DNA from: a phage | Strand: one strand, 5' to 3' | Length of the DNA stretch: 50,825 nt | Sequence record: PZ452600.1 | In this document: one piece after another, positions 1 to 50,825 of the stretch | Layout of the letters: every line of letters begins with the position of its first letter | Numbering within the stretch: the stretch's first letter is position 1 | Notes under the pieces: model-generated | Databases searched by the model: none | Told to the model about the DNA's origin: nothing | The model's input: the letters and a program-made list of their open reading frames with translations, nothing else | Position numbers and translations under genes: made by a program

Positions 1-1569
1 ATGATCATATGGGAAGATTTGACGGCGGCGCAAAAGCGAGCCATTAAAGAAATCAGTGAGCATTCATTCGAAAAGATGATCAGAATCTGGTTTCAGTTAT
101 TGCAGGGGCAAAAATTCCAGAGCAACTGGCATTTTAGCTTATTGTGCAGTGAGGTAGAGAAGATCATCAATGGAGAGTCGCAGAATGTGATTTTCAACAT
201 TACGCCAGGTAGCGGTAAGACTGAGATTTTCTCGATCCACATGTCACCCTACGCGTCATTGAAAAGTCGTAAGGTGAGAAACCTTAACCTTTCGTTTAGT
301 GATGGACTTGTCCAGCAAAACAGCAACAGGATAAAGGAGATTATCGGTTCTCCTGAGTGGCAAGAGCTATGGCCAGGAAAACTGGCAAAGGCGAGCGCAA
401 AAGATCTCATAGTTACGGATGGCGGCAAGGTTAAATTGCAAGTTAACTCACGTTCTATTGGCGGACAGGTAACAGGTTTGCGTGGCGGCTATATGGATGA
501 TGGTTTTACTGGTATGCTGGTTCTGGACGATCCAGACAAGCCTGATGATATGCTTTCTAAGGTCAAGCGTGAGGCGATCCACATGAGGTTAAAAAACACA
601 GTGCGTTCTCGTCGAATGAAAGACACCACGCCAATTGTTATGGTGCAACAGCGACTACACGTTAATGATTCCACCTGGTTCATGCTTAATGGCGGGATGG
701 GCGGTATTGAGTTTAAAGTTGTGAGCATTCCTGCGCTGGTTACGAAAGAATACCGCGAAACGCTTCCTGATTGGTTGAAGCCTGAATTTGATCGTGATGT
801 GTTGTCAAGTAAGCCAGTGATGATAGATGGAGTTGCTCATTATTCATTTTGGCCTGCAAAGGAAAGCGCGGAGGAATTGCTTGCATTGCGCAATGCAGAT
901 CCTTACACGTTCGCCAGCCAATACCAACAACAACCCATCGCGCTTGGCGGCAACGTGTTTAAAACAGAGTGGTTCCAGTATTACGGCAGCGGCGAAAAAT
1001 GCGCACTTCCTAAACCGGATCGCTTTGAATACACATTTATTACTGGAGATACAGCACAGAAGGCCGGAGAGCTTAACGACTATTCAGTTTTTTGTTATTG
1101 GGGGATGTATAAAAATCGCGTTTACTTCATTGATGGCATTCGCGGCAAGTGGGAAGCGCCAGATCTTGAATTAAATTTTATTGCCTTCGTTAATCAGTGC
1201 TGGAAGCGCAATAAGGAGTGTGGCAGCTTGCGACGTATTCACATTGAGGATAAGGCCAGCGGCACGGGTTTGATTCAGGGGGCCAAAAAGAAGATCCCGA
1301 TTGATATAAATCCCGTTCAGCGAAGCAATGACAAGGTAACGCGAGCAATGGACGCCGCGCCAGTAATGAGGGCAGGACGTGTGGCACTGCCAGAAAGTCA
1401 TCCCATGTTACCTGAGATACTGGCAGAGGTTGCAGCGTTCACTTTTGACGATTCTCATCCCCATGATGATATTGTCGATAATATAGTTGATGCTGTTAAC
1501 GTCGAAATGAACTTGGCAGATGATCCGGTAGCAAGGATGAAAAAGCTGGCTGGTCTACGCAATAAATAG
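1..1569 (+). CDS. terL: terminase large subunit
   Basis: 522-aa ORF starting at window position 1; Walker A-like NITPGSGKTE near N-terminus; followed by portal gene; small terminase ORF abuts it across the window ends. Confidence 0.85.
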   Translation: MIIWEDLTAAQKRAIKEISEHSFEKMIRIWFQLLQGQKFQSNWHFSLLCSEVEKIINGESQNVIFNITPGSGKTEIFSIHMSPYASLKSRKVRNLNLSFSDGLVQQNSNRIKEIIGSPEWQELWPGKLAKASAKDLIVTDGGKVKLQVNSRSIGGQVTGLRGGYMDDGFTGMLVLDDPDKPDDMLSKVKREAIHMRLKNTVRSRRMKDTTPIVMVQQRLHVNDSTWFMLNGGMGGIEFKVVSIPALVTKEYRETLPDWLKPEFDRDVLSSKPVMIDGVAHYSFWPAKESAEELLALRNADPYTFASQYQQQPIALGGNVFKTEWFQYYGSGEKCALPKPDRFEYTFITGDTAQKAGELNDYSVFCYWGMYKNRVYFIDGIRGKWEAPDLELNFIAFVNQCWKRNKECGSLRRIHIEDKASGTGLIQGAKKKIPIDINPVQRSNDKVTRAMDAAPVMRAGRVALPESHPMLPEILAEVAAFTFDDSHPHDDIVDNIVDAVNVEMNLADDPVARMKKLAGLRNK

Positions 1570-1597
1570 CACTAATTGCTAAAAAGTTATATAATCA

Positions 1598-1625
1598 AGG
1601 CTGGATTTTTCCAGCCTTTTTTATT
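1598..1625 (+). terminator. intrinsic terminator between terL and portal gene
   Basis: AAGGCTGG-loop-CCAGCCTT followed by TTTTTTAT. Confidence 0.6.
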
Positions 1626-1639
1626 ATGGAGATTTGACG

Positions 1640-2935
1640 ATGAGCGAAAAAACAAGGCTAGTTAAGGCCGATGGATACAACGAGATTTTCAAGGGCAGCA
1701 AGGGTAATGGGCGTGTAGAGTTGCCTTTCTTTATGCAAGGTTTCGAATACACCACGCACGCTGATTTTTACATTCGCGATGGACTAGCAAAACGAATTAT
1801 CGACGTTGTTCCAGAAGAAATGGTGACGCCTGGATTTAATATTGATGGCGTGGAAGATGAGGAAAGTTTTAGATCTTTGTGGGATGAGAAGAGACTAAAC
1901 GATAAAATCATTGATGCGCTTTGCTGGTCGCGTCTTTTTGGTGGCGCTGCAATCGTAGCAATCGTTCAGGATGGCAGGGCTTTAAAGTCACCTGTAGCGC
2001 CTGGTGCAATCCTTGAAGATGTTCGCGTTTACGATCGCTTTCAGGTTCGCGTAGAAAAGCGAGAAACTAATCCGCGCAAGGTGCGATATGGTGAGCCACT
2101 AATTTACACCATTGCACCTGGTGCCGACTTGCCAGAATACCAGGTTCACTATTCGCGAATCTGTATTATCGACGGTGAGCGGCTACCAAATCAGCGGCGT
2201 CAATCAAATGATGGTTGGGGTGAGTCAATCCTGAATAAGCGATTGGTTGAGGCTATTTGTGATTACAACTACTGCGAAAACTTAGCAACTCAATTGTTGC
2301 GACGTAAGCAACAGGCAGTATGGAAAGCTAAAGGACTTGCCGATCTTTGTGATGATGATGGTGATGGTGTTAACGCCGCACGTTTGCGCCTTGCTCAAGT
2401 TGATGATGAGGGTGGCGTAGGCCGCGCGATCGGCATTGATGCGGAAGATGAGGAATATGATGTTTTAAATTCTGATATTTCCGGCGTCGATTCATTCCTG
2501 GAAAAGAAGATGGATCGCATTGTATCTCTTTCCGGCATCCATGAAATCATCCTCAAAAACAAGAACGTTGGCGGTGTTAGCGCGAGCCAAAACACGGCGC
2601 TAGAAACCTTCTACAAGCTGATCGATCGAAAGCGAAAGGAAGAGTACAAACCAATACTTGAATTTCTGATCCCGTTCCTGATTCAAGAAGAAGAATGGAG
2701 CATTCAGTTTGCGCCGTTAAGCGTTCCAAGCGAAAAGGACCAGGCCGAGATCTTGAACAAGAATATTGATTCTTTGAGCAAGGCCATTGAAGGTCAATTC
2801 ATGGATACAGATGAGGCGCGCGACACATTGCGAGCCATTGCGCCTAACGTTAAACTAAAAGACGGCAATTACATTAAATTACCTGAGCAAGACGTAGAGC
2901 CGGAGCCAGGAACAACAGAGGGTAGCAATCAATGA
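1640..2935 (+). CDS. portal protein
   Basis: 432-aa ORF directly after TerL; GGAG 8 nt before ATG 1640 (track ORF starts at upstream TTG 1634); position and size typical of portal. Confidence 0.75.
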   Translation: MSEKTRLVKADGYNEIFKGSKGNGRVELPFFMQGFEYTTHADFYIRDGLAKRIIDVVPEEMVTPGFNIDGVEDEESFRSLWDEKRLNDKIIDALCWSRLFGGAAIVAIVQDGRALKSPVAPGAILEDVRVYDRFQVRVEKRETNPRKVRYGEPLIYTIAPGADLPEYQVHYSRICIIDGERLPNQRRQSNDGWGESILNKRLVEAICDYNYCENLATQLLRRKQQAVWKAKGLADLCDDDGDGVNAARLRLAQVDDEGGVGRAIGIDAEDEEYDVLNSDISGVDSFLEKKMDRIVSLSGIHEIILKNKNVGGVSASQNTALETFYKLIDRKRKEEYKPILEFLIPFLIQEEEWSIQFAPLSVPSEKDQAEILNKNIDSLSKAIEGQFMDTDEARDTLRAIAPNVKLKDGNYIKLPEQDVEPEPGTTEGSNQ

Positions 2936-3687
2936 TAGTGAAAGGCGTCGTTAAACAATGGCGCTTTCCTGAAGCAAGCGAGCGGCAATTGCGCCGCTCA
3001 ATTCAGGAGGCGATAAGGGATCTTGTTGTGCTGATGCGCAGCAAAACAAAGGAAATGAAATTTGACGCGGACACCGAAGAAATCAACGCCGCAGAGGATG
3101 AGATTAGTAGCTTCGCGTTAAAGCTAATAGCTGGCATCGCCGCATCGCTTCCGGCTATCGGTCTTGCTGTTTATAAATTCAACGCGAAGCAATTTATTAA
3201 CGTAGCCAAATCAACGGGAGGTAAGTCAAATTCCGCCGTTATCATCCTTATGGCTATTGGGGCCAATGCGAATGAGAGTTGGTATAGGACGCTATACGGT
3301 CAATGGCATGACATGACGATCGCATCTCTTCAAAAACTATTTGGAAACATCGTGTCTGACTGGTCAACCAATATTAGATTGGCAAACTTTCGCGGAATGA
3401 GAGATAGTCAGGTCAATGAATTGGCTGGTAAGAGATTTGCAGTGTATAGCTCTTGGGGTAAGACCAGGGCGGAAAACATCATAGGCGCTTGGAATAGTAG
3501 ACTCATGCGCCAGCGTCTGTATGATGCAAAAGTAACTCATTATTTTTGGCATGGTATGCTTGATGACAGAGAGCGATTGCAGCATGTACAATGGGAAGGT
3601 AAGCGCATTGCGCTAGATTCTGAACATGATTTTCCTGGTGAGCCTTTCGGTTGTCGTTGTTGGGCCATACCAGATTGGAACAATTAA
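2932..3687 (+). CDS. head morphogenesis protein (Mu gpF / SPP1 gp7-like)
   Basis: ATGA overlap with portal stop; C-terminal PGEPFGCRCWA resembles the conserved C-terminal Cys motif of Mu-F-type minor head proteins. Confidence 0.7.
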   Translation: MIVKGVVKQWRFPEASERQLRRSIQEAIRDLVVLMRSKTKEMKFDADTEEINAAEDEISSFALKLIAGIAASLPAIGLAVYKFNAKQFINVAKSTGGKSNSAVIILMAIGANANESWYRTLYGQWHDMTIASLQKLFGNIVSDWSTNIRLANFRGMRDSQVNELAGKRFAVYSSWGKTRAENIIGAWNSRLMRQRLYDAKVTHYFWHGMLDDRERLQHVQWEGKRIALDSEHDFPGEPFGCRCWAIPDWNN

Positions 3688-3697
3688 GAGGTGTTAA

Positions 3698-4813
3698 ATG
3701 AAAGCAAATCAAAGATTTGATAGCGCCAAAGTAAAGGCGCACTTTGATGATAACGGGTTTTTAGTTGATCGCCCTATCGTGGCGCGAATTGGTTTACAAG
3801 TCTATCAGACTCCTTTCGGTGAGCGCCGAGAATTTCGCCCTGCGTCCGAAGTATTCAAGGCCGACTCACTCGCCACCTTCGCAGGGAAGCCGGTCACGGT
3901 TGGTCACGTCACGGTAACGCCAGAAAACGCCGAAAAGGTTGTAGTTGGTTCTTGTGCTGGCGCTGGTGTGCCGAACGGGATCGGCGTAGAGGTTCCGTTA
4001 AGCATTTACTCAAAACGAGCAATCGAAAGCGCAAAGAAGCGAGACACGGCGGAAATTTCAGTTGGTTATACATCGGTTGATATTGATAAACCAGGCTGGG
4101 GCAATAATAAAACTGGTGAGTACGTTTTCGATGAGGACGTTAGCGAAGACTGGAAACCTGATTCTCCTGATTGGGTTAAGTTTGATGCAATCCAGACTGA
4201 AATCAAGGTAAACCACATCGCGTTAGTTTTCCGAGGTCGAGCTGGCATTGCAAAATTAAACCTTGATAGCCAGCAAGATTTTCCGTATAGTGACGACGTT
4301 ATTAACAACAAAGAGGATCAAATCATGACTGTAAAAATTAAACTGGATGGCGCTGTAGAGTTTGACGTGCCGAAAGCGGTTGCGGATCACATTGAATCAC
4401 TGAAAGCTGATACCAAAGCGCAGAAAGAAAAGGCGGACGGCCTGGAAGCTGAGCGAGACGCACTGCAAACCAAAGTAGATGGCATTCAGGATCAGATTGA
4501 TGCCGCAGTCAAGAAGGCCAAAGAAGATGCCGAGCAATATGCTCAATTAGTGGCAGACGCTAAAGAGTTAGGCATCAAGTGCGACGGCCTGGATGCGAAA
4601 GCAATCAAGGTTGCATACATCAAGGAAGTTATGGGCAATGACGTTTCTGATAAAACTGATGCCTATATCGAAACAGCTTTCGACATCGCCAAAAACTCTG
4701 ATAAAATGGCGGCGCAGCGTAAGAGCATTAAAGGTGACTCTTTCGCGAATGAAAAGCAGGATGATGCAGGTTCTAAGCTGAATCCTAACGCTCGTTTTGA
4801 GAAACTGAAATAA
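3698..4813 (+). CDS. putative capsid scaffolding / prohead core protein
   Basis: 371 aa; highly charged coiled-coil-like C-terminal half (KAVADHIESLKADTKAQKEKADGLEAERDALQTKVDG...); sits between Mu-F-like and capsid genes. Confidence 0.55.
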   Translation: MKANQRFDSAKVKAHFDDNGFLVDRPIVARIGLQVYQTPFGERREFRPASEVFKADSLATFAGKPVTVGHVTVTPENAEKVVVGSCAGAGVPNGIGVEVPLSIYSKRAIESAKKRDTAEISVGYTSVDIDKPGWGNNKTGEYVFDEDVSEDWKPDSPDWVKFDAIQTEIKVNHIALVFRGRAGIAKLNLDSQQDFPYSDDVINNKEDQIMTVKIKLDGAVEFDVPKAVADHIESLKADTKAQKEKADGLEAERDALQTKVDGIQDQIDAAVKKAKEDAEQYAQLVADAKELGIKCDGLDAKAIKVAYIKEVMGNDVSDKTDAYIETAFDIAKNSDKMAAQRKSIKGDSFANEKQDDAGSKLNPNARFEKLK

Positions 4814-4825
4814 GGAGTAATTAAA

Positions 4826-5335
4826 ATGGCTAAAATTGGAGCAAGTTATTTTGACACTATGGCGCGTGCGCTTCCTGGTCAGGTATCCGACACGTCAGCA
4901 TATAACATCGACGGCGCTTGCGTTCTTGACAAGGAAGACGGCATCCCAATCCTGGTTGGTGTGGCTGTTAAGCTAAAAGGCGTTGACTCAATGGGTAACA
5001 AGCTGATCGACTCCATTTCCGCTGGCGGTGATGTTCCTTATGGCGTTGGCATCCGTTCTCACTTTCAAACAACGGCTGATAATGGTCGAATGGTTTATGA
5101 GGTTGGCGGCGGAATCAACGTTATGACAGAGGGCCGCGTTTGGATGATTGGCGATGATTCAGATAAGGCCAAAAAGCCATCGTATCGTGAGCCTGTAAAA
5201 ATTGATGAAAACACTGGCAAGGTAAAAAGTGGTGGCGCTATCAATACCAACTGGATTTACACGGGAGATAAAACCACATTTGGAACTGGCGAAGATGTGT
5301 TGACTTTGTTTGAAGTTCAGGTCTTCCCAAGCTAA
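4826..5335 (+). CDS. capsid-associated protein (decoration-like), paralog 1
   Basis: GGAG RBS; starts MAK; paralogous to the next ORF (YNIDGACV / GVGIRSHFQTTADNG...GINVMTEGRVWM). Confidence 0.4.
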   Translation: MAKIGASYFDTMARALPGQVSDTSAYNIDGACVLDKEDGIPILVGVAVKLKGVDSMGNKLIDSISAGGDVPYGVGIRSHFQTTADNGRMVYEVGGGINVMTEGRVWMIGDDSDKAKKPSYREPVKIDENTGKVKSGGAINTNWIYTGDKTTFGTGEDVLTLFEVQVFPS

Positions 5336-5340
5336 AATTA

Positions 5341-5367
5341 AGGCGCTCGCTTGAGCGCCTTTTTTAT
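5341..5367 (+). terminator. intrinsic terminator
   Basis: AGGCGCTCGCTTGAGCGCCT + T6. Confidence 0.65.
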
Positions 5368-5385
5368 TATGTAAGGAGAAATGAA

Positions 5386-6168
5386 ATGGCTAAAGATTAT
5401 TCATCTGTTATGGGTCTTTCTTGCCCTGGTTGTTTGGTTGATTCTACTCGCTACAATATTGATGGAACTGGCGTTTGCGGATCTGAGTCGATCATTGCTG
5501 GCAAAGTTGTTTTCTTCAAAGAGAGAGTGGAAGGTTATAACATATTTGTTGATCATAAAGAGTATGATGCTGTGGTTGCTGGTGTTGCTATAAGGAGCAA
5601 TATCACGACAACGGTTAACGAGGAAGACGGATACTCTGACTATAAGGAAGGAGATTCTATCAACATTTTAACAAGAGGGGTTGTATGGTGCTTAACTCAA
5701 ACGATTGAGTCTGCGCCTGAACATGGCGATCTTGTTTATGTTAACAATGATGGTTTTGTAGCAAAAAGTGATGGCGATGAAATCGTCGATGGCTGGATTT
5801 TTACTGGTGACTTCTACAAGTTTGATGAAACAATAAACATAGTAGGAGTAAGGATAACGCCGCTTCATCATAGAAAATACCTTCTTACTGGTGCGATAAT
5901 TGAGGCTGAAAATGGCTACATAGAGGGAACAGAGACGATTAATAACGTTCAATTAAAGGTAACGGTTGTTCCTACTTGGGCTGATGACAAAACGGGTCAG
6001 TGGACAATTACAAACGAGCAAGATCCAAAGGTTGCCAGCGTTAGCCGTACAGGTCTTGTTGTTCCTACTGGTGTAGGAGGCAGAGTTAACGTCAACTGGA
6101 CTGCTAATGATGGTTCTGGAGTTGCTGACCAGTTTGATATTGTATTTAAGAAAACCGCTGGCGCATAA
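5386..6168 (+). CDS. capsid-associated protein, paralog 2 with C-terminal extension
   Basis: AAGGAG RBS 9 nt before ATG 5386; N-terminal 150 aa paralogous to 4826-5335; extra beta-rich C-terminal domain. Confidence 0.4.
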   Translation: MAKDYSSVMGLSCPGCLVDSTRYNIDGTGVCGSESIIAGKVVFFKERVEGYNIFVDHKEYDAVVAGVAIRSNITTTVNEEDGYSDYKEGDSINILTRGVVWCLTQTIESAPEHGDLVYVNNDGFVAKSDGDEIVDGWIFTGDFYKFDETINIVGVRITPLHHRKYLLTGAIIEAENGYIEGTETINNVQLKVTVVPTWADDKTGQWTITNEQDPKVASVSRTGLVVPTGVGGRVNVNWTANDGSGVADQFDIVFKKTAGA

Positions 6169-6194
6169 CTGATAGCATAAAAAAACATTGCACG

Positions 6195-6212
6195 TTTAAC
6201 AAAAAGTGCTAT
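6195..6212 (+). promoter_or_regulatory. inverted box upstream of major capsid gene
   Basis: TTTAACAAAAAGTGCTAT; contains extended -10-like TGcTATCAT; followed by hairpin 6219-6238. Confidence 0.4.
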
Positions 6213-6218
6213 CATCTA

Positions 6219-6245
6219 GGCCGTTACATTTAACGGCCTTTTTTA
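6219..6245 (+). terminator. hairpin + T-run directly upstream of capsid RBS (terminator or 5' stabilising stem-loop)
   Basis: GGCCGTTA-CATT-TAACGGCC + T6. Confidence 0.55.
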
Positions 6246-6258
6246 TGGAGGAAGCAAA

Positions 6259-7230
6259 ATGGCTAAAAAATACGATGAATTAGATGCTACCATTGTAGCA
6301 AATCATTTACAGGTTCAGGGCGTTAAGGGTGATGCTTCTGATATGGGTATTTGGACCGCTCAAGAGCTACACAAGATCCGTTCAACGGCATACGAGAAAG
6401 AGTATCCGGCAGGTTCCGCACTTCGCGTATTCCCTGTAACAAACGAGCTTTCTGATACTGATAAGACTTTTGAGTATCAGACTTTTGATAAGGTTGGCTA
6501 CGCGAAAATTATCGCCGACTACACCGACGATCTGCCGACTGTGGACGCGCTGATGACTTCTGAGTTTGGCAAAGTGTTCCGCCTGGGTAACGCTTATCTG
6601 ATCTCCATTGATGAGATTAAAGCAGGTCAGCGAACTGGCAAGAGCCTGTCAACTCGCAAGGCTAACGCCGCGCAAAATGCACATGATCAGCTGATTAACT
6701 TCCTGGTGTTCAAAGGTTCCAAGCCTCATAAGATCGTTTCCGTTTTCGATCACCCTAACCTTACGAAAATTGTTTCTAAAGGATGGATGAGCCAGGATGG
6801 AAACACCAAGTTCCCTGATGTGGCAAGCGATGAACTGGAGGCTGCAATCGAGACTATCGAGGAAGTAACCAAAGGTCAGCACCGCGCGACTAACATCCTG
6901 ATCCCGCCGTCCATGCGTAAAGTCTTGACGGTTCGAATGGAAAATACCACTGAAAGTTATCTTGAATACTTCCAGAAGCAAAACGGCGGCATCACTATCG
7001 ACTCTATCGCAGAGCTTGAGGATATTGACGGCAAAGGTACGAAAGGTTGCTTGGTTTACGAAAAAGATCCAATGAACATGAGCATTGAGATTCCAGAAGC
7101 GTTTAATATGCTTCCGGCGCAGCCAAAAGACCTTCACTTCAAGGTTCCTTGCACTTCCAAGTGTACTGGCCTTACAATTTATCGTCCGTTTACGATGGTG
7201 CTTATTACTGGCTTGAAAAAGTCAGATTAA
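6259..7230 (+). CDS. major capsid protein
   Basis: 323-aa ORF with strong GGAGGA RBS, flanked by intrinsic terminators on both sides; position after scaffold/decoration genes. Confidence 0.65.
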   Translation: MAKKYDELDATIVANHLQVQGVKGDASDMGIWTAQELHKIRSTAYEKEYPAGSALRVFPVTNELSDTDKTFEYQTFDKVGYAKIIADYTDDLPTVDALMTSEFGKVFRLGNAYLISIDEIKAGQRTGKSLSTRKANAAQNAHDQLINFLVFKGSKPHKIVSVFDHPNLTKIVSKGWMSQDGNTKFPDVASDELEAAIETIEEVTKGQHRATNILIPPSMRKVLTVRMENTTESYLEYFQKQNGGITIDSIAELEDIDGKGTKGCLVYEKDPMNMSIEIPEAFNMLPAQPKDLHFKVPCTSKCTGLTIYRPFTMVLITGLKKSD

Positions 7231-7241
7231 TTAGATAACAT

Positions 7242-7270
7242 GGGGAGCCTTAAGGGTTCCCCTTTTTTTA
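7242..7270 (+). terminator. intrinsic terminator after major capsid gene
   Basis: GGGGAGCC-TTAAG-GGTTCCCC + T7. Confidence 0.7.
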
Positions 7271-7287
7271 TTTATGGAGCACGCAAA

Positions 7288-7554
7288 ATGAGCAAAAACT
7301 TAAAACTTAAAGTAACTGGCGTTTGCATGATCATTATGAACGGTAAGCGTTATCATCCTGGTGATGAAATTGAAATTGAATCCGATCGCATTAATGATTC
7401 CGCAATTGAATACCTGATCGCTCGCGGCGATGTGGAAGTTAAAGACAATTCCGAAATTAACGAGCAAATCAAGGAGAAAGCGGAGAAGAAGCGCAAAAAA
7501 GATCCTACCGAGGGCAAGAGCCGCAAAGAGCTAGAGGATGGCGGCGAATATTAA
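7288..7554 (+). CDS. hypothetical head-region protein
   Basis: ATG 7288 with GGAG 8 nt upstream; the track ORF start at 7240 lies inside the capsid-gene terminator hairpin. Confidence 0.45.
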
Positions 7555-7600
7555 TAATTGGGGCGCTTATGCGCCCCTTGTCATATCTGGAGAAAACAAA

Positions 7601-8020
7601 ATGGTAGATGAATTTTACACAGACGCTGAAATCGTTCAGCAAATCGTAAAGTTGGCCCCACCAATGCAGCAGGTTGATCCCGATTTAATTGTGGCATGGA
7701 TTGAGCTTGCTAAAGAATTTGTTTGCAAAAAACGGTTTAAAAACTCATACCCTAAAGCGGTTGCGCTTTACACTCTTCACCTTATGACCTTAGACGGGGC
7801 AATGAAACAGGAAGGTGAAAGCGTAGAAAGCTACTCCCGACGCGTTGCCTCGTTCACTCTGACTGGTGAATTTAGTCAGACGTTTGATCGAATTTCTTCC
7901 GATACAAGCGGAAAGCAGATCCGACAAACGCCGTGGGGCAAAATGTACGAAGTGTTAAACCGTAAGCACGGTGGCGGCTTTGGCCTTGTGACTGGATTGC
8001 GCCGGAGATGCTGCCGATGA
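7601..8020 (+). CDS. putative head-tail connector/adaptor protein
   Basis: ATG 7601 with GGAG RBS; first of four small ORFs between capsid and major tail genes (position-based call). Confidence 0.45.
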
Positions 8021-8391
8021 ACTACAATGAGATTGCAAGAATGGCTACGGCTGGGATTAACTTTTTCAGCGATGCTAACGGTATGTTTAAGTGCATCACG
8101 CAGCAGGGAGGGGTTGAGATTATCGGCGGAGAGGAAGTTACCAAGCCGGAGATTTCAGTGATGATAAAGGGGCTTGTTAGATCTCCGAGGACTAGAGAGG
8201 TTGACGGTGAAGCAATCCGAGTAACCGACAAGTTGGGGATATTCACCAATGAAACTGAGATCAAAAATGGTTATCAGATTGAAATTGATGGCGATCGTTA
8301 TGTTGTCGTTGAAGCAAGACCAGTCAGACAGACTAACATCACGGCAGCTTATCGTCCGATATTAAGGAGGATTGCTGTGCATGGCGGATAA
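8017..8391 (+). CDS. putative head-tail joining protein
   Basis: ATGA overlap with upstream stop; GGAG 9 nt before ATG 8017; position-based. Confidence 0.45.
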
Positions 8392-8824
8392 TTATAAGAT
8401 CAGGGAATTTCACGGTGATATAAGCAGATGGATTGATTCAGTAAGCAGCGGCCTTGTTGATTGCGTTGAAATGTTCGCGACAAACGTCCACGAGGATCTT
8501 GTAAAGCGTTCGCCAGTTGATACGGGCCGATATAAAGCTAACTGGCAGGTAACAGCAAACAAGCCGCCGCTATATGCGCTCAATCAATACGATCGCGATG
8601 GTAGTAAAACCATTGCAGAAGGCAAGCGAGCAATATATGCAATCATGCGGGGCGGTGGCGCGGTGCGGTCAATCTATTTTTCAAACATGCTTATTTACGC
8701 CAATGCGCTTGAATACGGGCATTCAAAACAAGCGCCGTCCGGCGTGCTGGGAATCGTGGCGGTAAAGCTGCGATCCTATATGACTAAGGCAATAAATGAT
8801 TCGAGGGCAAAAAATGCACTATGA
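8381..8824 (+). CDS. putative tail completion / head-tail joining protein
   Basis: AGGAGG RBS before ATG 8381 (track start 8372 is TTG); position-based. Confidence 0.45.
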   Translation: MADNYKIREFHGDISRWIDSVSSGLVDCVEMFATNVHEDLVKRSPVDTGRYKANWQVTANKPPLYALNQYDRDGSKTIAEGKRAIYAIMRGGGAVRSIYFSNMLIYANALEYGHSKQAPSGVLGIVAVKLRSYMTKAINDSRAKNAL

Positions 8825-9215
8825 TTTAATGTTAGCGGCAAGAAAGGCGCTGGCGGCGGAATATGAATCACGATTCAAGATCGCCTATGAAAACGTTGAT
8901 TTTGTTCCGCCTGGTGATGGTTCGATGTGGTTAAAATTTGACTACATGGAAGCCGACACAGATCGCATATCTCTTGATAGAAAATGCGTTTCTTATATCG
9001 GATTGGTTCAGGTTGGAATTGTTATGCCTCCTGGCGGCGGCACTGATAAAGCGCGTTTGCTGGCTAAAGAGATTGCGAGATTTTTCTATGATGGTAGAAT
9101 GTTTGAAACTGGCTATATTAGCGAGGGGGCAAACGTCCACGCATTACTAAAAAGTGAAACAGGTTGGTTCTTACCGATCCGCTTCAGTGTTAGGCTTGAC
9201 ACAAAGGAGGAATAA
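8814..9215 (+). CDS. putative tail terminator protein
   Basis: GAGGG RBS before ATG 8814; immediately upstream of major tail gene; position-based. Confidence 0.45.
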   Translation: MHYDLMLAARKALAAEYESRFKIAYENVDFVPPGDGSMWLKFDYMEADTDRISLDRKCVSYIGLVQVGIVMPPGGGTDKARLLAKEIARFFYDGRMFETGYISEGANVHALLKSETGWFLPIRFSVRLDTKEE

Positions 9216-9217
9216 TC

Positions 9218-9880
9218 ATGCACTTGCCTAATGGTTCTCAAATTTTCATCGGCGTTAATATGGGTGAGCCAATTAGCGCGACTCAAATCAGCAATGCTGA
9301 TAATCCTGTTTTTACAACCGAAAACACTCAAAGCATCAAAAAAGGCGCTTATGTTCTTATTGAAACATCTTCTTGGGGCAAACTTGTTAGTCGAGTGCTT
9401 CGAGTTAAGGAAGTATCAGATAATGTAAGTGTTACTCTTGAGGGTGTTAGCACTAAAGATACAAACGTATTTCCAGAAGGACAGAACACAGCAACTTTCC
9501 GAGAAGTGAAATCATGGGTAGAGATTCCTTGCGTGCAGGATCTTGCGCAGGACGGCGGCGAGCAACAGTATTACACTTATCAGTGTTTGGCTGACGACCA
9601 GGAGCAGCAGTTACCGACCTATAAGAGCGCCGTTTCTCTTGCCTACACTTTCGCGCATGAATATGATAACCCGATTTATCCGATCTTGCGCGAGGCTGAG
9701 GAATCCGGCGACGTAACAGCTTTGCGTATGTACGTTCCTAAAGCTAAAGAGATGCGTTGCTGGGCTGGCGTATTGTCCTTTAATGACATTCCGCAAACAA
9801 CTATGAACGAAATTGAAACTGTTTCCCTTTCCGTATCTCTGAAAGGTCGATTCACGTTCTTACCTTCTGACGTTAAGTAA
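9218..9880 (+). CDS. major tail protein
   Basis: AAGGAGG RBS; 220-aa ORF followed by terminator and the G/G-T chaperone pair; position-based. Confidence 0.55.
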   Translation: MHLPNGSQIFIGVNMGEPISATQISNADNPVFTTENTQSIKKGAYVLIETSSWGKLVSRVLRVKEVSDNVSVTLEGVSTKDTNVFPEGQNTATFREVKSWVEIPCVQDLAQDGGEQQYYTYQCLADDQEQQLPTYKSAVSLAYTFAHEYDNPIYPILREAEESGDVTALRMYVPKAKEMRCWAGVLSFNDIPQTTMNEIETVSLSVSLKGRFTFLPSDVK

Positions 9881-9885
9881 AACAA

Positions 9886-9907
9886 GGGGCGTTGCGCCCC
9901 TTTTTTC
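9886..9907 (+). terminator. intrinsic terminator after major tail gene
   Basis: GGGGCG-TTG-CGCCCC + T6. Confidence 0.7.
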
Positions 9908-9946
9908 ATTCCTGTAAAATCAATCTATCAAATAAATCAATTTCAC

Positions 9947-9965
9947 TTTTAACAAAAAGTGCTAC
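9947..9965 (+). promoter_or_regulatory. inverted box abutting RBS of tail chaperone gene
   Basis: TTTTAACAAAAAGTGCTAC immediately 5' of AAGGAG and ATG 9980. Confidence 0.4.
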
Positions 9966-9979
9966 AAGGAGATCTTGAG

Positions 9980-10297
9980 ATGGCAAAGATGAAACTAACG
10001 TTAGGCCCACTGCCTGATTTTAAGCTGCCTGTTTCTTTCGTGCTTCCAAATGGTGATGAGCAAGTTATTGTTTTTACCGTGCGCCACAAGAAGGCAAGCG
10101 AAATTCACGAACGATACACGGCAGAAAAGCCGATGAGCGACGTAGAAATGATCACCTTCCTTGCTTCCGGTTGGGATTTGGAAGATGAATTTAACGAGGA
10201 AAACGTTGCTAAATTGCTGGATTATTACCCGTCTGCGTCATTATCGCTGACTGGTCATTATATGAAAGCACTTGCGGGGCAGCGGGTAAAAAACTAA
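9980..10297 (+). CDS. tail assembly chaperone (lambda gpG analog)
   Basis: AAGGAG RBS; ORF ends just after slippery heptamer A_AAA_AAC (10288-10294); directly upstream of tape measure. Confidence 0.75.
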   Translation: MAKMKLTLGPLPDFKLPVSFVLPNGDEQVIVFTVRHKKASEIHERYTAEKPMSDVEMITFLASGWDLEDEFNEENVAKLLDYYPSASLSLTGHYMKALAGQRVKN

Positions 10298-10614
10298 AGC
10301 GGGCGGTTTACCTGTTTTACCTCAAGCCGCCAACTGACGCACAATTAGAGGCCGTCGGCCTATCCCGTTCAGACTACGAAGGGGAGGATCCGCCGGAGGT
10401 AATTTTTGATGAATCAATGTTTCAATCTTGGGATCTGTTTTGCGCTATGCAGACGCAATGGAGATCGACTAGCGGCAGTGTGTATGGGTTCGACTATAAC
10501 GTTTTGCCTATGCTTTTTGACATTTACAAGATTGAGGATCGGGAGATGGCGCTAAATGATTTGCGCATCATGGAACAAAAGGCGCTAGAAATGATTCATT
10601 CAAACAAAACATAA
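9980..10614 (+). CDS. tail assembly chaperone G-T fusion (programmed -1 frameshift product)
   Basis: -1 frame is open from the slippery site into ORF 10417-10614 with no stop; the downstream ORF has no RBS of its own. Confidence 0.7.
10288..10294 (+). promoter_or_regulatory. -1 programmed ribosomal frameshift slippery heptamer (A_AAA_AAC)
   Basis: Zero-frame codons gtA AAA AAC followed by TAA; -1 frame open to 10614. Confidence 0.7.
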
Positions 10615-10634
10615 GCGCCGCGAGGCGCTTTTTT
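10615..10634 (+). terminator. intrinsic terminator after G-T
   Basis: GCGCC-GCGA-GGCGC + T6. Confidence 0.6.
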
Positions 10635-10653
10635 AATATCTGGAGGTTTTAAA

Positions 10654-13335
10654 ATGGCTGAAAAATACGCTGGCCTAACGCTAGGCGTTGACGTGTCGCA
10701 GGTCAACAATGCTGTTAAATCATTGCAGCAATTCAAGAAGGCAAACGACGACGCAAAAAAAAGCGTTAATGAATTTGTTGATTCTGAGGTTGTGGCGCGA
10801 CAGCAAGCAAAACAGTTTGCCGAAGAACTGGCGCGCCAGAAAGCAGAATTTAAGAAAATCCAGGAGTCAATTGATCCCACCGCGTCAAAGATGGATAAGC
10901 TGCGAAAGGCAGCGACACAGCTTGATGCGCTATGGAAAAAGGGCATTGTTCCTGATGAGACTTTTTTTGAGCTTGGGGCAATTCTTGAGACACAGCAAAA
11001 CAAGCTGATCGCAACCAAAAAAGCGATGACAGAGGAAGGACGCGCGGCACTTGAGGAATCAAAGAACAAAGCGCGTGCAGCGGAAGAGGCTAAAAAATTC
11101 GTCCAGGCTTTGCGTGAGCAGGAAGAAGCAGCCGGAAAAAGCAAGTCTGAATTGCTGGAAATGAAAGCGGCACAGCTTGGTGTTAGCCAGGAGGCAGCGC
11201 CTTACATCGCAAGGCTGAAAGAGCAGGAAAAGCAGATCCAAAAACTTGGAATTTCTACGGGTCAATACAAACAAGCAATGGCGCAATTGCCAATGCAGAT
11301 CACAGACGTGGTGACTTCACTTGCTTCTGGAATGCCTGTTTGGTTGGTCGCAATCCAGCAGGGCGGACAGATTAAGGATTCTTTTGGTGGCGCATCCAAT
11401 GCTTTAAAAGCGTTGCTATCTTTCCTGAATCCGGCAAACGTGGCGTTTGGCTTACTTTCAGGCACGCTGGCAATTGCTGCATATAATGCCTACAAAACAC
11501 AGACAGAGTTTGAGGCAATTAAAAAAACCGTTCAGGAAACAACTGGCTTGACTGGTGATTTTGCCGAAAAGATTGCTACCGGAATACAGGAGCTTTCCGA
11601 CAAGACAGGCGAAAGCGCCGAAGATCTTGCAAAGGCTTACATCACCACGAAAGACGGCGCGAGCGAGGCGATTAAAAAACTGGTTGACGTTGGCATGACT
11701 TATGATGACGCAAAAAAGAAAGTCAACGAGTACAAGGGCGCGTCTAGCTTTGTCAGCTTGAATAACGAAATTGCAAACCACAAAAACAAAGTCCTTGAGT
11801 TGGGCGATTCGTGGTATGAGGTTTTGAAAGCGAAGCGTGATTACGCTTCCCCGTCCGGCGGCCTGTTAGGTAAGGAGCTTGGCTATGTTAACCCTATGCT
11901 TAAGTTTGCACTTAACACTTATGAAGACATTGGAAAGGTCGTAAAAGATGCGAATAAGGACATGGCGGAACGAGCGGAAAGGATCGACAAAGAAAACTTG
12001 GCCTTAAACAGAGTGCGCGCAGCACAGGAGGCTTTAAACAAAGCCATTGAGGATCAGAAAAATGTGGCGCGTTCGGCTGATGAAGAACTGAAAAAGCGCG
12101 CGGCTGAAAACGTGGAGTTTAGGCGCAAAGAGCTTGAGGAAATCAAGAAGCAGGAGCAGAAAAAGAAAGAGGCTAAAGGTGGAATAGTTCGCGGCCCGAC
12201 TGAGCAGCTTGATAAAGAGTTGTACGTTTTAAAAGCGCAACTGGAGATGCTTAAAGAGCATCGCACTGTTAACGATGTTATTTCTCGCCAGCGTAAATCA
12301 TTATGGAGTATCGAAAAGCAGATCGAGATCCTGGAGGAAGCGCAGAGCAAGCGTAAATTGACCGGAGCGGAACAGGCGCTACTAAACGAGCAAAAAGCCG
12401 TTCTTGAAATGGCAAGGCAAAAAGCGGAGCTAGGGGATCAGATTGTTTTACAGGAGCGCAAAAACAAGCTGGAGCAAGATAGCATTAAGTTTATCCGTGA
12501 AACTCAGGCGGCTATTGATGTGCTTGGCCTTAAGCAACTTGGCTACACTGAAAAGCAGATCGAGCGTGAGCTAGAGTTACGCAAGCTGCGCACCGACTAC
12601 GAGGCGCAAGGCGGAAGCGTTAGCGATGAAGTTTTTCAGCAAATGGAGGCGAAACTTAAGCAGTATTATCAGACACAGGATGAGGTTCAAGGCAACTGGT
12701 TGGCAGGAGCAAAAAACGCATGGGAGATGTTCGCGGAAGATGCAAACAATGCCTATGGCAATGTTCAGCAGATCGCAAGCGAGGCGTTAAACGGCCTTAC
12801 AAACCAATTAGCGAATTTTATCGCTACTGGCAAGGCAAACTTTAAAGACTTCTCGACGGCTATCATCAAAATGATTATTCAGATGATCACGAAAATGGTC
12901 GTCTTTAATGCGTTATCTGGCCTGATGGGTGGTCAAACCTGGACGATGGGGAGCTTGCTTAAGAATATTGGCGGATTTGCTGGCGGTGGATACACTGGAG
13001 ACGGCGGGAAGTATGAGCCAGCCGGAATTGTCCATAAAGGTGAATTTGTCATGACGAAGGAGGCGACGCAGCGTATCGGGGTAGGAAACTTGTACCGCAT
13101 GATGCGAGGCTATGCTAACGGCGGCGTTGTTGGTAGTTCCGGCTATACTGGCGGTGGCGCTGTAACTGGTGGAGCACCTCAATTTAACATCGGCGGGATT
13201 GATGTTAGCATCACTAACGGAAACGATCCGAAGGGCATCGAAACTGGTGTTAAGATGATCTTTACTGATATGATTAAACGTTCCTGTATGCAGGGCGGCG
13301 AGGTTTACGAATTTGTTATGAGCAAGCGAGGTTGA
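10654..13335 (+). CDS. tail tape measure protein
   Basis: 893 aa; long coiled-coil-rich centre, Gly-rich C-terminus; follows G/G-T. Confidence 0.9.
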   Translation: MAEKYAGLTLGVDVSQVNNAVKSLQQFKKANDDAKKSVNEFVDSEVVARQQAKQFAEELARQKAEFKKIQESIDPTASKMDKLRKAATQLDALWKKGIVPDETFFELGAILETQQNKLIATKKAMTEEGRAALEESKNKARAAEEAKKFVQALREQEEAAGKSKSELLEMKAAQLGVSQEAAPYIARLKEQEKQIQKLGISTGQYKQAMAQLPMQITDVVTSLASGMPVWLVAIQQGGQIKDSFGGASNALKALLSFLNPANVAFGLLSGTLAIAAYNAYKTQTEFEAIKKTVQETTGLTGDFAEKIATGIQELSDKTGESAEDLAKAYITTKDGASEAIKKLVDVGMTYDDAKKKVNEYKGASSFVSLNNEIANHKNKVLELGDSWYEVLKAKRDYASPSGGLLGKELGYVNPMLKFALNTYEDIGKVVKDANKDMAERAERIDKENLALNRVRAAQEALNKAIEDQKNVARSADEELKKRAAENVEFRRKELEEIKKQEQKKKEAKGGIVRGPTEQLDKELYVLKAQLEMLKEHRTVNDVISRQRKSLWSIEKQIEILEEAQSKRKLTGAEQALLNEQKAVLEMARQKAELGDQIVLQERKNKLEQDSIKFIRETQAAIDVLGLKQLGYTEKQIERELELRKLRTDYEAQGGSVSDEVFQQMEAKLKQYYQTQDEVQGNWLAGAKNAWEMFAEDANNAYGNVQQIASEALNGLTNQLANFIATGKANFKDFSTAIIKMIIQMITKMVVFNALSGLMGGQTWTMGSLLKNIGGFAGGGYTGDGGKYEPAGIVHKGEFVMTKEATQRIGVGNLYRMMRGYANGGVVGSSGYTGGGAVTGGAPQFNIGGIDVSITNGNDPKGIETGVKMIFTDMIKRSCMQGGEVYEFVMSKRG

Positions 13336-13337
13336 TA

Positions 13338-13688
13338 ATGAAGCTGGATCAGTTTAAGTGGTGTACGCAGGTTCAGAATGGTGGCGGGGCCATGACGTCA
13401 TCGAATAACGATCGAGAGATTGCATTCGGTAACGGATACACACAGGTAGCATCTGGAGGTTTTAACACAATCCGGCGAGAGTTCAGCATTGTTTACGCTG
13501 GGCTTGATTACAGAGATGTTGTCAAGTTCCTGAATGAGCACAGGCTAAAACCTTTCTTGTGGATCATGCCAGATGGAAGCCCTGGATTGTTTAGGGTGAA
13601 AAGCGGTAGCGTCGGCCTTACTCCATTGTCGCCAACCGTTCAGGAAGTAAAAGCCACTTTTACGGAACAATTTACATCAATGCAGTAA
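13338..13688 (+). CDS. minor tail protein (lambda gpM-like)
   Basis: ATG 13338 just after the tape-measure stop (track start 13332 is TTG); first of M-L-K-I-J-like series. Confidence 0.6.
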   Translation: MKLDQFKWCTQVQNGGGAMTSSNNDREIAFGNGYTQVASGGFNTIRREFSIVYAGLDYRDVVKFLNEHRLKPFLWIMPDGSPGLFRVKSGSVGLTPLSPTVQEVKATFTEQFTSMQ

Positions 13689-13693
13689 TTTAA

Positions 13694-13717
13694 AGCCGCC
13701 TTTGTGCGGCTTTTTTC
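13694..13717 (+). terminator. intrinsic terminator after M-like gene
   Basis: GCCGC-CTTTGT-GCGGC + T6. Confidence 0.6.
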
Positions 13718-13750
13718 TTGATGTTACAATGAGCAAAAAGGAGGTAGAAA

Positions 13751-14512
13751 ATGGCTAATAAAGAATCAGGTAGAGTTGAATTTGAGAACTGCCTACAAAG
13801 TTTGTACCCAGGCGAAATTATAACGCTTGTGGAGATTGACGGGACGAAGTTCGGGGCAAATATTTACCGATTTCACAATGAGAACATCTCTTATACTGCC
13901 GAGGAATTAATGCAAGCGCAGCAAACCGGAATCTTGCCGCCGAAAGATATTATTTTTCAGGGTGATGTTTACGGAGCGCGGCCTTTCGGTGTGAGCGGGA
14001 TTAACTTCACAAGTAACGGCAGGGCAGATAAGCCTCAGCTTATAGTGTCAAACCTTGATAGCAGGGTGAGCGCCATGATCAGAAATTACAATGGCATGAT
14101 GCAAGCAAAGGTGACTTTCTGGATAACGGCAAAGGAATTTATCGGAGAAGGCGGAGCAATCAAAGATGGCGCTTACAGAAAATTGGTTTATTACATTGAG
14201 CGCCCAAGCCAGTACAATAGAGAGATAGCGAAATTTGATCTAACATCGCCTTACGATATGGATGGATTAATGATCCCGCCGCGCATCACTCAAAGCGTCT
14301 GCTATTGGGCGCAAAGGGGGTGGTACAGGAGCGGAAAGGGTTGCTCTTATAACGGATCGGCAATGTTCGATAAAGACAATAATCCAGTAACAGATCCATC
14401 ACAAGACTATTGCGCCGGGACTGTAACGGCTTGCAAATTGAGATTCGGTCAGCAAAACGAGTTGGATTTCGGCGGTTGCGCGGTGGCGTCACTGCTACGG
14501 AGGAATCAATAA
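13751..14512 (+). CDS. minor tail protein (lambda gpL-like)
   Basis: AAGGAGG RBS; C-terminal Cys cluster (CYWAQ...CSYNG...CAGTVTAC...GGC) as in gpL-type proteins. Confidence 0.7.
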   Translation: MANKESGRVEFENCLQSLYPGEIITLVEIDGTKFGANIYRFHNENISYTAEELMQAQQTGILPPKDIIFQGDVYGARPFGVSGINFTSNGRADKPQLIVSNLDSRVSAMIRNYNGMMQAKVTFWITAKEFIGEGGAIKDGAYRKLVYYIERPSQYNREIAKFDLTSPYDMDGLMIPPRITQSVCYWAQRGWYRSGKGCSYNGSAMFDKDNNPVTDPSQDYCAGTVTACKLRFGQQNELDFGGCAVASLLRRNQ

Positions 14513-15243
14513 TGATTAGTGCAAAAATTAAACTTGAAATAATGCAGCACGTTAAAGAGGAATACCCTAAAGAGGCTTGCGGCGTCATAACTCAAAAGTC
14601 ACGGGTACAGAAATATCACCGCATAACCAACGTGCATGACGATCCAGAAAATCACTTTGAAATGGACGCCGTAGAATACGCTGAATCGCTCGACAAAGGC
14701 GAATTAATCGCGGTGGTGCATTCCCATTGCGGGGATGGTGCTAGCACGATACCGAGCGCGCACGACTCATGTATGTGCGATGAAATGGGTGTGTCGTGGA
14801 TTATAGTATCATGGCCCGAAGGTGATATGAGAATTGTCGAGCCGCAGGAGAGGCCGCTTATCGGTCGCCCGTGGTCGCTGGGGTCGTTCGATTGCTGGGG
14901 TCTTATCATGGCATGGCATAAACAGCACGGAGTAGTATTGAATGACTTCCGAAAGCCTTACGAGTGGTGGAAGTCAGAATATGGTGAAAATCTTTACCAG
15001 GATAATTATTTGAAAGAGGGATTTGTTGAAACTAACGAGCCTCCAAAACCTGGTGATATGGTGATTATGCAACTATCATCACCAGTCTGGAATCATGCGG
15101 GAATTTATTTGGGTAACAACCAGCTATTACATCATGCGTTTGGAAAGCTATCTCGCATCGACTTGTATTCTGGATGGTATCAGGAGCACACTGTAAAAAT
15201 TTGCCGACATAAGGATCTGAAATATGACATTGAAAGTAATTAA
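14512..15243 (+). CDS. tail tip assembly protein (lambda gpK-like, MPN/JAMM + NlpC/P60)
   Basis: TAATG overlap with L-like stop; JAMM-like HSHCGDGASTIPSAHD then Cys/His peptidase signature FDCWG...NHAGIYLG. Confidence 0.8.
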   Translation: MISAKIKLEIMQHVKEEYPKEACGVITQKSRVQKYHRITNVHDDPENHFEMDAVEYAESLDKGELIAVVHSHCGDGASTIPSAHDSCMCDEMGVSWIIVSWPEGDMRIVEPQERPLIGRPWSLGSFDCWGLIMAWHKQHGVVLNDFRKPYEWWKSEYGENLYQDNYLKEGFVETNEPPKPGDMVIMQLSSPVWNHAGIYLGNNQLLHHAFGKLSRIDLYSGWYQEHTVKICRHKDLKYDIESN

Positions 15244-15820
15244 GCTATCTGGTTCTCTGGGGCGTAGATTTGGCGTCTTTCACAAAATGGCGGTTGACTC
15301 ATACCCCGAAGCAATACGTGCGTTATCTTCCCAGGTTGAAGGGTTCAAAGACTACATGCAAAGCGAAGTAGGATCGCGCATGAAGTACGCTGTATTCGTT
15401 GACGGTAAAAACGTTGGTCAGCATGATGAAAAATCATGGAAGTGCGCGCGAGAGGTTCGAATAGTTCCCGTTCCAACTGGTTCTAAGTCCGGCGGCCTGT
15501 TTAATGTTGTTCTTGGCGCTGCAATTATGGCTACTGCGTTCTTTACTGGTGGTGCAAGTCTTGCTGCTATGGGTGCTTTTGCATCTTCCGCATTTATGAT
15601 GGGTGGTGCTATCGCGCTTGGCGGTGTCATGCAAATGATCTCGCCGCAGCAGGGAGGAATGAAACTGCAAAGCCAATCAGCAGAAAACAAGCCTTCTTAC
15701 GCTTTCGGCGGTGCTGTAAATACCACGGCGGCAGGTTATCCGGTTCCTTTGCCATATGGATATAGGACAGTAGGCGGCGCAATCTGGTCGGCTGGCAGCT
15801 ACGCAGAAGATAAAGCATAA
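15224..15820 (+). CDS. tail assembly protein (lambda gpI-like)
   Basis: 198 aa; hydrophobic Gly/Ala-rich C-terminal segment; between K-like and J-like genes. Confidence 0.65.
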   Translation: MTLKVIKLSGSLGRRFGVFHKMAVDSYPEAIRALSSQVEGFKDYMQSEVGSRMKYAVFVDGKNVGQHDEKSWKCAREVRIVPVPTGSKSGGLFNVVLGAAIMATAFFTGGASLAAMGAFASSAFMMGGAIALGGVMQMISPQQGGMKLQSQSAENKPSYAFGGAVNTTAAGYPVPLPYGYRTVGGAIWSAGSYAEDKA

Positions 15821-15826
15821 AAAAAT

Positions 15827-15850
15827 ACCCGCCTTGCGCGGGTTTTTTTG
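15827..15850 (+). terminator. intrinsic terminator before J-like gene
   Basis: CCCGC-CTTGC-GCGGG + T7. Confidence 0.65.
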
Positions 15851-15898
15851 TGCATTTATAATGTGCAAACCAAGAAACAGCACAAAAGGTTAAAAGTC

Positions 15899-18800
15899 AT
15901 GGCTAAATATATGATAAGCGGCAGTAAGGGCGGAAGCAAAAAGCCATACGTGCCAAAAGAGATGGAAGATAACCTGATCTCGATAAACAAGATTAAAGTT
16001 TTGCTGGCTGTATCTGATGGAGAGTGCGATCCAGATTTCACGTTGCGTGATCTTTATCTTGATGATGTTCCGGTTATTGCCAGCGATGGCACTGTTAACT
16101 ATGAGGGGGTAACGGCTGAATATAGACCAGGCACACAGACGCAAGATTACATCCAGGGGTTTACTGACACATCAAGCGAGGTGACAGTTTCGCGAGACAT
16201 TACAACAGACAATCCCTATATTATCTCTGTGACAAACAAAAATCTTTCTGCAATAAGAATCAAGATTCTGATGCCAGTTGGCATAAAACAGGAGGATAAC
16301 GGCGATCTTGTTGGCGTAAGGGTTGAGTATGCCGTAGATATGGCTATTGATGGCGGTTCTTATAGCGAGGTTATGAGAGATGTAATTGACGGCAAGACAA
16401 GATCAGGATACGACCGCAGCAGAAGGATTGATCTTCCTAAGTTTGATGAGCGCGTTTTAATCCGAGTAAAGCGACTGACTCCAGACAGCACATCTTCAAA
16501 GGTGACTGATAAAATCAAGCTGCAAAGTTACGCTGAGGTTGTTGATGCAAAATTCCGTTATCCTCTGACTGGCCTTGTATTCGTAGAATTTGACAGCGAA
16601 TTGTTTCCTACGCAAATCCCTAACATTTCTATAAAAAAGAAATGGAAGATTATTAATGTGCCAAGCAACTATGATCCAATATCAAGAGAATATCACGGGT
16701 CATGGGATGGGACTTTTAAAAAAGCGTGGTCAAATAATCCCGCTTGGGTTCTTTATGATCTGGTGACAAATCAGCGTTATGGACTTGATCAGCGAGAGTT
16801 AGGAATACAGATCGACAAGTGGAGCTTATACGAGGCGGGCGTTTACTGTGATCAGAAAGTTCCAGACGGTAAGGGAGGTACAGAGCCTCGCTACCTATGC
16901 GATGTGGTGATTCAGAATCAAGTTGAGGCTTATCAGCTAATCCGTGACATTTGCTCAATCTTTCGCGGAATGAGTTTTTGGAATGGTGAGAGCTTATCAA
17001 TCGTGATTGATAAGCCACGCGATCCATCATACGTGTTTACTAATGAAAACGTCATCAACGGTGATTTTCAGTACACAACCGCAAGCGAAAAAAGCATGTA
17101 CACGCAGTGTAACGTGACGTTTGACGACGAACAAAACATGTATCAGCAGGACGTAGAGGGGGTTTTTGATACTGAGGCGGCATTACGATTTGGATACAAT
17201 CCAACAAGCATTACAGCGATCGGGTGCACACGCAGGAGCGAAGCGAATCGTCGCGGTCGGTGGGTTTTGAAAACAAACCTTAGAAGCACTACTGTAAACT
17301 TTGCTACCGGACTAGAGGGGATGATTCCATCAATAGGTGATGTTATTGCTATCGCTGATAATTTTCAGAGTAGCAACCTAACGTTAAACCTATCGGGCCG
17401 AGTAATGGAAGTTTCAGGATTGCAGGTTTTCGTTCCGTTTAAGGTTGATGCTCGCCCTGGTGATTTTATTATCATCAACAAGCCGGACGGCAAGCCAGTT
17501 AAGCGCACGATCTCAAAGGTTAGCGCAGACGGAAAAACCATTGAGTTAAATATTGGATTTGGTTTTGATGTTAAGCCTGATACTGTTTTTGCGATTGACC
17601 GTGCTGACCTTGCGTTGCAGCAATACGTTGTGACAACTATCAGCAAGGGTGATGACGAAAACGAGTTTACCTATTCAATCACGGCTGTGGAGTACGATCC
17701 GAACAAATACGACGAGATTGATTATGGCGTAAACATTGATGACAGGCCGACGTCAATTGTTCAGCCTGACGTGATGGCAGCGCCTGAGAACGTTAAGATC
17801 TCATCTTATTCTCGCGTCGTGCAGGGTGTTAGCGTTGAGACTATGGTTGTTTCATGGGATAAGGTTCCTTACGCATCGCTTTATGAAATGCAGTGGCGAA
17901 AAGGTGATGGTAACTGGCTGAATACGCCGCAGACCGCTAACAAAGAGATAGAGGTAGAAGGGATTTATTCAGGCAACTACCAAGTAAGGGTGAGATCCGT
18001 TTCTGCAAGCGGTAACACTTCCCCGTGGTCAAAGATTGCAACCGCAACCCTGACAGGTAAAGTTGGCGAGCCAGGAGCGCCGATTAATCTTACAGCTTCT
18101 GATAATGAAGTTTTTGGCATTCGTGTCAAATGGGGTATGCCGGAAGGATCAGGCGATACGGCTTACATTGAGCTTCACCAATCGCCAGACGGAACGGTTG
18201 AAAACTCAAGTCTGCTTACGCTGATTCCATATCCTCAATATGAGTATTGGCATAGCACGTTACCAGCGGGGCAAGTTGTATGGTATAGAATCCGCAGCGT
18301 TGACAGAATAGGCAACGTTTCCAGCTGGACTGACTTTGTTCGCGGTATGGCGTCAGATGATGTTGAATCTGTTTTGGGCGACATTCTGGACAAGATTTTT
18401 GATACAGAAGCTGGTCAAGAAATCAAAGAGAACGCCATAGACAGCGCCAATAAAATCAAAGACCAGGCACAATCAATCATACAGAACGCGTTGGCAAATG
18501 ATGCAGATGTGAAGTGGACGCGAGTGCAAAACGGAAAGCGTAAGGCTGAATATGGTTATGCTCTTGAGCTTATCGCCAATGAAACAGAAGCGCGCGTAAC
18601 TCAAATCGAAGAGTTAAGGGCATCAATTGATGGCGAGATAACATCAAGCATCAAGACAGTGCAGGAGGCAATTGCCACTGAATCAGAGACGCGAGCGACT
18701 CAAATTCAGCAGCTTGATTCTAAATTCACAAAAGAAATCGACGGCGTGCGCAAGGATACTTCTGCAAGCATTAGCGATGTAAGGCAGACAATCACTAACG

Positions 18801-19477
18801 AGTCAGAAGCGCGCGCTCAGGCCGTTCAGCAGCTTGACGCTAAGTTCACGAAAGAGATAAACGACCTTGACGGAGTTATCAAAACAGAAGTCGAGGCTAA
18901 CATCTCAGAAGTGAAACAGGCGATCGCCAATGAGACAGAGGCAAGGGTTCAGGCTGACCAGGCATTAACAGCACGATTTGGCGACGTTGAATCTGCATTG
19001 GTTGAAAAGTTGGATTCTTGGGCGAGCGTTGATTCAGTTGGCGCTAAATACGCTATGAAACTTGGCCTTACTTACAAAGGCCAGCAGTACAGCGCCGGAA
19101 TGGTTATGCAGTTAACGCAATCACCGCAAGGATTAATATCACAGATTCTGTTTGACGCTAACAGATTCGCGATCATGACAAGTTCTAGCGGCGGGGTATA
19201 TACGCTTCCTTTCGTGGTTGAGAATAACCAGGTTTTCATCAATAGCTTACTTGTGAAAGATGGTTCAATAACTAATGCTATGATTGGAAACTTTATTCAG
19301 TCAAACAATTTTGTTCAAAATCAGCAAGGTTGGAGGCTTGATAAAAACGGAATATTTGAAAACTACGGATCAACTCCAGGAGAGGGAGCTACTAAATTCA
19401 CCAACGAAGGATTGAAGGTAAAAGATGCAAACGGAGTATTGAGGGTTGAAGTCGGAAGGATTACCGGAAGCTGGTAA
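15899..19477 (+). CDS. central tail fibre / host specificity protein (lambda gpJ-like)
   Basis: 1192 aa from ATG 15899, downstream of terminator 15827-15850; the track ORF start at 15848 lies in the terminator. Confidence 0.85.
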   Translation: MAKYMISGSKGGSKKPYVPKEMEDNLISINKIKVLLAVSDGECDPDFTLRDLYLDDVPVIASDGTVNYEGVTAEYRPGTQTQDYIQGFTDTSSEVTVSRDITTDNPYIISVTNKNLSAIRIKILMPVGIKQEDNGDLVGVRVEYAVDMAIDGGSYSEVMRDVIDGKTRSGYDRSRRIDLPKFDERVLIRVKRLTPDSTSSKVTDKIKLQSYAEVVDAKFRYPLTGLVFVEFDSELFPTQIPNISIKKKWKIINVPSNYDPISREYHGSWDGTFKKAWSNNPAWVLYDLVTNQRYGLDQRELGIQIDKWSLYEAGVYCDQKVPDGKGGTEPRYLCDVVIQNQVEAYQLIRDICSIFRGMSFWNGESLSIVIDKPRDPSYVFTNENVINGDFQYTTASEKSMYTQCNVTFDDEQNMYQQDVEGVFDTEAALRFGYNPTSITAIGCTRRSEANRRGRWVLKTNLRSTTVNFATGLEGMIPSIGDVIAIADNFQSSNLTLNLSGRVMEVSGLQVFVPFKVDARPGDFIIINKPDGKPVKRTISKVSADGKTIELNIGFGFDVKPDTVFAIDRADLALQQYVVTTISKGDDENEFTYSITAVEYDPNKYDEIDYGVNIDDRPTSIVQPDVMAAPENVKISSYSRVVQGVSVETMVVSWDKVPYASLYEMQWRKGDGNWLNTPQTANKEIEVEGIYSGNYQVRVRSVSASGNTSPWSKIATATLTGKVGEPGAPINLTASDNEVFGIRVKWGMPEGSGDTAYIELHQSPDGTVENSSLLTLIPYPQYEYWHSTLPAGQVVWYRIRSVDRIGNVSSWTDFVRGMASDDVESVLGDILDKIFDTEAGQEIKENAIDSANKIKDQAQSIIQNALANDADVKWTRVQNGKRKAEYGYALELIANETEARVTQIEELRASIDGEITSSIKTVQEAIATESETRATQIQQLDSKFTKEIDGVRKDTSASISDVRQTITNESEARAQAVQQLDAKFTKEINDLDGVIKTEVEANISEVKQAIANETEARVQADQALTARFGDVESALVEKLDSWASVDSVGAKYAMKLGLTYKGQQYSAGMVMQLTQSPQGLISQILFDANRFAIMTSSSGGVYTLPFVVENNQVFINSLLVKDGSITNAMIGNFIQSNNFVQNQQGWRLDKNGIFENYGSTPGEGATKFTNEGLKVKDANGVLRVEVGRITGSW

Positions 19478-19506
19478 AAAAAGGGGGCATAGCCCCCTTT
19501 AATTTT
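19476..19506. terminator. bidirectional terminator between convergent J-like and receptor-binding genes
   Basis: A-run, GGGGGC-ATA-GCCCCC, T-run. Confidence 0.7.
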
Positions 19507-20119
19507 AATCATAGTGTGATGCATTTATAACCAAAACAGATGAGGCGGTGTAAATACCAACAGGTCCAGGGGTTTGTGCAACCTGCCTGGAAAAAGAGTA
19601 GATCCCGTTACCATACGCGGCAGCTTGAGACTCAAAAATCATAAATCCACCTAAAGCCGGATTAGGTACAGAGTTTAACGCTGTTAGTGATGGCATTATT
19701 GCGCAAGGGTAGCCCAGGTTAACATCAAACGCGATCCCGCTCACACCAACTTGCTTTGCATCAAGCGGCCTCATTTTTCCATGATAAACCATTTCACCAT
19801 GAGCGTTATAAAACGCTATGCCGTGACTACCTGGAGGAGTCACCATGTTACTAAAAGCATAAACAATAACCTCCCCTTGATTATCAGATCTATCAATTCT
19901 TATTGCGTGCCTTCCACCATTGTTAAATTGCGTAAATGATATGTATGATTTAGCAGTCAATCTAACAAAGAAAAAACATACCCTATCAACAGGAATTGAC
20001 GAAGTAAAAACGGTTCCGGTATTAGCAGATATTACGGCCCGATCAATTAGATTAACTGGAGTGAAATCTGGACTTAACCATAACGATCCGTCTGATTTTT
20101 TTATACTCATCCCGTACAT
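19505..20119 (-). CDS. putative receptor-binding protein
   Basis: 204 aa from ATG 20119; last gene of leftward operon that begins with the Cor/Llp-like lipoprotein; convergent with the J-like gene. Confidence 0.5.
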   Translation of the reverse strand: MYGMSIKKSDGSLWLSPDFTPVNLIDRAVISANTGTVFTSSIPVDRVCFFFVRLTAKSYISFTQFNNGGRHAIRIDRSDNQGEVIVYAFSNMVTPPGSHGIAFYNAHGEMVYHGKMRPLDAKQVGVSGIAFDVNLGYPCAIMPSLTALNSVPNPALGGFMIFESQAAAYGNGIYSFSRQVAQTPGPVGIYTASSVLVINASHYD

Positions 20120-20121
20120 TA

Positions 20122-20400
20122 TCACCCCCAAAAAGTATATATATATCTTGAATCAGATCCAGAAAGCCCACTCCATGTAACGGTGTCGCCACTTACCCCC
20201 AAGTTTGGTGCTCCAGGGTCGCCACCACGCCAGGAATTCATGCCAACATATATTGCTTTCAATGATTTACCTGGTGGCCTGTTTTGGTAAGTCTTGCTAC
20301 CTGATGGCTGAGTGAATTTATCAAGGAAGAAAACAGGCGTTAAAAGTCCTGTAACTTCCCTTCCTCGATCGTCATATATTGCATAACCATATTGCGCCAT
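20122..20400 (-). CDS. hypothetical protein in receptor-binding module
   Basis: TAATG overlap with lipoprotein stop; 92 aa. Confidence 0.45.
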   Translation of the reverse strand: MAQYGYAIYDDRGREVTGLLTPVFFLDKFTQPSGSKTYQNRPPGKSLKAIYVGMNSWRGGDPGAPNLGVSGDTVTWSGLSGSDSRYIYTFWG

Positions 20401-20675
20401 TAATTACACCTCAAATCAATAAATTTACTTTCATTTTGCCAACGGTTGATAAATTTAACTTCTTTATTGTCAACGCTCAACCTGTATTGCTTTTGGCTGA
20501 ATCTGTTTTCGCGTACTGCATTAATTTTAACTTCATGGAATCCGTTAACAGGGAATGTTTTAACGTTAAATTTTGCCGTGCAGTCGATCTCATTGAAGTT
20601 GCCAGTAGGAGACGCTGCGCACCCGGTCAGAGCGACTACGGTGGCGATAACTGCGATTAATTTTTTCATCTTCAA
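20400..20675 (-). CDS. lipoprotein, candidate superinfection-exclusion factor (Cor/Llp-like)
   Basis: Signal peptide with lipobox LTGC (MKMKKLIAVIATVVALTGCAAS); AAGGAG RBS; first gene after a box cassette; adjacent to receptor-binding candidates. Confidence 0.7.
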   Translation of the reverse strand: MKMKKLIAVIATVVALTGCAASPTGNFNEIDCTAKFNVKTFPVNGFHEVKINAVRENRFSQKQYRLSVDNKEVKFINRWQNESKFIDLRCN

Positions 20676-20700
20676 TACTCCTTAGTTGTCGTTGCCTGTA

Positions 20701-20743
20701 ACTATACACGATCCGACAAGCGGCGTTTAGCAAAAAGTGCTAC
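20701..20743 (-). promoter_or_regulatory. box cassette upstream of Cor/Llp-like lipoprotein gene
   Basis: minus-strand GTAGCACTTTTTGCTAAAC (20743-20725), N18, TATAGT (20706-20701); RBS and ATG 20675 follow. Confidence 0.5.
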
Positions 20744-21112
20744 TTGTTATTTTTTGTTTTTCGGTGTTATCGAATTTAAGACGGCGTAAATTTAGCGCAA
20801 ATTTTAGCCAACATAAGTGCAATAAACAATCAATAAAATATATATATACATATAAAATCAATAGTTTATTTATTTATGTATGTATATTTGTTTTTTCTTG
20901 TTATCTGTGTTTCTTGTGGTTTTGGTTGTTTGTGGTGATTTTTCTTTCTGAGTATCTGTATGTGCCATCATTCATGTGTATGTATATAATCCGGCGTATC
21001 TGAGAGAACAAGGGAACAAGAAAAATAACACATATTAATCATTGACTTACGTTTCAAATTTGTTTTATTGCAATCTAAGAACGTTTAGAAAACAGAAAAA
21101 ACAAAACAACTA

Positions 21113-21140
21113 TTGACTAAATAAACCAAATGGCTACAAT
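21113..21140 (+). promoter_or_regulatory. sigma70-like promoter for recombination operon
   Basis: TTGACT-N16-TACAAT, about 30 nt upstream of ATG 21171. Confidence 0.6.
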
Positions 21141-21170
21141 GCACACACAAAGCAACAAGGAGCATCAAAG

Positions 21171-22226
21171 ATGAGTGATTTTAACGCCTACACTAGCGAA
21201 GAAATGAGCAATGAGCTTTATCATGATCCTAACGCGTGGACGGCTGAATACGTCAGCGGTTCCAGCTTGGCGGAGATTTACAGCACTTGCCCGGCGTACT
21301 GGAAGTACAAGCCTCGCCAGGAAACTAAGGCACTTGTTTTCGGTACGCAGTCGCATACCAATTTTGAAAGCAAGGAGTTATTCGAAAAAACATATCGCCG
21401 CGCACCGTCGCAGGATGACTTTAAAGATCTGATCACAAGCCAAACGGCGTTAGCTGCAAAGCTGAAATCTTTTGGCCTGAAAGGTACGACGGGTAAGCAA
21501 TACCCTGAATTGCTGGAAATGCTGTACAAGTGCGGTGAGGATCTCAATGTATGGTGGCTTATCGAAATGATGGCAGAATGCCAGGCCGCAGCGGACGGAG
21601 TGCAGTTAATCGACGCGAAAGATTATGATGCCTGTGTAGCGATGCGGCGCGTACTTGAGGCAATACCTGAGCATAATGCTTGCATGAATAGCCCAACCGC
21701 GCAGCGTGAAATGTCAATATTCGGGATCATCAATGGCGTAAAAGTTAAGGTGCGTCTTGATCACGTTGACGTAAACAAGGATGTAAAGGCAACAATCATT
21801 AACGGTTACGACGAAAAAGGCCGACCGATTTATGAAGAAGTCATCTATCCAGAAGCTGTGATTATCACTGACTATAAAACAACGGTTAGCGCAAATCCGG
21901 TTGACTTCCAGCGCCTTGCTTACAATCACGGCTATTATCTCAAAATGGCTTTGCAGCATGATTTATTTAAAAAGGCGTATCCAGACGAGGAAAGACCAGT
22001 AATTGTGAGATTACTTGCTCAAGAGAAGAAAGAGCCTTACTTGCCGCTCGCATTCCGCATGAACATTGAGCAATTGAAGATTGGGCGCATCCAGTACATG
22101 AGCGTGATCAACAAGTTCAACGTTTGCCAACAGTTAGATGAATGGCCTTCGTATGCAAACGGGCAACCAGAAATTGATCTTGATACTCCTGATTGGGTCC
22201 GCGCTCAATTCAGGCAGTATCTATGA
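21171..22226 (+). CDS. putative recombination exonuclease (PD-(D/E)XK-like)
   Basis: 351 aa, first gene after promoter 21113-21140; motifs RLDHVD and ITDYKT fit a D...(D/E)xK nuclease core; followed by ERF and SSB. Confidence 0.55.
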   Translation: MSDFNAYTSEEMSNELYHDPNAWTAEYVSGSSLAEIYSTCPAYWKYKPRQETKALVFGTQSHTNFESKELFEKTYRRAPSQDDFKDLITSQTALAAKLKSFGLKGTTGKQYPELLEMLYKCGEDLNVWWLIEMMAECQAAADGVQLIDAKDYDACVAMRRVLEAIPEHNACMNSPTAQREMSIFGIINGVKVKVRLDHVDVNKDVKATIINGYDEKGRPIYEEVIYPEAVIITDYKTTVSANPVDFQRLAYNHGYYLKMALQHDLFKKAYPDEERPVIVRLLAQEKKEPYLPLAFRMNIEQLKIGRIQYMSVINKFNVCQQLDEWPSYANGQPEIDLDTPDWVRAQFRQYL

Positions 22227-22298
22227 CAAACCAAACAAATAGCTAAACTTTTATAATGGTTGGTGATATAATTCGCCAACCAGATGGCGGGAGAGTGA

Positions 22299-22955
<657 letters not shown>

Positions 22956-22960
22956 TAAAC

Positions 22961-22982
22961 GGGGCGCTTGCGCCCCTTTTGT
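22961..22982 (+). terminator. intrinsic terminator between erf-like and ssb genes
   Basis: GGGGCGC-TTG-CGCCCC + T4. Confidence 0.6.
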
Positions 22983-22998
22983 CATAGGAGAAAACAAA

Positions 22999-23451
22999 AT
23001 GCACGTTATTACAGGTGAGATTCGAAAAGAGCCAAAAGTAAAGCAAATGCCTAACGGCAGCACGCTATATGTTATTGAGCTTTCCGAGCGATACAAAGAC
23101 CGAGAAGGAAATTGGCAGTATACAAACTATGTGTTTTTCTTTAACGCGAAAACAGACGGCCTGAATGGTTGGTATGCCGAGGCGTTCCAGGTAGGCAAGG
23201 TTGTTTCTGTTTCCTGCGATACCTTGCGAGTTGAAACGCGAGAATACAACGGAAAGATTTACAGCACCGTGCAGCCTGGCGGATTTGCAAACTTGCTATT
23301 TAGCCAGAGAGGTGAAAGCCAGCAACAATATCAGCAGCGAACGCAAGGAGGCTGGGGGCAACCACAACAGCAACAGCAACAAAATACTCAACAGCAGCCG
23401 CAGCAAAGCAATCAGCCTCCGATTGACTTTGACGACGATATACCATTCTGA
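22999..23451 (+). CDS. ssb: single-stranded DNA-binding protein
   Basis: ATG 22999 after terminator 22961-22982; OB-fold-like N-terminus, Gln-rich linker, acidic C-terminal tail DFDDDIPF. Confidence 0.85.
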   Translation: MHVITGEIRKEPKVKQMPNGSTLYVIELSERYKDREGNWQYTNYVFFFNAKTDGLNGWYAEAFQVGKVVSVSCDTLRVETREYNGKIYSTVQPGGFANLLFSQRGESQQQYQQRTQGGWGQPQQQQQQNTQQQPQQSNQPPIDFDDDIPF

Positions 23452-23455
23452 TAAC

Positions 23456-23486
23456 AAAAAGCCCCGCATATGCGGGGCTTTTTTTA
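23456..23486. terminator. bidirectional terminator (ssb / fibre chaperone gene)
   Basis: A5, GCCCCGCATATGCGGGGC, T7. Confidence 0.7.
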
Positions 23487-24178
23487 GTCTAACGTGGTTG
23501 GTTTGTTTACCAGTGCCGCTACAACCGCTTTTAGCTCGTCAATTTCTTTTCTCATCTCATCGTTTTCCGCTTTCAGTTTCTTAACGTGGTGAATCAGTGG
23601 AACAGTGAGGCGGTCATACATAACGCCTTCCGCCACCATGCCATTACTTGAAGCAATGGCAGGATCTTCTCCTTCTTGCAGCGGTCGCCAGTGAACGTAC
23701 TCCGGCGCAATTTCTCCAACCTCTTCCGCGATTAGCCCGTACCATCCCCAATCTTTACGGTCGCTTTCACAGGTTGACCGATACCACACAGGACGCATTT
23801 CAAGCATCAGATCCGCATATTCATCAATAACCGATTCTACGCTGCGCTTATAACGAGAAGAGGAAGTGGAGCGTAAAACTTGCGACACTCCAGCATTTGG
23901 ATCAAGCCATAAGTTTGCTGATTGAGCGGTTGTGTTTAGTCTAAACAAATAAAATGCCTCGTTACCAGTCAGGGGGTAAAAATTGCCACCATACCTTCCG
24001 CTATCCAACTCGGACGATAGATCATTTTGTTTTAGATACAACTTCAACTTATTGTCAACATCAGTAGTTGATGCTTTTCCTGCAACATCCTGTTTTAGTG
24101 TCGAAACATCCTGATTTATCGTAGAAACATCATTTTCAGCTTCGTTATATCACTAGGTATAACAGTTACTGTAGCCAT
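23484..24178 (-). CDS. tail-fibre-associated protein with C-terminal intramolecular-chaperone-like domain (frame-interrupted)
   Basis: AAGGAG + ATG 24178 opens a 20-codon ORF; the adjacent frame runs from 24149 to 23484 with no ATG; heptad-like repeat continues across the A4 run at 24133-24136; C-terminus has GLIAEEV-type motif. Confidence 0.5.
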
Positions 24179-24190
24179 TTTCCTAACTCC

Positions 24191-24471
24191 TTAAGCCCAT
24201 TCTCTAATCGGCTGATCTAACTCAACCACGTAGCCGTTAAAAATTACGGCATCAAACTTATCATCAATGATTCGCACATTGACGAAATAGCCGTCGTTCT
24301 TTCGCGCAATCTCATCGCCATCGTCAGATCGTGCAATTACTGTGTAAGTATTGCCGATTACATCGAGCAGGATTGCATCCTGAATGGATTCGTTTTCGTT
24401 CCATTCGATTATTTCCAGAAAGGCGGAAAACTCCGCCTTGTCTACAAATTTCAGTGTTAAATCACGCATTA
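24191..24471 (-). CDS. hypothetical protein (tail-fibre operon)
   Basis: TAATG overlap with lateral-fibre stop; 93 aa starting MRDLTLK. Confidence 0.45.
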
Positions 24472-26442
24472 TACAATTTCCCCCAATTGATGATCTGTTA
24501 GTGCCTTGTGCCATATACGGAAGTTTCTAACGTGCCCAAAAAGATGTCGCGCTCCTGTATTTGTTTGACCTCCAATCCTTATAGTAGCCGTTGATACTAT
24601 GTATCTCCATTCCGTTTTTGTTTCGCTTGATATTATGGCATTGCTTACACAACAAGTATTGTAATCACTCTTTACTCTCATTCCTATGATCATCTTTTTT
24701 AGCTTCGCATTCTCGTTAACCCTTCTGTTTGATTTACCTATATCGCAATAAGGGAATCCATCAGCATCGCCTTCGGCAGACCCGAAAGCAAGAATAATTG
24801 CCGCGCCAGATTGATGACCTCCAGTATCGAAAACACGAGGCGCAGCATTTGGCGTTCTACTCCAGTTTTTATGAGCCTCCACAAGAACTGTAAACGGCAA
24901 ATTGTAAAGGTTGTTTTTTATTGGCACTGTAACCATATCGCTTGCCCTTGTAGTTGCATTCACTCCAGAAATAATAAATGAAGAAACACAAGACCCATCC
25001 TCTACCTGTGGAGTTGCAAGATATATGTGATCACCAGATACAGTTGCACCACCTTCCTGTGGTGCATATTGTATTTGAGATCCTATTTTTATCTCACCAT
25101 CAACAGCCTGTATTGTAGCTTCCGCAAAAACCCAGCCAGTAACATCATCTCTTTTAGCTCTTGCGGTAATCCTTGATGCAGCACCGCCTGTCATATTAAT
25201 TTCAAGCGTTTGTGTATCAATATACGCATCACCAAGAAAAGTTGTTGCGCTACCGTCATATTTATCAAACCGGATACGCAACCTTACCTGTAGTTCTGTT
25301 TTAAAACGACATGAGGTTGTCACGTATTTATTATCGCCTGAGACATAAACTGACTTGGTTGCTGCAATTGATGCCATATTAATGGCTGACGTTTGTCCGA
25401 TTAGAGAATCGTTACAGACGAACTTTCCATAGGTAAAACCAAAACTATCCGTCCCTGTTTCGGGAACATCCATATTTGACGATCTCCCCCAACTGGCAGG
25501 GTTTTCCGAATTGAGCATGTAGTTTGTTCTTTGCCCCTCAATAAGCAGGCCATCACGTTCAAAACGTGGTTCATCAATTGCTGCAACAGTGAAAACGCCT
25601 GATTTATTAATGTATGTAGCAGTTGATGCACGTTTAAACTTAACTATCTTGTCACCTGGCATCGTGATCTCATCGTCACCTATAACAATCTTTTTGTATG
25701 ACGGCGAGAATCCGGTAATCATATCCAGGGAGTCATTAAATGGTATCCACACGTCCGGCAACGGTTGCAATAAGTCCTTGTAAGGTTCTGCAGCCTGCTT
25801 TGCGTATTCCTCCGCTTGATCTCGCGCACTTTCAGCTCCTGCCTTTGCAGTGTTCGCAGCGTCACGCGCGGATTCAGCGCCAGACTTTGCTGCTTCAGCG
25901 CCAGTCTTTGCAGTGTTTGCAGCGTCGCGCGCGGATTCAGCGGCAGCCTTTGCAGTGTCAGCACCTTTCTTGCTATTCTCTGCATTTGTTGCGCTTGTCT
26001 TTGCGTTATTCTCGCTAGTTTTAGCTGCCTTCTGGCTTGCTGCGGCTGCGTCAGCATTTGTCTTTACGTCTTCCTGGATCTTCTGTAGCTTATCCCAATC
26101 AAAATCCTTGATGATCTCAATAAATCCAGCAAGCTCCGACTCCTTTCCCTGGTAATAACGCAACGTTTCCGCTACGTCTTGCGCAAGACCGTCAACCGTT
26201 AACGAGTCATGAAGCAAGATCAGGTAATTTGTCTTCTGTACTACCGCGCCGCCAGTAGTAATTGCGCGAATGCTTGTATCGCTAATCACTTCTGTAATCA
26301 CAGCAGCTTGCAAAGGTTGAGCAAGAAAGAAAATAGTTGCGCCTGGGCGAATCAAGGTTAATTGCTCACGCCATTTTGTACCGTAACCAGTTACATAACC
26401 TTGCGCGTCCATAGACGCTTGGCCTTGTCTGTAAATCGCCAT
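24469..26442 (-). CDS. lateral tail fibre protein
   Basis: 657 aa from ATG 26442 (AGGAGG 9 nt upstream); Ala-rich tandem repeats (AKTGAEAAKSGAESARDAANTAKAGAESARD) and Gly/Thr-rich distal domain. Confidence 0.75.
   Translation of the reverse strand: MAIYRQGQASMDAQGYVTGYGTKWREQLTLIRPGATIFFLAQPLQAAVITEVISDTSIRAITTGGAVVQKTNYLILLHDSLTVDGLAQDVAETLRYYQGKESELAGFIEIIKDFDWDKLQKIQEDVKTNADAAAASQKAAKTSENNAKTSATNAENSKKGADTAKAAAESARDAANTAKTGAEAAKSGAESARDAANTAKAGAESARDQAEEYAKQAAEPYKDLLQPLPDVWIPFNDSLDMITGFSPSYKKIVIGDDEITMPGDKIVKFKRASTATYINKSGVFTVAAIDEPRFERDGLLIEGQRTNYMLNSENPASWGRSSNMDVPETGTDSFGFTYGKFVCNDSLIGQTSAINMASIAATKSVYVSGDNKYVTTSCRFKTELQVRLRIRFDKYDGSATTFLGDAYIDTQTLEINMTGGAASRITARAKRDDVTGWVFAEATIQAVDGEIKIGSQIQYAPQEGGATVSGDHIYLATPQVEDGSCVSSFIISGVNATTRASDMVTVPIKNNLYNLPFTVLVEAHKNWSRTPNAAPRVFDTGGHQSGAAIILAFGSAEGDADGFPYCDIGKSNRRVNENAKLKKMIIGMRVKSDYNTCCVSNAIISSETKTEWRYIVSTATIRIGGQTNTGARHLFGHVRNFRIWHKALTDHQLGEIV
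25820..25975 (-). repeat. tandem ~63-bp repeats inside lateral tail fibre gene
   Basis: CTTTGCAGTGTTYGCAGCGTCRCGCGCGGATTCAGCGSCAG... repeated about 2.5 times; encodes Ala-rich peptide repeat. Confidence 0.6.
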
Positions 26443-26457
26443 TTGTAAAATCCTCCT

Positions 26458-26476
26458 AAATAGCACTTTTTGCTAA
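26458..26476 (-). promoter_or_regulatory. inverted box abutting RBS of lateral tail fibre gene
   Basis: minus-strand TTAGCAAAAAGTGCTATTT immediately 5' of AGGAGG and ATG 26442. Confidence 0.4.
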
Positions 26477-26507
26477 TGACAATGCAGATAATAGCATTTT
26501 CAAGTGC

Positions 26508-26532
26508 AAAAAAAAACCCCGCATAAGCGGGG
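26508..26532 (-). terminator. intrinsic terminator after primase gene (minus strand)
   Basis: minus strand: CCCCGCTTATGCGGGG followed by U9. Confidence 0.65.
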
Positions 26533-26548
26533 CAATACTAGCTGAGTT

Positions 26549-27478
26549 TTATAGCAGTGATTCGGGCTTGTAGAGTTTTCTTTCTACTCCCTGTTTAAAA
26601 TTATCGTTAACAGGCATCATTATGTCAAGCCCTCTTTCCTCTGCCGCGATTATCACATCACGATCATCTTTCCGGCAGACTACGCGCATTCTTCTTTCTC
26701 CTTTATATCTATGCGCAACCATTTCAAGATTTGAAGGAGTAAAACAGGCCCACACCTCTTGACCAGTTGATAAATGAACATGCTGAGAATCAACCCAATC
26801 AAGGCACAAATAGATCGTCTTATCTGTGCTACCTGTTTTAACAACAGATCCGCGCGTGTAGTCGCGAGCTAAAAACCAATCCTTTCCATCCTCATCAATG
26901 AAAAGCACGTTACACATTTCATCATCCAGCCCGTCATCATGCACCAGGTGACAAGGTAGCGCGTGAATGTATCGACCATCCTTGACGCCGCAATCATAAT
27001 GACAATCTTCCGGCGGATATATCCCCTCATAAACGCTTAAAGGTGTGCGATCGAATTTTAATGTTTTTGCCATCACTTTTTCGCAACATTCATGACTTGC
27101 CTGTTTCCCGAACGAGTAACCAGAAGAACGCGAAGCGCGTTTGTTTGCTCTGATCCTGTAATCTTGTGGCACTTTTCCGAGGAAGCGGCCCAAAATGTTG
27201 ATGGCCTCGCTGTAAGGTTCGCCAGTTAATTTCATTAACCAACCGATCCCCGTGTCGTTGCCGCATACGTTGCAGATCGCGCCGCCGTCGCCCTCTTCAT
27301 TTAGCTTATCAGTCCATCTAAAACGATCCTTACCGCCGCAGTGTGGGCAAGGTTGATGCTTTTTGTTGAAAACATCGCTATGCAGTCCGCAAATGCTTTG
27401 TAGTGCTTCACGCCATAACCCCTTCATATATGGCAAAACATCTTCTTTCTGATAGGTCATAAAGTTTTCAGTATTCAT
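26549..27478 (-). CDS. DNA primase-like protein (zinc-ribbon)
   Basis: CPHCGG...CNVCG zinc-binding motif near N-terminus; ATG 27478 with GAGG RBS (track start 27556 overlaps the upstream gene). Confidence 0.6.
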   Translation of the reverse strand: MNTENFMTYQKEDVLPYMKGLWREALQSICGLHSDVFNKKHQPCPHCGGKDRFRWTDKLNEEGDGGAICNVCGNDTGIGWLMKLTGEPYSEAINILGRFLGKVPQDYRIRANKRASRSSGYSFGKQASHECCEKVMAKTLKFDRTPLSVYEGIYPPEDCHYDCGVKDGRYIHALPCHLVHDDGLDDEMCNVLFIDEDGKDWFLARDYTRGSVVKTGSTDKTIYLCLDWVDSQHVHLSTGQEVWACFTPSNLEMVAHRYKGERRMRVVCRKDDRDVIIAAEERGLDIMMPVNDNFKQGVERKLYKPESLL

Positions 27479-27533
27479 GGCAAACCTCAATAAAAAAGCC
27501 CAGCAAATATTATCATTTCGCTGAGCCTTATCA

Positions 27534-28010
27534 TTAGCTATTTGTGCTGTTATCACCTTTGTAGAATCGTCCGCCTGGTTCGTAGTCTGAATTTTTGACT
27601 ACGCGCAACATCTCGTATTTGTCGCAACGGGTAGTAAGAGGCTTACCGTTAGAATCAAACCGCAGATCTGGACGACAAAATGATGCGCGGTATCCTTTGC
27701 ATCCATTATATTTGTAGTCGTTATGCACCTTTTGTGCTCCAGCGGCTGAAATCATACCACGCTTTCGCCATTGGTTAACGACTTGCTGAGATACGCGTAG
27801 ACGTCGAGCCATAGCAGGAACACCGCCATAATACTCGATCAGAATATCCAAGCGAGATTTCAGGCTTGCTTTTACCTCATCTCGCAGGATAAGAAATCCG
27901 GTTCGGTGTTTTCGTGGCTTTTTGTCTTTACCTCGTCGCGTTCCGTTGTTACCGTTAATAGTGCGCTTGTCGATCTCACCCGTAGACACCGCAATTCGTG
28001 CATCTTTCAT
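27534..28010 (-). CDS. helix-turn-helix DNA-binding protein
   Basis: HTH-like segment VPAMARRLRVSQQVVNQWRKRGMIS; GAGGTGA RBS; divergent from helicase. Confidence 0.55.
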   Translation of the reverse strand: MKDARIAVSTGEIDKRTINGNNGTRRGKDKKPRKHRTGFLILRDEVKASLKSRLDILIEYYGGVPAMARRLRVSQQVVNQWRKRGMISAAGAQKVHNDYKYNGCKGYRASFCRPDLRFDSNGKPLTTRCDKYEMLRVVKNSDYEPGGRFYKGDNSTNS

Positions 28011-28021
28011 CTAGTCACCTC

Positions 28022-28065
28022 ATAGCATTTTTTGTTAAAACAGTTTATTGTAATGAGTCTATTAT
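28022..28065 (+). promoter_or_regulatory. box cassette (putative phage promoter) upstream of helicase
   Basis: ATAGCATTTTTTGTTAAAAC 28022-28041, N18, TATTAT 28060-28065; in divergent intergenic region. Confidence 0.5.
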
Positions 28066-28097
28066 ATACTCCAAATGGCATTTTTTAAAGGTTTAAG

Positions 28098-30095
28098 ATG
28101 ATTCCAAATATCGAAAAACAAATATCAGCGTTAGGCGAGGCAGTAATAAAAAGCATCCAAGAGCGATTCACGGTTGGCAATATAGTGCCTTATCCTTATC
28201 AGTGCGTTGCGTATGCCGAGATCGCAAAGCGCATGAAAAACTATGAGCATCCTTTCTTTGTTAAGGCTTCTGTGTCGGCTGGCAAAACATTGATGTTTGC
28301 GATGGTTGCGGCGCAATGCCGAAAAATGGGATTGAAAATGATGGTCCTTGCTCGCCAGGCTGAAATTGTTGATCAGGATTCGGAAGAGATCAGCAATCTT
28401 GGAGTGCCAAACTCAATCTATTGCGCCGGACTGAAAACAAAAAGCGCATACTTTCCGATCGTGGTCGGTTCTGAGGGCACTGTAGTAAACGGATTGTTTA
28501 AGTCGTTAGGTGATTATGTTCCGCACGTTATCGGTATTGATGAATGTCACCAGGTGGATTGGGAGGATCTCGCGGACGCGATAGAAAATAATGAATCTTA
28601 CCAGCAGATGACCACTAAGAAGGATTTGCCAGTACTGATTGGAGAAGAACAGCAATTTGATTCCAATGGCGATCCAATGTTCGGAACAGGACGCACACAG
28701 TACACCGTAATAATCATGGAAATGATGCGCAGGTGTCGCGAGGCATACGGGCACGAATTGCGAATATTCGGTATGACTGGATCTGAATTTCGCGGCGTGG
28801 TTCCAATACTGGTTGAAGATAAGAACAAAAAGGGATTCTGGCGTGAGCAGGTGACTAACATAGACACAAACTACTTAATCAAATTCGGTTCGGTAGTGCC
28901 AACAAACTTCGGCGACGTAGGCGACCTGGGTTATGACCTTTCAGAGTTCGAAGCCAGTAGCGAGGATGGCGTTTCAGACTTTGACGCTAAAACATTGCGC
29001 AAGATGGAAGAAAAGATCCATCAAGACGCAACAATGACACAGAAAATCATGGCTAAAGTCCATGAGATATGCAAAGACAGGAACGGAGTTTTAGTTACAT
29101 GCGCAGGGGAAAGGCACTGCAAGGAGGCCGCCGCCGCACTGCCGCCAGGCGTTGAATACAGGATCATAACTGGCAAGACTGGAGATAATCAGCGTAAAGA
29201 GTGGCTGAGGGAGGCATACGAGGGAAAAGTAAAATACATCTTCCAGGTACAGGCGCTTACCACTGGCGTTAACGTTCCGTTTTGGGATACTTCGGTAATA
29301 CTGAGAAAGATAGGATCTCTAACATTGCTTATCCAGCTTTTGGGGCGCGGCATGCGACTGCTTAAGCAATGGCACATTGAGCAGGGATTCAAGAAAAAAG
29401 ATCATCTTGTATTGGATTTTGCAGGTACTATGGATGAGTTAGGTGATTTGTATTTCGATCCAATCCTTGAGCAAGCGCAATTCCAAAAGAGATTTACAAA
29501 CGGGAAAGAGCCTAAGACTTGTCCGATATGTGGAACGCTAAACAGCTTTTACGCTCGCCGATGTATGCACGTAGACGATAACGGGAAGCGATGTGAGCAT
29601 TTTTGGACTTACAGAATTTGCGAGGACCAGGTAGATCCGAGAACGAAAAAGATAATCAAGCGCGGTTGCGGAACAAAAAACGACGTAGTGGCGAGAGTAT
29701 GCCGTTGTTGCGATATTTCTCTTGTCGATCCTAACGAGAAGTTAAGCGGTAAGCACTACACCAAAAACGATTGGTGCAACGTTAAATCTTTCCGCGTTGA
29801 TATGACGAAAAACCAGAAAGGAATTATTTTTTGCTATGAGCTTGAGGCCAACGGCGACACGTTCAAGGCATACGAAAGATTTTTCCCTGAGTCAGAAAGC
29901 AACATTTGCCGGACGATATGGAGAAAAATAGCATTGCAGCACATACCGGATCGCAAGATTGCTGGTATGGTGGCGAGCTATAGAAATGCTCGTAAAATAA
30001 TGTCATACGCTCATCACATCATGCCGCCTGTACGCGTAACGCATCGCAAAAACGGCAAAGGTGAGGATAACATTGCAAAACGGGAGTTTGTTTAA
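28098..30095 (+). CDS. ATP-dependent helicase (SF2, DExH-like) with C-terminal zinc fingers
   Basis: Walker A SVSAGKTLM, Walker B/DExH IGIDECHQV, C-terminal CxxC clusters. Confidence 0.8.
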   Translation: MIPNIEKQISALGEAVIKSIQERFTVGNIVPYPYQCVAYAEIAKRMKNYEHPFFVKASVSAGKTLMFAMVAAQCRKMGLKMMVLARQAEIVDQDSEEISNLGVPNSIYCAGLKTKSAYFPIVVGSEGTVVNGLFKSLGDYVPHVIGIDECHQVDWEDLADAIENNESYQQMTTKKDLPVLIGEEQQFDSNGDPMFGTGRTQYTVIIMEMMRRCREAYGHELRIFGMTGSEFRGVVPILVEDKNKKGFWREQVTNIDTNYLIKFGSVVPTNFGDVGDLGYDLSEFEASSEDGVSDFDAKTLRKMEEKIHQDATMTQKIMAKVHEICKDRNGVLVTCAGERHCKEAAAALPPGVEYRIITGKTGDNQRKEWLREAYEGKVKYIFQVQALTTGVNVPFWDTSVILRKIGSLTLLIQLLGRGMRLLKQWHIEQGFKKKDHLVLDFAGTMDELGDLYFDPILEQAQFQKRFTNGKEPKTCPICGTLNSFYARRCMHVDDNGKRCEHFWTYRICEDQVDPRTKKIIKRGCGTKNDVVARVCRCCDISLVDPNEKLSGKHYTKNDWCNVKSFRVDMTKNQKGIIFCYELEANGDTFKAYERFFPESESNICRTIWRKIALQHIPDRKIAGMVASYRNARKIMSYAHHIMPPVRVTHRKNGKGEDNIAKREFV

Positions 30096-30514
30096 TGGCT
30101 ATAACTGATAAAGGAGATTATCTTGAGTTTTACGAAAGAGATCCAACCGACACGAGAAAGGAAGTTAATCACCAGATAGATAGCTTTCAGTGGTTGACTT
30201 ATGCTCATCCTTATTTGCTAGCGTGGCATACGGTAAACGAGAATGAGAAGTCGAAAGTAACGGCGATGATTGATCAGCAGTCCGGCTTGGTTAAGGGGGT
30301 AAGCGATTTCATCATCCTGATTGGTTCAAACGGAAAATACCCCTTTGCAGCGATTGAGATCAAACGAGTTAATAAATCAGGCAAGGGGAAAGCATCACCA
30401 GTCAGCGATGAACAAAAGGCTTTTTTGCGTCGCGTTCGCAGCTTAGGAGGATTCGCTGCGGTCGCCTACGGATTTAATCAGTTTAAGTTAGCTATTGAAT
30501 ACATGCTTAAATAG
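30095..30514 (+). CDS. VRR-NUC-like nuclease
   Basis: TAATG overlap with helicase stop; 139 aa with ...FIILIGSNGKYPFAAIEIKR... suggestive of a PD-(D/E)XK/VRR-NUC core. Confidence 0.5.
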   Translation: MAITDKGDYLEFYERDPTDTRKEVNHQIDSFQWLTYAHPYLLAWHTVNENEKSKVTAMIDQQSGLVKGVSDFIILIGSNGKYPFAAIEIKRVNKSGKGKASPVSDEQKAFLRRVRSLGGFAAVAYGFNQFKLAIEYMLK

Positions 30515-30554
30515 CACTTTTTGTTAAAACTGGCGCGATGGATTGCGCCATAAT
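30511..30554 (+). promoter_or_regulatory. box cassette upstream of Dam-like gene
   Basis: box 30511-30530 overlapping upstream stop TAG; hairpin TGGCGC/GCGCCA; CATAAT 30549-30554. Confidence 0.5.
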
Positions 30555-30594
30555 TCAATAACACGAGATGGCTTTTAATAGCGGAGAAATGAAA

Positions 30595-31320
30595 ATGGCT
30601 AAAGATATTTTAGATAAAGACACATATGACGCATTCGTTAGCTTTGAGCAGTTGGAGAGAGAAACGTTTATAGGAAATGCTCTTGCAACTGGAGGCCATT
30701 ACCAGGCAGTAAAGCCAAATCAATATTATAAGGTAAGCGGCAACCGATACGCTGGAAGCACTACGCCGGACGTTGTGCGCGATATGTGGAGCACGCCTCA
30801 AGAGATCGTGGAGTGGATGGAATCAGAATTTGGTGAATACGATCTCGACGCGGCAGCAAGCCAGGAAAACGCAGTTTGCGAGAAGTTCTACAGCAAGGAA
30901 ACAAATTGCTTAAAGCGTTGGTGGGGTAGCAACAAGCACGTATGGCTTAACCCGCCGTACAGCAACCCAACTCCATTTATCAAGAAAGCAATTGAGCAAA
31001 TGGAGCACAACAACCAAATTGATGTTTTGTTGCCATCCGACAACTCTACAGCATGGTTTTATGAGGCGCAGAAAAACGCGGCTGAAATCATCTGGATCAC
31101 TGGCGAGGTTTACGAAGAGGGTGGAGTAGAATACTCCCGCACAGGAAGAATCGCCTTTGTGTCTGGATTGACTGGCGAGCCTGTACAGGGCAACAACAAG
31201 GGAAGCGTGATTTTTGTCATGCGCAAACTTAAAGAAGGCGAGGAGCAGAAAACGCGATACGTTAAGATCAGCGATATTTGCCCCTCTGTAACCGAACGCC
31301 GCGCGCGCAAACGGAGCTAA
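30595..31320 (+). CDS. DNA N6-adenine methyltransferase (Dam-like)
   Basis: Catalytic NPPY motif (WLNPPYSNP); GGAG 8 nt before ATG 30595; track ORF starts at 30568. Confidence 0.8.
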   Translation: MAKDILDKDTYDAFVSFEQLERETFIGNALATGGHYQAVKPNQYYKVSGNRYAGSTTPDVVRDMWSTPQEIVEWMESEFGEYDLDAAASQENAVCEKFYSKETNCLKRWWGSNKHVWLNPPYSNPTPFIKKAIEQMEHNNQIDVLLPSDNSTAWFYEAQKNAAEIIWITGEVYEEGGVEYSRTGRIAFVSGLTGEPVQGNNKGSVIFVMRKLKEGEEQKTRYVKISDICPSVTERRARKRS

Positions 31321-31324
31321 CACG

Positions 31325-31582
31325 ATGAAAAAAGAGAGAAGCGTTTATTTAAATGAAACTGGCGAGTGGTTGTTATTTCGCGCTATGGTGTGCGATGCAC
31401 TTGATAAAAACCCTAACGTGAAAAAGATGATTGATTGCGATCCGTGGGAATTTTCAAGCGCATTAGATATGAGCTTTGATGAGACAAGAAAACTCCCTCT
31501 TGAAAAATGGCACGAACAAATCAGAAATGATATGCAAGAGTTTGTAGATTCGTGGAATTTTCAGAACGGAATGATCCACTAA
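31325..31582 (+). CDS. hypothetical protein
   Basis: GGAG RBS; 85 aa; stop abuts a box cassette. Confidence 0.5.
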   Translation: MKKERSVYLNETGEWLLFRAMVCDALDKNPNVKKMIDCDPWEFSSALDMSFDETRKLPLEKWHEQIRNDMQEFVDSWNFQNGMIH

Positions 31583-31641
31583 TAGCACTTTTTGTTAAAA
31601 CGCCCGGCATTTTGTCGGGCATAATTATTTCATCGAAACGA
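31582..31641 (+). promoter_or_regulatory. box cassette
   Basis: box 31582-31601; hairpin GCCCGGC/GTCGGGC; CATAAT 31620-31625; second box CATCGAAACGA 31631-31641. Confidence 0.5.
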
Positions 31642-31657
31642 ACGTGAGGAAATGAAA

Positions 31658-31837
31658 ATGGTAGTATATAGCAAGAAAGCATTTGACCAGGCGCAACAAG
31701 CCGCACGCGAGGCGGTAAAAGGTGGAACGAAAAACAATATGCAGCTTGATTGGGGCGCTGCAATGATTCTACTTCGCGTTGCATATGGTCACTACCCATT
31801 AGAATTTGCGGAGGCATATTATAAGCATGAAGGTTGA
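31658..31837 (+). CDS. hypothetical protein
   Basis: GAGG 8 nt before ATG 31658; downstream of cassette 31582-31641. Confidence 0.45.
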   Translation: MVVYSKKAFDQAQQAAREAVKGGTKNNMQLDWGAAMILLRVAYGHYPLEFAEAYYKHEG

Positions 31838-32069
31838 ACAAGGTAGAGAGGCGGTATGGAATCACGCTAAAGAATGCGGAATAGCCGACGATATAAAGAA
31901 GATCGCGCAATACTTTGATATTGCAGATGTGAGCATAATTAGCGGCGATAAGATGACTTTCCTCAAGGAAAGGCCGCGAAAAATGGTAAGAGTTCCAGCA
32001 GTTCCAACAAAAATTGATTTCAAAGAGGCAATGGCTAAAATCCGAGAGCCTCGCAAATATTATAAATGA
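31827..32069 (+). CDS. hypothetical protein
   Basis: ATG 31827 overlapping upstream 3' end; 80 aa. Confidence 0.4.
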   Translation: MKVEQGREAVWNHAKECGIADDIKKIAQYFDIADVSIISGDKMTFLKERPRKMVRVPAVPTKIDFKEAMAKIREPRKYYK

Positions 32070-32074
32070 GGATA

Positions 32075-32135
32075 GTTATCATGTGGCGCTTGTTTGTTAT
32101 ACCGTTACCCGTTATCATCGCTGTTACAGTTATGT
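32075..32135. repeat. GTTAY repeat array upstream of HTH-phosphoesterase gene
   Basis: GTTATCA (32075), GTTATAC (32096), GTTACCC (32104), GTTATCA (32111), GTTACAG (32123), GTTATGT (32128) in a 94-nt intergenic region. Confidence 0.45.
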
Positions 32136-32163
32136 ACCATATAGTGATGAGATAGGTAGCAGA

Positions 32164-33279
32164 ATGAAAAATGTAAAAATTACAGATGAGCAATTCAAGA
32201 TCGAACGGGCGGCGGGTAAGACATATAAACAGATCGCTCAAGAGTACGGAATGAATGTGAGAAGCGTCGAGCGTCGCGCGGCGCGACTTGCAAAGCAAGG
32301 CCAGGTATCCACAATTGGAGCGCCTGGTTTTGGCGTTCATGGTGAGTCAGTAATGACTGACAAAGAAGGCAACATAATCCTAAAGTGGACTAAAACCAGC
32401 AAGGATAAAGAGCAATTAGAAGCATTAATGCGCGCAGCAATGGAGGCATTTAGCGAGGAAGTGCCGCGATTAGATCCGGTTCCATTACAGGAGCGCGACT
32501 ATAACGAAACGCTTTCCTTGTATCCGATCTTTGACATGCACTTAGGCGCTATGGCCCATAAGCACGAATGCGGCGAAAATTGGGATACTGCCACGGCAGA
32601 GCGCGTTATGAATAACTTTATCGACTATGCTTTAATGTGCGCACCGGATAGCGAAAAGGCTGTCATCCTGATTGGTGGCGATATGCTGCATAGCGACGGC
32701 CTGGAGGCGGTTACACCTGCAAGCGGTCACGTACTGGATCAAGATAGTCGATATGCAAAATTGGTTTACGTTGCCATCCGTGCAATGCGACGCGCAATCA
32801 ATAAAATGTTGTTAAAGCATAAACATGTTGAAGTCCAGATCGTAGAGGGCAATCATGACCAATCAGGAATGATTTGGCTGCGCGCAGCAATGGCGGCAGC
32901 ATATGAAAACGAGCCGCGCGTTTACGTTGATGTTTCACCTCGCGTTGTGCACCACACGCAATACGGAAAAACTTTCCTTGCGTACCATCACGGGCACACA
33001 GTGCGTAAACCGGAGACTTTGCTAATGATGTGCGCGTCAGATTGGCGGGAGGACTTCGGAAACTCAAAAACGATGTATGCGCACGTAGGGCACTGGCATC
33101 ACCAGACCGTGACAGAAACGTCGCTTGGCATCGTTGAGGTGCATAGCACCCTGGCGGCAAAAGACGCATACGCCGCGCGCGGTGGCTGGAGATCTCGACG
33201 CCGTGCGGCGGTTATCATTTACGACAAAGAGCATGGAGAGGTGGGGCGATTTGTTCACTATCCAGAAATGATGAATTGA
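32164..33279 (+). CDS. HTH domain fused to calcineurin-like metallophosphoesterase
   Basis: N-terminal HTH-like TYKQIAQEYGMNVRSVERRAARLAKQG; phosphoesterase motifs DMHLG, GGDMLHSDG, EGNHD, GHWHH; preceded by GTTAY repeat array. Confidence 0.65.
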   Translation: MKNVKITDEQFKIERAAGKTYKQIAQEYGMNVRSVERRAARLAKQGQVSTIGAPGFGVHGESVMTDKEGNIILKWTKTSKDKEQLEALMRAAMEAFSEEVPRLDPVPLQERDYNETLSLYPIFDMHLGAMAHKHECGENWDTATAERVMNNFIDYALMCAPDSEKAVILIGGDMLHSDGLEAVTPASGHVLDQDSRYAKLVYVAIRAMRRAINKMLLKHKHVEVQIVEGNHDQSGMIWLRAAMAAAYENEPRVYVDVSPRVVHHTQYGKTFLAYHHGHTVRKPETLLMMCASDWREDFGNSKTMYAHVGHWHHQTVTETSLGIVEVHSTLAAKDAYAARGGWRSRRRAAVIIYDKEHGEVGRFVHYPEMMN

Positions 33280-33425
33280 TGAATTTTTATTTAAATCAAT
33301 GACAAATTAAATCAAAAACTTGCAAGGGGGCGGCGTTTGTCGCCTCTTTTTTTTGTTTAATTTTTTTACCATGTACGTTTATCATGCGGTCAATATATTG
33401 ACTTTAATTAATATGGAGAATAAAA

Positions 33426-33641
33426 ATGAAAGATTTTATTAACGCAGCTACCGCCGGATCTGGCGGTTCATCTATCGCAAGCGCCGCTACAGGGCAGTTA
33501 ACCATTGCTATTGCCAGCTTTGTTTTAATGGCTGCATTCGGTGCATGGGGCGCTTACCTTCGCTGGCGTGATAGTAAAAAATTCCACGAGGCGATCGAAA
33601 AAGGTGATATTCAAAAAGCTATTGAAATCAGGGGCAAGTAA
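33426..33641 (+). CDS. holin
   Basis: 71 aa, one hydrophobic helix ([21 protein letters not shown]) and charged C-terminus; immediately upstream of endolysin. Confidence 0.65.
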
Positions 33642-34132
33642 TGAGCATAAAGAACAGGGTAGCGGCGGCGGCCTTTGGCGTTGCGGTTGCCTTGACTTCT
33701 CCACTTCTTGAAGAGATCGAAGGGGTAAGATACAAGCCATACAAAGATATTGCGGGAGTATGGACGGTTTGCGCAGGAATCACCGGACCCGATGTTATCC
33801 TGGGGAAAACGTACACTAAAAAAGAGTGTGATGCTTTGTTGGCTAAGCATATCCAGGTTGCTAAAAAGGAAGTTGACAAGCAAGTTAAGGTTGACATTCC
33901 TGATAGTATGCGTGCAGCAATGTACTCATTCACTTACAATGCAGGTGTGGGAGCTTTCAGAAATTCAACAATGCTGAAACTCATCAACCAGGGGAAATTA
34001 AACGAGGCTTGCGATCAGCTTTATCGTTGGACTTATTACCATAACCCAAAAACAGGAAAGCGCGAGAAGTCTAAAGGCTTACTTAACAGGCGCAAGGTCG
34101 AATACAAATATTGCACAATGGATCTGAAATGA
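33641..34132 (+). CDS. endolysin (lysozyme-like glycoside hydrolase)
   Basis: TAATG overlap with holin; catalytic-triad-like spacing E-x8-D-x5-T in [26 protein letters not shown]. Confidence 0.8.
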
Positions 34133-34524
34133 TGAAGAAATTTTTAATCGCACCAATCGCAATGGCGGTGATCTTGTCTGGATGTTCAAGCGTTACGCCA
34201 CTGACCGGATTAATCGGCAGTAAGCCGGAAATCACAGCACAGGCTGGCGCGGAGAACGTGAAGCAGACAGTTGGCATTACAGCAAAGCAGGACGCCAGCA
34301 CAAAACAGGAAACCACAATAAAGGAATCTGCGGTTGACAAGGTGGACACGTCCATCAAGAAGGATTTCACAACATCAACCATTCAGGCCAATACCATCAA
34401 GGCAGACAAAATTCAGGTCGTGCAGGGTAATAACGGCAGATGGTACGATCCGGTAATCATATGCGTGGTTGTGTTAATTGTGCTGATTTGTCTTTACTGG
34501 AGAGAAAAGAAAAAGGAGGCTTAA
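34129..34524 (+). CDS. unimolecular spanin (u-spanin)
   Basis: N-terminal lipoprotein signal with lipobox (AVILSGCSS) plus C-terminal transmembrane helix ([16 protein letters not shown]); overlaps endolysin stop. Confidence 0.7.
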
Positions 34525-34541
34525 TGCCTCCTTTATTTTTA
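34511..34541. terminator. bidirectional terminator after lysis cassette
   Basis: AGGAGGC-TTAAT-GCCTCCT flanked by A- and T-runs; spanin stop codon lies in the loop. Confidence 0.6.
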
Positions 34542-34763
34542 TGCGTCGGGCCACATATGAGTTTCGTTTGTTGGCTTGTTCGATTCGTCGTACTGCCTTA
34601 CTTCAATGCTGCAAGTGTCGCCATACATTTCTGCAATCTTGCGCTCATTTTCAACCGCCGATTGCTCACTCCATCCAAAACCTCTGTCATAAATTGTCGG
34701 GATTTCAGCAGAAGATCCGTTGTCATGATTATATACGCGAACTACTAAAAACTTGCTGGACAT
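34539..34763 (-). CDS. hypothetical protein
   Basis: 74 aa; preceded by box cassette 34784-34843 and AAAGG RBS. Confidence 0.5.
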   Translation of the reverse strand: MSSKFLVVRVYNHDNGSSAEIPTIYDRGFGWSEQSAVENERKIAEMYGDTCSIEVRQYDESNKPTNETHMWPDA

Positions 34764-34783
34764 AATTTTACCTTTTGGTTGTT

Positions 34784-34843
34784 TCGTTTCGATGAAACAA
34801 ATATACCCGACAATAGGTCGGGCGTTTTAACAAAAAATGCTAT
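34784..34843 (-). promoter_or_regulatory. box cassette
   Basis: minus-strand ATAGCATTTTTTGTTAAAAC, hairpin GCCCGAC/GTCGGGT, TATATT, CATCGAAACGA (34794-34784); ATG 34763. Confidence 0.5.
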
Positions 34844-35034
34844 TCCATGCGCTTTACCGTAACCAGTAATACACCATCATCATTGCATAAAACATGTTCA
34901 GTGGTGCTAAAAGCGCGCATATCTGAATAAAGTAGCGTAAGTAAAGCATGAATAAAATCCTCATGTGATATTGAATTTACGGCGCAGTGCTTCAAGATCT
35001 TGTCTATTAGCTTTTGCCTGGAACAATTCATCAT
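34840..35034 (-). CDS. hypothetical small protein (uncertain)
   Basis: Ends with TAG embedded in box 34824-34843 like other cassette-flanked genes, but overlaps 34961-35356 by 74 nt; start unclear. Confidence 0.25.
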   Translation of the reverse strand: MMNCSRQKLIDKILKHCAVNSISHEDFIHALLTLLYSDMRAFSTTEHVLCNDDGVLLVTVKRME

Positions 35035-35356
35035 CGCCCATCTCCCCTATTCTAGCCATATCCCTGATCCAGTCGTTGCGCATACCATCCAGGCTATACA
35101 ATTCGAATCCGAAAGGCCGCTTTGACGATCCTTTGGACCAGTATTTTCCGCAGACCCCATCTATATAACCAGCCGTCATCATTCTTGCGCAAAATTCCTT
35201 AGATGCAAGGCTGGCGAACATTCGCGGCGTAAGTCCGGCGGCCCGTGCGAGCCGCTCACATTCTCTATGCTGATAGATAAATTTGGCTATGTGCTGCCTG
35301 TTAAACCAGTCGTATGACTCACACCATTTATACAGATCAAGCAAAAACATAATCAT
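34961..35356 (-). CDS. hypothetical protein
   Basis: 131 aa; ATGA overlap with upstream stop. Confidence 0.5.
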   Translation of the reverse strand: MIMFLLDLYKWCESYDWFNRQHIAKFIYQHRECERLARAAGLTPRMFASLASKEFCARMMTAGYIDGVCGKYWSKGSSKRPFGFELYSLDGMRNDWIRDMARIGEMGDDELFQAKANRQDLEALRRKFNIT

Positions 35357-36933
35357 CCCAGCAGTATTGGATTGACAAAAATAACACCATTAATCACACA
35401 AACATAATTTCTTTCTTCCAGCATTGGCAGCAAGTGCCCTTCTATCCTCTTCATTACGCCAGCCTGACCAACGAAAGGTTTTACCTTTCTCGCTGATTCG
35501 TACAGGGCGCGAATATTCAGGATCCCTTTGTTAGCCTTGCCGTGCCTCGTGATCAATTCAATCAATTTACCCATTTCAGCATCATCACCAGCATAACCAG
35601 AAGCATTGGCGGCGCTAATGTATGTTTTGCTCAACTCCTGAAACATGATCAGAGCCTCTTGCATTGTATCTACGTCGATCTCTTTCGACTTCTGCGGGTA
35701 TCCAGCAGGATTAAACCAGTTGCGTATAACATGCAGGACGGAAGCAAGCCTGATCACCTGTTTATCCATTTTACCCAGCGCACCGCGTAACATTGTATGA
35801 GAATACTTTCCTCCGTCTGCAAGATGCGGTTCCATATCCTGGCGAGCAATGTTGAGCACTCGCATAGCTGAACGGCTTATTTTCAGCGATATATTTGATT
35901 CGCTCATGATGTTATGCACCAATTGATAATATTGGGCTTTCAATTCAGAATCCACCGCCTCATAGGTAGAATCACCATTTTCATCAATGAATGAGCGACG
36001 GCCTAAGAATGATTCCTCGCGGACCAACAAAAAACGCTCACTAACACCGATGCCTCGCGATCCAGCGTCCATTATTCCGCTTATCGTTTCATCCTGGGCT
36101 ATAACGCTCATACATCCAAGCGCGCGAAAACTCATATTATTGTCAGCATTAGCGCGGGCAATTGATACGTGACCATTATCCCACGCCTTAAGCACTAACT
36201 CACTGTTAGTCTTCCTTTCGCTATTTGCATAGGTCAAGCCTAACAGACTGTTAATACTTGTTGCTTCATCAGATATTACGGCAAAGTTACCTTGCTTGTT
36301 GTTGATTTTCGCCAAGCCTTCTGGAGTTGTATCTGAAACAGGAAAAGTTATATCACACATTTTTTCCAGCTTTTCCTCCAGATCCTCTTTTTCCTGGTAT
36401 AGAGATTCCATATCAGCGCCGGATCTTTCGCTTTTCATCTCCTTTGCAAGACCTGCCAGCTTTGCCTGTATTTTCTTTCTTTCCTTGCGGCGTTGCTCGT
36501 TGATCTTCTCAACTTCCGCAATCATCGGAGCAATAGCCATGCTGTTGATCGCAGATTTACCAGTTGACGGCGGCTGGCTTGTAACGACGTAAAGCGCAGT
36601 CGGCTGATCGGTTCCGTGATAGTCAACCGTAAAGCGTCCAAGCATAGCGGCAGAAATGCAGCCGATAAAGTGCATGTAAGCCGATGATTCAGGGAATTGA
36701 ACGGATCGCGCAATGCTGCGTGATAACTTGCCGACAACATCAATATCATTACCAAGAGAAATAACGGGGTAGCGATCGTGACCGCTATTCACATCCTTTA
36801 CGTCGCCCCAAAAGCTGGACGACTGGCGATAGCCGTTAGCCTGAATTGATACGCGAACTGGTGAGAGGTTCTGGCTTTCAGCCATAGCGATTATTTGCTG
36901 TGGAGTTAATTTGTTCGTTTCTAATGAAAACAT
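35353..36933 (-). CDS. P-loop-containing protein (DUF3987/primase-associated-like)
   Basis: 526 aa; AAGGAG RBS; P-loop-like PPSTGKS; central charged coiled segment. Confidence 0.5.
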   Translation of the reverse strand: MFSLETNKLTPQQIIAMAESQNLSPVRVSIQANGYRQSSSFWGDVKDVNSGHDRYPVISLGNDIDVVGKLSRSIARSVQFPESSAYMHFIGCISAAMLGRFTVDYHGTDQPTALYVVTSQPPSTGKSAINSMAIAPMIAEVEKINEQRRKERKKIQAKLAGLAKEMKSERSGADMESLYQEKEDLEEKLEKMCDITFPVSDTTPEGLAKINNKQGNFAVISDEATSINSLLGLTYANSERKTNSELVLKAWDNGHVSIARANADNNMSFRALGCMSVIAQDETISGIMDAGSRGIGVSERFLLVREESFLGRRSFIDENGDSTYEAVDSELKAQYYQLVHNIMSESNISLKISRSAMRVLNIARQDMEPHLADGGKYSHTMLRGALGKMDKQVIRLASVLHVIRNWFNPAGYPQKSKEIDVDTMQEALIMFQELSKTYISAANASGYAGDDAEMGKLIELITRHGKANKGILNIRALYESARKVKPFVGQAGVMKRIEGHLLPMLEERNYVCVINGVIFVNPILLG

Positions 36934-36961
36934 TCGTTAGCTTCTCCTTTGTGGGCCGTAA

Positions 36962-37005
36962 ATTTTAACGGCCCAATACTACCCCGTTTTGTCAAAAAGT
37001 GCTAT
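36962..37005 (-). promoter_or_regulatory. box cassette (variant box)
   Basis: minus-strand ATAGCACTTTTTGACAAAAC, N18, TAAAAT inside hairpin GGGCCGT/ACGGCCC; ATG 36933. Confidence 0.45.
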
Positions 37006-37223
37006 TTGATCCGCTCTATTGCAACCAGAAGTCGATCAGGCTGGCGGTCGCTGTAGCACTCTCCTGTAATCCCATCCTTAAACGTAAAGTAAAGCGCCTT
37101 ATGATATGAAAAACCAATCAGCCAACCTACCGCCGTTTTTTTGATGGGCCTGACTATATCGCCAGGCTTGAAAGTCTTTGTGGTAGAATGCGTTACTTTG
37201 TAACGGTTTTCACTGTTTATCAC
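37002..37223 (-). CDS. hypothetical protein
   Basis: 73 aa; overlaps upstream stop; stop codon embedded in box 36986-37005. Confidence 0.45.
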   Translation of the reverse strand: MINSENRYKVTHSTTKTFKPGDIVRPIKKTAVGWLIGFSYHKALYFTFKDGITGECYSDRQPDRLLVAIERIK

Positions 37224-37606
37224 AGATATTTACCCTCAAAAAGATAACAGCCGCCAGCAGAGAATCCGACCTCTTCACGGTACAGGTTCCAGCGGTCGCC
37301 GCACTCATCAAAAACATAACCAGCAATGCTTCCAAGCGGTCGCCCTTTCTCGATCTGGTATCTCTTTCCCTGCTTAAAGTGCTTTTTGCACGGCATGTTA
37401 TGATCTACAAAAGTGCAAAGAACGGTCTTTGTGTTAATGGCGCGGTAATCATCTCGGTTTGCTGGAAGCCAACGGCTACCCTTAACAAGCGTCTTAACCT
37501 GGAACTCTTCCAACTCGATCACATCATTACTTCCTGAAATCTTCTGATAAACCGTTTTAAATCGGCCTTTCATCAATACGTTGGTTTCATTACAGATAAC
37601 ATTCAT
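37220..37606 (-). CDS. hypothetical protein
   Basis: 128 aa; AAAGGAG RBS; downstream of cassette 37626-37679. Confidence 0.5.
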   Translation of the reverse strand: MNVICNETNVLMKGRFKTVYQKISGSNDVIELEEFQVKTLVKGSRWLPANRDDYRAINTKTVLCTFVDHNMPCKKHFKQGKRYQIEKGRPLGSIAGYVFDECGDRWNLYREEVGFSAGGCYLFEGKYL

Positions 37607-37625
37607 GATCAGATCTCCTTTGTTT

Positions 37626-37679
37626 GTTCGATGTGATTATGCCAGGTTTTTACACCTGGCTTTTAACAAAAAGTGCTAT
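37626..37679 (-). promoter_or_regulatory. box cassette
   Basis: minus-strand box (37679-37660), hairpin GCCAGGTG/CACCTGGC, CATAAT (37641-37636), CATCGAAC (37633-37626); ATG 37606. Confidence 0.5.
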
Positions 37680-38386
37680 TTTGAGTTTGACTCAAATACG
37701 GCGCGAGCAAATCCGCGCGGAGTGAGGGAGCGGATCATCTTTGTGCGCGATGACTTGCCGCCAGTTTTGGCCCAGCCTGGATTATCTTTGTCTTTCTCTT
37801 TCGGCAGGATTAAAGCGCGTGGAGGAATAACAAAGCCGTTGCCAGTCCATAGGCATGTTTTCTTAAAATAGCGATCACGCGCCGGAATAATATCAGGGAA
37901 GTCGGGATGTTTATCATCTTCCGGAAGATAGCCAGCGTAATCGCACGGATGGAACGTATAATCAGGTTTTCGCCATAACGTTGACAACTTGCCAACCGGA
38001 TTTTCGATCATGTAAGGAACACCGAAATAATCAGCTATATCAGCCGCTATCCTGCAAGTGTCGGCGGCCTCATCCTGGAAAGATGGGTTCTCAAGGCGTT
38101 TTTTGGCCCAATGGCGAGATCCGCTATTTGCAAGGTCGGTGCACGGCGGAAATGCCATAATAAAATCAGGATTGCCCCACTCATTATTGATTGCCTTAAC
38201 ATAAAAAGCATCATCAATCCAGACGTTAACGTATTCGATATTCTCATGCTGTATGCGCACTGACTGGTAATCACCGTGATCGCCACCGTCAGCATTAAAG
38301 CAAATGCACTTATAGCCATTGTCAGCCCAATCTTTAACTGCTTTACCAGATCCATCAAATAGGGAGAATATTAAACCTTTATACAT
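37676..38386 (-). CDS. DNA (cytosine-5)-methyltransferase-like protein (short)
   Basis: Motif I-like FSLFDGSG, motif IV-like FPPCTDLANSG, motif VI-like MIENPVG; ATG 38386 with GAGG RBS; only ~237 aa. Confidence 0.6.
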   Translation of the reverse strand: MYKGLIFSLFDGSGKAVKDWADNGYKCICFNADGGDHGDYQSVRIQHENIEYVNVWIDDAFYVKAINNEWGNPDFIMAFPPCTDLANSGSRHWAKKRLENPSFQDEAADTCRIAADIADYFGVPYMIENPVGKLSTLWRKPDYTFHPCDYAGYLPEDDKHPDFPDIIPARDRYFKKTCLWTGNGFVIPPRALILPKEKDKDNPGWAKTGGKSSRTKMIRSLTPRGFARAVFESNSK

Positions 38387-38396
38387 CGTAATTACC

Positions 38397-38621
38397 TCAA
38401 AACGGAAAACAGCGCGCACAACCAGGATCGAAATCGCATCCACAATCATTAACAATAATAGTGGGATCTGCAAATATTGCGCTTGATTCAAGATCCATAT
38501 CCATATCACCTAAAGCCTCATCAAGAGTCTTAATTTTATATGCCACTTCAAGCGCCGCCTCTTTATTTAGTCCGGCATCTTCTGCCATTTGAAGGCGTTC
38601 AAAAAATCCATCTTGACTCAT
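38397..38621 (-). CDS. hypothetical Cys-rich small protein
   Basis: 74 aa; C-terminal CGCDFDPGCARC. Confidence 0.45.
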   Translation of the reverse strand: MSQDGFFERLQMAEDAGLNKEAALEVAYKIKTLDEALGDMDMDLESSAIFADPTIIVNDCGCDFDPGCARCFPF

Positions 38622-38734
38622 CGCATAATCCCCTTAATAACAGCCAAGATAATAGCTAAGCCAGCAGCAGTAACCAAAAATCCAACCGCTCCAATAATAG
38701 AATAAAAAAAGAAATCAATAGCTTTATCTATCAT
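38618..38734 (-). CDS. small hydrophobic membrane protein (38 aa)
   Basis: Not in ORF track; GAGGTGG RBS + ATG 38734; MIDKAIDFFFYSIIGAVGFLVTAAGLAIILAVIKGIMR; ATGA overlap with next gene. Confidence 0.4.
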   Translation of the reverse strand: MIDKAIDFFFYSIIGAVGFLVTAAGLAIILAVIKGIMR

Positions 38735-38776
38735 TTTCCACCTCATTTAAAAGGCGGCAAAACGCCGCCATATTAA

Positions 38777-39004
38777 TTAAAGAGCACGCCAACTTTGAAT
38801 ATAGAAAGCGTTTTCTTCCAGTAATTCTTTTAACTGATCTTTATTGTATTTTCGCACCTTGCCGCCTGGATGGATACCAATAAGATAGCCGCCTTTGCCC
38901 TCGGTGATAGTGATTTGGCTAATTCCGCAAGACTTATCAAGTTTTACAGCAACGCGGTGATGAGCGTCAATAGTTGCCATAATGTTTAAAACTTTTGCTT
39001 TCAT
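38777..39004 (-). CDS. hypothetical protein
   Basis: 75 aa; GAGG RBS; followed by terminator-like hairpin GGCGGCGTTTTGCCGCC. Confidence 0.5.
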   Translation of the reverse strand: MKAKVLNIMATIDAHHRVAVKLDKSCGISQITITEGKGGYLIGIHPGGKVRKYNKDQLKELLEENAFYIQSWRAL

Positions 39005-39112
39005 TTAAATATCCTCAATTGAAATATGAATGGCGTCGTGCTCTTTTTCCGTCGCCGCCGTAATGGTCATTTGCAACAGCCACCATCCGGGCATTTTTGA
39101 AAATAAATAGCC

Positions 39113-39325
39113 TCATTTCTTATTTTTCATCTTAAATTTATGGCCTGGAACACCAGCACCAATATATCCATCGTTGTATTCCATTAAATAAAGGTGAAGG
39201 CCATTATCTGAAATTACATGAGGATCTTCTTTGAGATTTCCCATTAGCGGGTATTCTTTTCCGCGCGTAAATCTCCAAGTTGAGTTATAAGTTTCTACGC
39301 ATTTAAGTTTTAATTGCTTTGCCAT
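39113..39325 (-). CDS. hypothetical protein
   Basis: 70 aa; overlaps upstream stop. Confidence 0.45.
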   Translation of the reverse strand: MAKQLKLKCVETYNSTWRFTRGKEYPLMGNLKEDPHVISDNGLHLYLMEYNDGYIGAGVPGHKFKMKNKK

Positions 39326-39522
39326 TAGATGATCTCCATGTATGTTTCAAAGCCATTTAACTTGAACAGGCCGTTTTCACATTTGCGAACGTTCCAAGTT
39401 AGCCCTGAGTGGTACGCCTCCATATCATCAAGGTCAATGGTGATTTCAGCACCTTTCTTAAACAAACCTTTTTCGTGAGACTTGTCGCGCTTAACAACTT
39501 TAACATCAACCTGATTTTCCAT
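39325..39522 (-). CDS. hypothetical protein
   Basis: ATG 39522 (MENQVDVK) downstream of cassette 39531-39597; track start 39573 lies inside the cassette. Confidence 0.45.
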   Translation of the reverse strand: MENQVDVKVVKRDKSHEKGLFKKGAEITIDLDDMEAYHSGLTWNVRKCENGLFKLNGFETYMEII

Positions 39523-39530
39523 CTTTAAAT

Positions 39531-39597
39531 CCTCGTTTGTTGTCGATGGGTGTAATATACCATTCAGGCGCACATCGCTTTTAACAAAAAGTGCTAT
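39531..39597 (-). promoter_or_regulatory. box cassette
   Basis: minus-strand box (39597-39578), TATATT (39559-39554), CATCGACAACAAACGAGG (39548-39531); ATG 39522. Confidence 0.5.
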
Positions 39598-39883
39598 TAA
39601 ACAACTTTTCCAGTTAAAGAGATAAGTTGCCTTGTGATCTTGTGGCGGCGATACTTACGCGCAACAACAGGAAGGCTTTCACCGCTTTGATGACCAAAGC
39701 AGATCGGCAATTCACCTTCAAGGGAGCGGAAGCCACCAAATTCAAGATCCCGCACTGGCTTAGCGCGCCAGGCTTCAATAAATCCGCGCTCGTCACGAGT
39801 GATATAGCGGTATATATTCGGGAGGGGCAATTGTATCCCCTCAAAATCCACGGTATCGGTATAGCTATAAAACTTAGAACTCA
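39597..39883 (-). CDS. hypothetical protein
   Basis: ATG 39883 with GGAG 10 nt upstream; stop TAA abuts box 39578-39597. Confidence 0.45.
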
Positions 39884-39885
39884 TA

Positions 39886-40026
39886 GTCAACAACTCCAAA
39901 CTCATTGACGATTTGCGCCTTATAGAAGCCGCCATTTTTCGCCATGTTGTAACAAGCGGCTACGGTTTCAAATTCGCGCGCTTCCGGCTGGCTGTTTTCG
40001 TGTTCCCAGGTAATCAGAGTAACCAT
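39886..40026 (-). CDS. hypothetical small protein (46 aa)
   Basis: Not in ORF track; GAGG RBS + ATG 40026 directly downstream of cassette 40035-40103; MVTLITWEHENSQPEAREFETVAACYNMAKNGGFYKAQIVNEVWSC. Confidence 0.4.
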
Positions 40027-40034
40027 TTTCAAAT

Positions 40035-40103
40035 CCTCGCATTCGTTGTCGATGCGTGTAATGTACAGGAATACGAGGATTGAGTTTTAACAAAAAGTGC
40101 TAT
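40035..40103 (-). promoter_or_regulatory. box cassette
   Basis: minus-strand box (40103-40084), TACATT (40065-40060), CATCGACAACGAATGCGAGG (40054-40035); ATG 40026. Confidence 0.5.
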
Positions 40104-40367
40104 TTAGTCCAGGAATTCGATTTCACGCTCTCCAGTTAACGGATCTACAAGCCAGAATCCGAGCGGTTCGCCGTGAACACCGCCATAGAATCCAAGCGCC
40201 GTCAGATCTTCACCTTTAACAAATACCAGGTTTCCGCTACGGCTTACGTGAGACACGTTAACGATAACCGGAAATGTGCGATCCTTAAATGCGGGCCGCA
40301 GGGCGTAACATCCGTTATTGAGCAAACGTGCTTTGCGCTTAACTGGAATAGGTGCATTAATTTTCAT
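40104..40367 (-). CDS. hypothetical protein
   Basis: 87 aa; AAGGAG RBS; stop codon abuts box 40084-40103. Confidence 0.5.
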   Translation of the reverse strand: MKINAPIPVKRKARLLNNGCYALRPAFKDRTFPVIVNVSHVSRSGNLVFVKGEDLTALGFYGGVHGEPLGFWLVDPLTGEREIEFLD

Positions 40368-40379
40368 GGTTATTACTCC

Positions 40380-40592
40380 TTATCGTAAAGATTTAAAGAC
40401 GTATAGTTTATTGCGGTAACTATATATCCGCATTGTTATTTCTCGCAGCGCAATATATTCCTTCCTGTTTTCCGGCATACTGGCGAGCAATAACAGGCAG
40501 TATTTATAAGCGCGGTCAAGATTTCTTTCCGTGCCCCTGCAATATCCATTATTGCGCCTGGATCGGTACAGCCATAACAATTTCTTGAACAT
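40380..40592 (-). CDS. hypothetical basic small protein (uncertain)
   Basis: C-terminal 70 codons of track ORF 40380-40778 from ATG 40592; weak RBS; Arg-rich. Confidence 0.3.
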   Translation of the reverse strand: MFKKLLWLYRSRRNNGYCRGTERNLDRAYKYCLLLLASMPENRKEYIALREITMRIYSYRNKLYVFKSLR

Positions 40593-40593
40593 T

Positions 40594-40803
40594 TCAGATC
40601 CGCCCATACAGATCGCAAACTTCGTTGATAAAACAGCGTTGAGACTCTTTATCCTGCTTCTCAAACATCGCACGGCACTCATAGCGGTGATTATGCACGA
40701 TGACAACAACCATATTTTCAGGCGCTGACGGGTGACGCGCGGAAGCGTCGCAGATTGAAACATCCATACCCATCTCATGTGCTTTCTTGATCACATCCAA
40801 CAT
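40594..40803 (-). CDS. hypothetical protein
   Basis: ATG 40803 with AGGAG RBS (track start 40827 is TTG); 69 aa. Confidence 0.4.
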   Translation of the reverse strand: MLDVIKKAHEMGMDVSICDASARHPSAPENMVVVIVHNHRYECRAMFEKQDKESQRCFINEVCDLYGRI

Positions 40804-41057
40804 TTTTTCTTCTCCTGCAATAAGCAAACATCATTGATAAAATCAGCACGGCCCTTAATGTTGCTGATGTGGAACGTCTTTTCAGCGTACAGGCCATCAC
40901 CTTCAATCACGATCATTACGCGAGTCGGTTTATTCACGGGCGCACGAGAAAAGGGTTGGCGCACCGGAAGAAATTTAGTCATCACATCTAGGTTAGACCT
41001 GGCGGCCCTGCAAAATGCATCCGCCAGATCCAAATCATTTTCGGTAATCACCGCCAT
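40791..41057 (-). CDS. hypothetical protein
   Basis: 88 aa; overlaps upstream stop. Confidence 0.45.
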   Translation of the reverse strand: MAVITENDLDLADAFCRAARSNLDVMTKFLPVRQPFSRAPVNKPTRVMIVIEGDGLYAEKTFHISNIKGRADFINDVCLLQEKKKCWM

Positions 41058-41329
41058 TACTTCTTGATCTCCTTACTGATAAATTTCAGCACCTGGCGCA
41101 AGAAAACTTCGTTGTTGATAGTCGCTGGCAATTCTTCTTTCACTTCTTGCGGCAGATAGATATTACCGTGCCAGGTCAAGCAATCGTAGTTAATACGATA
41201 AGAGCAAAGCCACTCGCAATCGTTATCTGCTTCCCATATGCAGAGTTGCAGAACATCGCCAAAATCTTCAACAGTCAGATCCAGACCGTGACGCTTAGCG
41301 AAATTGAAAGTGGTTTTGCTGATGTTCAT
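41057..41329 (-). CDS. hypothetical protein (first gene of leftward early block)
   Basis: 90 aa; CAGGAG RBS; directly downstream of cassette 41347-41408. Confidence 0.5.
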   Translation of the reverse strand: MNISKTTFNFAKRHGLDLTVEDFGDVLQLCIWEADNDCEWLCSYRINYDCLTWHGNIYLPQEVKEELPATINNEVFLRQVLKFISKEIKK

Positions 41330-41346
41330 TTACTATCTCCTGAGCG

Positions 41347-41408
41347 GTTCGTTTCGATGTGTGTAATGTACCCGATCAGGCGGCCTGAGTTTTAACAAAA
41401 AGTGCTAT
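41347..41408 (-). promoter_or_regulatory. box cassette heading the leftward early block
   Basis: minus-strand box (41408-41389), hairpin CAGGCCGCCTGATCGGG, TACATT (41370-41365), CATCGAAACGAAC (41359-41347); ATG 41329. Confidence 0.5.
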
Positions 41409-41437
41409 TTGACGGTTAGCACCAGGATTGTGATCGA

Positions 41438-41530
41438 AATAATCAAAAGTAATCATTCGTAATCAAATCGCGTCAAAATGATGATTGCCTTTGCAAATTT
41501 GATGAGAAAAGTAATCACGTTTAATCATTG
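41438..41530. repeat. iteron-like array of five (G)TAATCA repeats
   Basis: aaTAATCAaaa, gTAATCAttc, gTAATCAaat (10-11 bp phasing), then gTAATCAcgt, tTAATCAttg 40 nt later; non-coding. Confidence 0.5.
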
Positions 41531-41963
41531 GTTGCAGGGGAGATAGTGAAACCTTCCCCTCTTGCCTCACTTTTCCTCCTGGCTGTCAGTGGTTGTTGTC
41601 TTTTGTTCACCACTGTTACCGATTTCAGGCGGCGTGTTTCCGCGCGGTTTTCCGGTGTAGCGAAAACGGAAAAAACAAAGAAAATCCTCTATAATACATT
41701 GAAAATAAAGATTATTTATTTATATATATCTATAATGTTTTCTTTTTGTTCTCACTGTTACAGTGCTTTTTGTTGGTTATGGTGTGGTTGTGTGTGGGTA
41801 TATATGGATAGTTTCGCGCGCGGCGGATTGCATATGTATATATACTTTTTCCGGCGGATTGCGTTAACAGCGTGAACAGAAAAATAACAGCCGCGAAATC
41901 AATAACTTGCGCGTGATTTTGTAGTTTTTCGATATTGGTAACGTTTTGAATACAACAAAAACA

Positions 41964-41991
41964 TTGACACGCACCAAATAGCTTTTATAAT
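41964..41991 (+). promoter_or_regulatory. near-consensus sigma70 promoter for rightward early block
   Basis: TTGACA-N16-TATAAT; GGAGG RBS and ATG 42023 follow. Confidence 0.7.
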
Positions 41992-42022
41992 GCGCCAACA
42001 GTCAACAACCGGAGGAAAGGAA

Positions 42023-42487
42023 ATGGAACAGAAAACCACTAAGGACTATTGCGATTGGCTTCGCGAGCTTGGTCGCCGCCTGGCTAGTGGAGATATTGAA
42101 GAGTATAAAATGTCACTAATTGACCTGGCCGGAATGTTAAGCGGTGACGACTGCTACAAGATCACGCGCAGTTCATCCTACAGCCGGACCATTATCAACC
42201 GCATTCCAGAAGTAAGGGCCGCAGGTCGGGTAAGCATCAAGGTAGAGGAAGCGGAAGATGATAAATTTTACGTTTTCCGCATGGTCCGCGAATCGAAAAG
42301 GAAAATCATCACACCCGAAGAATTGCCAGCCATCAAGGCAAGGGCGATCAAAAAGTTTGCCGATCGCTTGCTGGCAGCAATCCCGAATATCGTTGACCTG
42401 GAAGGGGATAAACTGGCTGGAGCTTGTGAGGGCGTAAGCCGCTACCAGGATATGATCCGCGAAATCATCAAAGAGGAAGAGCAATGA
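42023..42487 (+). CDS. hypothetical protein (first gene after near-consensus promoter)
   Basis: GGAGGAAAGG RBS before ATG 42023; the track start 41990 falls inside the -10 hexamer. Confidence 0.55.
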   Translation: MEQKTTKDYCDWLRELGRRLASGDIEEYKMSLIDLAGMLSGDDCYKITRSSSYSRTIINRIPEVRAAGRVSIKVEEAEDDKFYVFRMVRESKRKIITPEELPAIKARAIKKFADRLLAAIPNIVDLEGDKLAGACEGVSRYQDMIREIIKEEEQ

Positions 42488-42756
42488 AAAAGGCATTAAT
42501 CAGCGTTTTGGCGGCAATGGCATTCCTGACCGGATGCAAAGAAGATGGCGCGCATGTTGGCAATGTGCAGATGGCTAACCCTGGCGATGACTACAGCGTA
42601 AGGGAGCTATTCACCGCTGACGGTTGCACCGTTTACCGATTCTATGACGATCGCACTGTTTACTTCACCAACTGCAAGGGAACGACTAGCTGGGAAGTGT
42701 CGAAAAGCAACGGCAAAGGCACAACAACAGAATATATGACCGTCGAGACAAAATAG
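42484..42756 (+). CDS. early lipoprotein
   Basis: ATGA overlap; signal peptide with lipobox LTGC (MKKALISVLAAMAFLTGCKED). Confidence 0.6.
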   Translation: MKKALISVLAAMAFLTGCKEDGAHVGNVQMANPGDDYSVRELFTADGCTVYRFYDDRTVYFTNCKGTTSWEVSKSNGKGTTTEYMTVETK

Positions 42757-42812
42757 CACTTTTTGTTAAAACGCCAGGTGCAAAGCCTGGCATAATAGCC
42801 TCATCGAAACGA
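42753..42812 (+). promoter_or_regulatory. box cassette
   Basis: box 42753-42772 contains upstream stop TAG; hairpin GCCAGG/CCTGGC; CATAAT 42791-42796; CATCGAAACGA 42802-42812. Confidence 0.5.
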
Positions 42813-42828
42813 GATTGAGGAAACAAAA

Positions 42829-43014
42829 ATGGCACGTCGCATCACCAAAGACCTTAAAGTCCTGAACAAAGAAAACGTAGTTAAAATCCTGGTTATATGG
42901 GGCTACAACGAAGAAGCAGCAAAGCAGAAGGTAGAGGCAGGTTATGACCTGGCTGTAAAAGCAATGCCAAACGACGACGCCAAAGGCATTGCAAACTATG
43001 TAGCGTTCTTTTAA
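42829..43014 (+). CDS. hypothetical protein
   Basis: GAGG 8 nt before ATG; downstream of cassette 42753-42812. Confidence 0.5.
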   Translation: MARRITKDLKVLNKENVVKILVIWGYNEEAAKQKVEAGYDLAVKAMPNDDAKGIANYVAFF

Positions 43015-43029
43015 TTAGCAGGTGAATAA

Positions 43030-43215
43030 ATGAAAACGAAATTAGTCCATAAATCAGAAATCAAGATCGGCGATACTGTGATTCACAACGGCGAGCTTAG
43101 AACGGTTGGCAAAGAGTCAATAAGCCGCGATGAATTTATGGGGATCTTGTTGTTCGGTGACTCTTATCGTCTTGGTTACAAGATGGTTGAGCTTGTGGAA
43201 GAGGTCAAATTCTAA
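43030..43215 (+). CDS. hypothetical protein
   Basis: AGGTGA RBS; 61 aa. Confidence 0.5.
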   Translation: MKTKLVHKSEIKIGDTVIHNGELRTVGKESISRDEFMGILLFGDSYRLGYKMVELVEEVKF

Positions 43216-43259
43216 ATAGCACTTTTTGTTAAAACTCGAAAACGATAACCAGGCATAAT
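43216..43259 (+). promoter_or_regulatory. box cassette
   Basis: box 43216-43235; N18; CATAAT 43254-43259; stem-loop GGGCGGCACGGCGTCGCCC in leader. Confidence 0.5.
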
Positions 43260-43313
43260 AAATCACATAGGGCGGCACGGCGTCGCCCACAAAACCAATC
43301 AGGAGAAAGCACC

Positions 43314-44117
43314 ATGTTAAAACTTGCTGACATTAAATTCCCGATCACCTTCGAATCTCGCGGCATTGGTCATTACATTTTTACTGATGAAAAAACATGC
43401 CATAAAGTTGATTTGCATAGCTACAAGCGTGCGCCATCAGACATGGAGATTGAACACTTCATTGATGCACATAACAAGCACTACAACGCACTTAAAGACT
43501 ATGGCTATGCAATGCCAGGATATACCAGCTTCCACTACAAGCCATATAAAGGCCAGGTGTTGCCAGTGCGCTCGCCGGAACGCGCAGAGATTCCGATGGT
43601 CAATATGAAAACATGCGACTACAAAAAGCTGTGGTGCTTAAGTGTGGACAATATCAAGTATCCGATCACGTTCCGCACGACTGGTAAGTCAACGATTCGC
43701 TACACATCGCGCGAAAATGGCGTTTATAGCGATGGTACGAAATCAGAGTTGAAAGTTGATTTCTTTGTCAACGGTCACAACAAATTCAATCCGCACAACG
43801 AAGAGGATAAAGTGTACTACGTGGAAGACATTACAAAACACTTGTTTGGAGAAACTCCATTCGGCGGCGGTAAGACGTCAATTCAAAAAATCGTAACGCA
43901 GGGCGCGATTGAAGATATGCCAGTTGCAGCCACGCTAAAAGGAGTCCGGCTTGATGACGGCACCTGGTATGAATTAACGGCTACACCAAAGACGATCGAA
44001 ATTCATGATGATGTTGTTATCCTTCTGCTTCACTACGGCGGCTATAAAAACCGGACGATTACAGGTGAGATCAGCATCAAGCGCGGAACGATGGTTAAGT
44101 GGAAGGTCAAAGTGTAA
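43314..44117 (+). CDS. hypothetical protein with internal duplication
   Basis: 267 aa; repeated segment ADIKFPITFESRGIGHYIFTDE / DNIKYPITFRTTGKSTIRYTSRE; downstream of cassette 43216-43259. Confidence 0.55.
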   Translation: MLKLADIKFPITFESRGIGHYIFTDEKTCHKVDLHSYKRAPSDMEIEHFIDAHNKHYNALKDYGYAMPGYTSFHYKPYKGQVLPVRSPERAEIPMVNMKTCDYKKLWCLSVDNIKYPITFRTTGKSTIRYTSRENGVYSDGTKSELKVDFFVNGHNKFNPHNEEDKVYYVEDITKHLFGETPFGGGKTSIQKIVTQGAIEDMPVAATLKGVRLDDGTWYELTATPKTIEIHDDVVILLLHYGGYKNRTITGEISIKRGTMVKWKVKV

Positions 44118-44160
44118 ATAGCACGAATTGTTAAAACTCAAATGTGGGGCCAGGTATAAT
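44118..44160 (+). promoter_or_regulatory. box cassette (variant box)
   Basis: ATAGCACGAATTGTTAAAAC 44118-44137; hairpin GTGGGGCC/GGCCCCAC with TATAAT 44155-44160 in loop. Confidence 0.5.
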
Positions 44161-44190
44161 GGCCCCACTTTCAACGAAGGAGATAAAACG

Positions 44191-44412
44191 ATGTACATTA
44201 GCAAGAAGATGAAATGTGTTTCCGTTAACTATGCTTGCTCTGGCATGTTCAAGCCTGGCGAAATCTATACGGCGCAAAAACTGAAATCATCAACCGGATC
44301 TTTTTACGTGAGCAATAGTAAGGGGCATCGCATGTTCCTGAACGGCGGCGAAGGCACTAAGGTTATGGCACACGCTATGGTAATGGCTGAATTTGAGGAA
44401 GTGAAACAATGA
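44191..44412 (+). CDS. hypothetical protein, tandem paralog A
   Basis: AAGGAG RBS before ATG 44191; paralogous to the next ORF (..FLNGGEGTKVMAH..AEFEEVK). Confidence 0.5.
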   Translation: MYISKKMKCVSVNYACSGMFKPGEIYTAQKLKSSTGSFYVSNSKGHRMFLNGGEGTKVMAHAMVMAEFEEVKQ

Positions 44413-44654
44413 TCATTGAAAACAATTTTCTTTGCGTTAAGAGCAATAGACCATTCTTCACGCCTGGCAAGGTGTACCAGGGCAAGAAGGACACAATAGA
44501 TGGTAACTCTTATCATGTTTACTGCAACAACGGATACAAGTTTTACCTTAACGGCAACAATGGAACTGAGATCGTTGCGTTTGAAAACGTAGTTGCCGAG
44601 TTCGAGCAGATTACAGACGCGGAATTTGAGGAAGTGAAAGATGAAAACAAATAA
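44409..44654 (+). CDS. hypothetical protein, tandem paralog B
   Basis: ATGA overlap; ..FYLNGNNGTEIVAFENVVAEFEQ..EFEEVK matches paralog A. Confidence 0.5.
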   Translation: MIIENNFLCVKSNRPFFTPGKVYQGKKDTIDGNSYHVYCNNGYKFYLNGNNGTEIVAFENVVAEFEQITDAEFEEVKDENK

Positions 44655-44862
44655 GCGCGTCAAGCACAGGTTTACTGATAACCACGGCGACGCGATTGAT
44701 GTATACAAGTTCGGCGATCGCGTGTTTATTGATGGCACGTTTGAAGGTGGGCGTAGGCCGGATTTTAGGTCGATACTTACCGTTGACCAAGTGCGCAAGC
44801 TGGCAGATAAGTTAAATGATCTGGCAGATGAAATAGAATACAAGCAAATCCATTTTAATTGA
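44641..44862 (+). CDS. hypothetical protein
   Basis: 73 aa; overlaps upstream 3' end. Confidence 0.45.
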   Translation: MKTNKRVKHRFTDNHGDAIDVYKFGDRVFIDGTFEGGRRPDFRSILTVDQVRKLADKLNDLADEIEYKQIHFN

Positions 44863-44873
44863 TAGGTTTGATA

Positions 44874-45413
44874 ATGAAAAAATACACTTTCGAACTGTGG
44901 GGCAATAAGTACGAATTAATCACCAGCAAGCCGATTGTTATCGTTGACCTGGACGGCACGCTGTCGGACGGATCGCATCGCTTGCACTTGTTGCCAACTG
45001 AAAACTTGCACCTTACGGAATCGTGGCGCGAGTTTAACAGGGCCGCAGCAGGAGATTCACCGATTAAAAGCACGATCGCGATTGTTAACGGTTTGTGGGT
45101 GTCTGGATTTGCCATCGTCATCTTGACCGGACGCAGCGACGAGGTGCGCTATGAAACATGCAAATGGTTGAATGAGAGCGGCGTGAAGTTTGACGAAATC
45201 ATCATGCGCCGACATGAGGACAACCGAAAGGATACGGTTATTAAAGAAGAAGCCTTGCGCGCTATTGGCCTGGACAATATTGTTTGCGCCTTTGACGATT
45301 CGCCGAACGTTGTTAAGCACTTCCGCAGCCTGGGAATCACAACCTATCAGGTCACGGAATACGACAAGCCACACGCTCACCTGCAATCTCACGGCGTGGA
45401 GTGTTTAAAATGA
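44874..45413 (+). CDS. HAD-superfamily phosphatase (nucleotidase / polynucleotide 3'-phosphatase-like)
   Basis: HAD motif I IVIVDLDGTLSDG, motif II ILTGR, motif IV FDDSPNVV; ATG 44874 (track start 44859 is TTG). Confidence 0.65.
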   Translation: MKKYTFELWGNKYELITSKPIVIVDLDGTLSDGSHRLHLLPTENLHLTESWREFNRAAAGDSPIKSTIAIVNGLWVSGFAIVILTGRSDEVRYETCKWLNESGVKFDEIIMRRHEDNRKDTVIKEEALRAIGLDNIVCAFDDSPNVVKHFRSLGITTYQVTEYDKPHAHLQSHGVECLK

Positions 45414-45571
45414 CTTGGTTGCTTTTAATCTTTGTCACAAGTTACAACTCCGCAGCTATTGAGTCGCAGGAGTTCCACGGCGAATCAAGATGCCAGGAAG
45501 CGCGAAAGCAAGTTGTTCTCCACATGTCAGATAGTGGGAAGGATGTAACAGCGTTATGCGTTCGTAAATAG
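45410..45571 (+). CDS. small secreted/membrane protein (53 aa)
   Basis: Not in ORF track; ATGA overlap with HAD stop; hydrophobic N-terminus MTWLLLIFVTSYNSAAIES; stop TAG embedded in box 45568-45588. Confidence 0.4.
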   Translation: MTWLLLIFVTSYNSAAIESQEFHGESRCQEARKQVVLHMSDSGKDVTALCVRK

Positions 45572-45612
45572 CACTTTTTGCAAAAAACAGATTAACGGGC
45601 TTGCGGTATAGT
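45568..45612 (+). promoter_or_regulatory. box cassette (variant box)
   Basis: ATAGCACTTTTTGCAAAAAAC 45568-45588; hairpin GGGCTT/AAGCCC with TATAGT 45607-45612 in loop. Confidence 0.45.
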
Positions 45613-45643
45613 AAGCCCATCAACAACAAGCGAGGATTAAATC

Positions 45644-45907
45644 ATGGCTAACAAGATCGAATTTTTCAAAGCGGTAGACATTATTGATGGCGCGCCTAGC
45701 TTCTTTGCCATCCATTCTATTGACGGCAAGGATATTGGGTACAACGTTATCCGTCGAGATGGAATCTCAAAACTTAGTGACCTGGTAGGTCATGTTGTGG
45801 CGAACGGGAAATGTGCATGGCCCGATTCGCCGCGAGAGCCGCGCCGCCGCGACATGGTAGAGCCTGTTCTGCTTTACACTCTGGTAGTAGAAGGAGAAAA
45901 TAAATGA
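45644..45907 (+). CDS. hypothetical protein
   Basis: GAGG RBS; downstream of cassette 45568-45612. Confidence 0.5.
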   Translation: MANKIEFFKAVDIIDGAPSFFAIHSIDGKDIGYNVIRRDGISKLSDLVGHVVANGKCAWPDSPREPRRRDMVEPVLLYTLVVEGENK

Positions 45908-46089
45908 TTTGGTTACTTGCTTTTTTGGTTGTTTTTCTTTACATTTCAGGCTTGTTTACGTTCCGCGCGTTGGTGAAATATTCTGACGCGACAGACAAAG
46001 ACGATAAAATCGTTCTCGCTTTCTGGTTTGTTTGGGTGTGGTTAGCAATTTACGAGATCATCAGAGACAAACAGAAATTTGATTGGTGA
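45904..46089 (+). CDS. small membrane protein
   Basis: ATGA overlap; two hydrophobic helices. Confidence 0.45.
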   Translation: MIWLLAFLVVFLYISGLFTFRALVKYSDATDKDDKIVLAFWFVWVWLAIYEIIRDKQKFDW

Positions 46090-46145
46090 TTCTTGCTATG
46101 GCGCATTCATGCAGTGCGCCATGTTGAGAAAACCTAAAGGGGGAA

Positions 46146-46289
46146 ATGATGCGTAACTTTGAAAAAATCGTTACCAAAAAGAAGCGTCGCGGATACGATG
46201 AGCATGTAGAGTTTGTGAACAAGCAACGCAAGAAGCGCCATAGACGCGAAATGCTGCATAATATCAACTCACGCTATGGAGATCATTAA
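46146..46289 (+). CDS. small basic protein (47 aa)
   Basis: Not in ORF track; AGGGGGAA RBS; Lys/Arg-rich (KKKRRGY...KQRKKRHRRE). Confidence 0.35.
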   Translation: MMRNFEKIVTKKKRRGYDEHVEFVNKQRKKRHRREMLHNINSRYGDH

Positions 46290-46291
46290 TC

Positions 46292-46882
46292 ATGAAGCGA
46301 GACATTATCATCCTTAATGGGCCGCCAGGCTGCGGGAAGGACACTATTGCAGCTTACCTAACGGGCCATCGTTACCCTGCTGTCAAGGCGTCATTCAAAC
46401 AGCCGATGTTCGATATTGCTTTTTCTATGCTGGGCGTGTACCGATACGATGAATTTATGGACCTGTACAACGACCGAGAGCAAAAAGAAAAGCCTCAAGT
46501 TATCTTAGGAGGCAAGTCACCTCGACAATTCATGATCTGGATTAGTGAGGATGTAATGAAGCCAGTTTTTGGGGGTCACTATTTCGGGCGTCGCATGGTT
46601 GAAGAGATTCACGAGATGTACCGAGATTTAGCGGTTGTGATCAGCGATGGTGGATTCCCCGAAGAAATCAAGCCGCTTGTTAAGGCAGGGCATGAAGTGC
46701 ATATTTGCCGATTGCATCGCGACGGCTTCACGTTTGCTGGCGATTCGAGAGACTACATTGACCTGAGCGGTTATCACTATCGAATCCATCACTATGATTT
46801 CCACTTGCAGGAAGGTAAGCCGGAACTGGCTGTAAGCGAGATCGTCAATGCAGTCAAATGGAAGCACACACAGATTAAATAG
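46292..46882 (+). CDS. P-loop nucleotide/nucleoside kinase
   Basis: Walker A IIILNGPPGCGKDT at N-terminus; 196 aa. Confidence 0.65.
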   Translation: MKRDIIILNGPPGCGKDTIAAYLTGHRYPAVKASFKQPMFDIAFSMLGVYRYDEFMDLYNDREQKEKPQVILGGKSPRQFMIWISEDVMKPVFGGHYFGRRMVEEIHEMYRDLAVVISDGGFPEEIKPLVKAGHEVHICRLHRDGFTFAGDSRDYIDLSGYHYRIHHYDFHLQEGKPELAVSEIVNAVKWKHTQIK

Positions 46883-46922
46883 CACGAATTGCTAAACGCG
46901 GGGTTATCGGCCCCGCTATAAT
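46879..46922 (+). promoter_or_regulatory. box cassette (variant box)
   Basis: ATAGCACGAATTGCTAAAC 46879-46897; hairpin GCGGGG/CCCCGC; TATAAT 46917-46922. Confidence 0.5.
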
Positions 46923-46952
46923 GCTCACATCAACAAGTAAGAGGAAATCACA

Positions 46953-47333
46953 ATGGTTAACATCCGAAAAATCCGCGTCGGCACTAAATTCTTAGTTACT
47001 TACGCAATTCCAGATAGCGGAATGAAGAAGGGCCAGATTGTTAAGGTTGATAGCAAAAGATTCGGAATCCCTGGTATCAATGGCTATCTAATCAATAAAG
47101 ATCTTGGATTCGGCGGCTTCGCTATCCGTTCGCTTGAGGGTATTGTTGTTACCCTCAAGCAAATCACTAACCATCGCGGCTGCCCAATCAAGACGATTAA
47201 AGCGCCAACCAATTACGGCAAACTGGATAATCGTCGAATCCGACGCCTGGCGCGTAACGCGTTAAAATTCCGTGGCGTAGGCGATGATTTCTACTATGGA
47301 TACAAGAGGATTGCGCGCAATGCTGGGAAATAA
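46953..47333 (+). CDS. hypothetical protein
   Basis: AGAGGAAA RBS; downstream of cassette 46879-46922. Confidence 0.5.
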   Translation: MVNIRKIRVGTKFLVTYAIPDSGMKKGQIVKVDSKRFGIPGINGYLINKDLGFGGFAIRSLEGIVVTLKQITNHRGCPIKTIKAPTNYGKLDNRRIRRLARNALKFRGVGDDFYYGYKRIARNAGK

Positions 47334-47432
47334 CAATAACGCAACGAATCCTAAGCCACCTTTTGATTTTCATTCCGCAATGATTGCGGTATTATCAATG
47401 CTACTTTTTCTTTATAGCATGAGGGCGCTACT

Positions 47433-47681
47433 ATGGTTTTTAACGCATTGAAACGACTGTTTAAGCCGGAATACCGGATCGTATTTTGCCGAGACTGTTC
47501 TACTTATCATGTGCAGCGACGCAGCTTAGGCGGCAATTGGCACTATGTTACAGACGACTTTTTCGGCATCATTGCCACTGAATTTAAGTATTACAGCGAT
47601 GCTTATATGTACGTCAAGAAGCGCCACCGCTTACGCAAGTGTCGTTTTTCCGTGCTGATTCACGTTAATGATTGTTACTGA
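47433..47681 (+). CDS. hypothetical protein
   Basis: GAGGG RBS; 82 aa. Confidence 0.45.
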   Translation: MVFNALKRLFKPEYRIVFCRDCSTYHVQRRSLGGNWHYVTDDFFGIIATEFKYYSDAYMYVKKRHRLRKCRFSVLIHVNDCY

Positions 47682-47688
47682 GGTGAAA

Positions 47689-47871
47689 ATGAAAACTGGT
47701 ATTATTATTCTTTTCCTGATCCTTTTCGGCAGCCATTTAACCATTAACTATGAGGGCATTATGGCCTTTTGGGGCAACTTGATGATGTTTGCAGCTGGTT
47801 CGATTGCTGGCTACTCTGACGGGAAAAAGGATGGCGTTCGCAAGATGCTGATGGGACTTAAACAAAAATAA
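47689..47871 (+). CDS. small membrane protein
   Basis: GAGGTGAAA RBS before ATG 47689; hydrophobic helices. Confidence 0.4.
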   Translation: MKTGIIILFLILFGSHLTINYEGIMAFWGNLMMFAAGSIAGYSDGKKDGVRKMLMGLKQK

Positions 47872-47882
47872 GGGGATCTGAA

Positions 47883-48173
47883 ATGGCAAACAAAACTTAC
47901 CGCAAACTACTGGTTAACGCTTTTGAAAACATCGCGCAGTGTAACAAGTGGAACGACTCTAAACACTCGCCAATCACAATGAAGCGCGCCGGATTCAAAA
48001 ATGCTCGTTCATGGGCGCGAGCTTTCGCAGCTTGCTATATGCCGGATGGCGGACTAGGGGTGATGAACGATTTTTTGATCAACATGATAGAGGAAGCGGC
48101 GCGAGAGGATCGACCGCTGACACAGCGAGATTTTGACGACTTCGCGCGCGATGAGCTTTACTATCTGAGCTAA
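47883..48173 (+). CDS. hypothetical protein
   Basis: AAGGGG RBS; 96 aa; stop abuts box 48173-48192. Confidence 0.5.
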   Translation: MANKTYRKLLVNAFENIAQCNKWNDSKHSPITMKRAGFKNARSWARAFAACYMPDGGLGVMNDFLINMIEEAAREDRPLTQRDFDDFARDELYYLS

Positions 48174-48216
48174 TAGCACTTTTTGTTAAAACTTCCGCAA
48201 GGGCATTTGGTAAAGT
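48173..48216 (+). promoter_or_regulatory. box cassette
   Basis: box 48173-48192; hairpin AAGGGCA/TGCCCTT; TAAAGT 48211-48216; GCGAAAC box in leader. Confidence 0.45.
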
Positions 48217-48248
48217 GCCCTTATTGAAGCGAAACAGAGGAAAGCGCA

Positions 48249-48461
48249 ATGAAAATCAAAATCACCAAAATCGACACTATCAACGGCGACGGATCAATCA
48301 CTCTTGAGCAATGTGGCTTGGTTGTTGGTGATGTGCTGGAAGTTGACGGACATTTCAGCGACGGATCTTATTGTGTTATTGCGCCGCGCAACAGCGAGTT
48401 TATCAAGGCTGGCGACAATATTAGTGTTAACCATGACGAATGCGAGGTAGTAGAAGAATGA
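48249..48461 (+). CDS. hypothetical protein
   Basis: downstream of cassette 48173-48216; 70 aa. Confidence 0.45.
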   Translation: MKIKITKIDTINGDGSITLEQCGLVVGDVLEVDGHFSDGSYCVIAPRNSEFIKAGDNISVNHDECEVVEE

Positions 48462-48721
48462 TCACGATTAACCTGTCAGAGCAGCAAGCGCGCATTATAT
48501 TAGCGGCCTTTGGCTGGCGAGATGATGACGGCATCCAGGCAACGGTTAAAATTCCTGAGCCAGTGGCGCGTGAAGTTTTCAGCCAGCTAGAACACGCATT
48601 TGATCCTGCTGGGACTGAGCAAGCGGAAACTGCCGCATGGTTCGGAGAGAACGGATACAGAGATCAGCAAGTCGAAAACTGGAAGCGCATAAACGAGACT
48701 ATGGAGGAATCAGGTTTATGA
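48458..48721 (+). CDS. hypothetical acidic protein
   Basis: ATGA overlap; 87 aa with clear excess of Asp/Glu. Confidence 0.45.
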   Translation: MITINLSEQQARIILAAFGWRDDDGIQATVKIPEPVAREVFSQLEHAFDPAGTEQAETAAWFGENGYRDQQVENWKRINETMEESGL

Positions 48722-49032
48722 TTTATATTCACTACTACCAAATCGGAACTAACGAGAACAAGAAAGAGCATCGTTTCATCCATGATGATTTGGACAAGGC
48801 AAAGGCACAGCAACAGGTTTTAGGCGGTGTCATTCAGGCTTTTGAGCCTGTAGAAGATATTGAGTACCGCGAGCATTTAAAAGATGTTGTTATTGATGAG
48901 ATCTCTTGCTTGATTGATGATATGACAAATCACGGCCCTGGTTCCCCGTGGGAAGATGCAGGATCTGTAACGTGGGATAAGGCCAAAGTTAAGACGCTAA
49001 ACAACTTTCGAGAGATTCTCGACGGTTTTTAA
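48719..49032 (+). CDS. hypothetical protein
   Basis: ATGA overlap; 104 aa. Confidence 0.45.
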
Positions 49033-49102
49033 TTAAAAACGCATAGCCGTTAGAGCGCCTCAATCGCATTCTAACGAGCTATTTTTCTGGTAAGGTGATT
49101 TA

Positions 49103-49231
49103 ATGGATGAGTACAAACAACCCTCGCAATGGTGCAAAGAGAAGCAGGAGGAAGCACTTGAGCGCGGAGATGTAGAAGAAGCTATGAACTATTTCAAACT
49201 TGCGGAAGAATGGAAGGGGAGAGGATACTGA
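49103..49231 (+). CDS. hypothetical small protein (42 aa, uncertain)
   Basis: Not in ORF track; AAGGTGA RBS + ATG 49103; stop overlaps next ATG. Confidence 0.3.
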   Translation: MDEYKQPSQWCKEKQEEALERGDVEEAMNYFKLAEEWKGRGY

Positions 49232-49461
49232 TGTTCGGCATGAACGAGGCGCAATTCAACGCAGCTAAACGCCAGGCTAAAAAGTGCGGCGAGGCAATGA
49301 AAGCGGATGTGGAAAAGCGCGGGAAGTATGTTGATGAAGTAATGAAGGGCATCATTGCAGAACACTACCAGACAATCGCGCCAATGTTGACGATCACTCA
49401 ATTCATTTGGCTATGTGGTTACTTGCGAGGACGTTGGGGGAACGCTTTCGACAGGGAATGA
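49231..49461 (+). CDS. hypothetical protein
   Basis: ATG 49231 overlapping upstream stop (track ORF starts 49210). Confidence 0.45.
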   Translation: MFGMNEAQFNAAKRQAKKCGEAMKADVEKRGKYVDEVMKGIIAEHYQTIAPMLTITQFIWLCGYLRGRWGNAFDRE

Positions 49462-49623
49462 TTGACAACTCTTTCCTGATTGGTTAGCATGGCGTCGTTT
49501 ACATAAGAGCGGCTTTGTCCGAACGCGTGACGCGATAGTCACACAACAACGGCGATATGCAGGAGGTTTTTGCAATGCAAAATAATCCGTAAGACGTATC
49601 GCCTTTTTTAATGGAGATCCAAA

Positions 49624-49857
49624 ATGATTAAATACAAATTAACCGTTTCTTTCCGTGATACCGTTATTCATCCTTTCTACAATAGCTTTGTTAACAGCTT
49701 TACAGTAGAAGCGACAAAGGATCAGCTTGACGGTGACGAAACTTGCATTTCTATCGGCAATGTTGCTTATCCGATTCACAACATTACCAGCATTAAGCGT
49801 GAGGTTGTCGCTGATGAATTACAAAGTGAAGATGACGATCCGGCGAATGGGGCGTAA
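49624..49857 (+). CDS. hypothetical protein
   Basis: GGAG RBS; follows a 160-nt leader containing promoter-like and terminator-like elements. Confidence 0.45.
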   Translation: MIKYKLTVSFRDTVIHPFYNSFVNSFTVEATKDQLDGDETCISIGNVAYPIHNITSIKREVVADELQSEDDDPANGA

Positions 49858-49999
49858 CTGCCAATCATGCAAACAGGAATATGAATGCGTAGTTGATGCT
49901 CTTGATGAACTGGAAGCAGTAGCAAAAGCAAAAGAGCAATCGGGCGCTAATCCTGAAACACATCAATTTTCAATTAATCTTGTGAGGGCTTTACAATGA
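49814..49999 (+). CDS. hypothetical protein (start uncertain)
   Basis: GAGG 9 nt before ATG 49814; overlaps upstream ORF by 44 nt; alternative starts at 49832 or 49847. Confidence 0.35.
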   Translation: MNYKVKMTIRRMGRNCQSCKQEYECVVDALDELEAVAKAKEQSGANPETHQFSINLVRALQ

Positions 50000-50220
50000 T
50001 CGCATTATCTTTCTGCATTGGTTTTATCATGGCTATCATTATCTTTTCCGTTGTCATGCGCTTTGCTTATAAGTTCGTGATTAATAAAGGTTGGTACGCT
50101 TCTGCAATCTGGAGCGAAAAACAAAAGAAATGGCTTGTCCGTGGTCAATACCTGATGATCGGCAGCAAGATCCTAAATTCCATTCGAGCCAAAGATGGAA
50201 AAGTAAAATATACAGCTTAA
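49996..50220 (+). CDS. small membrane protein
   Basis: ATGA overlap; N-terminal hydrophobic helix; followed by terminator 50226-50249. Confidence 0.45.
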   Translation: MIALSFCIGFIMAIIIFSVVMRFAYKFVINKGWYASAIWSEKQKKWLVRGQYLMIGSKILNSIRAKDGKVKYTA

Positions 50221-50225
50221 AAATT

Positions 50226-50249
50226 ACCCGCCGCACGGCGGGTTTTTTA
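50226..50249 (+). terminator. intrinsic terminator upstream of terS
   Basis: CCCGCCG-CA-CGGCGGG + T6. Confidence 0.65.
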
Positions 50250-50298
50250 TTGCCCGTTGTCTGGTATAATCAGGCATCTAACCAAAGGAGGATTAATA

Positions 50299-50825
50299 AT
50301 GGCTAAAAATGTTGAGCCTGCTGTAAAGGCATTAAATTTCAAAGAGTTATACAATAAAACTTATGGCGATATTGTCACGCTAAACAACCGCCACAAGTAC
50401 ACGCCGGAACAGGTTTTTGATATGGCGATCCGCTATTTCACTTGGGCCGAAGAGAATCACATCCAGGCGGCTGAAACTGCTTCCTTTCAGGGTGACGTGT
50501 ACGAGAGCAGAGTTTACAAGCCTCGCGTTTTCACGGTTAACGGATTCAGCTTGTATCTCGGCGTGACTGAGGCTGCCGTAAGCAAATGGCGTAAAGAGCC
50601 TGGATTCTGCGATGTGATGGAGTTTGTTGATAAAGTAATTTACGAGCAAAAATTCCAGCTTGCGGCAAATAACATGATTAACGCTGGATTTATCGGTAAA
50701 GAGATCGGAGTAGAGAAGCCAGCAACAGTGAGCGTTGAAGCGAGCGCGGCAGCTAATGCAAGCATTGACGCAGTAACTGCCGATGAGGTGAAAGAGGCTG
50801 TGATTGATATTCTGGAGCAACTTTA
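50299..50825 (+). CDS. terS: terminase small subunit (runs off window end; completed by position 1 if circular)
   Basis: AAGGAGG RBS; 175 codons plus TA at window end; motif FTVNGFSLYLGVTEAAVSKW typical of small terminase DNA-binding region; joins TerL at position 1 through a TAATG overlap. Confidence 0.75.
   Translation, partial: MAKNVEPAVKALNFKELYNKTYGDIVTLNNRHKYTPEQVFDMAIRYFTWAEENHIQAAETASFQGDVYESRVYKPRVFTVNGFSLYLGVTEAAVSKWRKEPGFCDVMEFVDKVIYEQKFQLAANNMINAGFIGKEIGVEKPATVSVEASAAANASIDAVTADEVKEAVIDILEQL

What the first reader, a model, noticed from the sequence alone, without database searches (positions are those of the whole stretch)
6195..6245. Same box in inverted orientation directly upstream of three late structural genes
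TTAACAAAAAGTGCTA(T/C) lies immediately before the Shine-Dalgarno of the capsid gene (6195-6212, followed by hairpin 6219-6238 plus T-run), the tail chaperone gene (9947-9965) and the lateral tail fibre gene (minus strand 26476-26458). In this orientation the box has an extended -10-like TGnTAT(C/T)A, so it could be a late promoter whose transcript starts at the hairpin, giving capsid mRNA a 5' stabilising stem-loop. Alternatively one protein binds both orientations with opposite outcomes.
Basis: partly seen in the sequence, partly recalled or inferred. Interest (0 to 1): 0.55.

Follow-up and report, generated by a model that had tools for sequence, protein, structure and literature searches.

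The report
Host marbox sites inside phage promoters
The repeated 17-base box of this T1-like phage matches the DNA site ("marbox") read by the host stress regulators MarA/SoxS/Rob: most copies sit where such sites switch promoters on, while the three flagged copies sit inside or just after late-gene promoters, where they should switch them off. This gives a testable answer to what this unexplained phage repeat does.

Summary
The three copies exist as described, but they are 3 of about 21 in a near-complete T1-like phage (98% to phage tunus). The box is the unexplained 21-nt repeat published for phage TLS. It matches the E. coli marbox: 15 exact hits to GCAHWWWWTGYYAAA against about 0.1 expected. 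Sixteen copies have class II geometry: forward marbox, 18 bp, -10, no -35, centre near -41, the same as E. coli micF.

The flagged copies are exceptions. The capsid copy fills the 16-bp spacer of a sigma-70 promoter (TTGCAC, TGcTATCAT) conserved in every relative, as at MarA/SoxS-repressed pbpG. The fibre copy lies at about +1 to +20 of an extended -10 promoter. The chaperone copy belongs to a backward-facing class II module overlapping the tail promoter.

So "late promoter" holds only for the capsid copy. The hairpin is a terminator. The predicted start lies inside its 5' arm, so it is not a 5' stabiliser. Binding and the direction of regulation are inferred, not shown.

The parts
6188..6193 (+). 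-35 hexamer TTGCAC of the capsid promoter
   Evidence: A TTGNNN hexamer is conserved 2 nt upstream of the box in all 45 distinct relative sequences (TTGCAC, TTGAAC, TTGACC, TTGACG), always with a 16-bp spacer. At 3/6 it is below the simple scanner's threshold in this window.
6193..6212 (-). It fills the spacer of the capsid promoter at about -30 to -11, in reverse orientation.
   Evidence: It matches AYnGCACnnWnnRYYAAAY and GCAHWWWWTGYYAAA exactly. It is present at this site in every lineage. It is listed as DR7 'neg' in TLS.
6207..6215 (+). Extended -10 TGcTATCAT of the capsid promoter (-10 is 6210-6215)
   Evidence: TG and TAnnnT are conserved in all relatives (TATCAT, TATATT, TATTAT, TATTCT). 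T at -7 occurs in 35/35 capsid-site copies.
6218..6244 (+). Intrinsic terminator (stem 6218-6239 plus T-run) ending the upstream head-gene unit. The predicted capsid start (C6222/G6223) lies inside its 5' arm.
   Evidence: The scanner calls it a terminator. The read-through RNA folds at -15.7 kcal/mol, z -3.95, and RNA from 6222 or 6223 loses the stem. Five of 9 pairs show compensatory changes. It is TLS T35.
9884..9906 (.). Bidirectional terminator after the major tail gene
   Evidence: It is flagged on both strands.
9915..9920 (+). -10 TAAAAT of the tail chaperone/tape-measure promoter, just after the terminator
   Evidence: A -10-like hexamer lies here in all 72 relatives, with or without the box.
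9922..9927 (-). -10 TAGATT of a backward-facing class II module, 18 bp from the marbox. Its predicted start is about 9915, reading into the terminator.
   Evidence: TAnnnT lies at this exact distance in 18/18 distinct box-bearing sequences, with diverged spacers.
9946..9965 (-). It sits at about +20 to +39 of the tail promoter and directly before the SD AAGGAG.
   Evidence: It is present in about 18 distinct lineage sequences and absent in many others.
26516..26533 (-). Terminator after the primase gene
26488..26496 (-). Extended -10 TGcTATTAT of the lateral tail-fibre promoter. The predicted start is about G26480.
   Evidence: TGn plus TATTAT, TATAAT, TAGAAT or TAAAAT is conserved 5-11 nt upstream of the box in nearly all of 28 distinct sequences. 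It is also kept in L082, which lacks the box.
26460..26479 (+). It sits at about +1 to +20 of the fibre promoter and directly before the SD.
   Evidence: No reverse -10 lies at the class II distance in 0/28 sequences.
28022..28041 (+). Marbox ATAGCATTTTTTGTTAAAAC. It is class II for the helicase gene (-10 TATTAT 28060-28065). It also sits at about +13 to +32 of the divergent regulator promoter, abutting the regulator's SD.
   Evidence: This arrangement is conserved in all lineages.
28061..28089 (-). Canonical sigma-70 promoter of the regulator gene (TTTAAA-17-TATAAT)
   Evidence: It scores 10/12 in the scanner. It equals TLS P57, one of only three canonical promoters found there.
1566..1618 (+). 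Portal site: forward marbox 1566-1585, then 4 nt, then TATAAT 1590-1595, then terminator hairpin 1597-1618. The marbox overlaps the -35/spacer region (centre about -26).
   Evidence: TAYAAT and the hairpin are conserved in relatives.
15827..15901 (+). Tail-tip site: terminator 15827-15843, TATAAT 15857-15862, forward marbox 15877-15896 (contains the SD AAGG), ATG 15899.
   Evidence: It equals TLS T49 plus DR8.
20724..20743 (-). Class II marbox module (-10 TATAGT at 17 bp) driving minus-strand genes from 20675
30511..30530 (+). Class II marbox module (CATAAT)
31582..31601 (+). Class II marbox module (CATAAT, leader CATCGAAACGAA)
34824..34843 (-). Class II marbox module (TATATT)
36986..37005 (-). 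Class II marbox module (TAAAAT), upstream of the DNA helicase gene
37660..37679 (-). Class II marbox module (CATAAT)
39578..39597 (-). Class II marbox module (TATATT)
40084..40103 (-). Class II marbox module (TACATT)
41389..41408 (-). Class II marbox module (TACATT)
42753..42772 (+). Class II marbox module (CATAAT)
43216..43235 (+). Class II marbox module (CATAAT)
44118..44137 (+). Class II marbox module, GAA-type (TATAAT)
45568..45587 (+). Class II marbox module (TATAGT at 19 bp)
46879..46898 (+). Class II marbox module, GAA-type (TATAAT)
48173..48192 (+). Class II marbox module (TAAAGT)

Best explanation
The box is a marbox. A marbox is the asymmetric 20-bp site read as a monomer by the enterobacterial AraC-family regulators MarA, SoxS and Rob (RamA in Klebsiella and Salmonella).

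Sixteen copies in this phage are the upstream element of class II marbox promoters. The layout is a forward marbox, 18 bp, a -10, no -35, and a site centre near -41. The host activator would stand in for the missing -35 and switch on the early and DNA-metabolism genes.

The three flagged copies are the same site placed where it cannot activate.
- A: it fills the 16-bp spacer (-30 to -11) of a genuine, conserved sigma-70 capsid promoter (TTGCAC, then TGcTATCAT).
- C: it covers about +1 to +20 of the extended -10 promoter of the lateral tail-fibre gene.
- B: it lies at about +20 to +39 of the tail-chaperone promoter. It is also the activator site of a backward-facing class II promoter whose core overlaps that promoter.

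While the factor is bound it should therefore hold these late promoters down. The mechanism would be occlusion at A and C, and promoter competition or roadblock at B. At the same time it drives the early ones, so one protein has opposite outcomes.

The hairpin after the capsid promoter is the terminator of the upstream unit. The capsid transcript is predicted to start inside its 5' arm and so escape it.

Shown here: the sequence match, the geometry and the conservation. Inferred: which protein binds, the direction of the effect at late sites, and all transcription start positions.
For: Sequence match.
- There are 15 exact hits to the ChIP-derived marbox GCAHWWWWTGYYAAA, against 0.036 expected by composition and 0.10 in dinucleotide shuffles. 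There are 23 hits against 1.06 expected at <=1 mismatch.
- The consensus sequences were verified in the literature.
- The positions that vary in the phage box are the degenerate marbox positions: Y2 is T or C, position 8-9 is free, W10 is always A or T, and Y14 is T (255) or C (240).
- Salmonella ChIP-bound sites include GCATTTTTTGCTAAA.

Geometry.
- 441 of 517 non-redundant box contexts across the family have a -10 at offset 20-22 from the 17-mer, and 368 are at exactly 21, which is 18 bp from the 20-mer.
- An anchor that ignores the box (a -10 plus the leader) recovers the marbox at that distance.
- A CA start motif 7 nt after the -10 puts the site centre at about -40.5.
- E. coli micF, stated to be class II and solved with Rob or SoxS plus RNA polymerase, has the same layout: forward marbox, 18 bp, TAGAAT, centre -41.5.
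- Class II promoters are defined as forward, centred -36 to -55, and lacking a -35.

The binding protein.
- No MarA/SoxS/Rob homologue is encoded in the window (best E 0.4).
- The box is invariant across the family, while the phage regulator's putative recognition helix varies.

Late sites.
- The 76 contexts without a class II -10 fall into only three positional classes: capsid, fibre and portal.
- The capsid promoter is conserved in all relatives.
- At pbpG a marbox overlapping the promoter spacer gives repression by MarA/SoxS. At lpxC one marbox overlaps the core of P1 while acting as class II for P2.
- Site B has a reverse -10 at the class II distance in 18/18 distinct sequences.

Hairpin.
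Against: - There are no binding, expression or start-site data for any T1-like phage in the searchable literature.
- MarA and SoxS are made only under stress. Rob is reported to be sequestered in inactive aggregates without an inducer. A virulent phage that depends on them for about 16 promoters therefore needs a source of active factor that I cannot name.
- The phage has its own conserved regulator with a Cro-type HTH. That regulator's gene always sits behind a box and has a canonical promoter. It could be the real binder.
- Repression at late sites is argued by analogy. At pbpG, purified MarA did not repress in vitro; only SoxS did.
- Three of about 8 predicted late promoters (5310, 7213, about 13723) carry no marbox.
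- Site B's marbox is absent from many lineages, and one fibre relative (L082) lacks site C's. These copies are therefore dispensable modulators at best.
- The window's capsid -35 is only 3/6.
Confidence: 0.55

Rival explanations
1. A phage-encoded protein, most plausibly the conserved 158-aa regulator at 27534-28010, binds the box. It would act like lambda cI or phi29 p4: activator when centred near -41, repressor when overlapping a core promoter. Under this reading the resemblance to the marbox is convergence or mimicry.
For: - It is the only annotated transcription regulator in the genome.
- It has a Cro-type HTH.
- It is present directly behind a box in every lineage, including T1 and the most distant group.
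- It has a canonical sigma-70 promoter, so it can be made before anything else.
- The box has a pseudo-dyad, TAGCA-N5-TG(C/T)TA.
Against: - The box matches the host marbox at every specified position, and its tolerated variation mirrors the marbox degeneracy.
- The geometry equals micF to the base pair.
- The protein's putative recognition helix varies (SQQVVNQW, SFQTIQQW, SNSLLTIW) while the box does not.
- With a phage-made factor the late promoters would be unrepressed at time zero, which gives the wrong temporal order.
Confidence: 0.17
2. All three inverted copies are forward late promoters that use TGnTAT as an extended -10, and the capsid mRNA begins with a stabilising 5' stem-loop.
For: The capsid copy really is part of a conserved promoter. 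If the start were at G6219, the full stem (-12.6 kcal/mol) would sit at the 5' end.
Against: - Sites B and C have no conserved -35 and no T at -7. A start would fall in or after the SD.
- Real -10 elements lie upstream of the box at both sites.
- At the capsid site the stem starts 1-3 nt after the -10 in all lineages.
- A hairpin plus U6 would terminate the promoter's own transcript.
- The 55%-identity group has the promoter but no hairpin, and has a terminator upstream of the promoter instead.
Confidence: 0.05
3. The late-site copies are functionless relics of duplicated or inverted promoter modules. The capsid promoter merely recruited one as a spacer plus -10.
For: The site B and site C copies are missing in some lineages. 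Modules appear to be mobile cassettes that abut neighbouring genes.
Against: - The capsid copy is kept in every lineage over 54-99% capsid identity, although promoter spacers are normally free to drift.
- Site B keeps a -10 at the class II distance in 18/18 sequences despite diverged spacers.
- Non-class-II copies occur only at three positional classes, all at late promoters.
Confidence: 0.1
4. No dedicated protein is involved. The box is an UP-element or -35-like sequence read by RNA polymerase itself (one of the suggestions in the TLS paper), or it is an L5-type stoperator.
For: The TLS authors proposed these options. The box contains a T-tract and a TTGnTA sequence.
Against: - The invariant positions are G/C-containing (GCAC, TG), while the central triplet is free (TTT, GAA, TAA). 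This is the opposite of an A/T-tract UP element.
- TTGnTA lies 22 bp from the -10, too far for sigma region 4.
- The fixed distance to a -10 is not a stoperator property.
Confidence: 0.05
5. The host regulator Lrp binds the box (half-sites YAGHA ... TDCTR).
For: Box variants score 12-13 of 15 against yAGhAwATTwTdCTr. That consensus was verified, and the scores are.
Against: The consensus is too degenerate. Ninety-two positions in the window reach >=12/15 (P about 1e-3 per position), and only about 30 of them are boxes. The commonest variant, TTGTTAA, breaks the consensus C.
Confidence: 0.03

Closest known systems
Class II MarA/SoxS/Rob-dependent promoters of E. coli and Salmonella (micF; lpxC P2, lpxL P1, rfaY P1)
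   Same: The consensus is the same, and so is the forward orientation, with GCAC distal and YYAAA proximal. The 18-bp gap to the -10 matches, as does the absence of a -35. The site centre is near -41.
   Different: The promoters are in a virulent phage, at about 16 sites per 51 kb, and the sites are nearly identical to one another rather than degenerate. Many spacers double as terminator hairpins. Binding has not been tested.
Marboxes that overlap core promoters: pbpG (in the spacer, repressed by MarA/SoxS in vivo and by SoxS in vitro) and lpxC (one marbox over the P1 core that is also class II for P2)
   Same: The capsid copy lies in the spacer like pbpG. Site B and the regulator/helicase site use one marbox for two overlapping promoters like lpxC.
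   Different: At the phage sites the effect is only predicted. RE1 of the reversed marbox also supplies the TG and TAT of the capsid extended -10.
The 21-nt direct repeats of phage TLS (aaATAGCACnnnTTGnTAAAA; also seen in T1, Rtp and Rogue1)
   Same: It is the same element. TLS DR7, DR8 and DR11 are the capsid, tail-tip and regulator/helicase copies.
   Different: The repeats were published as having unknown function and as lying 'in the direction of transcription'. The inverted capsid copy appears only in a supplementary table. No link to marboxes, to a fixed -10 distance or to late promoters was made.
Dual activator/repressor phage switches (lambda cI at OR2 for PRM and PR; phi29 p4 at A3 and A2b/A2c). 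Cited from general knowledge.
   Same: One DNA-bound protein activates a promoter lacking a good -35 from about -42 and represses overlapping or nearby promoters.
   Different: Those proteins are phage-encoded and dimeric or multimeric. Here the site is that of a monomeric host AraC-family factor.
Mycobacteriophage L5 stoperators (suggested by the TLS authors)
   Same: Many copies of an asymmetric site, oriented relative to transcription, lie between genes.
   Different: Stoperators are not at a fixed distance from a -10 and act only negatively. Here 85% of copies sit exactly 18 bp (±1) from a -10.

Membership tests
Marbox (MarA/SoxS/Rob/RamA binding site) | Match to the asymmetric consensus AYnGCACnnWnnRYYAAAY or GCAHWWWWTGYYAAA | tested here: met
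   There are 15 exact hits against 0.036-0.10 expected, and 23 against 1.06 at <=1 mismatch. All three flagged copies match: A exactly, B exactly on the 15-mer, C with 1 mismatch.
Marbox (MarA/SoxS/Rob/RamA binding site) | Variation among sites is confined to the degenerate positions | tested here: met
   Y2 is T or C, W10 is always A or T, Y14 is T or C at about 1:1, and positions 8-9 are free. An unbiased anchor gives the same picture.
Marbox (MarA/SoxS/Rob/RamA binding site) | Bound by MarA, SoxS or Rob | not testable with these tools
   This needs EMSA, footprinting or ChIP. The only indirect evidence is that no phage homologue of these proteins exists.
Class II marbox promoter | Forward orientation, overlapping the -35 position, centred between -36 and -55 (about 18 bp from the -10), with no recognisable -35 | tested here: met
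   This is met for 16 window copies and 441/517 family contexts. The geometry is identical to micF. It is NOT met for the three flagged copies read in their gene direction. Copy B meets it on the opposite strand.
Marbox-repressed promoter (core-overlapping marbox, either orientation, centred -35 to +25) | The marbox overlaps the core promoter or the initial transcribed region | tested here: met
   Copy A has its centre at about -20.5 in the spacer. Copy C has its centre at about +10. The portal copy has its centre at about -26. All positions are relative to predicted starts. Copy B's centre, at about +30, is outside this range.
Marbox-repressed promoter (core-overlapping marbox, either orientation, centred -35 to +25) | Transcription falls when the factor is present | not testable with these tools
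   This needs reporter or in vitro transcription assays.
   This is met for the capsid copy only: 45 distinct sequences, a -35 at 16 bp, and -7 T in 35/35 copies.
   The hexamers are TACAAG, TATAAG, TATCAA and so on at B, and TATTTA at C. There is no conserved -35, and the start would lie in or after the SD.
Intrinsic terminator | A G+C-rich stem-loop followed by a T-run, with the structure conserved by compensatory change | tested here: met
   Hairpin 6218-6239 plus T6, z -3.95, 5/9 pairs compensatory.
5'-terminal stabilising stem-loop | The transcript begins at or within a few nt before the base of the stem | tested here: inconclusive
   By canonical -10-to-start spacing, the start falls 3-5 nt inside the 5' arm in all lineages, and RNA from 6222 or 6223 has no hairpin. 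No start-site data exist.
TLS/T1 21-nt direct repeat family | Sequence aaATAGCACnnnTTGnTAAAA in the intergenic regions of Drexlerviridae | tested here: met
Stoperator | Position independent of promoters and inside transcribed regions, acting on elongation | tested here: not met
   The element lies at a fixed 18-bp distance from a -10 in 85% of contexts.

The most novel reading that the evidence does not exclude
T1-like phages run their whole early-to-late programme on a host stress regulator. A MarA/SoxS/Rob-type protein (RamA in other enterics), already present or induced by infection, switches on about 16 promoters that lack a -35. The same protein sits on the portal, capsid, tail, tail-tip, fibre and regulator promoters.

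Late genes, and the phage's own Cro-like regulator, would turn on only when the factor is lost. Possible causes of loss are proteolysis after host shut-off, titration by about 21 sites on each replicating genome, or inactivation by the phage regulator, which would form a toggle switch.

This would tie the success of a classic virulent phage to the host's antibiotic and oxidative stress state. It would also explain why single-gene host screens missed it, because the three paralogues are redundant.
Probability: 0.35. Interest if true: 0.9.

Novelty: new member of a known kind. Interest (0 to 1): 0.74.

Why it matters
[quoted passage not shown] The marbox reading turns that question into simple experiments.

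If the reading is right, a whole family of virulent enterobacterial phages (T1, TLS, Rtp, tunus and the Klebsiella, Salmonella and Citrobacter relatives) has wired its early promoters to host MarA/SoxS/Rob/RamA, and several late promoters as well. These are the regulators that drive multidrug resistance. Several consequences would follow.
- Phage growth would depend on the host's stress state, for example exposure to salicylate, paraquat, bile or dipyridyl, or marR and ramR resistance mutations.
- That dependence bears on phage-antibiotic combinations, notably for TolC-dependent relatives whose receptor is itself mar/sox/rob-regulated.
- It would be a clean example of one host factor acting as both the early activator and the late repressor of a lytic phage.
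- It corrects annotation practice. Canonical -35/-10 scans find only three promoters in these genomes, because most promoters are class II.

The recurrent layout in which a promoter abuts a terminator and the start lies inside the stem is a compact insulator design that may be useful in synthetic biology.

Tried and rejected
- An antisense early-type promoter at the capsid copy. The window has TATCAG at the right distance, but relatives do not.
- Sigma-54, IHF, CRP, FNR, ArcA and Fis readings of the box. I rejected these by eye because the key positions or the spacing do not fit.
- Lrp. It scored 12-13/15, but the consensus is at background level.
- A 22-bp-spaced -35 (TTGnTA) read by sigma-70. 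It is too far from the -10.
- Co-variation between the capsid spacer and each genome's own box. The box is the same in all groups, so there is nothing to co-vary. The 55% group's capsid copy is simply a slightly degraded GAA-type box.
- Using box-less distant relatives (L218 and L219) as a host-range control. Their nearest relatives still infect Klebsiella and Salmonella, so the control is uninformative.
- Literature searches. Exact-string searches for the box found nothing relevant. Searches for T1 transcription or start-site data found nothing. Searches linking marboxes or MarA/SoxS/Rob to phage promoters found nothing relevant.
- The paper on rob autorepression through a spacer marbox (Schneiders and Levy 2006, recalled from memory) is not held. 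I use pbpG as the documented analogue. I note only that the rob promoter contains GCAAAAAATGCTATTAT.
- Scripts that needed repair. The first site-B script used a wrong reading frame and was redone. Two regex-based scripts returned nothing and were replaced: and the portal part.
Full report
**What the window is.** The window is a near-complete genome of a T1-like siphovirus (Drexlerviridae, Warwickvirus). It is 98% identical to Escherichia phage tunus and collinear with record OR912983. The gene layout is as follows.
- Late structural genes run rightward from 1 to about 19.5 kb.
- A leftward block holds the regulator, primase, lateral tail fibre and two small genes (28010 down to 23484).
- The rest is early and DNA-metabolism genes on both strands.

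**Checking the observation.**
- The three copies are present at 6196-6212 (+), 9949-9965 (+) and 26476-26460 (-). Each reads TTAAC->GCTAT toward the gene that follows.
- The box is not rare. It occurs 19 times at <=3 mismatches against 0.58 expected, and 20 times at <=4.
- I aligned all copies in the opposite orientation, ATAGCACTTTTTGTTAA. In that orientation, 16 of them lie right after the stop codon of the upstream gene. They are followed by a variable spacer of 20-22 nt, a -10-like hexamer (CATAAT, TATATT, TACATT, TATAAT), a conserved leader (about CATCGAAACGA), an SD and a start codon.
- These 16 copies are therefore the upstream element of a promoter family that points the other way.

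**What was already known.**
- The 2024 re-annotation of phage TLS describes the same element as a 21-nt direct repeat, aaATAGCACnnnTTGnTAAAA. [quoted passage not shown]
- The authors suggest stoperators, enhancer sites or UP elements, and list its function among the open questions.
- Their supplementary table contains the capsid-site copy (DR7, 'neg' strand, immediately followed by terminator T35) without comment.
- The same table shows that conventional scanning found only three canonical sigma-70 promoters in TLS.

**The family-wide picture.** I fetched 79 loci around the capsid gene (54-99% identity), 10 usable loci around the fibre gene, 32 around the regulator and 80 around the adjacent helicase, including T1 itself.
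- Of 517 non-redundant box contexts, 441 have a -10 (at least 4/6, with A2 and T6) at offset 20-22 from the 17-mer, and 368 are at exactly 21.
- An anchor that ignores the box (a -10 plus the leader only, 208 modules) recovers ATAGCACTTTTTG(T/C)TAAAA at that distance.
- A CA step lies 7 nt after the -10 and marks the likely start. This puts the element at -50 to -31, with no -35 hexamer.
- The 76 contexts without such a -10 fall into just three positional classes: the capsid site, the tail-fibre site and a portal site.

**What the box is.**
- Two leads from memory were tested. The Lrp consensus was verified in the literature, but it is so degenerate that 92 positions in the window score as well as the boxes do. 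I dropped it.
- The marbox consensus was verified in two forms: AYnGCACnnWnnRYYAAAY and the ChIP-derived GCAHWWWWTGYYAAA.
- The window has 15 exact matches to the latter, against 0.036 expected by composition and 0.10 in dinucleotide shuffles. It has 23 against 1.06 at one mismatch.
- The positions at which the phage boxes vary are the degenerate marbox positions: Y2, N8-9, W10 and Y14.
- By the published rules, class II marbox promoters have a forward marbox overlapping the -35 position, centred between -36 and -55, and lack a recognisable -35.
[quoted passage not shown] Its marbox ACAGCACTGAATGTCAAAAC is forward, exactly 18 bp from its -10, and centred at -41.5 from the annotated 5' end. The phage modules have the same 20-mer, 18 bp, -10 layout.
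- The marRAB promoter's own reverse-strand class I marbox was also recovered by the same scan.
- No MarA/SoxS/Rob-like protein is encoded in the window (best E 0.4).

**Site A, the capsid copy.**
- In every relative the box is preceded at 2 nt by TTGCAC, TTGAAC, TTGACC or TTGACG and by an A-tract.
- It ends in TGnTAnnnT: TATCAT, TATATT, TATTAT or TATTCT.
- T at -7 occurs in 35/35 capsid-site copies against 94/482 other copies.
- This is a conserved sigma-70 promoter: -35 at 6188-6193, a 16-bp spacer, TG at 6207-6208 and -10 at 6210-6215. The reversed marbox (6193-6212) is its spacer, at about -30 to -11.
- The documented analogue is pbpG, whose marbox overlaps the promoter spacer and which MarA and SoxS repress in vivo and SoxS in vitro.
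- The early-type -10 on the opposite strand (TATCAG) is not conserved.

**The hairpin.**
- Hairpin 6218-6239 plus T6 scores as an intrinsic terminator. It folds at -15.7 kcal/mol in read-through RNA (z -3.95) and has compensatory changes at 5 of 9 pairs.
- In all hairpin-bearing lineages the stem begins 1-3 nt after the -10, and a C-G step lies at positions 6-8. A canonical start is therefore 3-5 nt inside the 5' arm.
- RNA starting at 6222 or 6223 no longer forms the hairpin.
- The 55%-identity group has no hairpin here. It has a terminator upstream of the promoter instead.
- The same layout, with a promoter ending 0-3 nt before a terminator stem, recurs at 1590-1618, 5310-5361 and 7213-7262. 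It is conserved after the capsid gene in relatives.
- I read the hairpin as the terminator of the upstream unit, which the capsid transcript escapes, and not as a 5' stabiliser.

**Site B, the chaperone copy.**
- Only some lineages carry the box here: 18 distinct sequences.
- There is no conserved -35, and the would-be -10 lacks T at -7.
- All relatives, with or without the box, have a -10-like hexamer just after the major-tail terminator. In the window it is TAAAAT at 9915-9920.
- All 18 box-bearing sequences also have TAnnnT on the opposite strand at exactly the class II distance, with diverged spacers. In the window it is TAGATT, the reverse complement of 9922-9927.
- Site B is therefore a class II module facing backwards. 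Its core overlaps the tail promoter, and its transcript would run about 35-40 nt into the bidirectional terminator.
- The regulator/helicase intergenic region has the same divergent, overlapping layout. There the second promoter serves a real gene.

**Site C, the fibre copy.**
- In 28 distinct sequences there is never a reverse -10.
- A TG-extended -10 (TGcTATTAT at 26496-26488 in the window) lies 5-11 nt upstream of the box on the gene strand, right after the primase terminator.
- The marbox then covers about +1 to +20.

**Two further late-unit copies.**
- Portal site: a forward marbox at 1566-1585, only 4 nt from TATAAT.
- Tail-tip site: terminator, then TATAAT at 15857-15862, then a forward marbox at 15877-15896 that contains the SD.
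- Five of about eight predicted late promoters therefore carry a marbox in a non-activating position, and three do not.

**Mechanism, and how sure I am.** The sequence identity to the marbox, the class II geometry and the conservation of each late-site arrangement are shown. Three things are inferred.
- A host MarA/SoxS/Rob-type factor binds the box.
- That factor activates the 16 modules.
- It depresses the capsid, fibre, tail and portal promoters.

The main difficulties are as follows.
- MarA and SoxS are stress-induced, and Rob is reported as sequestered without an inducer.
- The phage has its own conserved regulator with a Cro-type HTH. Its gene always sits behind a box and has a canonical promoter.
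- That regulator's putative recognition helix varies while the box does not. A phage-made factor would also leave the late promoters unrepressed at time zero. I therefore rank it second.

**Novelty.** The repeat itself is published, but its function is not. I found no paper linking marboxes or MarA/SoxS/Rob to phage promoters. As a molecular object this is a new member of a known kind: marbox promoters, both activating and occluding. The biological implication is the interesting and testable part. It is that a virulent phage family is wired to the host's multidrug and oxidative stress regulators.

Noticed in passing
window 1590-1618, 5310-5361, 6188-6244, 7213-7262: There are four late-region boundaries where a sigma-70-type promoter ends 0-3 nt before a terminator hairpin. 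The predicted start therefore lies inside the 5' arm. Read-through RNA can terminate, but the promoter's own RNA cannot. Other boundaries have the terminator first and then the -10: 9884, 13692, 15827 and 26533(-).
   Followed up: partly
window 41440-41465 and 41512-41527: TAATCA occurs five times with exact 10-bp phasing (41440, 41450, 41460; 41512, 41522). The array lies in the region between the divergent early operons and looks like an iteron or operator array. It could be a site for the phage regulator or an origin element.
   Followed up: no
window 34539-34765: Two 74-aa ORFs overlap on opposite strands. The public tunus annotation calls the plus-strand ORF. However, a complete class II marbox module (34843-34824, then TATATT, the leader CATCGAAACGAAAC, an SD and an ATG) points at the minus-strand ORF 34763-34539. 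This suggests the annotated strand is wrong.
   Followed up: no
window 31599-31625, 34800-34826, 37635-37662, 42770-42796 and relatives (for example L170, L186): The 18-bp spacers of many class II modules are G+C-rich hairpins, often with GAAA loops. They are followed by the T-rich -10 and leader. The spacer probably doubles as an intrinsic terminator for the upstream gene.
   Followed up: no
window 27534-28010 (-): The regulator family (56-100% identity across T1, TLS and the distant group) has three conserved parts: an invariant N-terminal basic arm INGNNGTRRGKDKKPRKR, a Cro-type HTH with a variable recognition helix, and a conserved C-terminal motif FCRPDLRFDxNGK. Its canonical promoter (28089-28061) has the marbox at about +13 to +32, so the gene falls into the same control class as the late genes.
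   Followed up: partly
L223 (E. coli rob upstream region): The rob promoter contains ACAGCAAAAAATGCTATTAT. This closely resembles the reversed-marbox-plus-extended -10 of the capsid site (AACAAAAAGTGCTATCAT) and the TGCTATTAT of the fibre promoter. From memory, rob is repressed through a marbox in its spacer, but that paper was not available.
   Followed up: partly
window 10613-10630: A bidirectional terminator-like hairpin lies between the tail-chaperone frameshift ORFs and the tape-measure gene. It is followed at once by an SD, with no room for a promoter. It may be an attenuator that sets the chaperone-to-tape-measure ratio.
   Followed up: no
L218, L219 (IMG/VR contigs, 46% helicase identity): These more distant relatives gave no match to the relaxed box pattern in the 22 kb examined (I did not run the marbox consensus scan on them). 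Their nearest relatives (Klebsiella phage BUCT541, Salmonella phage ST46) still infect enterics. Marbox wiring is therefore a trait of the T1/TLS/tunus/Webervirus-type clade and not of all relatives.
   Followed up: partly

What the first reader, a model, noticed from the sequence alone, without database searches (positions are those of the whole stretch)
19505..20675. Leftward module pairing receptor-binding candidates with a Cor/Llp-like lipoprotein
Directly downstream of and convergent with the J-like gene is a three-gene operon driven by its own box cassette: a 91-aa lipoprotein (lipobox LTGC) followed by 92-aa and 204-aa proteins. The arrangement matches loci in T1- and T5-like phages where a small lipoprotein blocks the receptor used by the adjacent receptor-binding protein. 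That makes it a likely determinant of host range and superinfection exclusion.
Basis: partly seen in the sequence, partly recalled or inferred. Interest (0 to 1): 0.5.

Follow-up and report, generated by a model that had tools for sequence, protein, structure and literature searches.

The report
Phage BtuB receptor-binding and exclusion cassette
This is the already described three-gene cassette next to the tail-tip gene of T1-like coliphages: two tail-tip proteins predicted to recognise the vitamin B12 transporter BtuB, and a small lipoprotein predicted to block that receptor in infected cells. It is real but ordinary.

Summary
Three tightly packed minus-strand genes sit convergent with the J-like gene: a lipoprotein (89 aa from ATG 20669, or 91 aa from TTG), a 92-aa protein and a 204-aa protein. 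They lie between a phage-specific promoter box and a strong terminator.

The window is a Warwickvirus (Drexlerviridae), 99.5% identical here to phages tiwna and NorthRox. The three proteins differ by 1, 1 and 3 residues from those of BASEL phage FritzSarasin (Bas04). Bas04's terminal receptor was determined experimentally as BtuB, and its locus was published as a 'bona fide RBP locus'.

New evidence here:
- Profile comparison shows all three genes are divergent homologues of the T1 cassette ST31, ST32 and Cor.
- The 92+204 pair is inseparable in 80 of 80 related loci. The lipoprotein accompanies it in only 9.
- Neither the 92-aa nor the 204-aa protein has a signal peptide or membrane segment.

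The lipoprotein's link to Cor/Llp is real but weak outside the signal peptide. Nobody has tested this BtuB allele biochemically. Verdict: interpretation supported, already known, low interest.

The parts
20726..20742 (-). Conserved promoter box TAGCACTTTTTGCTAAA, the 'box cassette'. It is one of 16 copies in the window.
   Evidence: 16 matches against 0.01 expected; shared layout of box, about 19-22 nt, a -10-like hexamer, leader, RBS and ATG; same position in FritzSarasin, Kalemo and NorthRox, but absent from the T1, Oekolampad and JenP2 loci.
20701..20706 (-). -10-like hexamer TATAGT, downstream of the box.
   Evidence: Read directly. It aligns with CATAAT/TATATT/TATAAT in the other box copies. 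The generic sigma-70 scan did not call it because no canonical -35 lies at 16-18 nt.
20400..20669 (-). Cor-family outer-membrane lipoprotein: 89-aa precursor, 73-aa mature form. Candidate BtuB-directed superinfection exclusion factor.
20122..20400 (-). 92-aa soluble partner protein. It is a homologue of T1 ST32, N15 gp22 and phi24B gp55, the 'Ig-like' protein of Matusiak 2025. Likely tail-tip adaptor or co-factor.
   Evidence: phrog_557, E 4e-20. hhalign against the T1 ST32 family: 95%, E 3e-8. Immediately upstream of the 204-aa homologue in 80 of 80 loci. No hydrophobic segment. Exhaustive phmmer found 19 hits, 17 of them stand-alone proteins of 60-95 aa.
19505..20119 (-). 204-aa all-beta 'hand-like' protein. 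Candidate BtuB receptor-binding protein at the tip of J.
19473..19500 (.). Bidirectional intrinsic terminator between the J-like gene and the cassette.
   Evidence: plus strand; minus strand: 9-bp stem, U7 tail, -15.7 kcal/mol, z -2.9.
15899..19477 (+). J-like central tail fibre gene (context). It lacks a lambda-type C-terminal receptor-binding domain. It ends in a beta-hairpin motif shared with T1 and JenP2 J and with the Stx-phage needle.
   Evidence: alignment to lambda J stops at lambda residue 931 of 1132. C-terminal ...LKVKDANGVLRVEVGRITGSW is shared with T1 and JenP2 J, with a similar motif in Sakai orf62; Oekolampad J differs. The start is taken at MAKYM as in Bas04; the mechanical ORF starts at 15848.

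Best explanation
The 1.17-kb leftward operon is the BtuB allele of the detachable tail-tip receptor-recognition plus superinfection-exclusion cassette of T1-like phages.

Shown here:
- Transcription signals: a genus-specific promoter box (20742-20701) precedes three translationally coupled genes, which end at a strong terminator.
- Gene 1 has a lipoprotein signal peptide. Its mature domain is about 73 aa and has two invariant cysteines.
- Genes 2 and 3 encode soluble proteins with no export signal.
- The 204-aa protein has the fold of the solved LptD-binding RBP of phage Oekolampad.
- All three proteins are divergent homologues of T1 ST32, ST31 and Cor.

Inferred:
- One 204-aa 'hand-like' protein caps the C-terminal end of the trimeric J fibre, which has no receptor-binding domain of its own. 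It binds the extracellular face of BtuB and triggers irreversible adsorption.
- The 92-aa protein is an obligatory partner, either an adaptor between J and the RBP or a co-factor.
- The lipoprotein is sorted to the inner leaflet of the outer membrane. It binds the periplasmic face of BtuB and, like Llp on FhuA, changes the outer loops so that further phage cannot bind. This would protect the infected cell and stop progeny being lost on debris.
For: - Identity to a phage with a known receptor: 99.5% DNA identity to tiwna and NorthRox and 98% to FritzSarasin. The proteins differ by 1, 1 and 3 residues from Bas04. The Bas04 terminal receptor is BtuB (Maffei 2021 S5 Table). Another Warwickvirus, Arnold, also requires btuB.
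- Homology to the T1 cassette: the same PHROGs 425, 557 and 1119. hhalign gives 100%, 95% and 98%.
- Same gene order as a proven system: Oekolampad has lipoprotein then RBP, convergent with J, and the lipoprotein of Rtp (Rtp45) is a proven exclusion factor.
- Pairing: the 92+204 pair is adjacent in 80 of 80 loci. A lipoprotein is present in only 9 of them.
- Not membrane proteins: there are no hydrophobic segments in the 92-aa or 204-aa proteins.
- J cannot explain specificity: it lacks the lambda receptor-binding domain. Its last 200 aa are 60% identical to T1 J although the receptors differ.
- Virion presence of a homologue: phi24B gp54, from the Stx-phage group that is 44% identical, was detected in the virion proteome, with extra density on the needle tip.
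- Published AF2-multimer models put the hand-like protein on the spike tip and on the receptor.
- The lipoprotein has the Cor/Llp Cys pattern. The Llp literature predicts the same mechanism for other TonB-dependent transporters.
Against: - No experiment exists for this allele. Binding to BtuB, presence in virions and exclusion are all inferred.
- The lipoprotein is below NCBIfam's Cor cutoff (19.6 against 31 bits). Without the signal peptide the profile match drops to 27% probability, E 7e-4.
- In Stx phage Sp5, deletion primers are listed for the homologous ORF72 and ORF73 (92 and 205 aa). Neither is among the nine genes essential for plaque formation or lysogeny on K-12. In that podovirus the pair is therefore not indispensable.
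- The candidate virion proteins share a promoter type with many non-structural operons. In T1 the pair lies on the J strand instead.
- I could not model any complex with J or BtuB.
Confidence: 0.8

Rival explanations
1. The 92-aa and 204-aa proteins are non-essential tail-tip accessories. They would improve adsorption or host range, while BtuB recognition itself lies in J or in the lateral fibre.
For: Sp5 ORF72 and ORF73 homologues have listed deletion primers and are not among the essential genes. phi24B gp54 is at low abundance and gp55 was not detected. Lewis 2023 treated J as the RBP.
Against: J lacks a lambda-type receptor-binding domain. Its C-terminus is nearly the same in BtuB and FhuA phages. 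Receptor specificity tracks the allele of this locus without exception in BASEL and in 81 screened siphoviruses. The fold equals a solved RBP.
Confidence: 0.1
2. All three genes form a membrane-located exclusion module. The 92-aa and 204-aa proteins would be 'outer membrane' and 'membrane-associated' helpers of Cor, as the PHROG names say and as the KanT1 paper assumed.
For: PHROG labels. Co-transcription with the lipoprotein from one promoter. The KanT1 authors' assumption.
Against: Neither protein has a signal peptide or hydrophobic segment. The pair occurs without any lipoprotein in 71 of 80 loci. In T1 a terminator and opposite orientation separate it from cor. The fold is that of an RBP. 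A homologue is found in virions.
Confidence: 0.04
3. The lipoprotein is not an exclusion factor for BtuB. It is a lipoprotein with another role, such as envelope remodelling, or it blocks a different protein.
For: Weak similarity to Cor and Llp in the mature domain. No experimental data.
Against: Cor-type lipobox, size and Cys pair. It sits in a cassette whose other two genes are homologous to Cor's neighbours in T1. It co-varies with the RBP allele: 98/93/55-60/31% identity for the lipoprotein against 99/86/57/38% for the RBP. The phage has a separate spanin.
Confidence: 0.08

Closest known systems
BtuB-type 'bona fide RBP locus' of BASEL phage FritzSarasin (Bas04) and other Warwickvirus phages (Maffei et al. 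2021, PMC8594841)
   Same: Same three genes, order and position. The proteins are 203/204, 91/92 and 86/89 residues identical. The receptor was determined as BtuB.
   Different: Essentially nothing; this is the same allele. In GenBank the three genes are mostly 'hypothetical', or carry misleading PHROG names.
T1 / N15 / phi80 / HK022 cassette: ST32 (gp22), ST31 (gp23) and Cor (FhuA-specific)
   Same: All three proteins are homologous: the same PHROGs and hhalign 95-100%. The cassette is directly downstream of J. Cor is an experimentally established exclusion lipoprotein.
   Different: Pairwise identity is only about 24-31%. The receptor is FhuA, not BtuB. In T1 the pair is co-oriented with J and cor is on the opposite strand behind a terminator. 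Here all three form one leftward operon with the lipoprotein first.
Oekolampad (Bas18) RBP and Rtp Rtp44/Rtp45 (LptD-specific; cryo-EM, PDB 9rpt)
   Different: There is no significant sequence similarity. The RBP is a single 321-aa chain with no separate ~92-aa partner. The receptor is not a TonB-dependent transporter. The lipoprotein belongs to a different PHROG (4281).
T5 pb5 / Llp (FhuA) and BF23-type BtuB binders
   Same: Functional logic: a monomeric RBP on the tip of a trimeric central fibre, plus an adjacent small disulphide-bonded lipoprotein that blocks a TonB-dependent transporter from the periplasm.
Stx podophage phi24B gp55/gp54, equivalent to Sp5 ORF72/ORF73 (BamA-dependent phages)
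   Same: 44% and 50% identical full-length homologues, as an adjacent pair directly downstream of the needle gene. gp54 was detected in virions. The needle C-terminus carries a motif like that of J.
   Different: The virion is a podovirus. No lipoprotein is present; lom follows instead. The pair is not among the genes essential for Sp5 infectivity on K-12.

Membership tests
Cor/Llp superinfection-exclusion lipoproteins | Lipoprotein signal peptide with lipobox and +1 Cys, and a non-Asp residue at +2 (outer-membrane sorting) | tested here: met
   MKKLIAVIATVVALTG|CAAS. Signal-peptide hydropathy 1.88. Pfam LPAM_1 gives a weak hit.
Cor/Llp superinfection-exclusion lipoproteins | Small mature domain (about 55-75 aa) with a conserved Cys pair, one near the N-terminus and one at the C-terminus (intramolecular disulphide) | tested here: met
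   The mature form is 73 aa. Cys30 and Cys88 are invariant in 11 homologues. They align Cys-to-Cys with T1 Cor. Formation of the disulphide itself cannot be tested here.
Cor/Llp superinfection-exclusion lipoproteins | Sequence membership in the Cor family | tested here: inconclusive
   phrog_1119, E 1.4e-8, full length. hhalign 98%, E 2.5e-13 with the signal peptide, but 27%, E 7e-4 without it. NCBIfam NF047972 gives 19.6 bits, below the cutoff of 31.
Cor/Llp superinfection-exclusion lipoproteins | Llp-like fold | tested here: inconclusive
Cor/Llp superinfection-exclusion lipoproteins | Expression blocks the cognate receptor and excludes phages that use it | not testable with these tools
   This needs a plating assay on cells that express 20400-20669.
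Hand-like tail-tip RBPs of small siphophages (phrog_425; T1 ST31 / N15 gp23) | Sequence homology over the full length | tested here: met
   phrog_425, E 4e-49, residues 1-204. hhalign against the T1 ST31 family: 100%, E 1e-48, residues 2-204 against 3-229.
Hand-like tail-tip RBPs of small siphophages | Fold shared with an experimentally solved RBP from the same locus | tested here: met
Hand-like tail-tip RBPs of small siphophages | Encoded directly next to a J-like gene that lacks its own receptor-binding domain; soluble, with no export signal | tested here: met
Hand-like tail-tip RBPs of small siphophages | Virion component that binds the terminal receptor (here BtuB) | not testable with these tools
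   Indirect only: Bas04, with a 203/204-identical protein, needs BtuB, and homologue gp54 is in phi24B virions.
Small partner protein (phrog_557; T1 ST32 / N15 gp22 / phi24B gp55) | Sequence homology, and an obligatory position immediately upstream of the hand-like gene | tested here: met
   phrog_557, E 4e-20. hhalign 95%, E 3e-8. Adjacent in 80 of 80 loci.
Small partner protein (phrog_557) | Ig-like fold resembling the lambda J C-terminal domain (Matusiak 2025) | not tested
The sequence profile against the lambda J C-terminus is not significant.
T5 pb5-type RBP | Sequence or fold similarity to pb5 | tested here: not met

The most novel reading that the evidence does not exclude
The receptor-recognition proteins that a 2026 preprint calls 'four unrelated families' would be, at least for three receptors, one ancient superfamily of detachable tail-tip RBPs. 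The BtuB allele (here), the FhuA allele (T1) and the BamA-phage allele (phi24B/Sp5) are sequence homologues. The LptD allele (Oekolampad) shares the fold. In this reading they all plug onto a conserved C-terminal beta-hairpin motif (...VxDxxGxLRVxIGR...) of J-like fibres in siphoviruses and of needles in podoviruses. The ~92-aa protein would be the adaptor that the single-chain LptD type has dispensed with or absorbed. If true, receptor specificity could be swapped as a cassette across phage morphotypes.
Probability: 0.45. Interest if true: 0.4.

Novelty: already known. Interest (0 to 1): 0.2.

Why it matters
The cassette decides which outer-membrane protein the phage uses, here almost certainly BtuB. 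It probably also decides whether an infected cell can be attacked again. That matters for predicting host range from sequence, for choosing phages whose resistance mutations carry a cost, and for engineering receptor swaps.

This work adds little that is new for this allele. What it does add:
- It links the BtuB, FhuA and BamA-phage alleles by sequence, and the LptD allele by fold.
- It flags the Sp5 deletion data as an unresolved conflict with the idea of an essential RBP.

Tried and rejected
- Pfam found nothing for the 92-aa and 204-aa proteins, and only sub-threshold hits for the lipoprotein.
- Sequence searches of the PDB with the three proteins, with the lipoprotein profile and with T1 Cor gave only chance hits.
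- Split-gene idea (92 + 204 aa = the 321-aa Oekolampad RBP): BLAST segments are collinear but not significant, hhalign is not significant, and an exhaustive phmmer search with the 92-aa protein found no fused form. This is left open, not supported.
- Internal duplication of the 204-aa protein, or the 92-aa protein as a copy of one half: only a 14-residue YG-x-A-x-Y-D/N-x-x-G motif matches, at 40% probability.
- Relation of the 92-aa protein to the lambda J C-terminal domain is not significant.
- The generic sigma-70 scan missed the operon's promoter, and its counts equal chance. The promoter was identified through the repeated box instead.
- Rfam found no match in 19300-21300.

Full report
**What is there**

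Between 19505 and 20675 the minus strand carries three tightly packed ORFs.
- Lipoprotein: 20400..20675 from TTG (91 aa), or 89 aa from the ATG at 20669.
- 92-aa ORF: 20122..20400.
- 204-aa ORF: 19505..20119.

The ATG is the better start for the lipoprotein. AAGGAG (20683-20678) lies 8 nt upstream of it but only 2 nt from the TTG, and all annotated relatives use the ATG.

The lipoprotein stop overlaps the next ATG (TAATG). The 204-aa gene starts 2 nt after the 92-aa stop, so the three genes are translationally coupled.

The J-like gene ends at 19477 on the plus strand. The 27-nt gap holds a 9-bp GC-rich hairpin that works as a terminator in both directions. On the minus strand a U7 run follows it; the energy is -15.7 kcal/mol and no shuffle out of 200 folds as well.

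**The 'box cassette'**

The 17-mer TAGCACTTTTTGYTAAA occurs 16 times in the window (up to 1 mismatch) against 0.01 expected by chance.

Printing the copies in register shows a common layout: box, about 19-22 nt that often form a hairpin, a -10-like hexamer (CATAAT, TATATT, TATAAT), a leader containing CATCGA(A/C)AAC, an RBS and an ATG.

The copy at 20726-20742 on the minus strand fits this layout, with TATAGT at 20706-20701. It is conserved at the same place in FritzSarasin, Kalemo and NorthRox. It is absent from the T1, Oekolampad and JenP2 loci.

The generic sigma-70 scan did not call this promoter, and its hit count equals chance. The box is therefore a genus-specific promoter type shared with many non-structural operons. 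Expression timing cannot be told from sequence.

**What phage this is**

The region 19300-21000 is 99.5% identical to Escherichia phages tiwna and NorthRox, and 98% identical to FritzSarasin (Bas04). These are Drexlerviridae, Tempevirinae, genus Warwickvirus.

The three proteins differ from the Bas04 proteins at 1 of 204, 1 of 92 and 3 of 89 positions.

The BASEL paper lists the Bas04 terminal receptor as BtuB (S5 Table). It describes allelic 'bona fide RBP loci' directly downstream of gpJ, together with cognate exclusion proteins, that match receptor specificity without exception (PMC8594841).

A 2026 preprint confirmed the correlation on 81 siphoviruses. A TraDIS study found btuB essential for another Warwickvirus, Arnold.

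**The 204-aa protein**

Pfam and PDB sequence searches find nothing. PHROGs places the protein in phrog_425, named 'membrane associated protein' (E 4e-49).

It has no signal peptide or hydrophobic segment. The maximum 19-residue hydropathy is 1.28.

An AlphaFold2 model from 26 homologues is confident: pLDDT 89.2, pTM 0.83. It is all-beta. Only the first 20 residues are uncertain, although these are among the best conserved. That pattern fits a segment that becomes ordered only on a partner.

Oekolampad encodes that RBP at the same locus and in the same order: exclusion lipoprotein first, then RBP, convergent with J. The cryo-EM paper shows the RBP on the outer face of LptD, and shows the lipoprotein of the related phage Rtp (Rtp45) on the periplasmic face.

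Foldseek against viral models finds 22 further phage proteins with this fold. All are uncharacterised or unnamed apart from one bulb-type lectin domain protein.

**Relation to T1**

T1 has J(+), ST32 (101 aa, +), ST31 (229 aa, +), a terminator, then cor (-).

Pairwise BLAST to the window proteins is weak. However, the T1 proteins fall in the same PHROGs 557, 425 and 1119.

Profile-profile comparison of families I assembled from fetched loci gives the following.

| Window family | T1 family | hhalign probability | E-value | Extent |
|---|---|---|---|---|
| 204-aa | ST31 | 100% | 1e-48 | full length |
| 92-aa | ST32 | 95% | 3e-8 | residues 1-75 |
| lipoprotein | Cor | 98% | 2.5e-13 | full length |

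The whole cassette is therefore a divergent allele of the T1 / N15 / phi80 cassette. It is inverted relative to J and fused into one operon. The preprint's 'four unrelated protein families' holds only at its threshold of 30% identity.

**The lipoprotein**

Several features fit Cor and Llp:
- the lipobox LTG|C, with Ala at +2;
- a mature length of 73 aa;
- two invariant cysteines, Cys30 and Cys88.

Llp and Cor share about 20% identity, 'including the intramolecular disulphide bond' (PMC9586334).

The direct tests are weaker than the headline numbers suggest:
- With the signal peptide removed, the profile match to Cor falls to 27% probability, E 7e-4. It still runs collinearly from Cys to Cys.
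- NCBIfam's Cor model scores 19.6 bits against a cutoff of 31.

I file it as a remote Cor-family relative. That rests on the combined sequence features and on its place in a cassette whose other genes are homologous to Cor's neighbours. No experiment on a BtuB-directed Cor-like protein of T1-like phages turned up in the literature searches.

**The 92-aa protein and the pair**

In 80 of 80 viral contigs that encode a 204-aa homologue, a 92-aa homologue lies immediately upstream on the same strand.

A lipoprotein precedes the pair in only 9 loci: L007-L010 and L082-L086. It is absent within 3 kb in the other 71, which fall into two groups of 204-aa homologues, one about 44-45% identical (as in Stx phages) and one about 40% identical (as in Nonagvirus JenP2).

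The pair is thus the constant unit and the lipoprotein is an add-on.

Across comparisons the 204-aa protein diverges faster than the 92-aa protein: 57 against 67%, 44 against 50%, and 38 against 43% identity. This fits a receptor-contacting protein paired with a more constrained adaptor.

An exhaustive phmmer search with the 92-aa protein found 19 hits. Seventeen are stand-alone proteins of 60-95 aa; the other two match only short stretches of long repetitive proteins. No fused form was found.

Matusiak et al. 2025 modelled the same two families as an 'Ig-like' trimer and a 'hand-like' monomer. AF2-Multimer favoured the hand-like protein both on the spike tip and on FhuA or BamA.

**J and the docking site**

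The window's J aligns to lambda J only up to lambda residue 931 of 1132. It therefore lacks lambda's C-terminal receptor-binding domain.

Its last 200 residues are 60% identical to T1 J although the receptors differ. Its tail ...LKVKDANGVLRVEVGRITGSW is shared with T1 and JenP2 J.

The needle protein of Stx phage Sakai (orf62), which also precedes a 92+204-type pair, ends ...IEVYDQNGRLAVRIGRLR. Oekolampad J, which serves a single-chain RBP, ends differently.

A similar hairpin motif opens the 92-aa protein and recurs inside the 204-aa protein; a looser version opens the 204-aa protein. I read this as a hint of a conserved docking interface, not as proof.

**Conflicting evidence**

The phi24B cryo-EM preprint detected gp54 (204 aa) in the virion proteome at low abundance. 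It saw extra density on the needle tip, but did not detect gp55.

In Sp5, Mondal et al. built in-frame deletions of nearly all genes of unknown function. The supplement lists deletion primers for ORF72 (92 aa) and ORF73 (205 aa). Neither is among the nine genes essential for plaque formation or lysogeny on K-12.

So the pair is not indispensable in that podovirus. I could not see the quantitative figure. This keeps alive the rival that the pair is an accessory rather than the sole RBP.

**Conclusion**

The feature is already known.

The most likely mechanism is as follows. A hand-like RBP, with its small partner, docks on the tip of J and binds BtuB from outside. A Cor-type lipoprotein made from the same transcript blocks BtuB from the periplasm.

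The gene anatomy, the homologies, the fold and the pairing are shown. Virion location, BtuB binding, the role of the 92-aa protein and exclusion are inferred.

Noticed in passing
window-wide, e.g. 30512, 31583, 42754, 43217, 48174 (+); 34826, 37662, 39580, 40086, 41391 (-); also 6195 and 9948 (-): A 17-20-nt box (A)TAGCACTTTTTGTTAAA(AC) occurs 16 times and heads most non-structural operons. It is followed by a variable hairpin, a -10-like hexamer and a conserved leader (CATCGAAACGA). The spacing from TTGTTA to the -10 is about 22 nt, too long for a standard sigma-70 promoter. Two copies (6195 and 9948) lie antisense inside the late structural module with no -10 or ORF downstream.
   Followed up: partly
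window 20750-21100: The divergent intergenic spacer has 26-27% GC. It contains T/G-rich tracts, TATATA runs and 33-nt imperfect inverted repeats (20825-20857 / 20870-20902). Relatives annotate three tiny ORFs here (29-44 aa). Rfam finds nothing. Its function is unknown.
   Followed up: partly
L003 (VT2-Sakai 42739-43643) and about 100 Stx-phage records: Short-tailed Stx phages carry full-length homologues of the 92-aa (50%) and 204-aa (44%) proteins, directly after the needle gene and before lom. There is no lipoprotein. Literature gives gp54 in phi24B virions, yet the Sp5 deletion study lists primers for ORF72 and ORF73 and neither is among its essential genes.
   Followed up: partly
window 19330-19477 (J C-terminus); L003, L004, L005: The C-terminal hairpin motif (I/L)xVxDxxGxLRVxIGR(I/L) is shared by J of this phage, T1 and JenP2, and by the Stx-phage needle. 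It is not shared by Oekolampad J. A related motif opens the 92-aa protein and recurs inside the 204-aa protein (looser at its start).
   Followed up: partly
window 18572-18947 (inside the J-like gene): Four diverged direct repeats lie 99-132 nt apart and encode ...ANETEAR...QLD.KFTKEI... units. From the MAKYM start the window's J is 1192 aa, against 1141 aa annotated in Bas04. This suggests a difference in repeat number.
   Followed up: no
phage records MG065681, MG065643 and MG065657 ('Campylobacter phage' A139, E6, C4; 49,946 bp): Records labelled as Campylobacter jejuni phages carry 52-72% identical homologues of all three cassette proteins. Their genome size is T1-like. The labels may reflect coliphage contamination or mislabelling.
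   Followed up: no
L082-L086 (IMG/VR contigs of 44-47 kb): A distant allele has the same three-gene order. The RBP is 38% identical, the partner 43% and the lipoprotein 31%. Its receptor is unknown, so it could be used to test the co-variation of RBP and lipoprotein.
   Followed up: no

What the first reader, a model, noticed from the sequence alone, without database searches (positions are those of the whole stretch)
24116..24178. Frame interruption at an A4 homopolymer in the tail-fibre chaperone-domain gene
A strong RBS and ATG (24178) open a 20-codon ORF (MATVTVIPSDITKLKMMFLR*). The -1 frame then runs 216 codons to 23484 with no ATG and encodes a GLIAEEV-type chaperone-like domain. The repeat pattern DITKLK / NDVSTI / NQDVSTL / KQDVAGK reads continuously across the junction at the A4 run (minus-strand AAAA, 24133-24136). 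Either a one-base homopolymer error (A4 for A5), a programmed frameshift, or a recent pseudogenising mutation.
Basis: seen in the sequence. Interest (0 to 1): 0.55.

Follow-up and report, generated by a model that had tools for sequence, protein, structure and literature searches.

The report
One-base deletion breaks side-fibre gene
A T1-like coliphage genome has lost one A from a run of five near the start of a small accessory tail-fibre gene, which switches the gene off; the same gene is broken in many different ways in related phages, much as laboratory lambda lost its side fibres, so the event is ordinary but fits a recurring pattern.

Summary
On the minus strand, AAGGAG-N8-ATG (24178) opens a 20-codon ORF, and the -1 frame then runs 216 codons to 23484. 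All 24 orthologous stand-alone genes whose DNA I read have AAAAA (swan01 has AAAAG) where the window has AAAA (24133-24136), and they read MATVTVIPSDITKLKNDVSTINQDV... in one frame of 224-245 codons. The window therefore carries a derived one-base deletion.

The gene lies in the lateral-tail-fibre locus (stf, a 92-codon gene, then this gene). It encodes a heptad-repeat N-terminus, a short fibre segment and a C-terminal self-cleaving intramolecular chaperone (Peptidase S74).

A programmed frameshift is rejected: there is no slippery heptamer, no downstream structure, and no ortholog keeps the two-frame layout.

Error versus real mutation cannot be settled without reads. I favour a real, recent null mutation (about 0.65). 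This is the only broken gene in the genome, although 72 longer homopolymers exist. Relatives carry at least ten other distinct lesions in this gene, five of them nonsense alleles, while flanking genes are intact. This resembles the lambda PaPa stf frameshift. Interest is modest.

The parts
24187..24192 (-). Shine-Dalgarno AAGGAG, 8 nt upstream of the start codon; overlaps the TAA stop of the upstream 92-codon gene
   Evidence: Sequence read; conserved in orthologs
24116..24178 (-). Truncated 5' part of the gene as it stands in the window: ATG plus 19 codons plus TAA. The first 15 codons are the authentic N-terminus; codons 16-20 are out of frame.
24133..24136 (-). AAAA run. The 24 orthologous stand-alone genes read have AAAAA (AAAAG in swan01). 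This is the site of the one-base deletion.
   Evidence: exact A4 28-mer absent from IMG/VR and JGI metagenome contigs, A5 version present
23484..24134 (-). Remaining 216 codons plus stop of the gene in the -1 frame (residues 16-231 of the ancestral 231-residue protein)
   Evidence: 92-96% identical to intact 227-245-residue orthologs
24038..24151 (-). Heptad-repeat (DITKLKN / DVSTINQ / DVSTLKQ / DVAGKAS...) N-terminal region. Copy number varies among orthologs in 7- and 14-residue steps (224, 231 and 245 codons). Limits are approximate.
23487..23864 (-). Intramolecular chaperone / Peptidase S74 domain, from catalytic Ser (23862-23864; Ser91 of the 216-residue frame, Ser106 of the repaired protein) through Lys (23847-23849) and GLIAEEV to the C-terminal long helix
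   Evidence: Pfam PF13884; invariant columns; PDB profile hits; model and Foldseek
23456..23478 (.). GC-rich hairpin GCCCCGCA-TATG-CGGGGC flanked by A and T runs, lying between this gene and the convergent ssb gene; probably a bidirectional terminator
   Evidence: Sequence read; not analysed further
24191..24469 (-). Upstream 92-codon gene of unknown function (phrog_1361), intact in the window and in all 18 relatives checked
24469..26442 (-). Lateral (side) tail fibre gene stf, intact (657 codons from the ATG that orthologs use). Its N-terminal ~120 residues are the conserved tail-attachment part.
   Evidence: ortholog annotations

Best explanation
The window is a complete genome of a T1-like coliphage (Drexlerviridae, genus Warwickvirus). 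The gene at 23484-24178 (minus strand) is the last gene of the lateral-tail-fibre locus.

In its intact form it encodes a protein of about 231 residues with three parts:
- an N-terminal heptad-repeat segment, presumably a trimeric coiled coil;
- a short fibre segment;
- a C-terminal intramolecular chaperone (Peptidase S74) domain. In characterised relatives this domain drives trimer folding and then cuts itself off at a Ser/Lys dyad.

In this genome one A has been lost from an A5 run at codons 15-16. Translation therefore ends after 20 codons and the protein is not made. No start codon with a ribosome-binding site lies downstream to rescue it.

I judge this most likely to be a real and very recent loss-of-function mutation in a conditionally dispensable accessory-fibre gene. 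It is the same kind of event as the stf frameshift of laboratory lambda.

Shown here: the deletion, the domain identity, the locus architecture and the recurrence of lesions in relatives. Inferred: that the base is really missing in the phage DNA, that the protein is a fibre component, and that its loss is tolerated or favoured on laboratory hosts.
For: 1. Deletion. All 12 orthologs first fetched have five bases at this position against the window's AAAA (AAAAA, or AAAAG in swan01). So do six contigs that differ from the repaired gene at only 8-9 positions (of 696 nt, or of 408 nt for the truncated L056).

2. Intact single gene elsewhere. Eleven of the 24 stand-alone orthologs first read on DNA carry an intact gene of 224, 231 or 245 codons.

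3. The assembly is not error-prone. Of 112 long ORFs shared with the nearest genome, this is the only real gene broken. The window has 72 homopolymers of 6-9 nt and none breaks a gene.

4. The same gene is inactivated independently in relatives:
- C5 to C6 in AV105, JLBYU19, orkinos and Logan contig L048;
- +CC in JLBYU10;
- -G in ityhuna;
- -A near the 3' end in SECphi27;
- a TA duplication in L049/L050;
- nonsense TAA in JLBYU07 and EC195, TAG in tuinn, TGA in Phunderstruck, TAA in L019.
These lesions are scattered over the gene tree, and the closest pairs carry different lesions.

5. Flanking coding sequence is open in all 19 genomes. Eleven of 19 broken versus 0 of 19 gives Fisher p = 1.3e-4.

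6. Intact copies are under purifying selection (pN/pS 0.20). Broken copies look no more degraded (0.27), so the lesions are recent.

7. Domain identity. PF13884 scores 22.3 bits. Ser91 and Lys96, Ser+5 apart, are invariant and GLIAEE is invariant across 36 homologues. Profile hits fall on the C-termini of tail-fibre chains 8hqz and 6f45 and on the MyRF domain 7dc3. The 12 best Foldseek hits are all intramolecular-chaperone structures.

8. Fibre role. In contig L018 the same module is the C-terminus of a single 1195-residue fibre whose N-terminus matches the window's stf. PHROG matches always fall at the extreme C-terminus of long fibre families.

9. Literature. Lateral fibres of these phages are thought to bind O-antigen and are not needed on K-12 (bioRxiv 10.1101/2021.03.08.434280). 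Lambda PaPa lost its side fibres through a frameshift without loss of plating (PMC12617516).
Against: - No sequencing reads are available, so a single consensus error at this A5 run cannot be excluded.
- The A4 allele was found nowhere else, and the genome itself is not in the collections searched. There is therefore no independent confirmation.
- My sample of relatives was partly chosen for looking split in their annotation. The fraction broken (about 10-11 of 32 annotated isolates, judged) is approximate.
- The function of the protein in virions is untested. It could be a leftover 3' module from a fibre-gene exchange, although pN/pS of 0.2 and abundant stand-alone prophage homologues argue that it is functional.
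- The data do not separate relaxed selection from positive selection for loss.
Confidence: 0.65

Rival explanations
1. Sequencing or assembly error: the phage really has A5 and an intact gene, and one A was dropped when the consensus was built.
For: - The lesion lies in a homopolymer.
- It is unique to this genome.
- The rest of the gene is perfectly conserved, with no second lesion.
- The nearest alleles, 8-9 nt different, all have A5.
Against: - It is the only frame-broken gene among 112 long ORFs.
- Seventy-two longer homopolymers (6-9 nt), which are much more error-prone, cause no frame break.
- The gene it hits is exactly the one that carries real lesions, including nonsense substitutions, in about a third to a half of related isolates. 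That would be an unlikely coincidence for a random error.
Confidence: 0.25
2. Programmed recoding: ribosomes shift -1 at CUG AAA A (or the polymerase slips on the A run), so that a full-length protein is still made from the two frames.
For: - A -1 shift after Lys15 would regenerate exactly the ancestral sequence KLKNDV.
- E. coli tRNA-Lys is known to be shift-prone (from general knowledge).
- A low background level of such shifting cannot be excluded.
Against: - There is no X XXY YYZ heptamer in the 0 frame.
- The base before AAA is G, so re-pairing would be poor.
- There is no downstream structure (MFE z = -0.07).
- A run of four A's is far below the lengths that give efficient transcriptional slippage (general knowledge).
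- None of the 24 orthologous stand-alone genes read has the two-frame layout. A programmed signal would be conserved.
Confidence: 0.02
3. Two real genes: a 20-residue peptide followed by a separate chaperone-domain gene that starts at an internal start codon, for example TTG 24047 (187 codons).
For: the ORF listing reports a 187-codon TTG ORF. Gene callers annotate comparable downstream fragments in broken relatives.
Against: - There is no Shine-Dalgarno sequence before TTG 24047.
- The first in-frame ATG is at codon 110, beyond the catalytic serine.
- Intact orthologs have one gene starting at the conserved AAGGAG-N8-ATG.
- The fragment boundaries in broken relatives differ from phage to phage, following each lesion.
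Confidence: 0.03
4. Reversible on/off switching (a contingency locus): short homopolymers in this gene act as slippage-prone switches, so that phage populations contain mixtures with and without this fibre module. The window would have captured the 'off' state.
For: - Five of the ten-plus lesions lie in short mononucleotide runs.
- C5 to C6 recurs in four separate lineages.
- A preprint reports contingency loci in T-even phages and names Warwickvirus as the BASEL genus with the highest density of repeats of 6 nt or more (10.1101/2025.10.21.683753). The window has 1.42 such repeats per kb.
Against: - The tracts involved (A5, C5, A4, GG, CC) are shorter than the 6-nt threshold used for such loci.
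- Half of the lesions are nonsense substitutions or a TA duplication, which are not reversible by slippage.
- The A5 site is hit only in the window.
- That preprint found such repeats under-represented in tail-fibre genes.
Confidence: 0.05

Closest known systems
Lambda PaPa stf frameshift (Hendrix and Duda 1992, as summarised in PMC12617516)
   Same: A single frameshift in a side-tail-fibre locus gene of a siphovirus abolishes an accessory fibre that is not needed for plating on laboratory E. coli. The phage remains fully viable.
   Different: - In this case the broken gene is a small separate gene carrying the S74 chaperone module, not the main fibre gene, and stf itself is intact.
- Loss has happened many times independently across a genus, not once in a laboratory lineage.
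- No adsorption or plaque phenotype has been measured.
T5 L-shaped tail fibre pb1 and endosialidase endoNF C-terminal intramolecular chaperone (Peptidase S74; PDB 4uw8, 3gw6)
   Same: The Ser/Lys dyad has the same S+5 spacing. There is a GLIAEEV-type motif and a long C-terminal helix. The structural matches are among the best hits. The module sits at the C-terminal end of a fibre module, and T5 fibres are likewise dispensable on rough hosts (PMC12617516).
   Different: In T5 and endoNF the domain ends a polypeptide of about 1000 residues or more. In the window it ends a stand-alone protein of about 231 residues, separated from stf by a 92-codon gene. A related contig (L018) has the fused one-polypeptide form.
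Phage contingency loci (homopolymer frameshift switches in T2/T4; bioRxiv 10.1101/2025.10.21.683753)
   Same: Frameshifts arise at mononucleotide runs in phage genes. The genus is rich in such runs.
   Different: The tract is only 5 nt. Many lesions in the same gene are not slippage events. No evidence of reversibility or of population heterogeneity is available.
Stand-alone 'tail fiber domain-containing protein' of about 227-234 residues in E. coli prophages (P0022, P0023)
   Same: Same length, the same N-terminal VIPGDITxLK heptad repeats and the same S74 domain, at 58-59% identity. The stand-alone architecture is therefore widespread.
   Different: These are prophage-encoded, and their function is likewise uncharacterised.

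Membership tests
Peptidase S74 / intramolecular chaperone auto-cleavage (ICA) domain | Sequence match to Pfam PF13884 above the curated cut-off | tested here: met
   22.3 bits against a cut-off of 22.0, residues 106-162 of the repaired protein. This is borderline, but many homologues carry a precomputed PF13884 hit, and a profile of homologues hits PDB chains with this domain (8hqz_d at 1e-5, 7dc3 at 3e-4, 6f45 at 0.01).
Peptidase S74 / intramolecular chaperone auto-cleavage (ICA) domain | Catalytic Ser-Lys dyad with the Lys five residues after the Ser (endoNF S911/K916, MyRF S587/K592; PMC8326128) | tested here: met
   Ser91 and Lys96 of the 216-residue frame (STSSSRYK) are invariant in 11 and in 36 homologues. 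They align to SDRRIK of 6f45.
Peptidase S74 / intramolecular chaperone auto-cleavage (ICA) domain | Fold resembling solved ICA domains, including the long C-terminal helix | tested here: met
   In the AF2 model residues 100-210 have pLDDT 85-97, with a helix at 173-209. The 12 best Foldseek PDB hits are 7dc3 (E = 5e-5), 3gw6, 3gud and 4uw8. Only 7dc3 is statistically strong.
Peptidase S74 / intramolecular chaperone auto-cleavage (ICA) domain | Trimerisation-dependent self-cleavage and release of the domain | not testable with these tools
   This requires protein expression and SDS-PAGE or mass spectrometry.
Programmed -1 ribosomal frameshift site | Slippery heptamer X XXY YYZ in the upstream frame | tested here: not met
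   A scan of the 0 frame found none. The site reads G CUG AAA AUG.
Programmed -1 ribosomal frameshift site | Downstream stimulatory RNA structure | tested here: not met
   The MFE is -13.6 kcal/mol against a shuffle mean of -13.4, z = -0.07.
Programmed -1 ribosomal frameshift site | Two-frame arrangement conserved in orthologs | tested here: not met
   None of the 24 orthologous stand-alone genes read has it. All are in frame across this site.
Homopolymer contingency locus (as defined in 10.1101/2025.10.21.683753) | Mononucleotide repeat of at least 6 bases inside the gene | tested here: not met
   The ancestral tract is A5 and the window has A4. The longest runs in the gene are T5 and C5.
Homopolymer contingency locus (as defined in 10.1101/2025.10.21.683753) | Recurrent, reversible length change at the same tract | tested here: inconclusive
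   The A5 tract is changed only in the window. The C5 tract is expanded to C6 in four separate lineages. Reversibility cannot be tested with these tools.
Laboratory-type loss of accessory side fibres (lambda PaPa type) | Inactivating mutation in a side/lateral tail-fibre locus gene of a viable phage | tested here: met
   Viable isolates with null alleles are listed.
Laboratory-type loss of accessory side fibres (lambda PaPa type) | Loss changes adsorption rate or plaque size but not plating on hosts that lack the fibre receptor | not testable with these tools
   This requires adsorption and plaque assays with isogenic A4 and A5 phages.

The most novel reading that the evidence does not exclude
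The small S74-domain gene of Warwickvirus phages is a hotspot of repeated, selected inactivation, and possibly of partly reversible inactivation at the C5 and A5 runs. Populations would then continually generate variants that lack this fibre module, and isolation on rough laboratory E. coli (or some host factor that senses the protein) would enrich them. The window's A4 allele would be one instance of a genus-wide on/off polymorphism rather than an isolated accident.
Probability: 0.15. Interest if true: 0.55.

Novelty: new member of a known kind. Interest (0 to 1): 0.3.

Why it matters
For this genome, the practical consequence is annotation. The two ORFs should be recorded as one disrupted gene (or corrected if reads show A5), not as a 20-residue peptide plus a separate "chaperone".

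More broadly, the comparison shows that this accessory-fibre gene is knocked out independently in about a third or more of sequenced Warwickvirus isolates, while its neighbours stay intact. This matters in three ways:
- Phage collections used for host-range and therapy work may differ silently in their fibre equipment.
- Host ranges measured with such stocks may understate what the wild phage can do.
- The genus offers a simple, testable system for asking why accessory fibres are lost, whether through relaxed selection on rough hosts or through an advantage of slower adsorption.

Tried and rejected
- Single-sequence AlphaFold model of the 216-residue frame: pLDDT 38, unusable. It was replaced by a model built on a 36-sequence alignment.
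- phmmer of the single protein against PDB sequences: only spurious hits to an antibody Fab and a coiled coil. A profile of homologues was needed.
- Exact-pattern scans for the A4 allele in IMG/VR and in JGI metagenome contigs: no hit.
- Attempts to locate the window's own genome through its exact stf protein (both possible starts) and the 187-residue downstream ORF: not on record. No independent assembly and no source information could be obtained.
- Raw list of indels against two near relatives: dominated by compensated pairs in divergent stretches and by intergenic homopolymer differences. It was replaced by an ORF-by-ORF tblastn audit.
- Amber-suppressor explanation for the nonsense alleles: rejected, because the stops are TAA, TAG and TGA.
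- Shared ancestry as the explanation for shared lesions: rejected by the gene tree, although recombination could also spread an allele.
- Isolates versus metagenome contigs (0 of 6 complete unbiased metagenome contigs of this type broken, against about a third of isolates): suggestive only. The numbers are too small, and some assembly-derived contigs (L019, L048-L050) are broken.
- Literature searches found no paper describing this gene's recurrent disruption in Drexlerviridae. That is not proof that none exists.

Full report
**1. What is in the sequence**

Read on the minus strand:
- AAGGAG lies at 24192-24187 and overlaps the TAA stop of the upstream gene. The ATG at 24178 follows 8 nt later.
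- The ORF reads MATVTVIPSDITKLKMMFLR and stops at TAA 24118-24116.
- Codon 15 (AAA) plus the first base of codon 16 form the AAAA run at 24136-24133.
- Starting at 24134, the -1 frame encodes 216 residues and ends at TAA 23486-23484. A GC-rich hairpin follows at 23456-23478, shared with the convergent ssb gene.

One detail needs qualifying. The long frame lacks ATG only in its first 109 codons; in-frame ATGs occur from codon 110.

**2. Source and comparison with orthologs**

The window is a complete, collinear genome of a T1-like coliphage (Drexlerviridae, Tempevirinae, Warwickvirus). It is about 97% identical to the nearest records and has no identical record.

I fetched the orthologous locus from 18 GenBank phages, two near-full genomes and several assembly contigs.
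- In 12 of 12 orthologs first aligned, the site reads CTGAAAAAT (AAAAGT in swan01) where the window has CTGAAAAT.
- Six contigs that share the window's exact upstream protein, and differ from the repaired gene at only 8-9 positions (of 696 nt, or of 408 nt for the truncated L056), also have A5. The five of them in which the gene is complete have an intact 231-codon gene.
- Intact orthologs have one gene of 224, 231 or 245 codons starting at the same AAGGAG-N8-ATG, and they read ...DITKLKNDVSTINQDVSTLKQDVAGK... without interruption.

The window has therefore lost one A. Exact searches for the A4 allele found nothing in IMG/VR or in JGI metagenome contigs; the A5 version is present.

**3. What the gene encodes**

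- The repaired protein matches Pfam Peptidase_S74 just above the cut-off.
- PHROG matches always fall on the extreme C-terminus of long tail-fibre families.
- A profile of homologues hits the C-termini of an L-shaped tail-fibre chain (8hqz), a long-tail-fibre distal subunit (6f45) and the MyRF auto-cleavage domain (7dc3).
- Ser91 and Lys96 of the 216-residue frame are invariant in 36 homologues. Their spacing is that of the catalytic dyad defined for endoNF (S911/K916) and MyRF (S587/K592) (PMC8326128). GLIAEE is also invariant in all 36, and the following Val is nearly so.
- An AlphaFold model built on 36 sequences is confident for residues 100-210. Its 12 best PDB matches are all intramolecular-chaperone structures: 7dc3, 3gw6, 3gud and 4uw8.
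- The N-terminal 45 residues are heptad repeats whose number varies among orthologs in steps of 7 or 14 residues. That fits a coiled coil.

**4. Locus architecture**

The gene is the third of three on the minus strand: stf (657 codons), a 92-codon gene of unknown function, and this gene. The locus lies between the primase and the ssb/erf/exonuclease genes.

In a related 52-kb contig (L018) the same position holds one 1195-residue fibre. Its first ~120 residues are nearly identical to the window's stf, and its last ~190 residues are 78% identical to this gene's product. In more distant contigs the module ends fibres of 931 and 958 residues.

The Warwickvirus arrangement is thus a split version of a lateral-tail-fibre locus. 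The BASEL authors describe the same kind of variation for these phages and suggest that the fibres bind O-antigen without being required on K-12 (10.1101/2021.03.08.434280). Stand-alone homologues of about 230 residues are abundant in E. coli prophages, so the small form is a widespread gene type.

**5. Programmed frameshift**

A programmed frameshift is rejected for four reasons:
- The 0 frame has no X XXY YYZ heptamer, and the base before AAA is G.
- The 91 nt downstream fold no better than shuffled sequence (z = -0.07).
- Four A's are far too few for efficient transcriptional slippage (general knowledge).
- No ortholog has the two-frame layout.

A separate downstream gene is also unlikely. 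There is no ribosome-binding site before the first alternative start (TTG 24047), and the first ATG lies beyond the catalytic serine.

**6. Error or mutation**

Reads are not available, so this stays open, but three observations favour a real mutation.

First, in an ORF-by-ORF audit against the nearest genome, this is the only real gene of 112 that is frame-broken. The window contains 72 homopolymers of 6-9 nt, and none of them breaks a gene.

Second, the same gene carries other lesions in relatives:
- C5 to C6 in AV105, JLBYU19, orkinos and Logan contig L048;
- +CC in JLBYU10;
- -G in ityhuna;
- -A near the 3' end in SECphi27;
- a TA duplication in L049/L050;
- nonsense codons in JLBYU07 and EC195 (TAA), tuinn (TAG), Phunderstruck (TGA) and the uncultivated contig L019 (TAA);
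- probably one more nonsense allele, behind protein P0042, which ends where a Trp is expected.

Nonsense substitutions are not homopolymer artefacts. In the gene tree the lesions are scattered, and the closest pairs carry different lesions, so these are many independent events on terminal branches.

Third, the flanking coding sequence is open in all 19 genomes examined. Eleven of 19 broken versus 0 of 19 gives Fisher p = 1.3e-4.

Intact copies show pN/pS of 0.20. Frame-repaired broken copies show 0.27. The gene is therefore normally under purifying selection, and the lesions are recent.

From the annotation patterns, about 10-11 of 32 annotated isolates are broken. My fetched sample over-represents broken ones, because I chose some for looking split.

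**7. Interpretation**

The most economical reading is a conditionally dispensable accessory-fibre gene. Null alleles arise easily and are tolerated, or favoured, during isolation and propagation on rough laboratory E. coli, but they do not persist over evolutionary time.

This is the pattern known from lambda PaPa, whose stf frameshift removed the side fibres without affecting plating, and from T5, whose L-shaped fibres are non-essential on rough hosts (PMC12617516).

Whether loss is merely neutral or actively selected cannot be decided from these data. Terminal-branch lengths of 0.5-1% would allow a sizeable fraction of neutral knock-outs.

A contingency-locus reading (10.1101/2025.10.21.683753) is attractive because C5 to C6 recurs four times and the genus is rich in homopolymers. 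However, the tracts are shorter than that study's threshold, and half of the lesions are not slippage events.

**8. Verdict**

The 'A4 for A5' reading is right, and the programmed frameshift is rejected. A real recent null mutation (about 0.65) is favoured over a consensus error (about 0.25).

By itself the finding is ordinary: one more disrupted accessory-fibre gene. The recurrent disruption across the genus is a modestly interesting and readily testable side result.

Noticed in passing
Orthologs of window 23484-24178: L001-L003, L009, L012, L019, L042-L045, L047-L050: The same small S74-domain gene is independently inactivated in many relatives, with at least ten distinct lesions: five frameshift sites, one TA duplication and at least four nonsense codons. 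The flanking genes remain intact. C5 to C6 recurs in four separate lineages, and TAC to TAA at codon 175 recurs in two.
   Followed up: yes
window about 24038-24151 (minus strand) and orthologs: The N-terminal heptad-repeat region varies in length among orthologs in units of 7 or 14 residues, giving genes of 224, 231 and 245 codons. One Logan variant has 227 codons. This keeps a coiled-coil register.
   Followed up: partly
L018:10-3597 (IMGVR_UViG_3300045988_025133): A related T1-like contig has a single 1195-residue lateral fibre. It combines the window's stf N-terminus with the window's S74-gene C-terminus, so the Warwickvirus locus looks like a split or exchanged version of that gene.
   Followed up: partly
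L019:493-1200 and L009 (tuinn): Two independent nonsense mutations hit adjacent codons of the invariant GLIAEEV motif: GLIA*EVG in an uncultivated contig and GLIAE*VG in phage tuinn.
   Followed up: no
whole window: There are 72 mononucleotide runs of 6 nt or more (1.42 per kb; 15 of them 7-9 nt). This matches a preprint's statement that Warwickvirus has the highest density of such repeats among BASEL genera. Length differences from relatives at these runs lie in intergenic regions (for example 7263, 19476, 33361).
   Followed up: partly
window 23456-23478: A GC-rich hairpin (GCCCCGCA-TATG-CGGGGC) flanked by an A run and a T run lies between the convergent S74 gene and ssb. It is probably a bidirectional terminator.
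   Followed up: no
window about 25770-26080 (minus strand; stf residues ~130-230): The stf protein contains an alanine-rich, quasi-repetitive stretch (..AKTSENNAKTSATNAENSKKGADTAKAAAESARDAANTAKTGAEAAKSGAESARDAANTAKAGAESARDQAEE..). It aligns with a longer stretch of the same kind in the fused fibre of L018.
   Followed up: no
window 24469: The stop codon of stf and the start codon of the 92-codon gene overlap by one base, as annotated in all orthologs. The 92-codon gene's stop overlaps the ribosome-binding site of the S74 gene. The three genes are therefore probably translationally coupled.
   Followed up: no
L015 22295-22552 (phage Tuinin) versus window about 22230-22300: Tuinin carries an extra 258-nt ORF between the exonuclease and erf genes that the window and L014 lack. 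It is annotated, implausibly, as a tape-measure protein.
   Followed up: no

Follow-up and report, generated by a model that had tools for sequence, protein, structure and literature searches.

Why does a single 20-nt box recur between the early genes of this phage, each time ahead of a −10-like hexamer, and which protein reads it? The window, meaning the whole 50,825-nt stretch analysed, belongs to a T1-like coliphage of the Drexlerviridae with about 97% identity to Tuinin, vB_EcoS-95 and tonn. The box itself is not new: a published paper on phage TLS describes it as a 21-nt direct repeat, present also in T1, Rtp and Rogue1, and leaves it unexplained (PMC11447400). We propose, from sequence evidence and with a probability of about 0.6, that the cassettes built on it are σ70-dependent class II activator promoters acting on host marboxes, with their hairpins forming a separate RNA layer, and that early gene expression is probably driven by a stress activator of the host.

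The box family and its layout

Searching the whole window with ATAGCACTTTTTGTTAAAAC at up to 3 mismatches gave 16 matches, against 0 in 100 shuffles, and a PWM scan yielded 20 clear box copies, with scores above 23 where noise stayed at or below 12 and the shuffle maximum was 16 (Table 1). Sixteen of the 20 have one full build, consisting of the box, 17–19 nt, a (C/T)AnnnT hexamer, 6 nt, a start A and an A/C-rich leader, ATCGAAAC. This bears out and enlarges the original prediction of at least 16 repeated cassettes with a (C/T)A-type hexamer 17–19 nt past the box, the hexamer being found in 16/16; its nine rightward and seven leftward copies were recovered as nine on the plus and seven on the minus strand, the copy ahead of the Cor gene (20724) lying outside the range it gave. 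The remaining four boxes (1566+, 6193−, 9946− and 26460+) stand at late-gene starts and have a different layout. It had also been noticed that the box contains or adjoins the stop codon of the upstream gene, which is true of 14 of the 20 boxes with respect to a same-strand ORF, the stop being either a TAG within the box or a TAA that overlaps or touches its first A. Related phages carry the element, as the original prediction implied: the same cassette is found in T1, TLS, the Klebsiella phage KP36 and Rogue1, and thus in four Drexlerviridae lineages.

Table 1. Boxes, cassettes and associated features in the window.
Feature	Coordinates	Strand	Box	−10	Hairpin and remarks
Cassette, SF2 helicase gene (28098-30095)	28022-28072	+	28022-28041, ATAGCATTTTTTGTTAAAAC	TATTAT 28060-28065	No hairpin; predicted start ~28072
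Cassette, Dam methylase gene	30511-30561	+	30511-30530	CATAAT 30549-30554	Class A in spacer, 30531-30550, −12.1 kcal/mol; predicted start ~30561; TAG in box is the VRR-NUC gene stop codon
Cassette, 61-aa gene (31652-31837)	31582-31632	+	31582-31601	CATAAT 31620-31625	Class A, 31602-31620, then T-rich −10 and discriminator; flagged terminator-like
Consensus σ70 promoter	41964-41991	+		TATAAT	TTGACA, 16 nt, TATAAT; heads rightward early block
Cassette	42753-42803	+	42753-42772	CATAAT 42791-42796	Class A, 42773-42791, −13.4 kcal/mol
Cassette	43216-43266	+	43216-43235	CATAAT 43254-43259	No promoter hairpin; GC hairpin in its longer leader
Cassette, GAA type	44118-44168	+	44118-44137	TATAAT 44155-44160	Spacer 17 nt; class B, 44144-44168, −19.4 kcal/mol, loop holds −10
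Cassette	45568-45619	+	45568-45587, TTGCAA variant	TATAGT 45607-45612	Spacer 19 nt; class B, 45597-45618, contains −10
Cassette, GAA type	46879-46929	+	46879-46898	TATAAT 46917-46922	Class A, 46898-46916
Cassette	48173-48223	+	48173-48192	TAAAGT 48211-48216	Class B, 48199-48222, contains −10
Cassette, Cor superinfection-exclusion lipoprotein gene (20400-20669)	20694-20743	−	20724-20743	TATAGT 20701-20706	Spacer 17 nt
Cassette, 74-aa gene (34539-34763)	34793-34843	−	34824-34843	TATATT 34800-34805	Class A, 34805-34823; flagged terminator-like
Cassette, DNA helicase gene (35353-36933)	36953-37005	−	36986-37005, TTGACA variant	TAAAAT 36962-36967	Class B, 36953-36974, −13.3 kcal/mol, −10 in loop
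Cassette, 128-aa gene (37220-37606)	37629-37679	−	37660-37679	CATAAT 37636-37641, after TGg	Class A, 37641-37660, −14.0 kcal/mol
Cassette	39547-39597	−	39578-39597	TATATT 39554-39559, after TGg	Weak or absent
Cassette	40053-40103	−	40084-40103	TACATT 40060-40065	No local hairpin
Cassette, first of leftward early block; 90-aa gene (41057-41329)	41358-41408	−	41389-41408	TACATT 41365-41370	
Forward box ahead of portal gene, TAA type	1566-1618	+	1566-1585		Holds TerL stop codon
Late promoter, major capsid gene	6186-6239	+		TATCAT	TTGCAC, 16 nt, TATCAT; promoter feature in KP36 GenBank record
Reversed box, tail assembly chaperone gene leader	9946-9965	−	9946-9965		Directly before SD
Degenerate box, tail-tip J gene leader	15877-15896	+	ACAGCACAAAAGGTTAAAAG		Equivalent of TLS DR8
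Box reversed relative to flanking genes	26460-26479	+	26460-26479		Directly upstream of SD of tail-fibre gene (24469-26466, −)
Cro/YdaS-like HTH 'transcriptional regulator'	27534-28010	−			phrog_2856; leader contains box 28022-28041

The distance from box to hexamer is nearly fixed, at 18 nt in 13 of the 16 window cassettes (17 nt in two, 19 nt in one) and in 237 of the 271 unique cassettes of T1-like genomes. Across five genomes, TAnnnT stands at offset 18 in 53/91 boxes, against a background of 1.4% per position, and the distance from cassette to start codon is constant, at ~76 nt (271 cassettes). These regularities are left unexplained, as are the conserved start A and leader, if the cassettes are transcript-end, processing or roadblock elements at early gene boundaries (stoperator-like sites, terminators or RNase sites). 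The adjoining stop codons, the covariation of the hairpins, the annotation of several of them as rho-independent terminators in the T1 and KP36 GenBank records, and the stoperator idea raised in the TLS paper (PMC11447400) would all suit such a role, but it does not account for the divergent-region cassettes (28022, 41389) that have no upstream gene, U tracts are missing from most hairpins, and the phage is virulent, with no known repressor. We therefore hold it to be highly improbable; the RNA processing or termination alternative of the original prediction fits the hairpins and does not fit the box. That the cassettes function as promoters is, judging by their layout, very likely indeed.

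The box as a marbox

The marbox is the asymmetric 20-bp site recognised by MarA, SoxS and Rob (in Klebsiella also by RamA), monomeric activators of the AraC family with two HTH motifs each. Its consensus AYnGCACnnWnnRYYAAA, reportedly that of Martin et al. in 1999, has 15 matches in the window against 0.09 expected, 13 of which are boxes of the family. The MarA/SoxS/Rob consensus gcannwwntgnnaaa, which is ChIP-derived for MarA as quoted in PMC12052159, is matched perfectly by 19 of the 20 boxes, against 1.36 expected. Among the 271 unique cassettes of T1-like genomes, the box varies in the way the consensus allows: the two W positions hold A or T with few exceptions, Y positions 2, 14 and 15 likewise hold C or T, and G4, C5, A6, T12, G13 and A16–18 hardly change. 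The exception is position 19, which is A and not the consensus Y. From this match, which is absent from PMC11447400, we infer that the box is likely to bind MarA, SoxS and Rob in vitro. Phage boxes vary less than host marboxes do, with positions 1–3 and 11 nearly invariant though 'n' in the consensus, which could mean a more specific phage-encoded binder or a recent spread of the element.

Promoter geometry

The boxes of the early cassettes are forward-oriented, span −50 to −31 with a centre near −41, and lie 18 nt from the −10, a predicted geometry that is the one of the class II marbox promoters micF, nfo and inaA. At E. coli micF (NC_000913), the marbox ACAGCACTGAATGTCAAAAC is followed after 18 nt by TAGAAT and centred at −41.5 from the annotated +1; in our own reading, 18 nt also separate marbox and −10 at nfo and inaA, and 18–19 nt at fumC. 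Class II marboxes are forward, overlap the −35 and cluster near −41, in promoters where a −35 cannot be recognised (mean 1.9 matches) and the −10 and start site remain canonical (PMC10268841; PMC8811837). For the phage cassettes, the mean is 1.80 matches to TTGACA at 17-bp spacing (271 cassettes).

TTGTTA had been judged too distant to serve as a σ70 −35, and the 22 bp from TTGnnA to the hexamer confirm this; the 'TTG' belongs to the marbox and is thus not a misplaced −35. At 22 bp it is half a helical turn out of phase for σ region 4, which makes it quite improbable that RNA polymerase alone uses the −10, with the box as an UP-element-like or −35-like contact for α-CTD or σ. The invariant GCAC is not UP-like either, UP elements being A/T tracts, and 13–14 strictly conserved positions over four subfamilies exceed the needs of α-CTD contact. 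What favours such factor-independent use is that T1-like phages do well in unstressed cells and that 82% of cassettes have G at −14 and 40% TG at −15/−14, which makes some basal activity plausible even where a −35 is lacking; an UP-element analogy has also been proposed in the TLS paper (PMC11447400).

The early region has no excess of canonical σ70 promoter matches, with 33 found and 36 expected, and the only 12/12 match there, at 41964–41991, is a candidate activator-independent immediate-early promoter.

Host or phage activator

The original prediction held that the promoters need a phage factor at the box. Dependence on a box-bound protein fits a −10 with no usable −35, but the phage origin is probably wrong, the box being a perfect consensus marbox, the kind of site that host activators bind. 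Its likening of the cassettes to activator-box middle promoters is contradicted by position, as the T4 MotA box lies at about −30 and the phage box at −50 to −31.

If the cassettes are class II marbox promoters, an activator bound at about −41 would replace the missing −35 contact and bring host RNA polymerase to a good −10, which in many cases has G or TG at −14/−15, and transcription would start at the conserved A, the seventh base past the hexamer, into an unstructured leader. As the phage has no such gene of its own, a host protein is the most likely activator: no homologue of MarA, SoxS or Rob was detected among 2779 six-frame ORFs of five T1-like genomes (best E 0.08). Rob is the only constitutively present candidate, to which MarA and SoxS would add under stress. 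Against a host activator counts that unstressed cells contain little MarA or SoxS, that Rob, while abundant, stays mostly sequestered unless bile salts, decanoate or dipyridyl induce it, and that T1-like phages grow very fast in plain broth; to our knowledge, classical T1-resistance genetics has led to fhuA and tonB, not to rob. For T1-like phages, the searchable literature yielded neither mapped 5′ ends nor results from binding assays or genetics. We rate the chance that early transcription depends on MarA, SoxS or Rob in vivo as slightly better than even.

An activator-dependent promoter could also be served by a phage protein, either the Cro-like regulator or the HTH of the exonuclease (32164–33279), and the marbox resemblance would then be convergence or a means of competing with host regulators. 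The window encodes the regulator, and in T1, TLS, KP36 and Rogue1 the same position carries a gene annotated as 'transcriptional regulator'; its leader holds a box, and the −10 of its promoter (TATAAT, 28062–28067, − strand) overlaps that of the divergent SF2 helicase cassette, as is typical of autoregulatory switches, yet the box has no dyad, which is unusual for a Cro-like dimer. The N-terminal HTH of the exonuclease weakly matches Sigma70_r4_2 (E 0.0018), as the annotators of KP36 also noted, but below the Pfam threshold. The uniformity of the boxes speaks for a phage reader, and the promoter at 41964 could supply it as an immediate-early factor. It would be a striking coincidence, however, if the site of an unrelated binder matched the marbox at all specified positions except 19, varied only within the degeneracy and had the class II spacing seen at micF, and we consider a phage reader unlikely.

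A MarA-like gene does occur in one phage with the cassette. The related Pantoea myovirus PSKM, which has T1-like modules, carries eight cassettes of the same build and encodes a 136-aa AraC-family MarA-like protein (E 1e-13) whose stop codon adjoins one of them; such genes are rare in phages (23/50,697 records). In the alignment, the first recognition helix of this protein departs from that of MarA, so that it may not read GCAC as MarA does.

Hairpins

The spacer had been said usually to fold into a GC stem. Indeed, 11 of 17 window sequences (the 16 full cassettes and 9946−) fold far better than shuffles, but the spacer fully contains only about half of the stems; in the others, spacer bases pair with the 6 nt that follow the hexamer, which places the −10 in the loop. 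Stem registers cluster at i+j ~−17 and ~−1, with almost none between. Over five genomes, the mean MFE is −10.05 kcal/mol against −4.08 kcal/mol for shuffles, with z < −1.64 in 56/82 cassettes. Stems differ while pairing is kept, as predicted: 47 cassettes pair over all 6 bp, using 19 distinct stem sequences, against a mean of 4.6 when 3′ arms are permuted, and T1, TLS and KP36 cassettes with the loop and build of the 48173 cassette show compensatory stem changes. By these sequence criteria the GC hairpins are real, covarying and confined to sequence-free promoter positions, their two sharp registers reflecting that they are squeezed into the only free positions, the 18-nt spacer and the 6-nt discriminator. 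Two to three of the 17 are flagged as intrinsic-terminator-like, and most others have no U tract. We infer that they are probably RNA 3′-end or terminator elements of the upstream unit, which would make them a second, independent layer of leaky terminators or 3′-end stabilisers closing the upstream transcription unit.

Boxes at late-gene starts

In the capsid promoter, the spacer is a reversed box (6193–6212, − strand) and the predicted start falls within the 5′ arm of a terminator (6218–6239), an arrangement conserved in T1, TLS and KP36. The box at 9946–9965 lies downstream of a terminator (9884–9902) and a TAAAAT −10, and T1 is arranged alike; that at 26460–26479 has one mismatch to the marbox consensus and a T1 counterpart in the same position (34902). 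The portal-gene box is followed 4 nt later by TATAAT and then by a terminator (1597–1618), and is without activating geometry, while the degenerate box at 15877–15896 comes after a terminator (15827–15843) and a TATAAT. By analogy, boxes that overlap core promoters or leaders in this way are in positions expected to repress, and the protein that activates the early cassettes would here repress from the core promoter or leader. A marbox inside the promoter spacer represses at pbpG (PMC12052159), and the capsid promoter carries its reversed box in a matching position.

Census of the cassettes and their relation to a known repeat

A search of the window for the repeated 20-nt box with ≤3 mismatches returned 16 occurrences, against none in 100 shuffles, and a weight matrix recovered 20 copies scoring 23-35 (noise ≤12; shuffle maximum 16). 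The nine rightward and seven leftward copies of the original prediction were all confirmed, and its estimate of at least 16 family members holds, with four further copies located at late-gene starts. The range it gave for the family, 28022-48216, is right for these copies except the one ahead of the Cor-like lipoprotein gene, which lies outside it. Also as predicted, a (C/T)AnnnT hexamer follows the box, at 18 nt in most of the 16 canonical copies (17 nt twice, 19 nt once), and in 14 of the 20 boxes the stop codon of the gene upstream lies inside the box or touches it. In the canonical cassettes, an A lies six bases past the hexamer as the predicted start; next come an A/C-rich leader that is conserved (ATCGAAACGA or ATCAACAAC), a Shine-Dalgarno (SD) sequence and the start codon, with the ATG about 76 nt from the beginning of the box. 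Starts are predicted at 28072, 30561, 31632, 42803, 43266, 44167, 45619, 46929 and 48223 for the rightward cassettes and at 20694, 34793, 36955, 37629, 39547, 40053 and 41358 for the leftward ones.

The box has been described before, as a repeat without an explanation. The 2024 re-annotation of phage TLS describes a 21-nt direct repeat (DR1-DR18), aaATAGCACnnnTTGnTAAAA, which is the same element and occurs there in 21 copies, of T, G and A subtypes, that are oriented along transcription and lie ~76 nt ahead of start codons; it is known also in T1, Rtp and Rogue1 (PMC11447400). That study found just three sigma70-type promoters in TLS and left the role of the repeat undecided, with a stoperator, an enhancer site and an UP element as its suggestions (PMC11447400); for T1, 'transcriptons' and 'enhancers' are attributed to Roberts et al. 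(2004), as cited in PMC11447400. The fixed -10, the marbox match and the hairpin registers described below are absent from the TLS account. Literature searches with the box string, for transcription start sites in Drexlerviridae and for T1 transcriptomes gave nothing relevant, and within the searchable literature, which most subscription journals lie outside, no link was found between the marbox or MarA/SoxS/Rob and T1-like phages.

The box reads as a consensus marbox

At the sequence level, the box matches the binding site of Escherichia coli MarA, SoxS and Rob, the marbox, a 20-bp asymmetric site bound by these monomeric AraC-family activators. The ChIP-derived MarA consensus used by Grainger's group, gcannwwntgnnaaa (PMC12052159), is matched perfectly at 19 sites in the window, where 1.36 would be expected; each of these sites is one of the 20 boxes. 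To describe the element more broadly, we pooled 271 unique cassettes from five genomes (the window, T1, TLS, Klebsiella phage KP36 and Rogue1) and from a pattern scan of IMG/VR, whose hits are mostly fragments and useful just as a pool of extra cassettes. Across this pool, G4, C5, A6, T12, G13 and A16-18 are near-invariant, variation stays inside the consensus classes (A/T at positions 9 and 10; C/T at 2, 7, 14 and 15), position 8 is free, and position 19 is the sole one at which base frequencies depart from AYnGCACnnWnnRYYAAAYn or gcannwwntgnnaaa. The phage boxes are more uniform than host marboxes. With the box read as a consensus marbox, the 'TTG' that the original prediction had weighed as part of a -35 would be the TG of the marbox and not a displaced -35.

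Class II promoter geometry

In class II promoters, marboxes are in forward orientation, overlap the -35 and cluster near -41, with no recognisable -35 (mean 1.9 matches) and a canonical -10 and start (PMC10268841; PMC8811837). We read four of them from the MG1655 genome (NC_000913): micF carries ACAGCACTGAATGTCAAAAC, 18 nt and TAGAAT, with the box centre at -41.5 from the annotated +1, while the distance from marbox to -10 is also 18 nt in nfo and inaA and 18-19 nt in fumC, the marbox positions of these last three being our own reading against the consensus. The phage cassettes have a spacing of 18 nt in 237 of the 271, with a predicted box centre at -40.5, a mean of 1.80 matches to TTGACA at 17-bp spacing, a TAnnnT or CAnnnT hexamer and an A at +1 (82%). 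All 16 canonical cassettes are oriented as in micF, with GCAC distal and AAA proximal to the -10. A G is found at -14 in 82% of cassettes and TG at -15/-14 in 40%, which aids a promoter that lacks a -35.

In consensus, in orientation, in overlap with the -35 region and spacing from the -10, and in combining a poor -35 with a canonical -10, the cassettes look like class II marbox promoters, and the best-supported reading of them is as a phage-wide set of such promoters with overlaid RNA hairpins. As far as could be seen, no one has proposed it before, and it lends itself to direct tests. It agrees with the earlier proposal of promoters that need a protein at the box, and would replace the phage factor proposed for that role with host proteins as the natural candidates. 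With the host promoters micF, fumC, nfo, inaA and lpxC P2, the cassettes share the forward, asymmetric 20-bp marbox placed 18 (to 19) bp upstream of the -10, the centre near -41, the absence of a usable -35 and the canonical -10 and start site (PMC10268841, PMC8811837, PMC12052159). They differ in that about 16 putatively activating copies, all near consensus, are packed into 50 kb, whereas host marboxes are degenerate; in the fusion of box and upstream stop codon; in the covarying hairpin inside the spacer or discriminator; and in the conserved transcribed leader.

Several other promoter types were considered and rejected. A canonical sigma70 promoter with TTGnnA as -35 would have 22 bp to the hexamer instead of the required 17 ± 1, so that the original prediction was right to call this distance too long, and canonical -35/-10 pairs are not enriched (33 against 36.3 expected). 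The arrangement TAGCAC...TTG brings to mind sigma54 (TGGCAC-N5-TTGCA), but it lacks the GG, does not have the right spacing and is followed by a conserved -10. UP elements are A/T-rich tracts between -40 and -60 that are contacted by alpha-CTD, and the invariant GCAC (G4, C5, A6, C7) and G13 of the box are not UP-like. Stoperators of the mycobacteriophage L5 type, which are asymmetric sites within the transcription units of a temperate phage and are bound by its repressor, do not fit boxes held at a fixed distance from a -10 and not inside units, and the annotations of the relatives include neither a CI-type repressor nor an integrase. TAAAAC within the box, as the -10 of a transcript with a 5' hairpin, fails since its final base is never T.

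The middle promoters of T4 and the Mor/C promoters of Mu share with the cassettes the idea of a -10 without -35 that is rescued by an upstream activator. The MotA box, (a/t)(a/t)(a/t)TGCTT(t/c)A, has its centre at about -30 and depends on the phage proteins MotA and AsiA, and Mor and C bind dyad sites; in contrast, the box of the window spans -50 to -31, has another sequence and reads as the site of a host regulator, with no phage homologue detected. The MotA reading was rejected on position and sequence, and no match to MotA or AsiA was found among the 20 proteins scanned.

Hairpins overlaid on the probable promoters

The hairpins of the original prediction are real and covary. The mean minimum free energy is -10.05 kcal/mol, compared with -4.08 kcal/mol for hexamer-keeping shuffles, and z is below -1.64 in 56 of 82 cassettes; a third of the cassettes have no stem. 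Not all of them lie in the spacer, where the original prediction placed them, and stem registers form two sharp classes with almost none between (named A and B independently of promoter class II). Class A stems lie within the spacer, the 3' arm ending at the first base of the hexamer. In class B, spacer positions -24 to -19 pair with discriminator positions -6 to -1, which leaves the -10 in the loop and places the end of the stem precisely at -1. Of the 271 cassettes, 47 have all 6 bp paired in the class B register, whereas exchange of 3' arms among cassettes gives a mean of 4.6 and a maximum of 10; 19 different stem sequences are involved (e.g., AAGGCC/GGCCTT, GGGGTA/TACCCC, AACGTC/GGCGTT and GAGTGC/GCACTC).

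Both registers fill positions that a class II promoter leaves free, which argues that the hairpin serves a separate function overlaid on the promoter; and since RNA started at +1 would not contain it, it would act only on read-through RNA of the upstream gene. There, it could be a leaky terminator or a 3'-end stabiliser. Class A stems are followed by the T-rich -10 and discriminator, while class B stems have no U tract; several of the hairpins carry a terminator annotation in the records of T1 and KP36, and only three cassettes pass a simple T-tail terminator criterion, those with boxes starting at 31582 and 34824 in sense and that at 44118 in antisense only. The original alternative, that the modules serve RNA termination or processing, may fit the hairpins and does not extend to the box. 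Spacer shortening by a MerR-type mechanism or a cruciform was rejected: stems differ between copies, a third of the cassettes are stemless and extrusion would leave too few base pairs.

At one leftward cassette (40053-40103), a spacer segment is complementary to the SD region of the downstream gene (Table), and read-through RNA, not RNA started in the cassette, could sequester the ribosome-binding site; this is a single case and may be chance.

Conservation and candidate binding proteins

The build of the cassette is common to the window, T1, TLS, KP36 and Rogue1, in which 53 of 91 boxes have a TAnnnT starting at offset 18, where the background per position is 1.4%. It is also found outside T1-like siphoviruses, in the Pantoea myovirus PSKM (Dibbivirus; NC_048767), whose capsid protein is 48% identical and whose head and replication modules are T1-like. 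In PSKM there are eight cassettes (at 32556, 35446, 37293, 39694, 41518, 43537, 44506 and 46290), built identically and with hairpins of class A. Dibbivirus members (Pantoea phages PSKM and AAM37, 'Xanthomonas' phage DIBBI) share the box, the 18-nt spacer with a GC hairpin and a TA(A/T)TAT hexamer; unlike the phage of the window, they are myoviruses with a MarA-sized AraC-family protein of their own. In Vibrio phage 12E36-1, which is distantly related by its capsid (24% identity) and has a non-enteric host, the consensus is matched once against 0.7 expected, and this absence of the box is only weakly informative.

A profile built on MarA, SoxS and the N-domain of Rob was run on the 2779 six-frame ORFs from the window, T1, TLS, KP36 and Rogue1 and found no homologue (its best E was 0.08), which makes the host proteins the natural candidate binders. 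In PSKM, gp47 (36886-37296) is a 136-residue AraC-family protein (MarA profile E 1e-13) whose stop codon abuts a cassette. Homologues occur in 23 of 50,697 phage records and, among T1 relatives, in Dibbivirus only (PSKM, AAM37, DIBBI). The first recognition helix of gp47 differs from that of MarA, so the support from PSKM is suggestive and not proof.

Unstressed cells have little free activity of MarA, SoxS and Rob, and these phages nevertheless grow fast, which speaks against a host activator. A rival candidate binder is the conserved Cro-like regulator encoded in the window itself: a box lies in the leader of its gene, and the -10 of the regulator overlaps the TATTAT of the helicase cassette, an arrangement kept in T1, TLS, KP36 and Rogue1. 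The overlap of the two -10 elements has the look of a mutually exclusive switch. Searching PDB sequences with the Cro-like regulator and the DUF7174 early protein was uninformative. The Metallophos 'DNA repair exonuclease' has a weak N-terminal match to a Sigma70_r4_2 or HTH_28-like helix-turn-helix (E 0.0018, below threshold), noted also by the annotators of KP36.

Boxes at late operon starts

The late operons of portal, major capsid, tail chaperone, tail tip and tail fibre each have a box at their start, and all five boxes are predicted to be positioned so that binding would hinder more than help. At the portal gene, the upstream box lies 4 nt before a TATAAT, and at the tail chaperone, tail tip and tail fibre genes boxes are found in the leaders. 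The promoter of the major capsid gene, with its box in the spacer, has counterparts in T1 (TTGACG, 16 nt, TATTAT), TLS (TTGAAC, 16 nt, TATATT) and KP36 (TTGACG, 16 nt, TATCCT), the last with a decayed box and annotated as a promoter in GenBank. Its predicted start, like that of the promoter ahead of the portal gene (Table), falls within the 5' arm of a terminator, so that upstream transcripts would stop there and new ones, which lack the full stem, would continue.

A marbox within the promoter spacer represses pbpG (PMC12052159). The major-capsid promoter shares this placement, with further phage boxes in late-gene leaders; it differs from pbpG in that the phage boxes stand at late promoters in variable orientation. 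This suggests one protein that may activate early and repress late promoters.

The reversed box at 9946 has a hexamer on its own strand; if active, its sole product would be an antisense RNA of 30-45 nt. The same segment is predicted to fold into an AT-rich hairpin of 15 bp.

Features of the window discussed in the text
Feature	Position	Strand	Elements
Portal late-start box	1566	+	
Portal terminator-promoter overlap	1586-1618		Compact, ahead of portal gene; strong terminator hairpin
Major-capsid promoter	6186-6239		TTGCAC, 16 nt, TATCAT; spacer = reversed box; compact terminator-promoter overlap; strong terminator hairpin
Late-start box	6193	-	
Bidirectional terminator	9884-9902		Follows the TAGATT of the reversed box
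Reversed box	9914-9946	-	Box at 9946; TAGATT at 18 nt on its own strand
Cor cassette	20724		
Late-start box	26460	+	
Cro-like regulator	27534-28010		
Overlapping -10 pair of regulator and helicase cassette	28060-28067	-	Candidate regulator promoter TTTAAA, 17 nt, TATAAT (-); TATTAT of the helicase cassette (+)
Metallophos exonuclease	32164-33279	+	
Cassette with SD complementarity	40053-40103	-	Spacer ATCCTCG, SD region CGAGGAT; leader to ~40026
Inter-block region	41409-41990		~580 nt, AT-rich; GTAATCA-type direct repeats (41437-41460 / 41509-41532), CGGCGGATTGC repeat, TATATA palindromes
Consensus sigma70 promoter	41964-41991	+	TTGACA, 16 nt, TATAAT

A possible temporal programme

T1-like phages are without a sigma factor or polymerase of their own, and gene timing in T1 and its relatives has been a question since the T1 genome was sequenced; the marbox reading makes it quickly testable by experiment. 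At its most far-reaching, and in our estimate improbably, the whole temporal programme of these phages would run on one host stress regulator, through early activation, late repression and a switch by titration. Rob would activate the ~16 early class II promoters, with a boost from MarA, SoxS or RamA under antibiotic, oxidative or bile stress, while this one protein would also act as repressor at late promoters with a box in the spacer or leader (portal, major capsid, tail chaperone, tail tip and tail fibre). Replication would then multiply the ~20 high-affinity boxes per genome and titrate the few thousand activator molecules, turning early promoters down and late promoters on.

If this were true, the efficiency of infection would depend on the mar/sox/rob state of the host, including multidrug-resistant clinical strains with mar or ramA up. 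If the marbox reading itself holds, a whole family of virulent phages, among them the Klebsiella weberviruses used in therapy, would tie its early expression to the host regulon of efflux resistance, with a bearing on phage-antibiotic synergy and on the choice of clinical strains as hosts. Promoter, activator site, stop codon and RNA hairpin would be packed into 50 bp, a format useful for synthetic design.

Phage identity and genome layout

Over 93-98% of its length, the region 28000-48300 shares 96-98% identity with Escherichia phages Tuinin, vB_EcoS-95, tonn, tunus, swan01 and FritzSarasin, and the major capsid protein of JLBYU01 is 100% identical to that of the window, which accordingly represents all or nearly all of the genome of a virulent T1-like siphovirus (Drexlerviridae). 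Structural genes occupy the + strand from 1 to ~19.5 kb, and early and replication genes follow from ~20.7 to 50.8 kb in two divergent blocks. Searched in full against Rfam at the gathering score, the window gave no RNA family match.

At the head of the rightward early block, directly ahead of the DUF7174 gene, lies a perfect sigma70 consensus promoter (Table), the sole 12/12 match of the early region and probably an activator-independent immediate-early promoter. The repeat-rich region between the two blocks contains no convincing gene (its ORF at 41528-41875 has no match in Pfam or PHROG) and is probably the counterpart of the genome-end, pac or origin region in T1.
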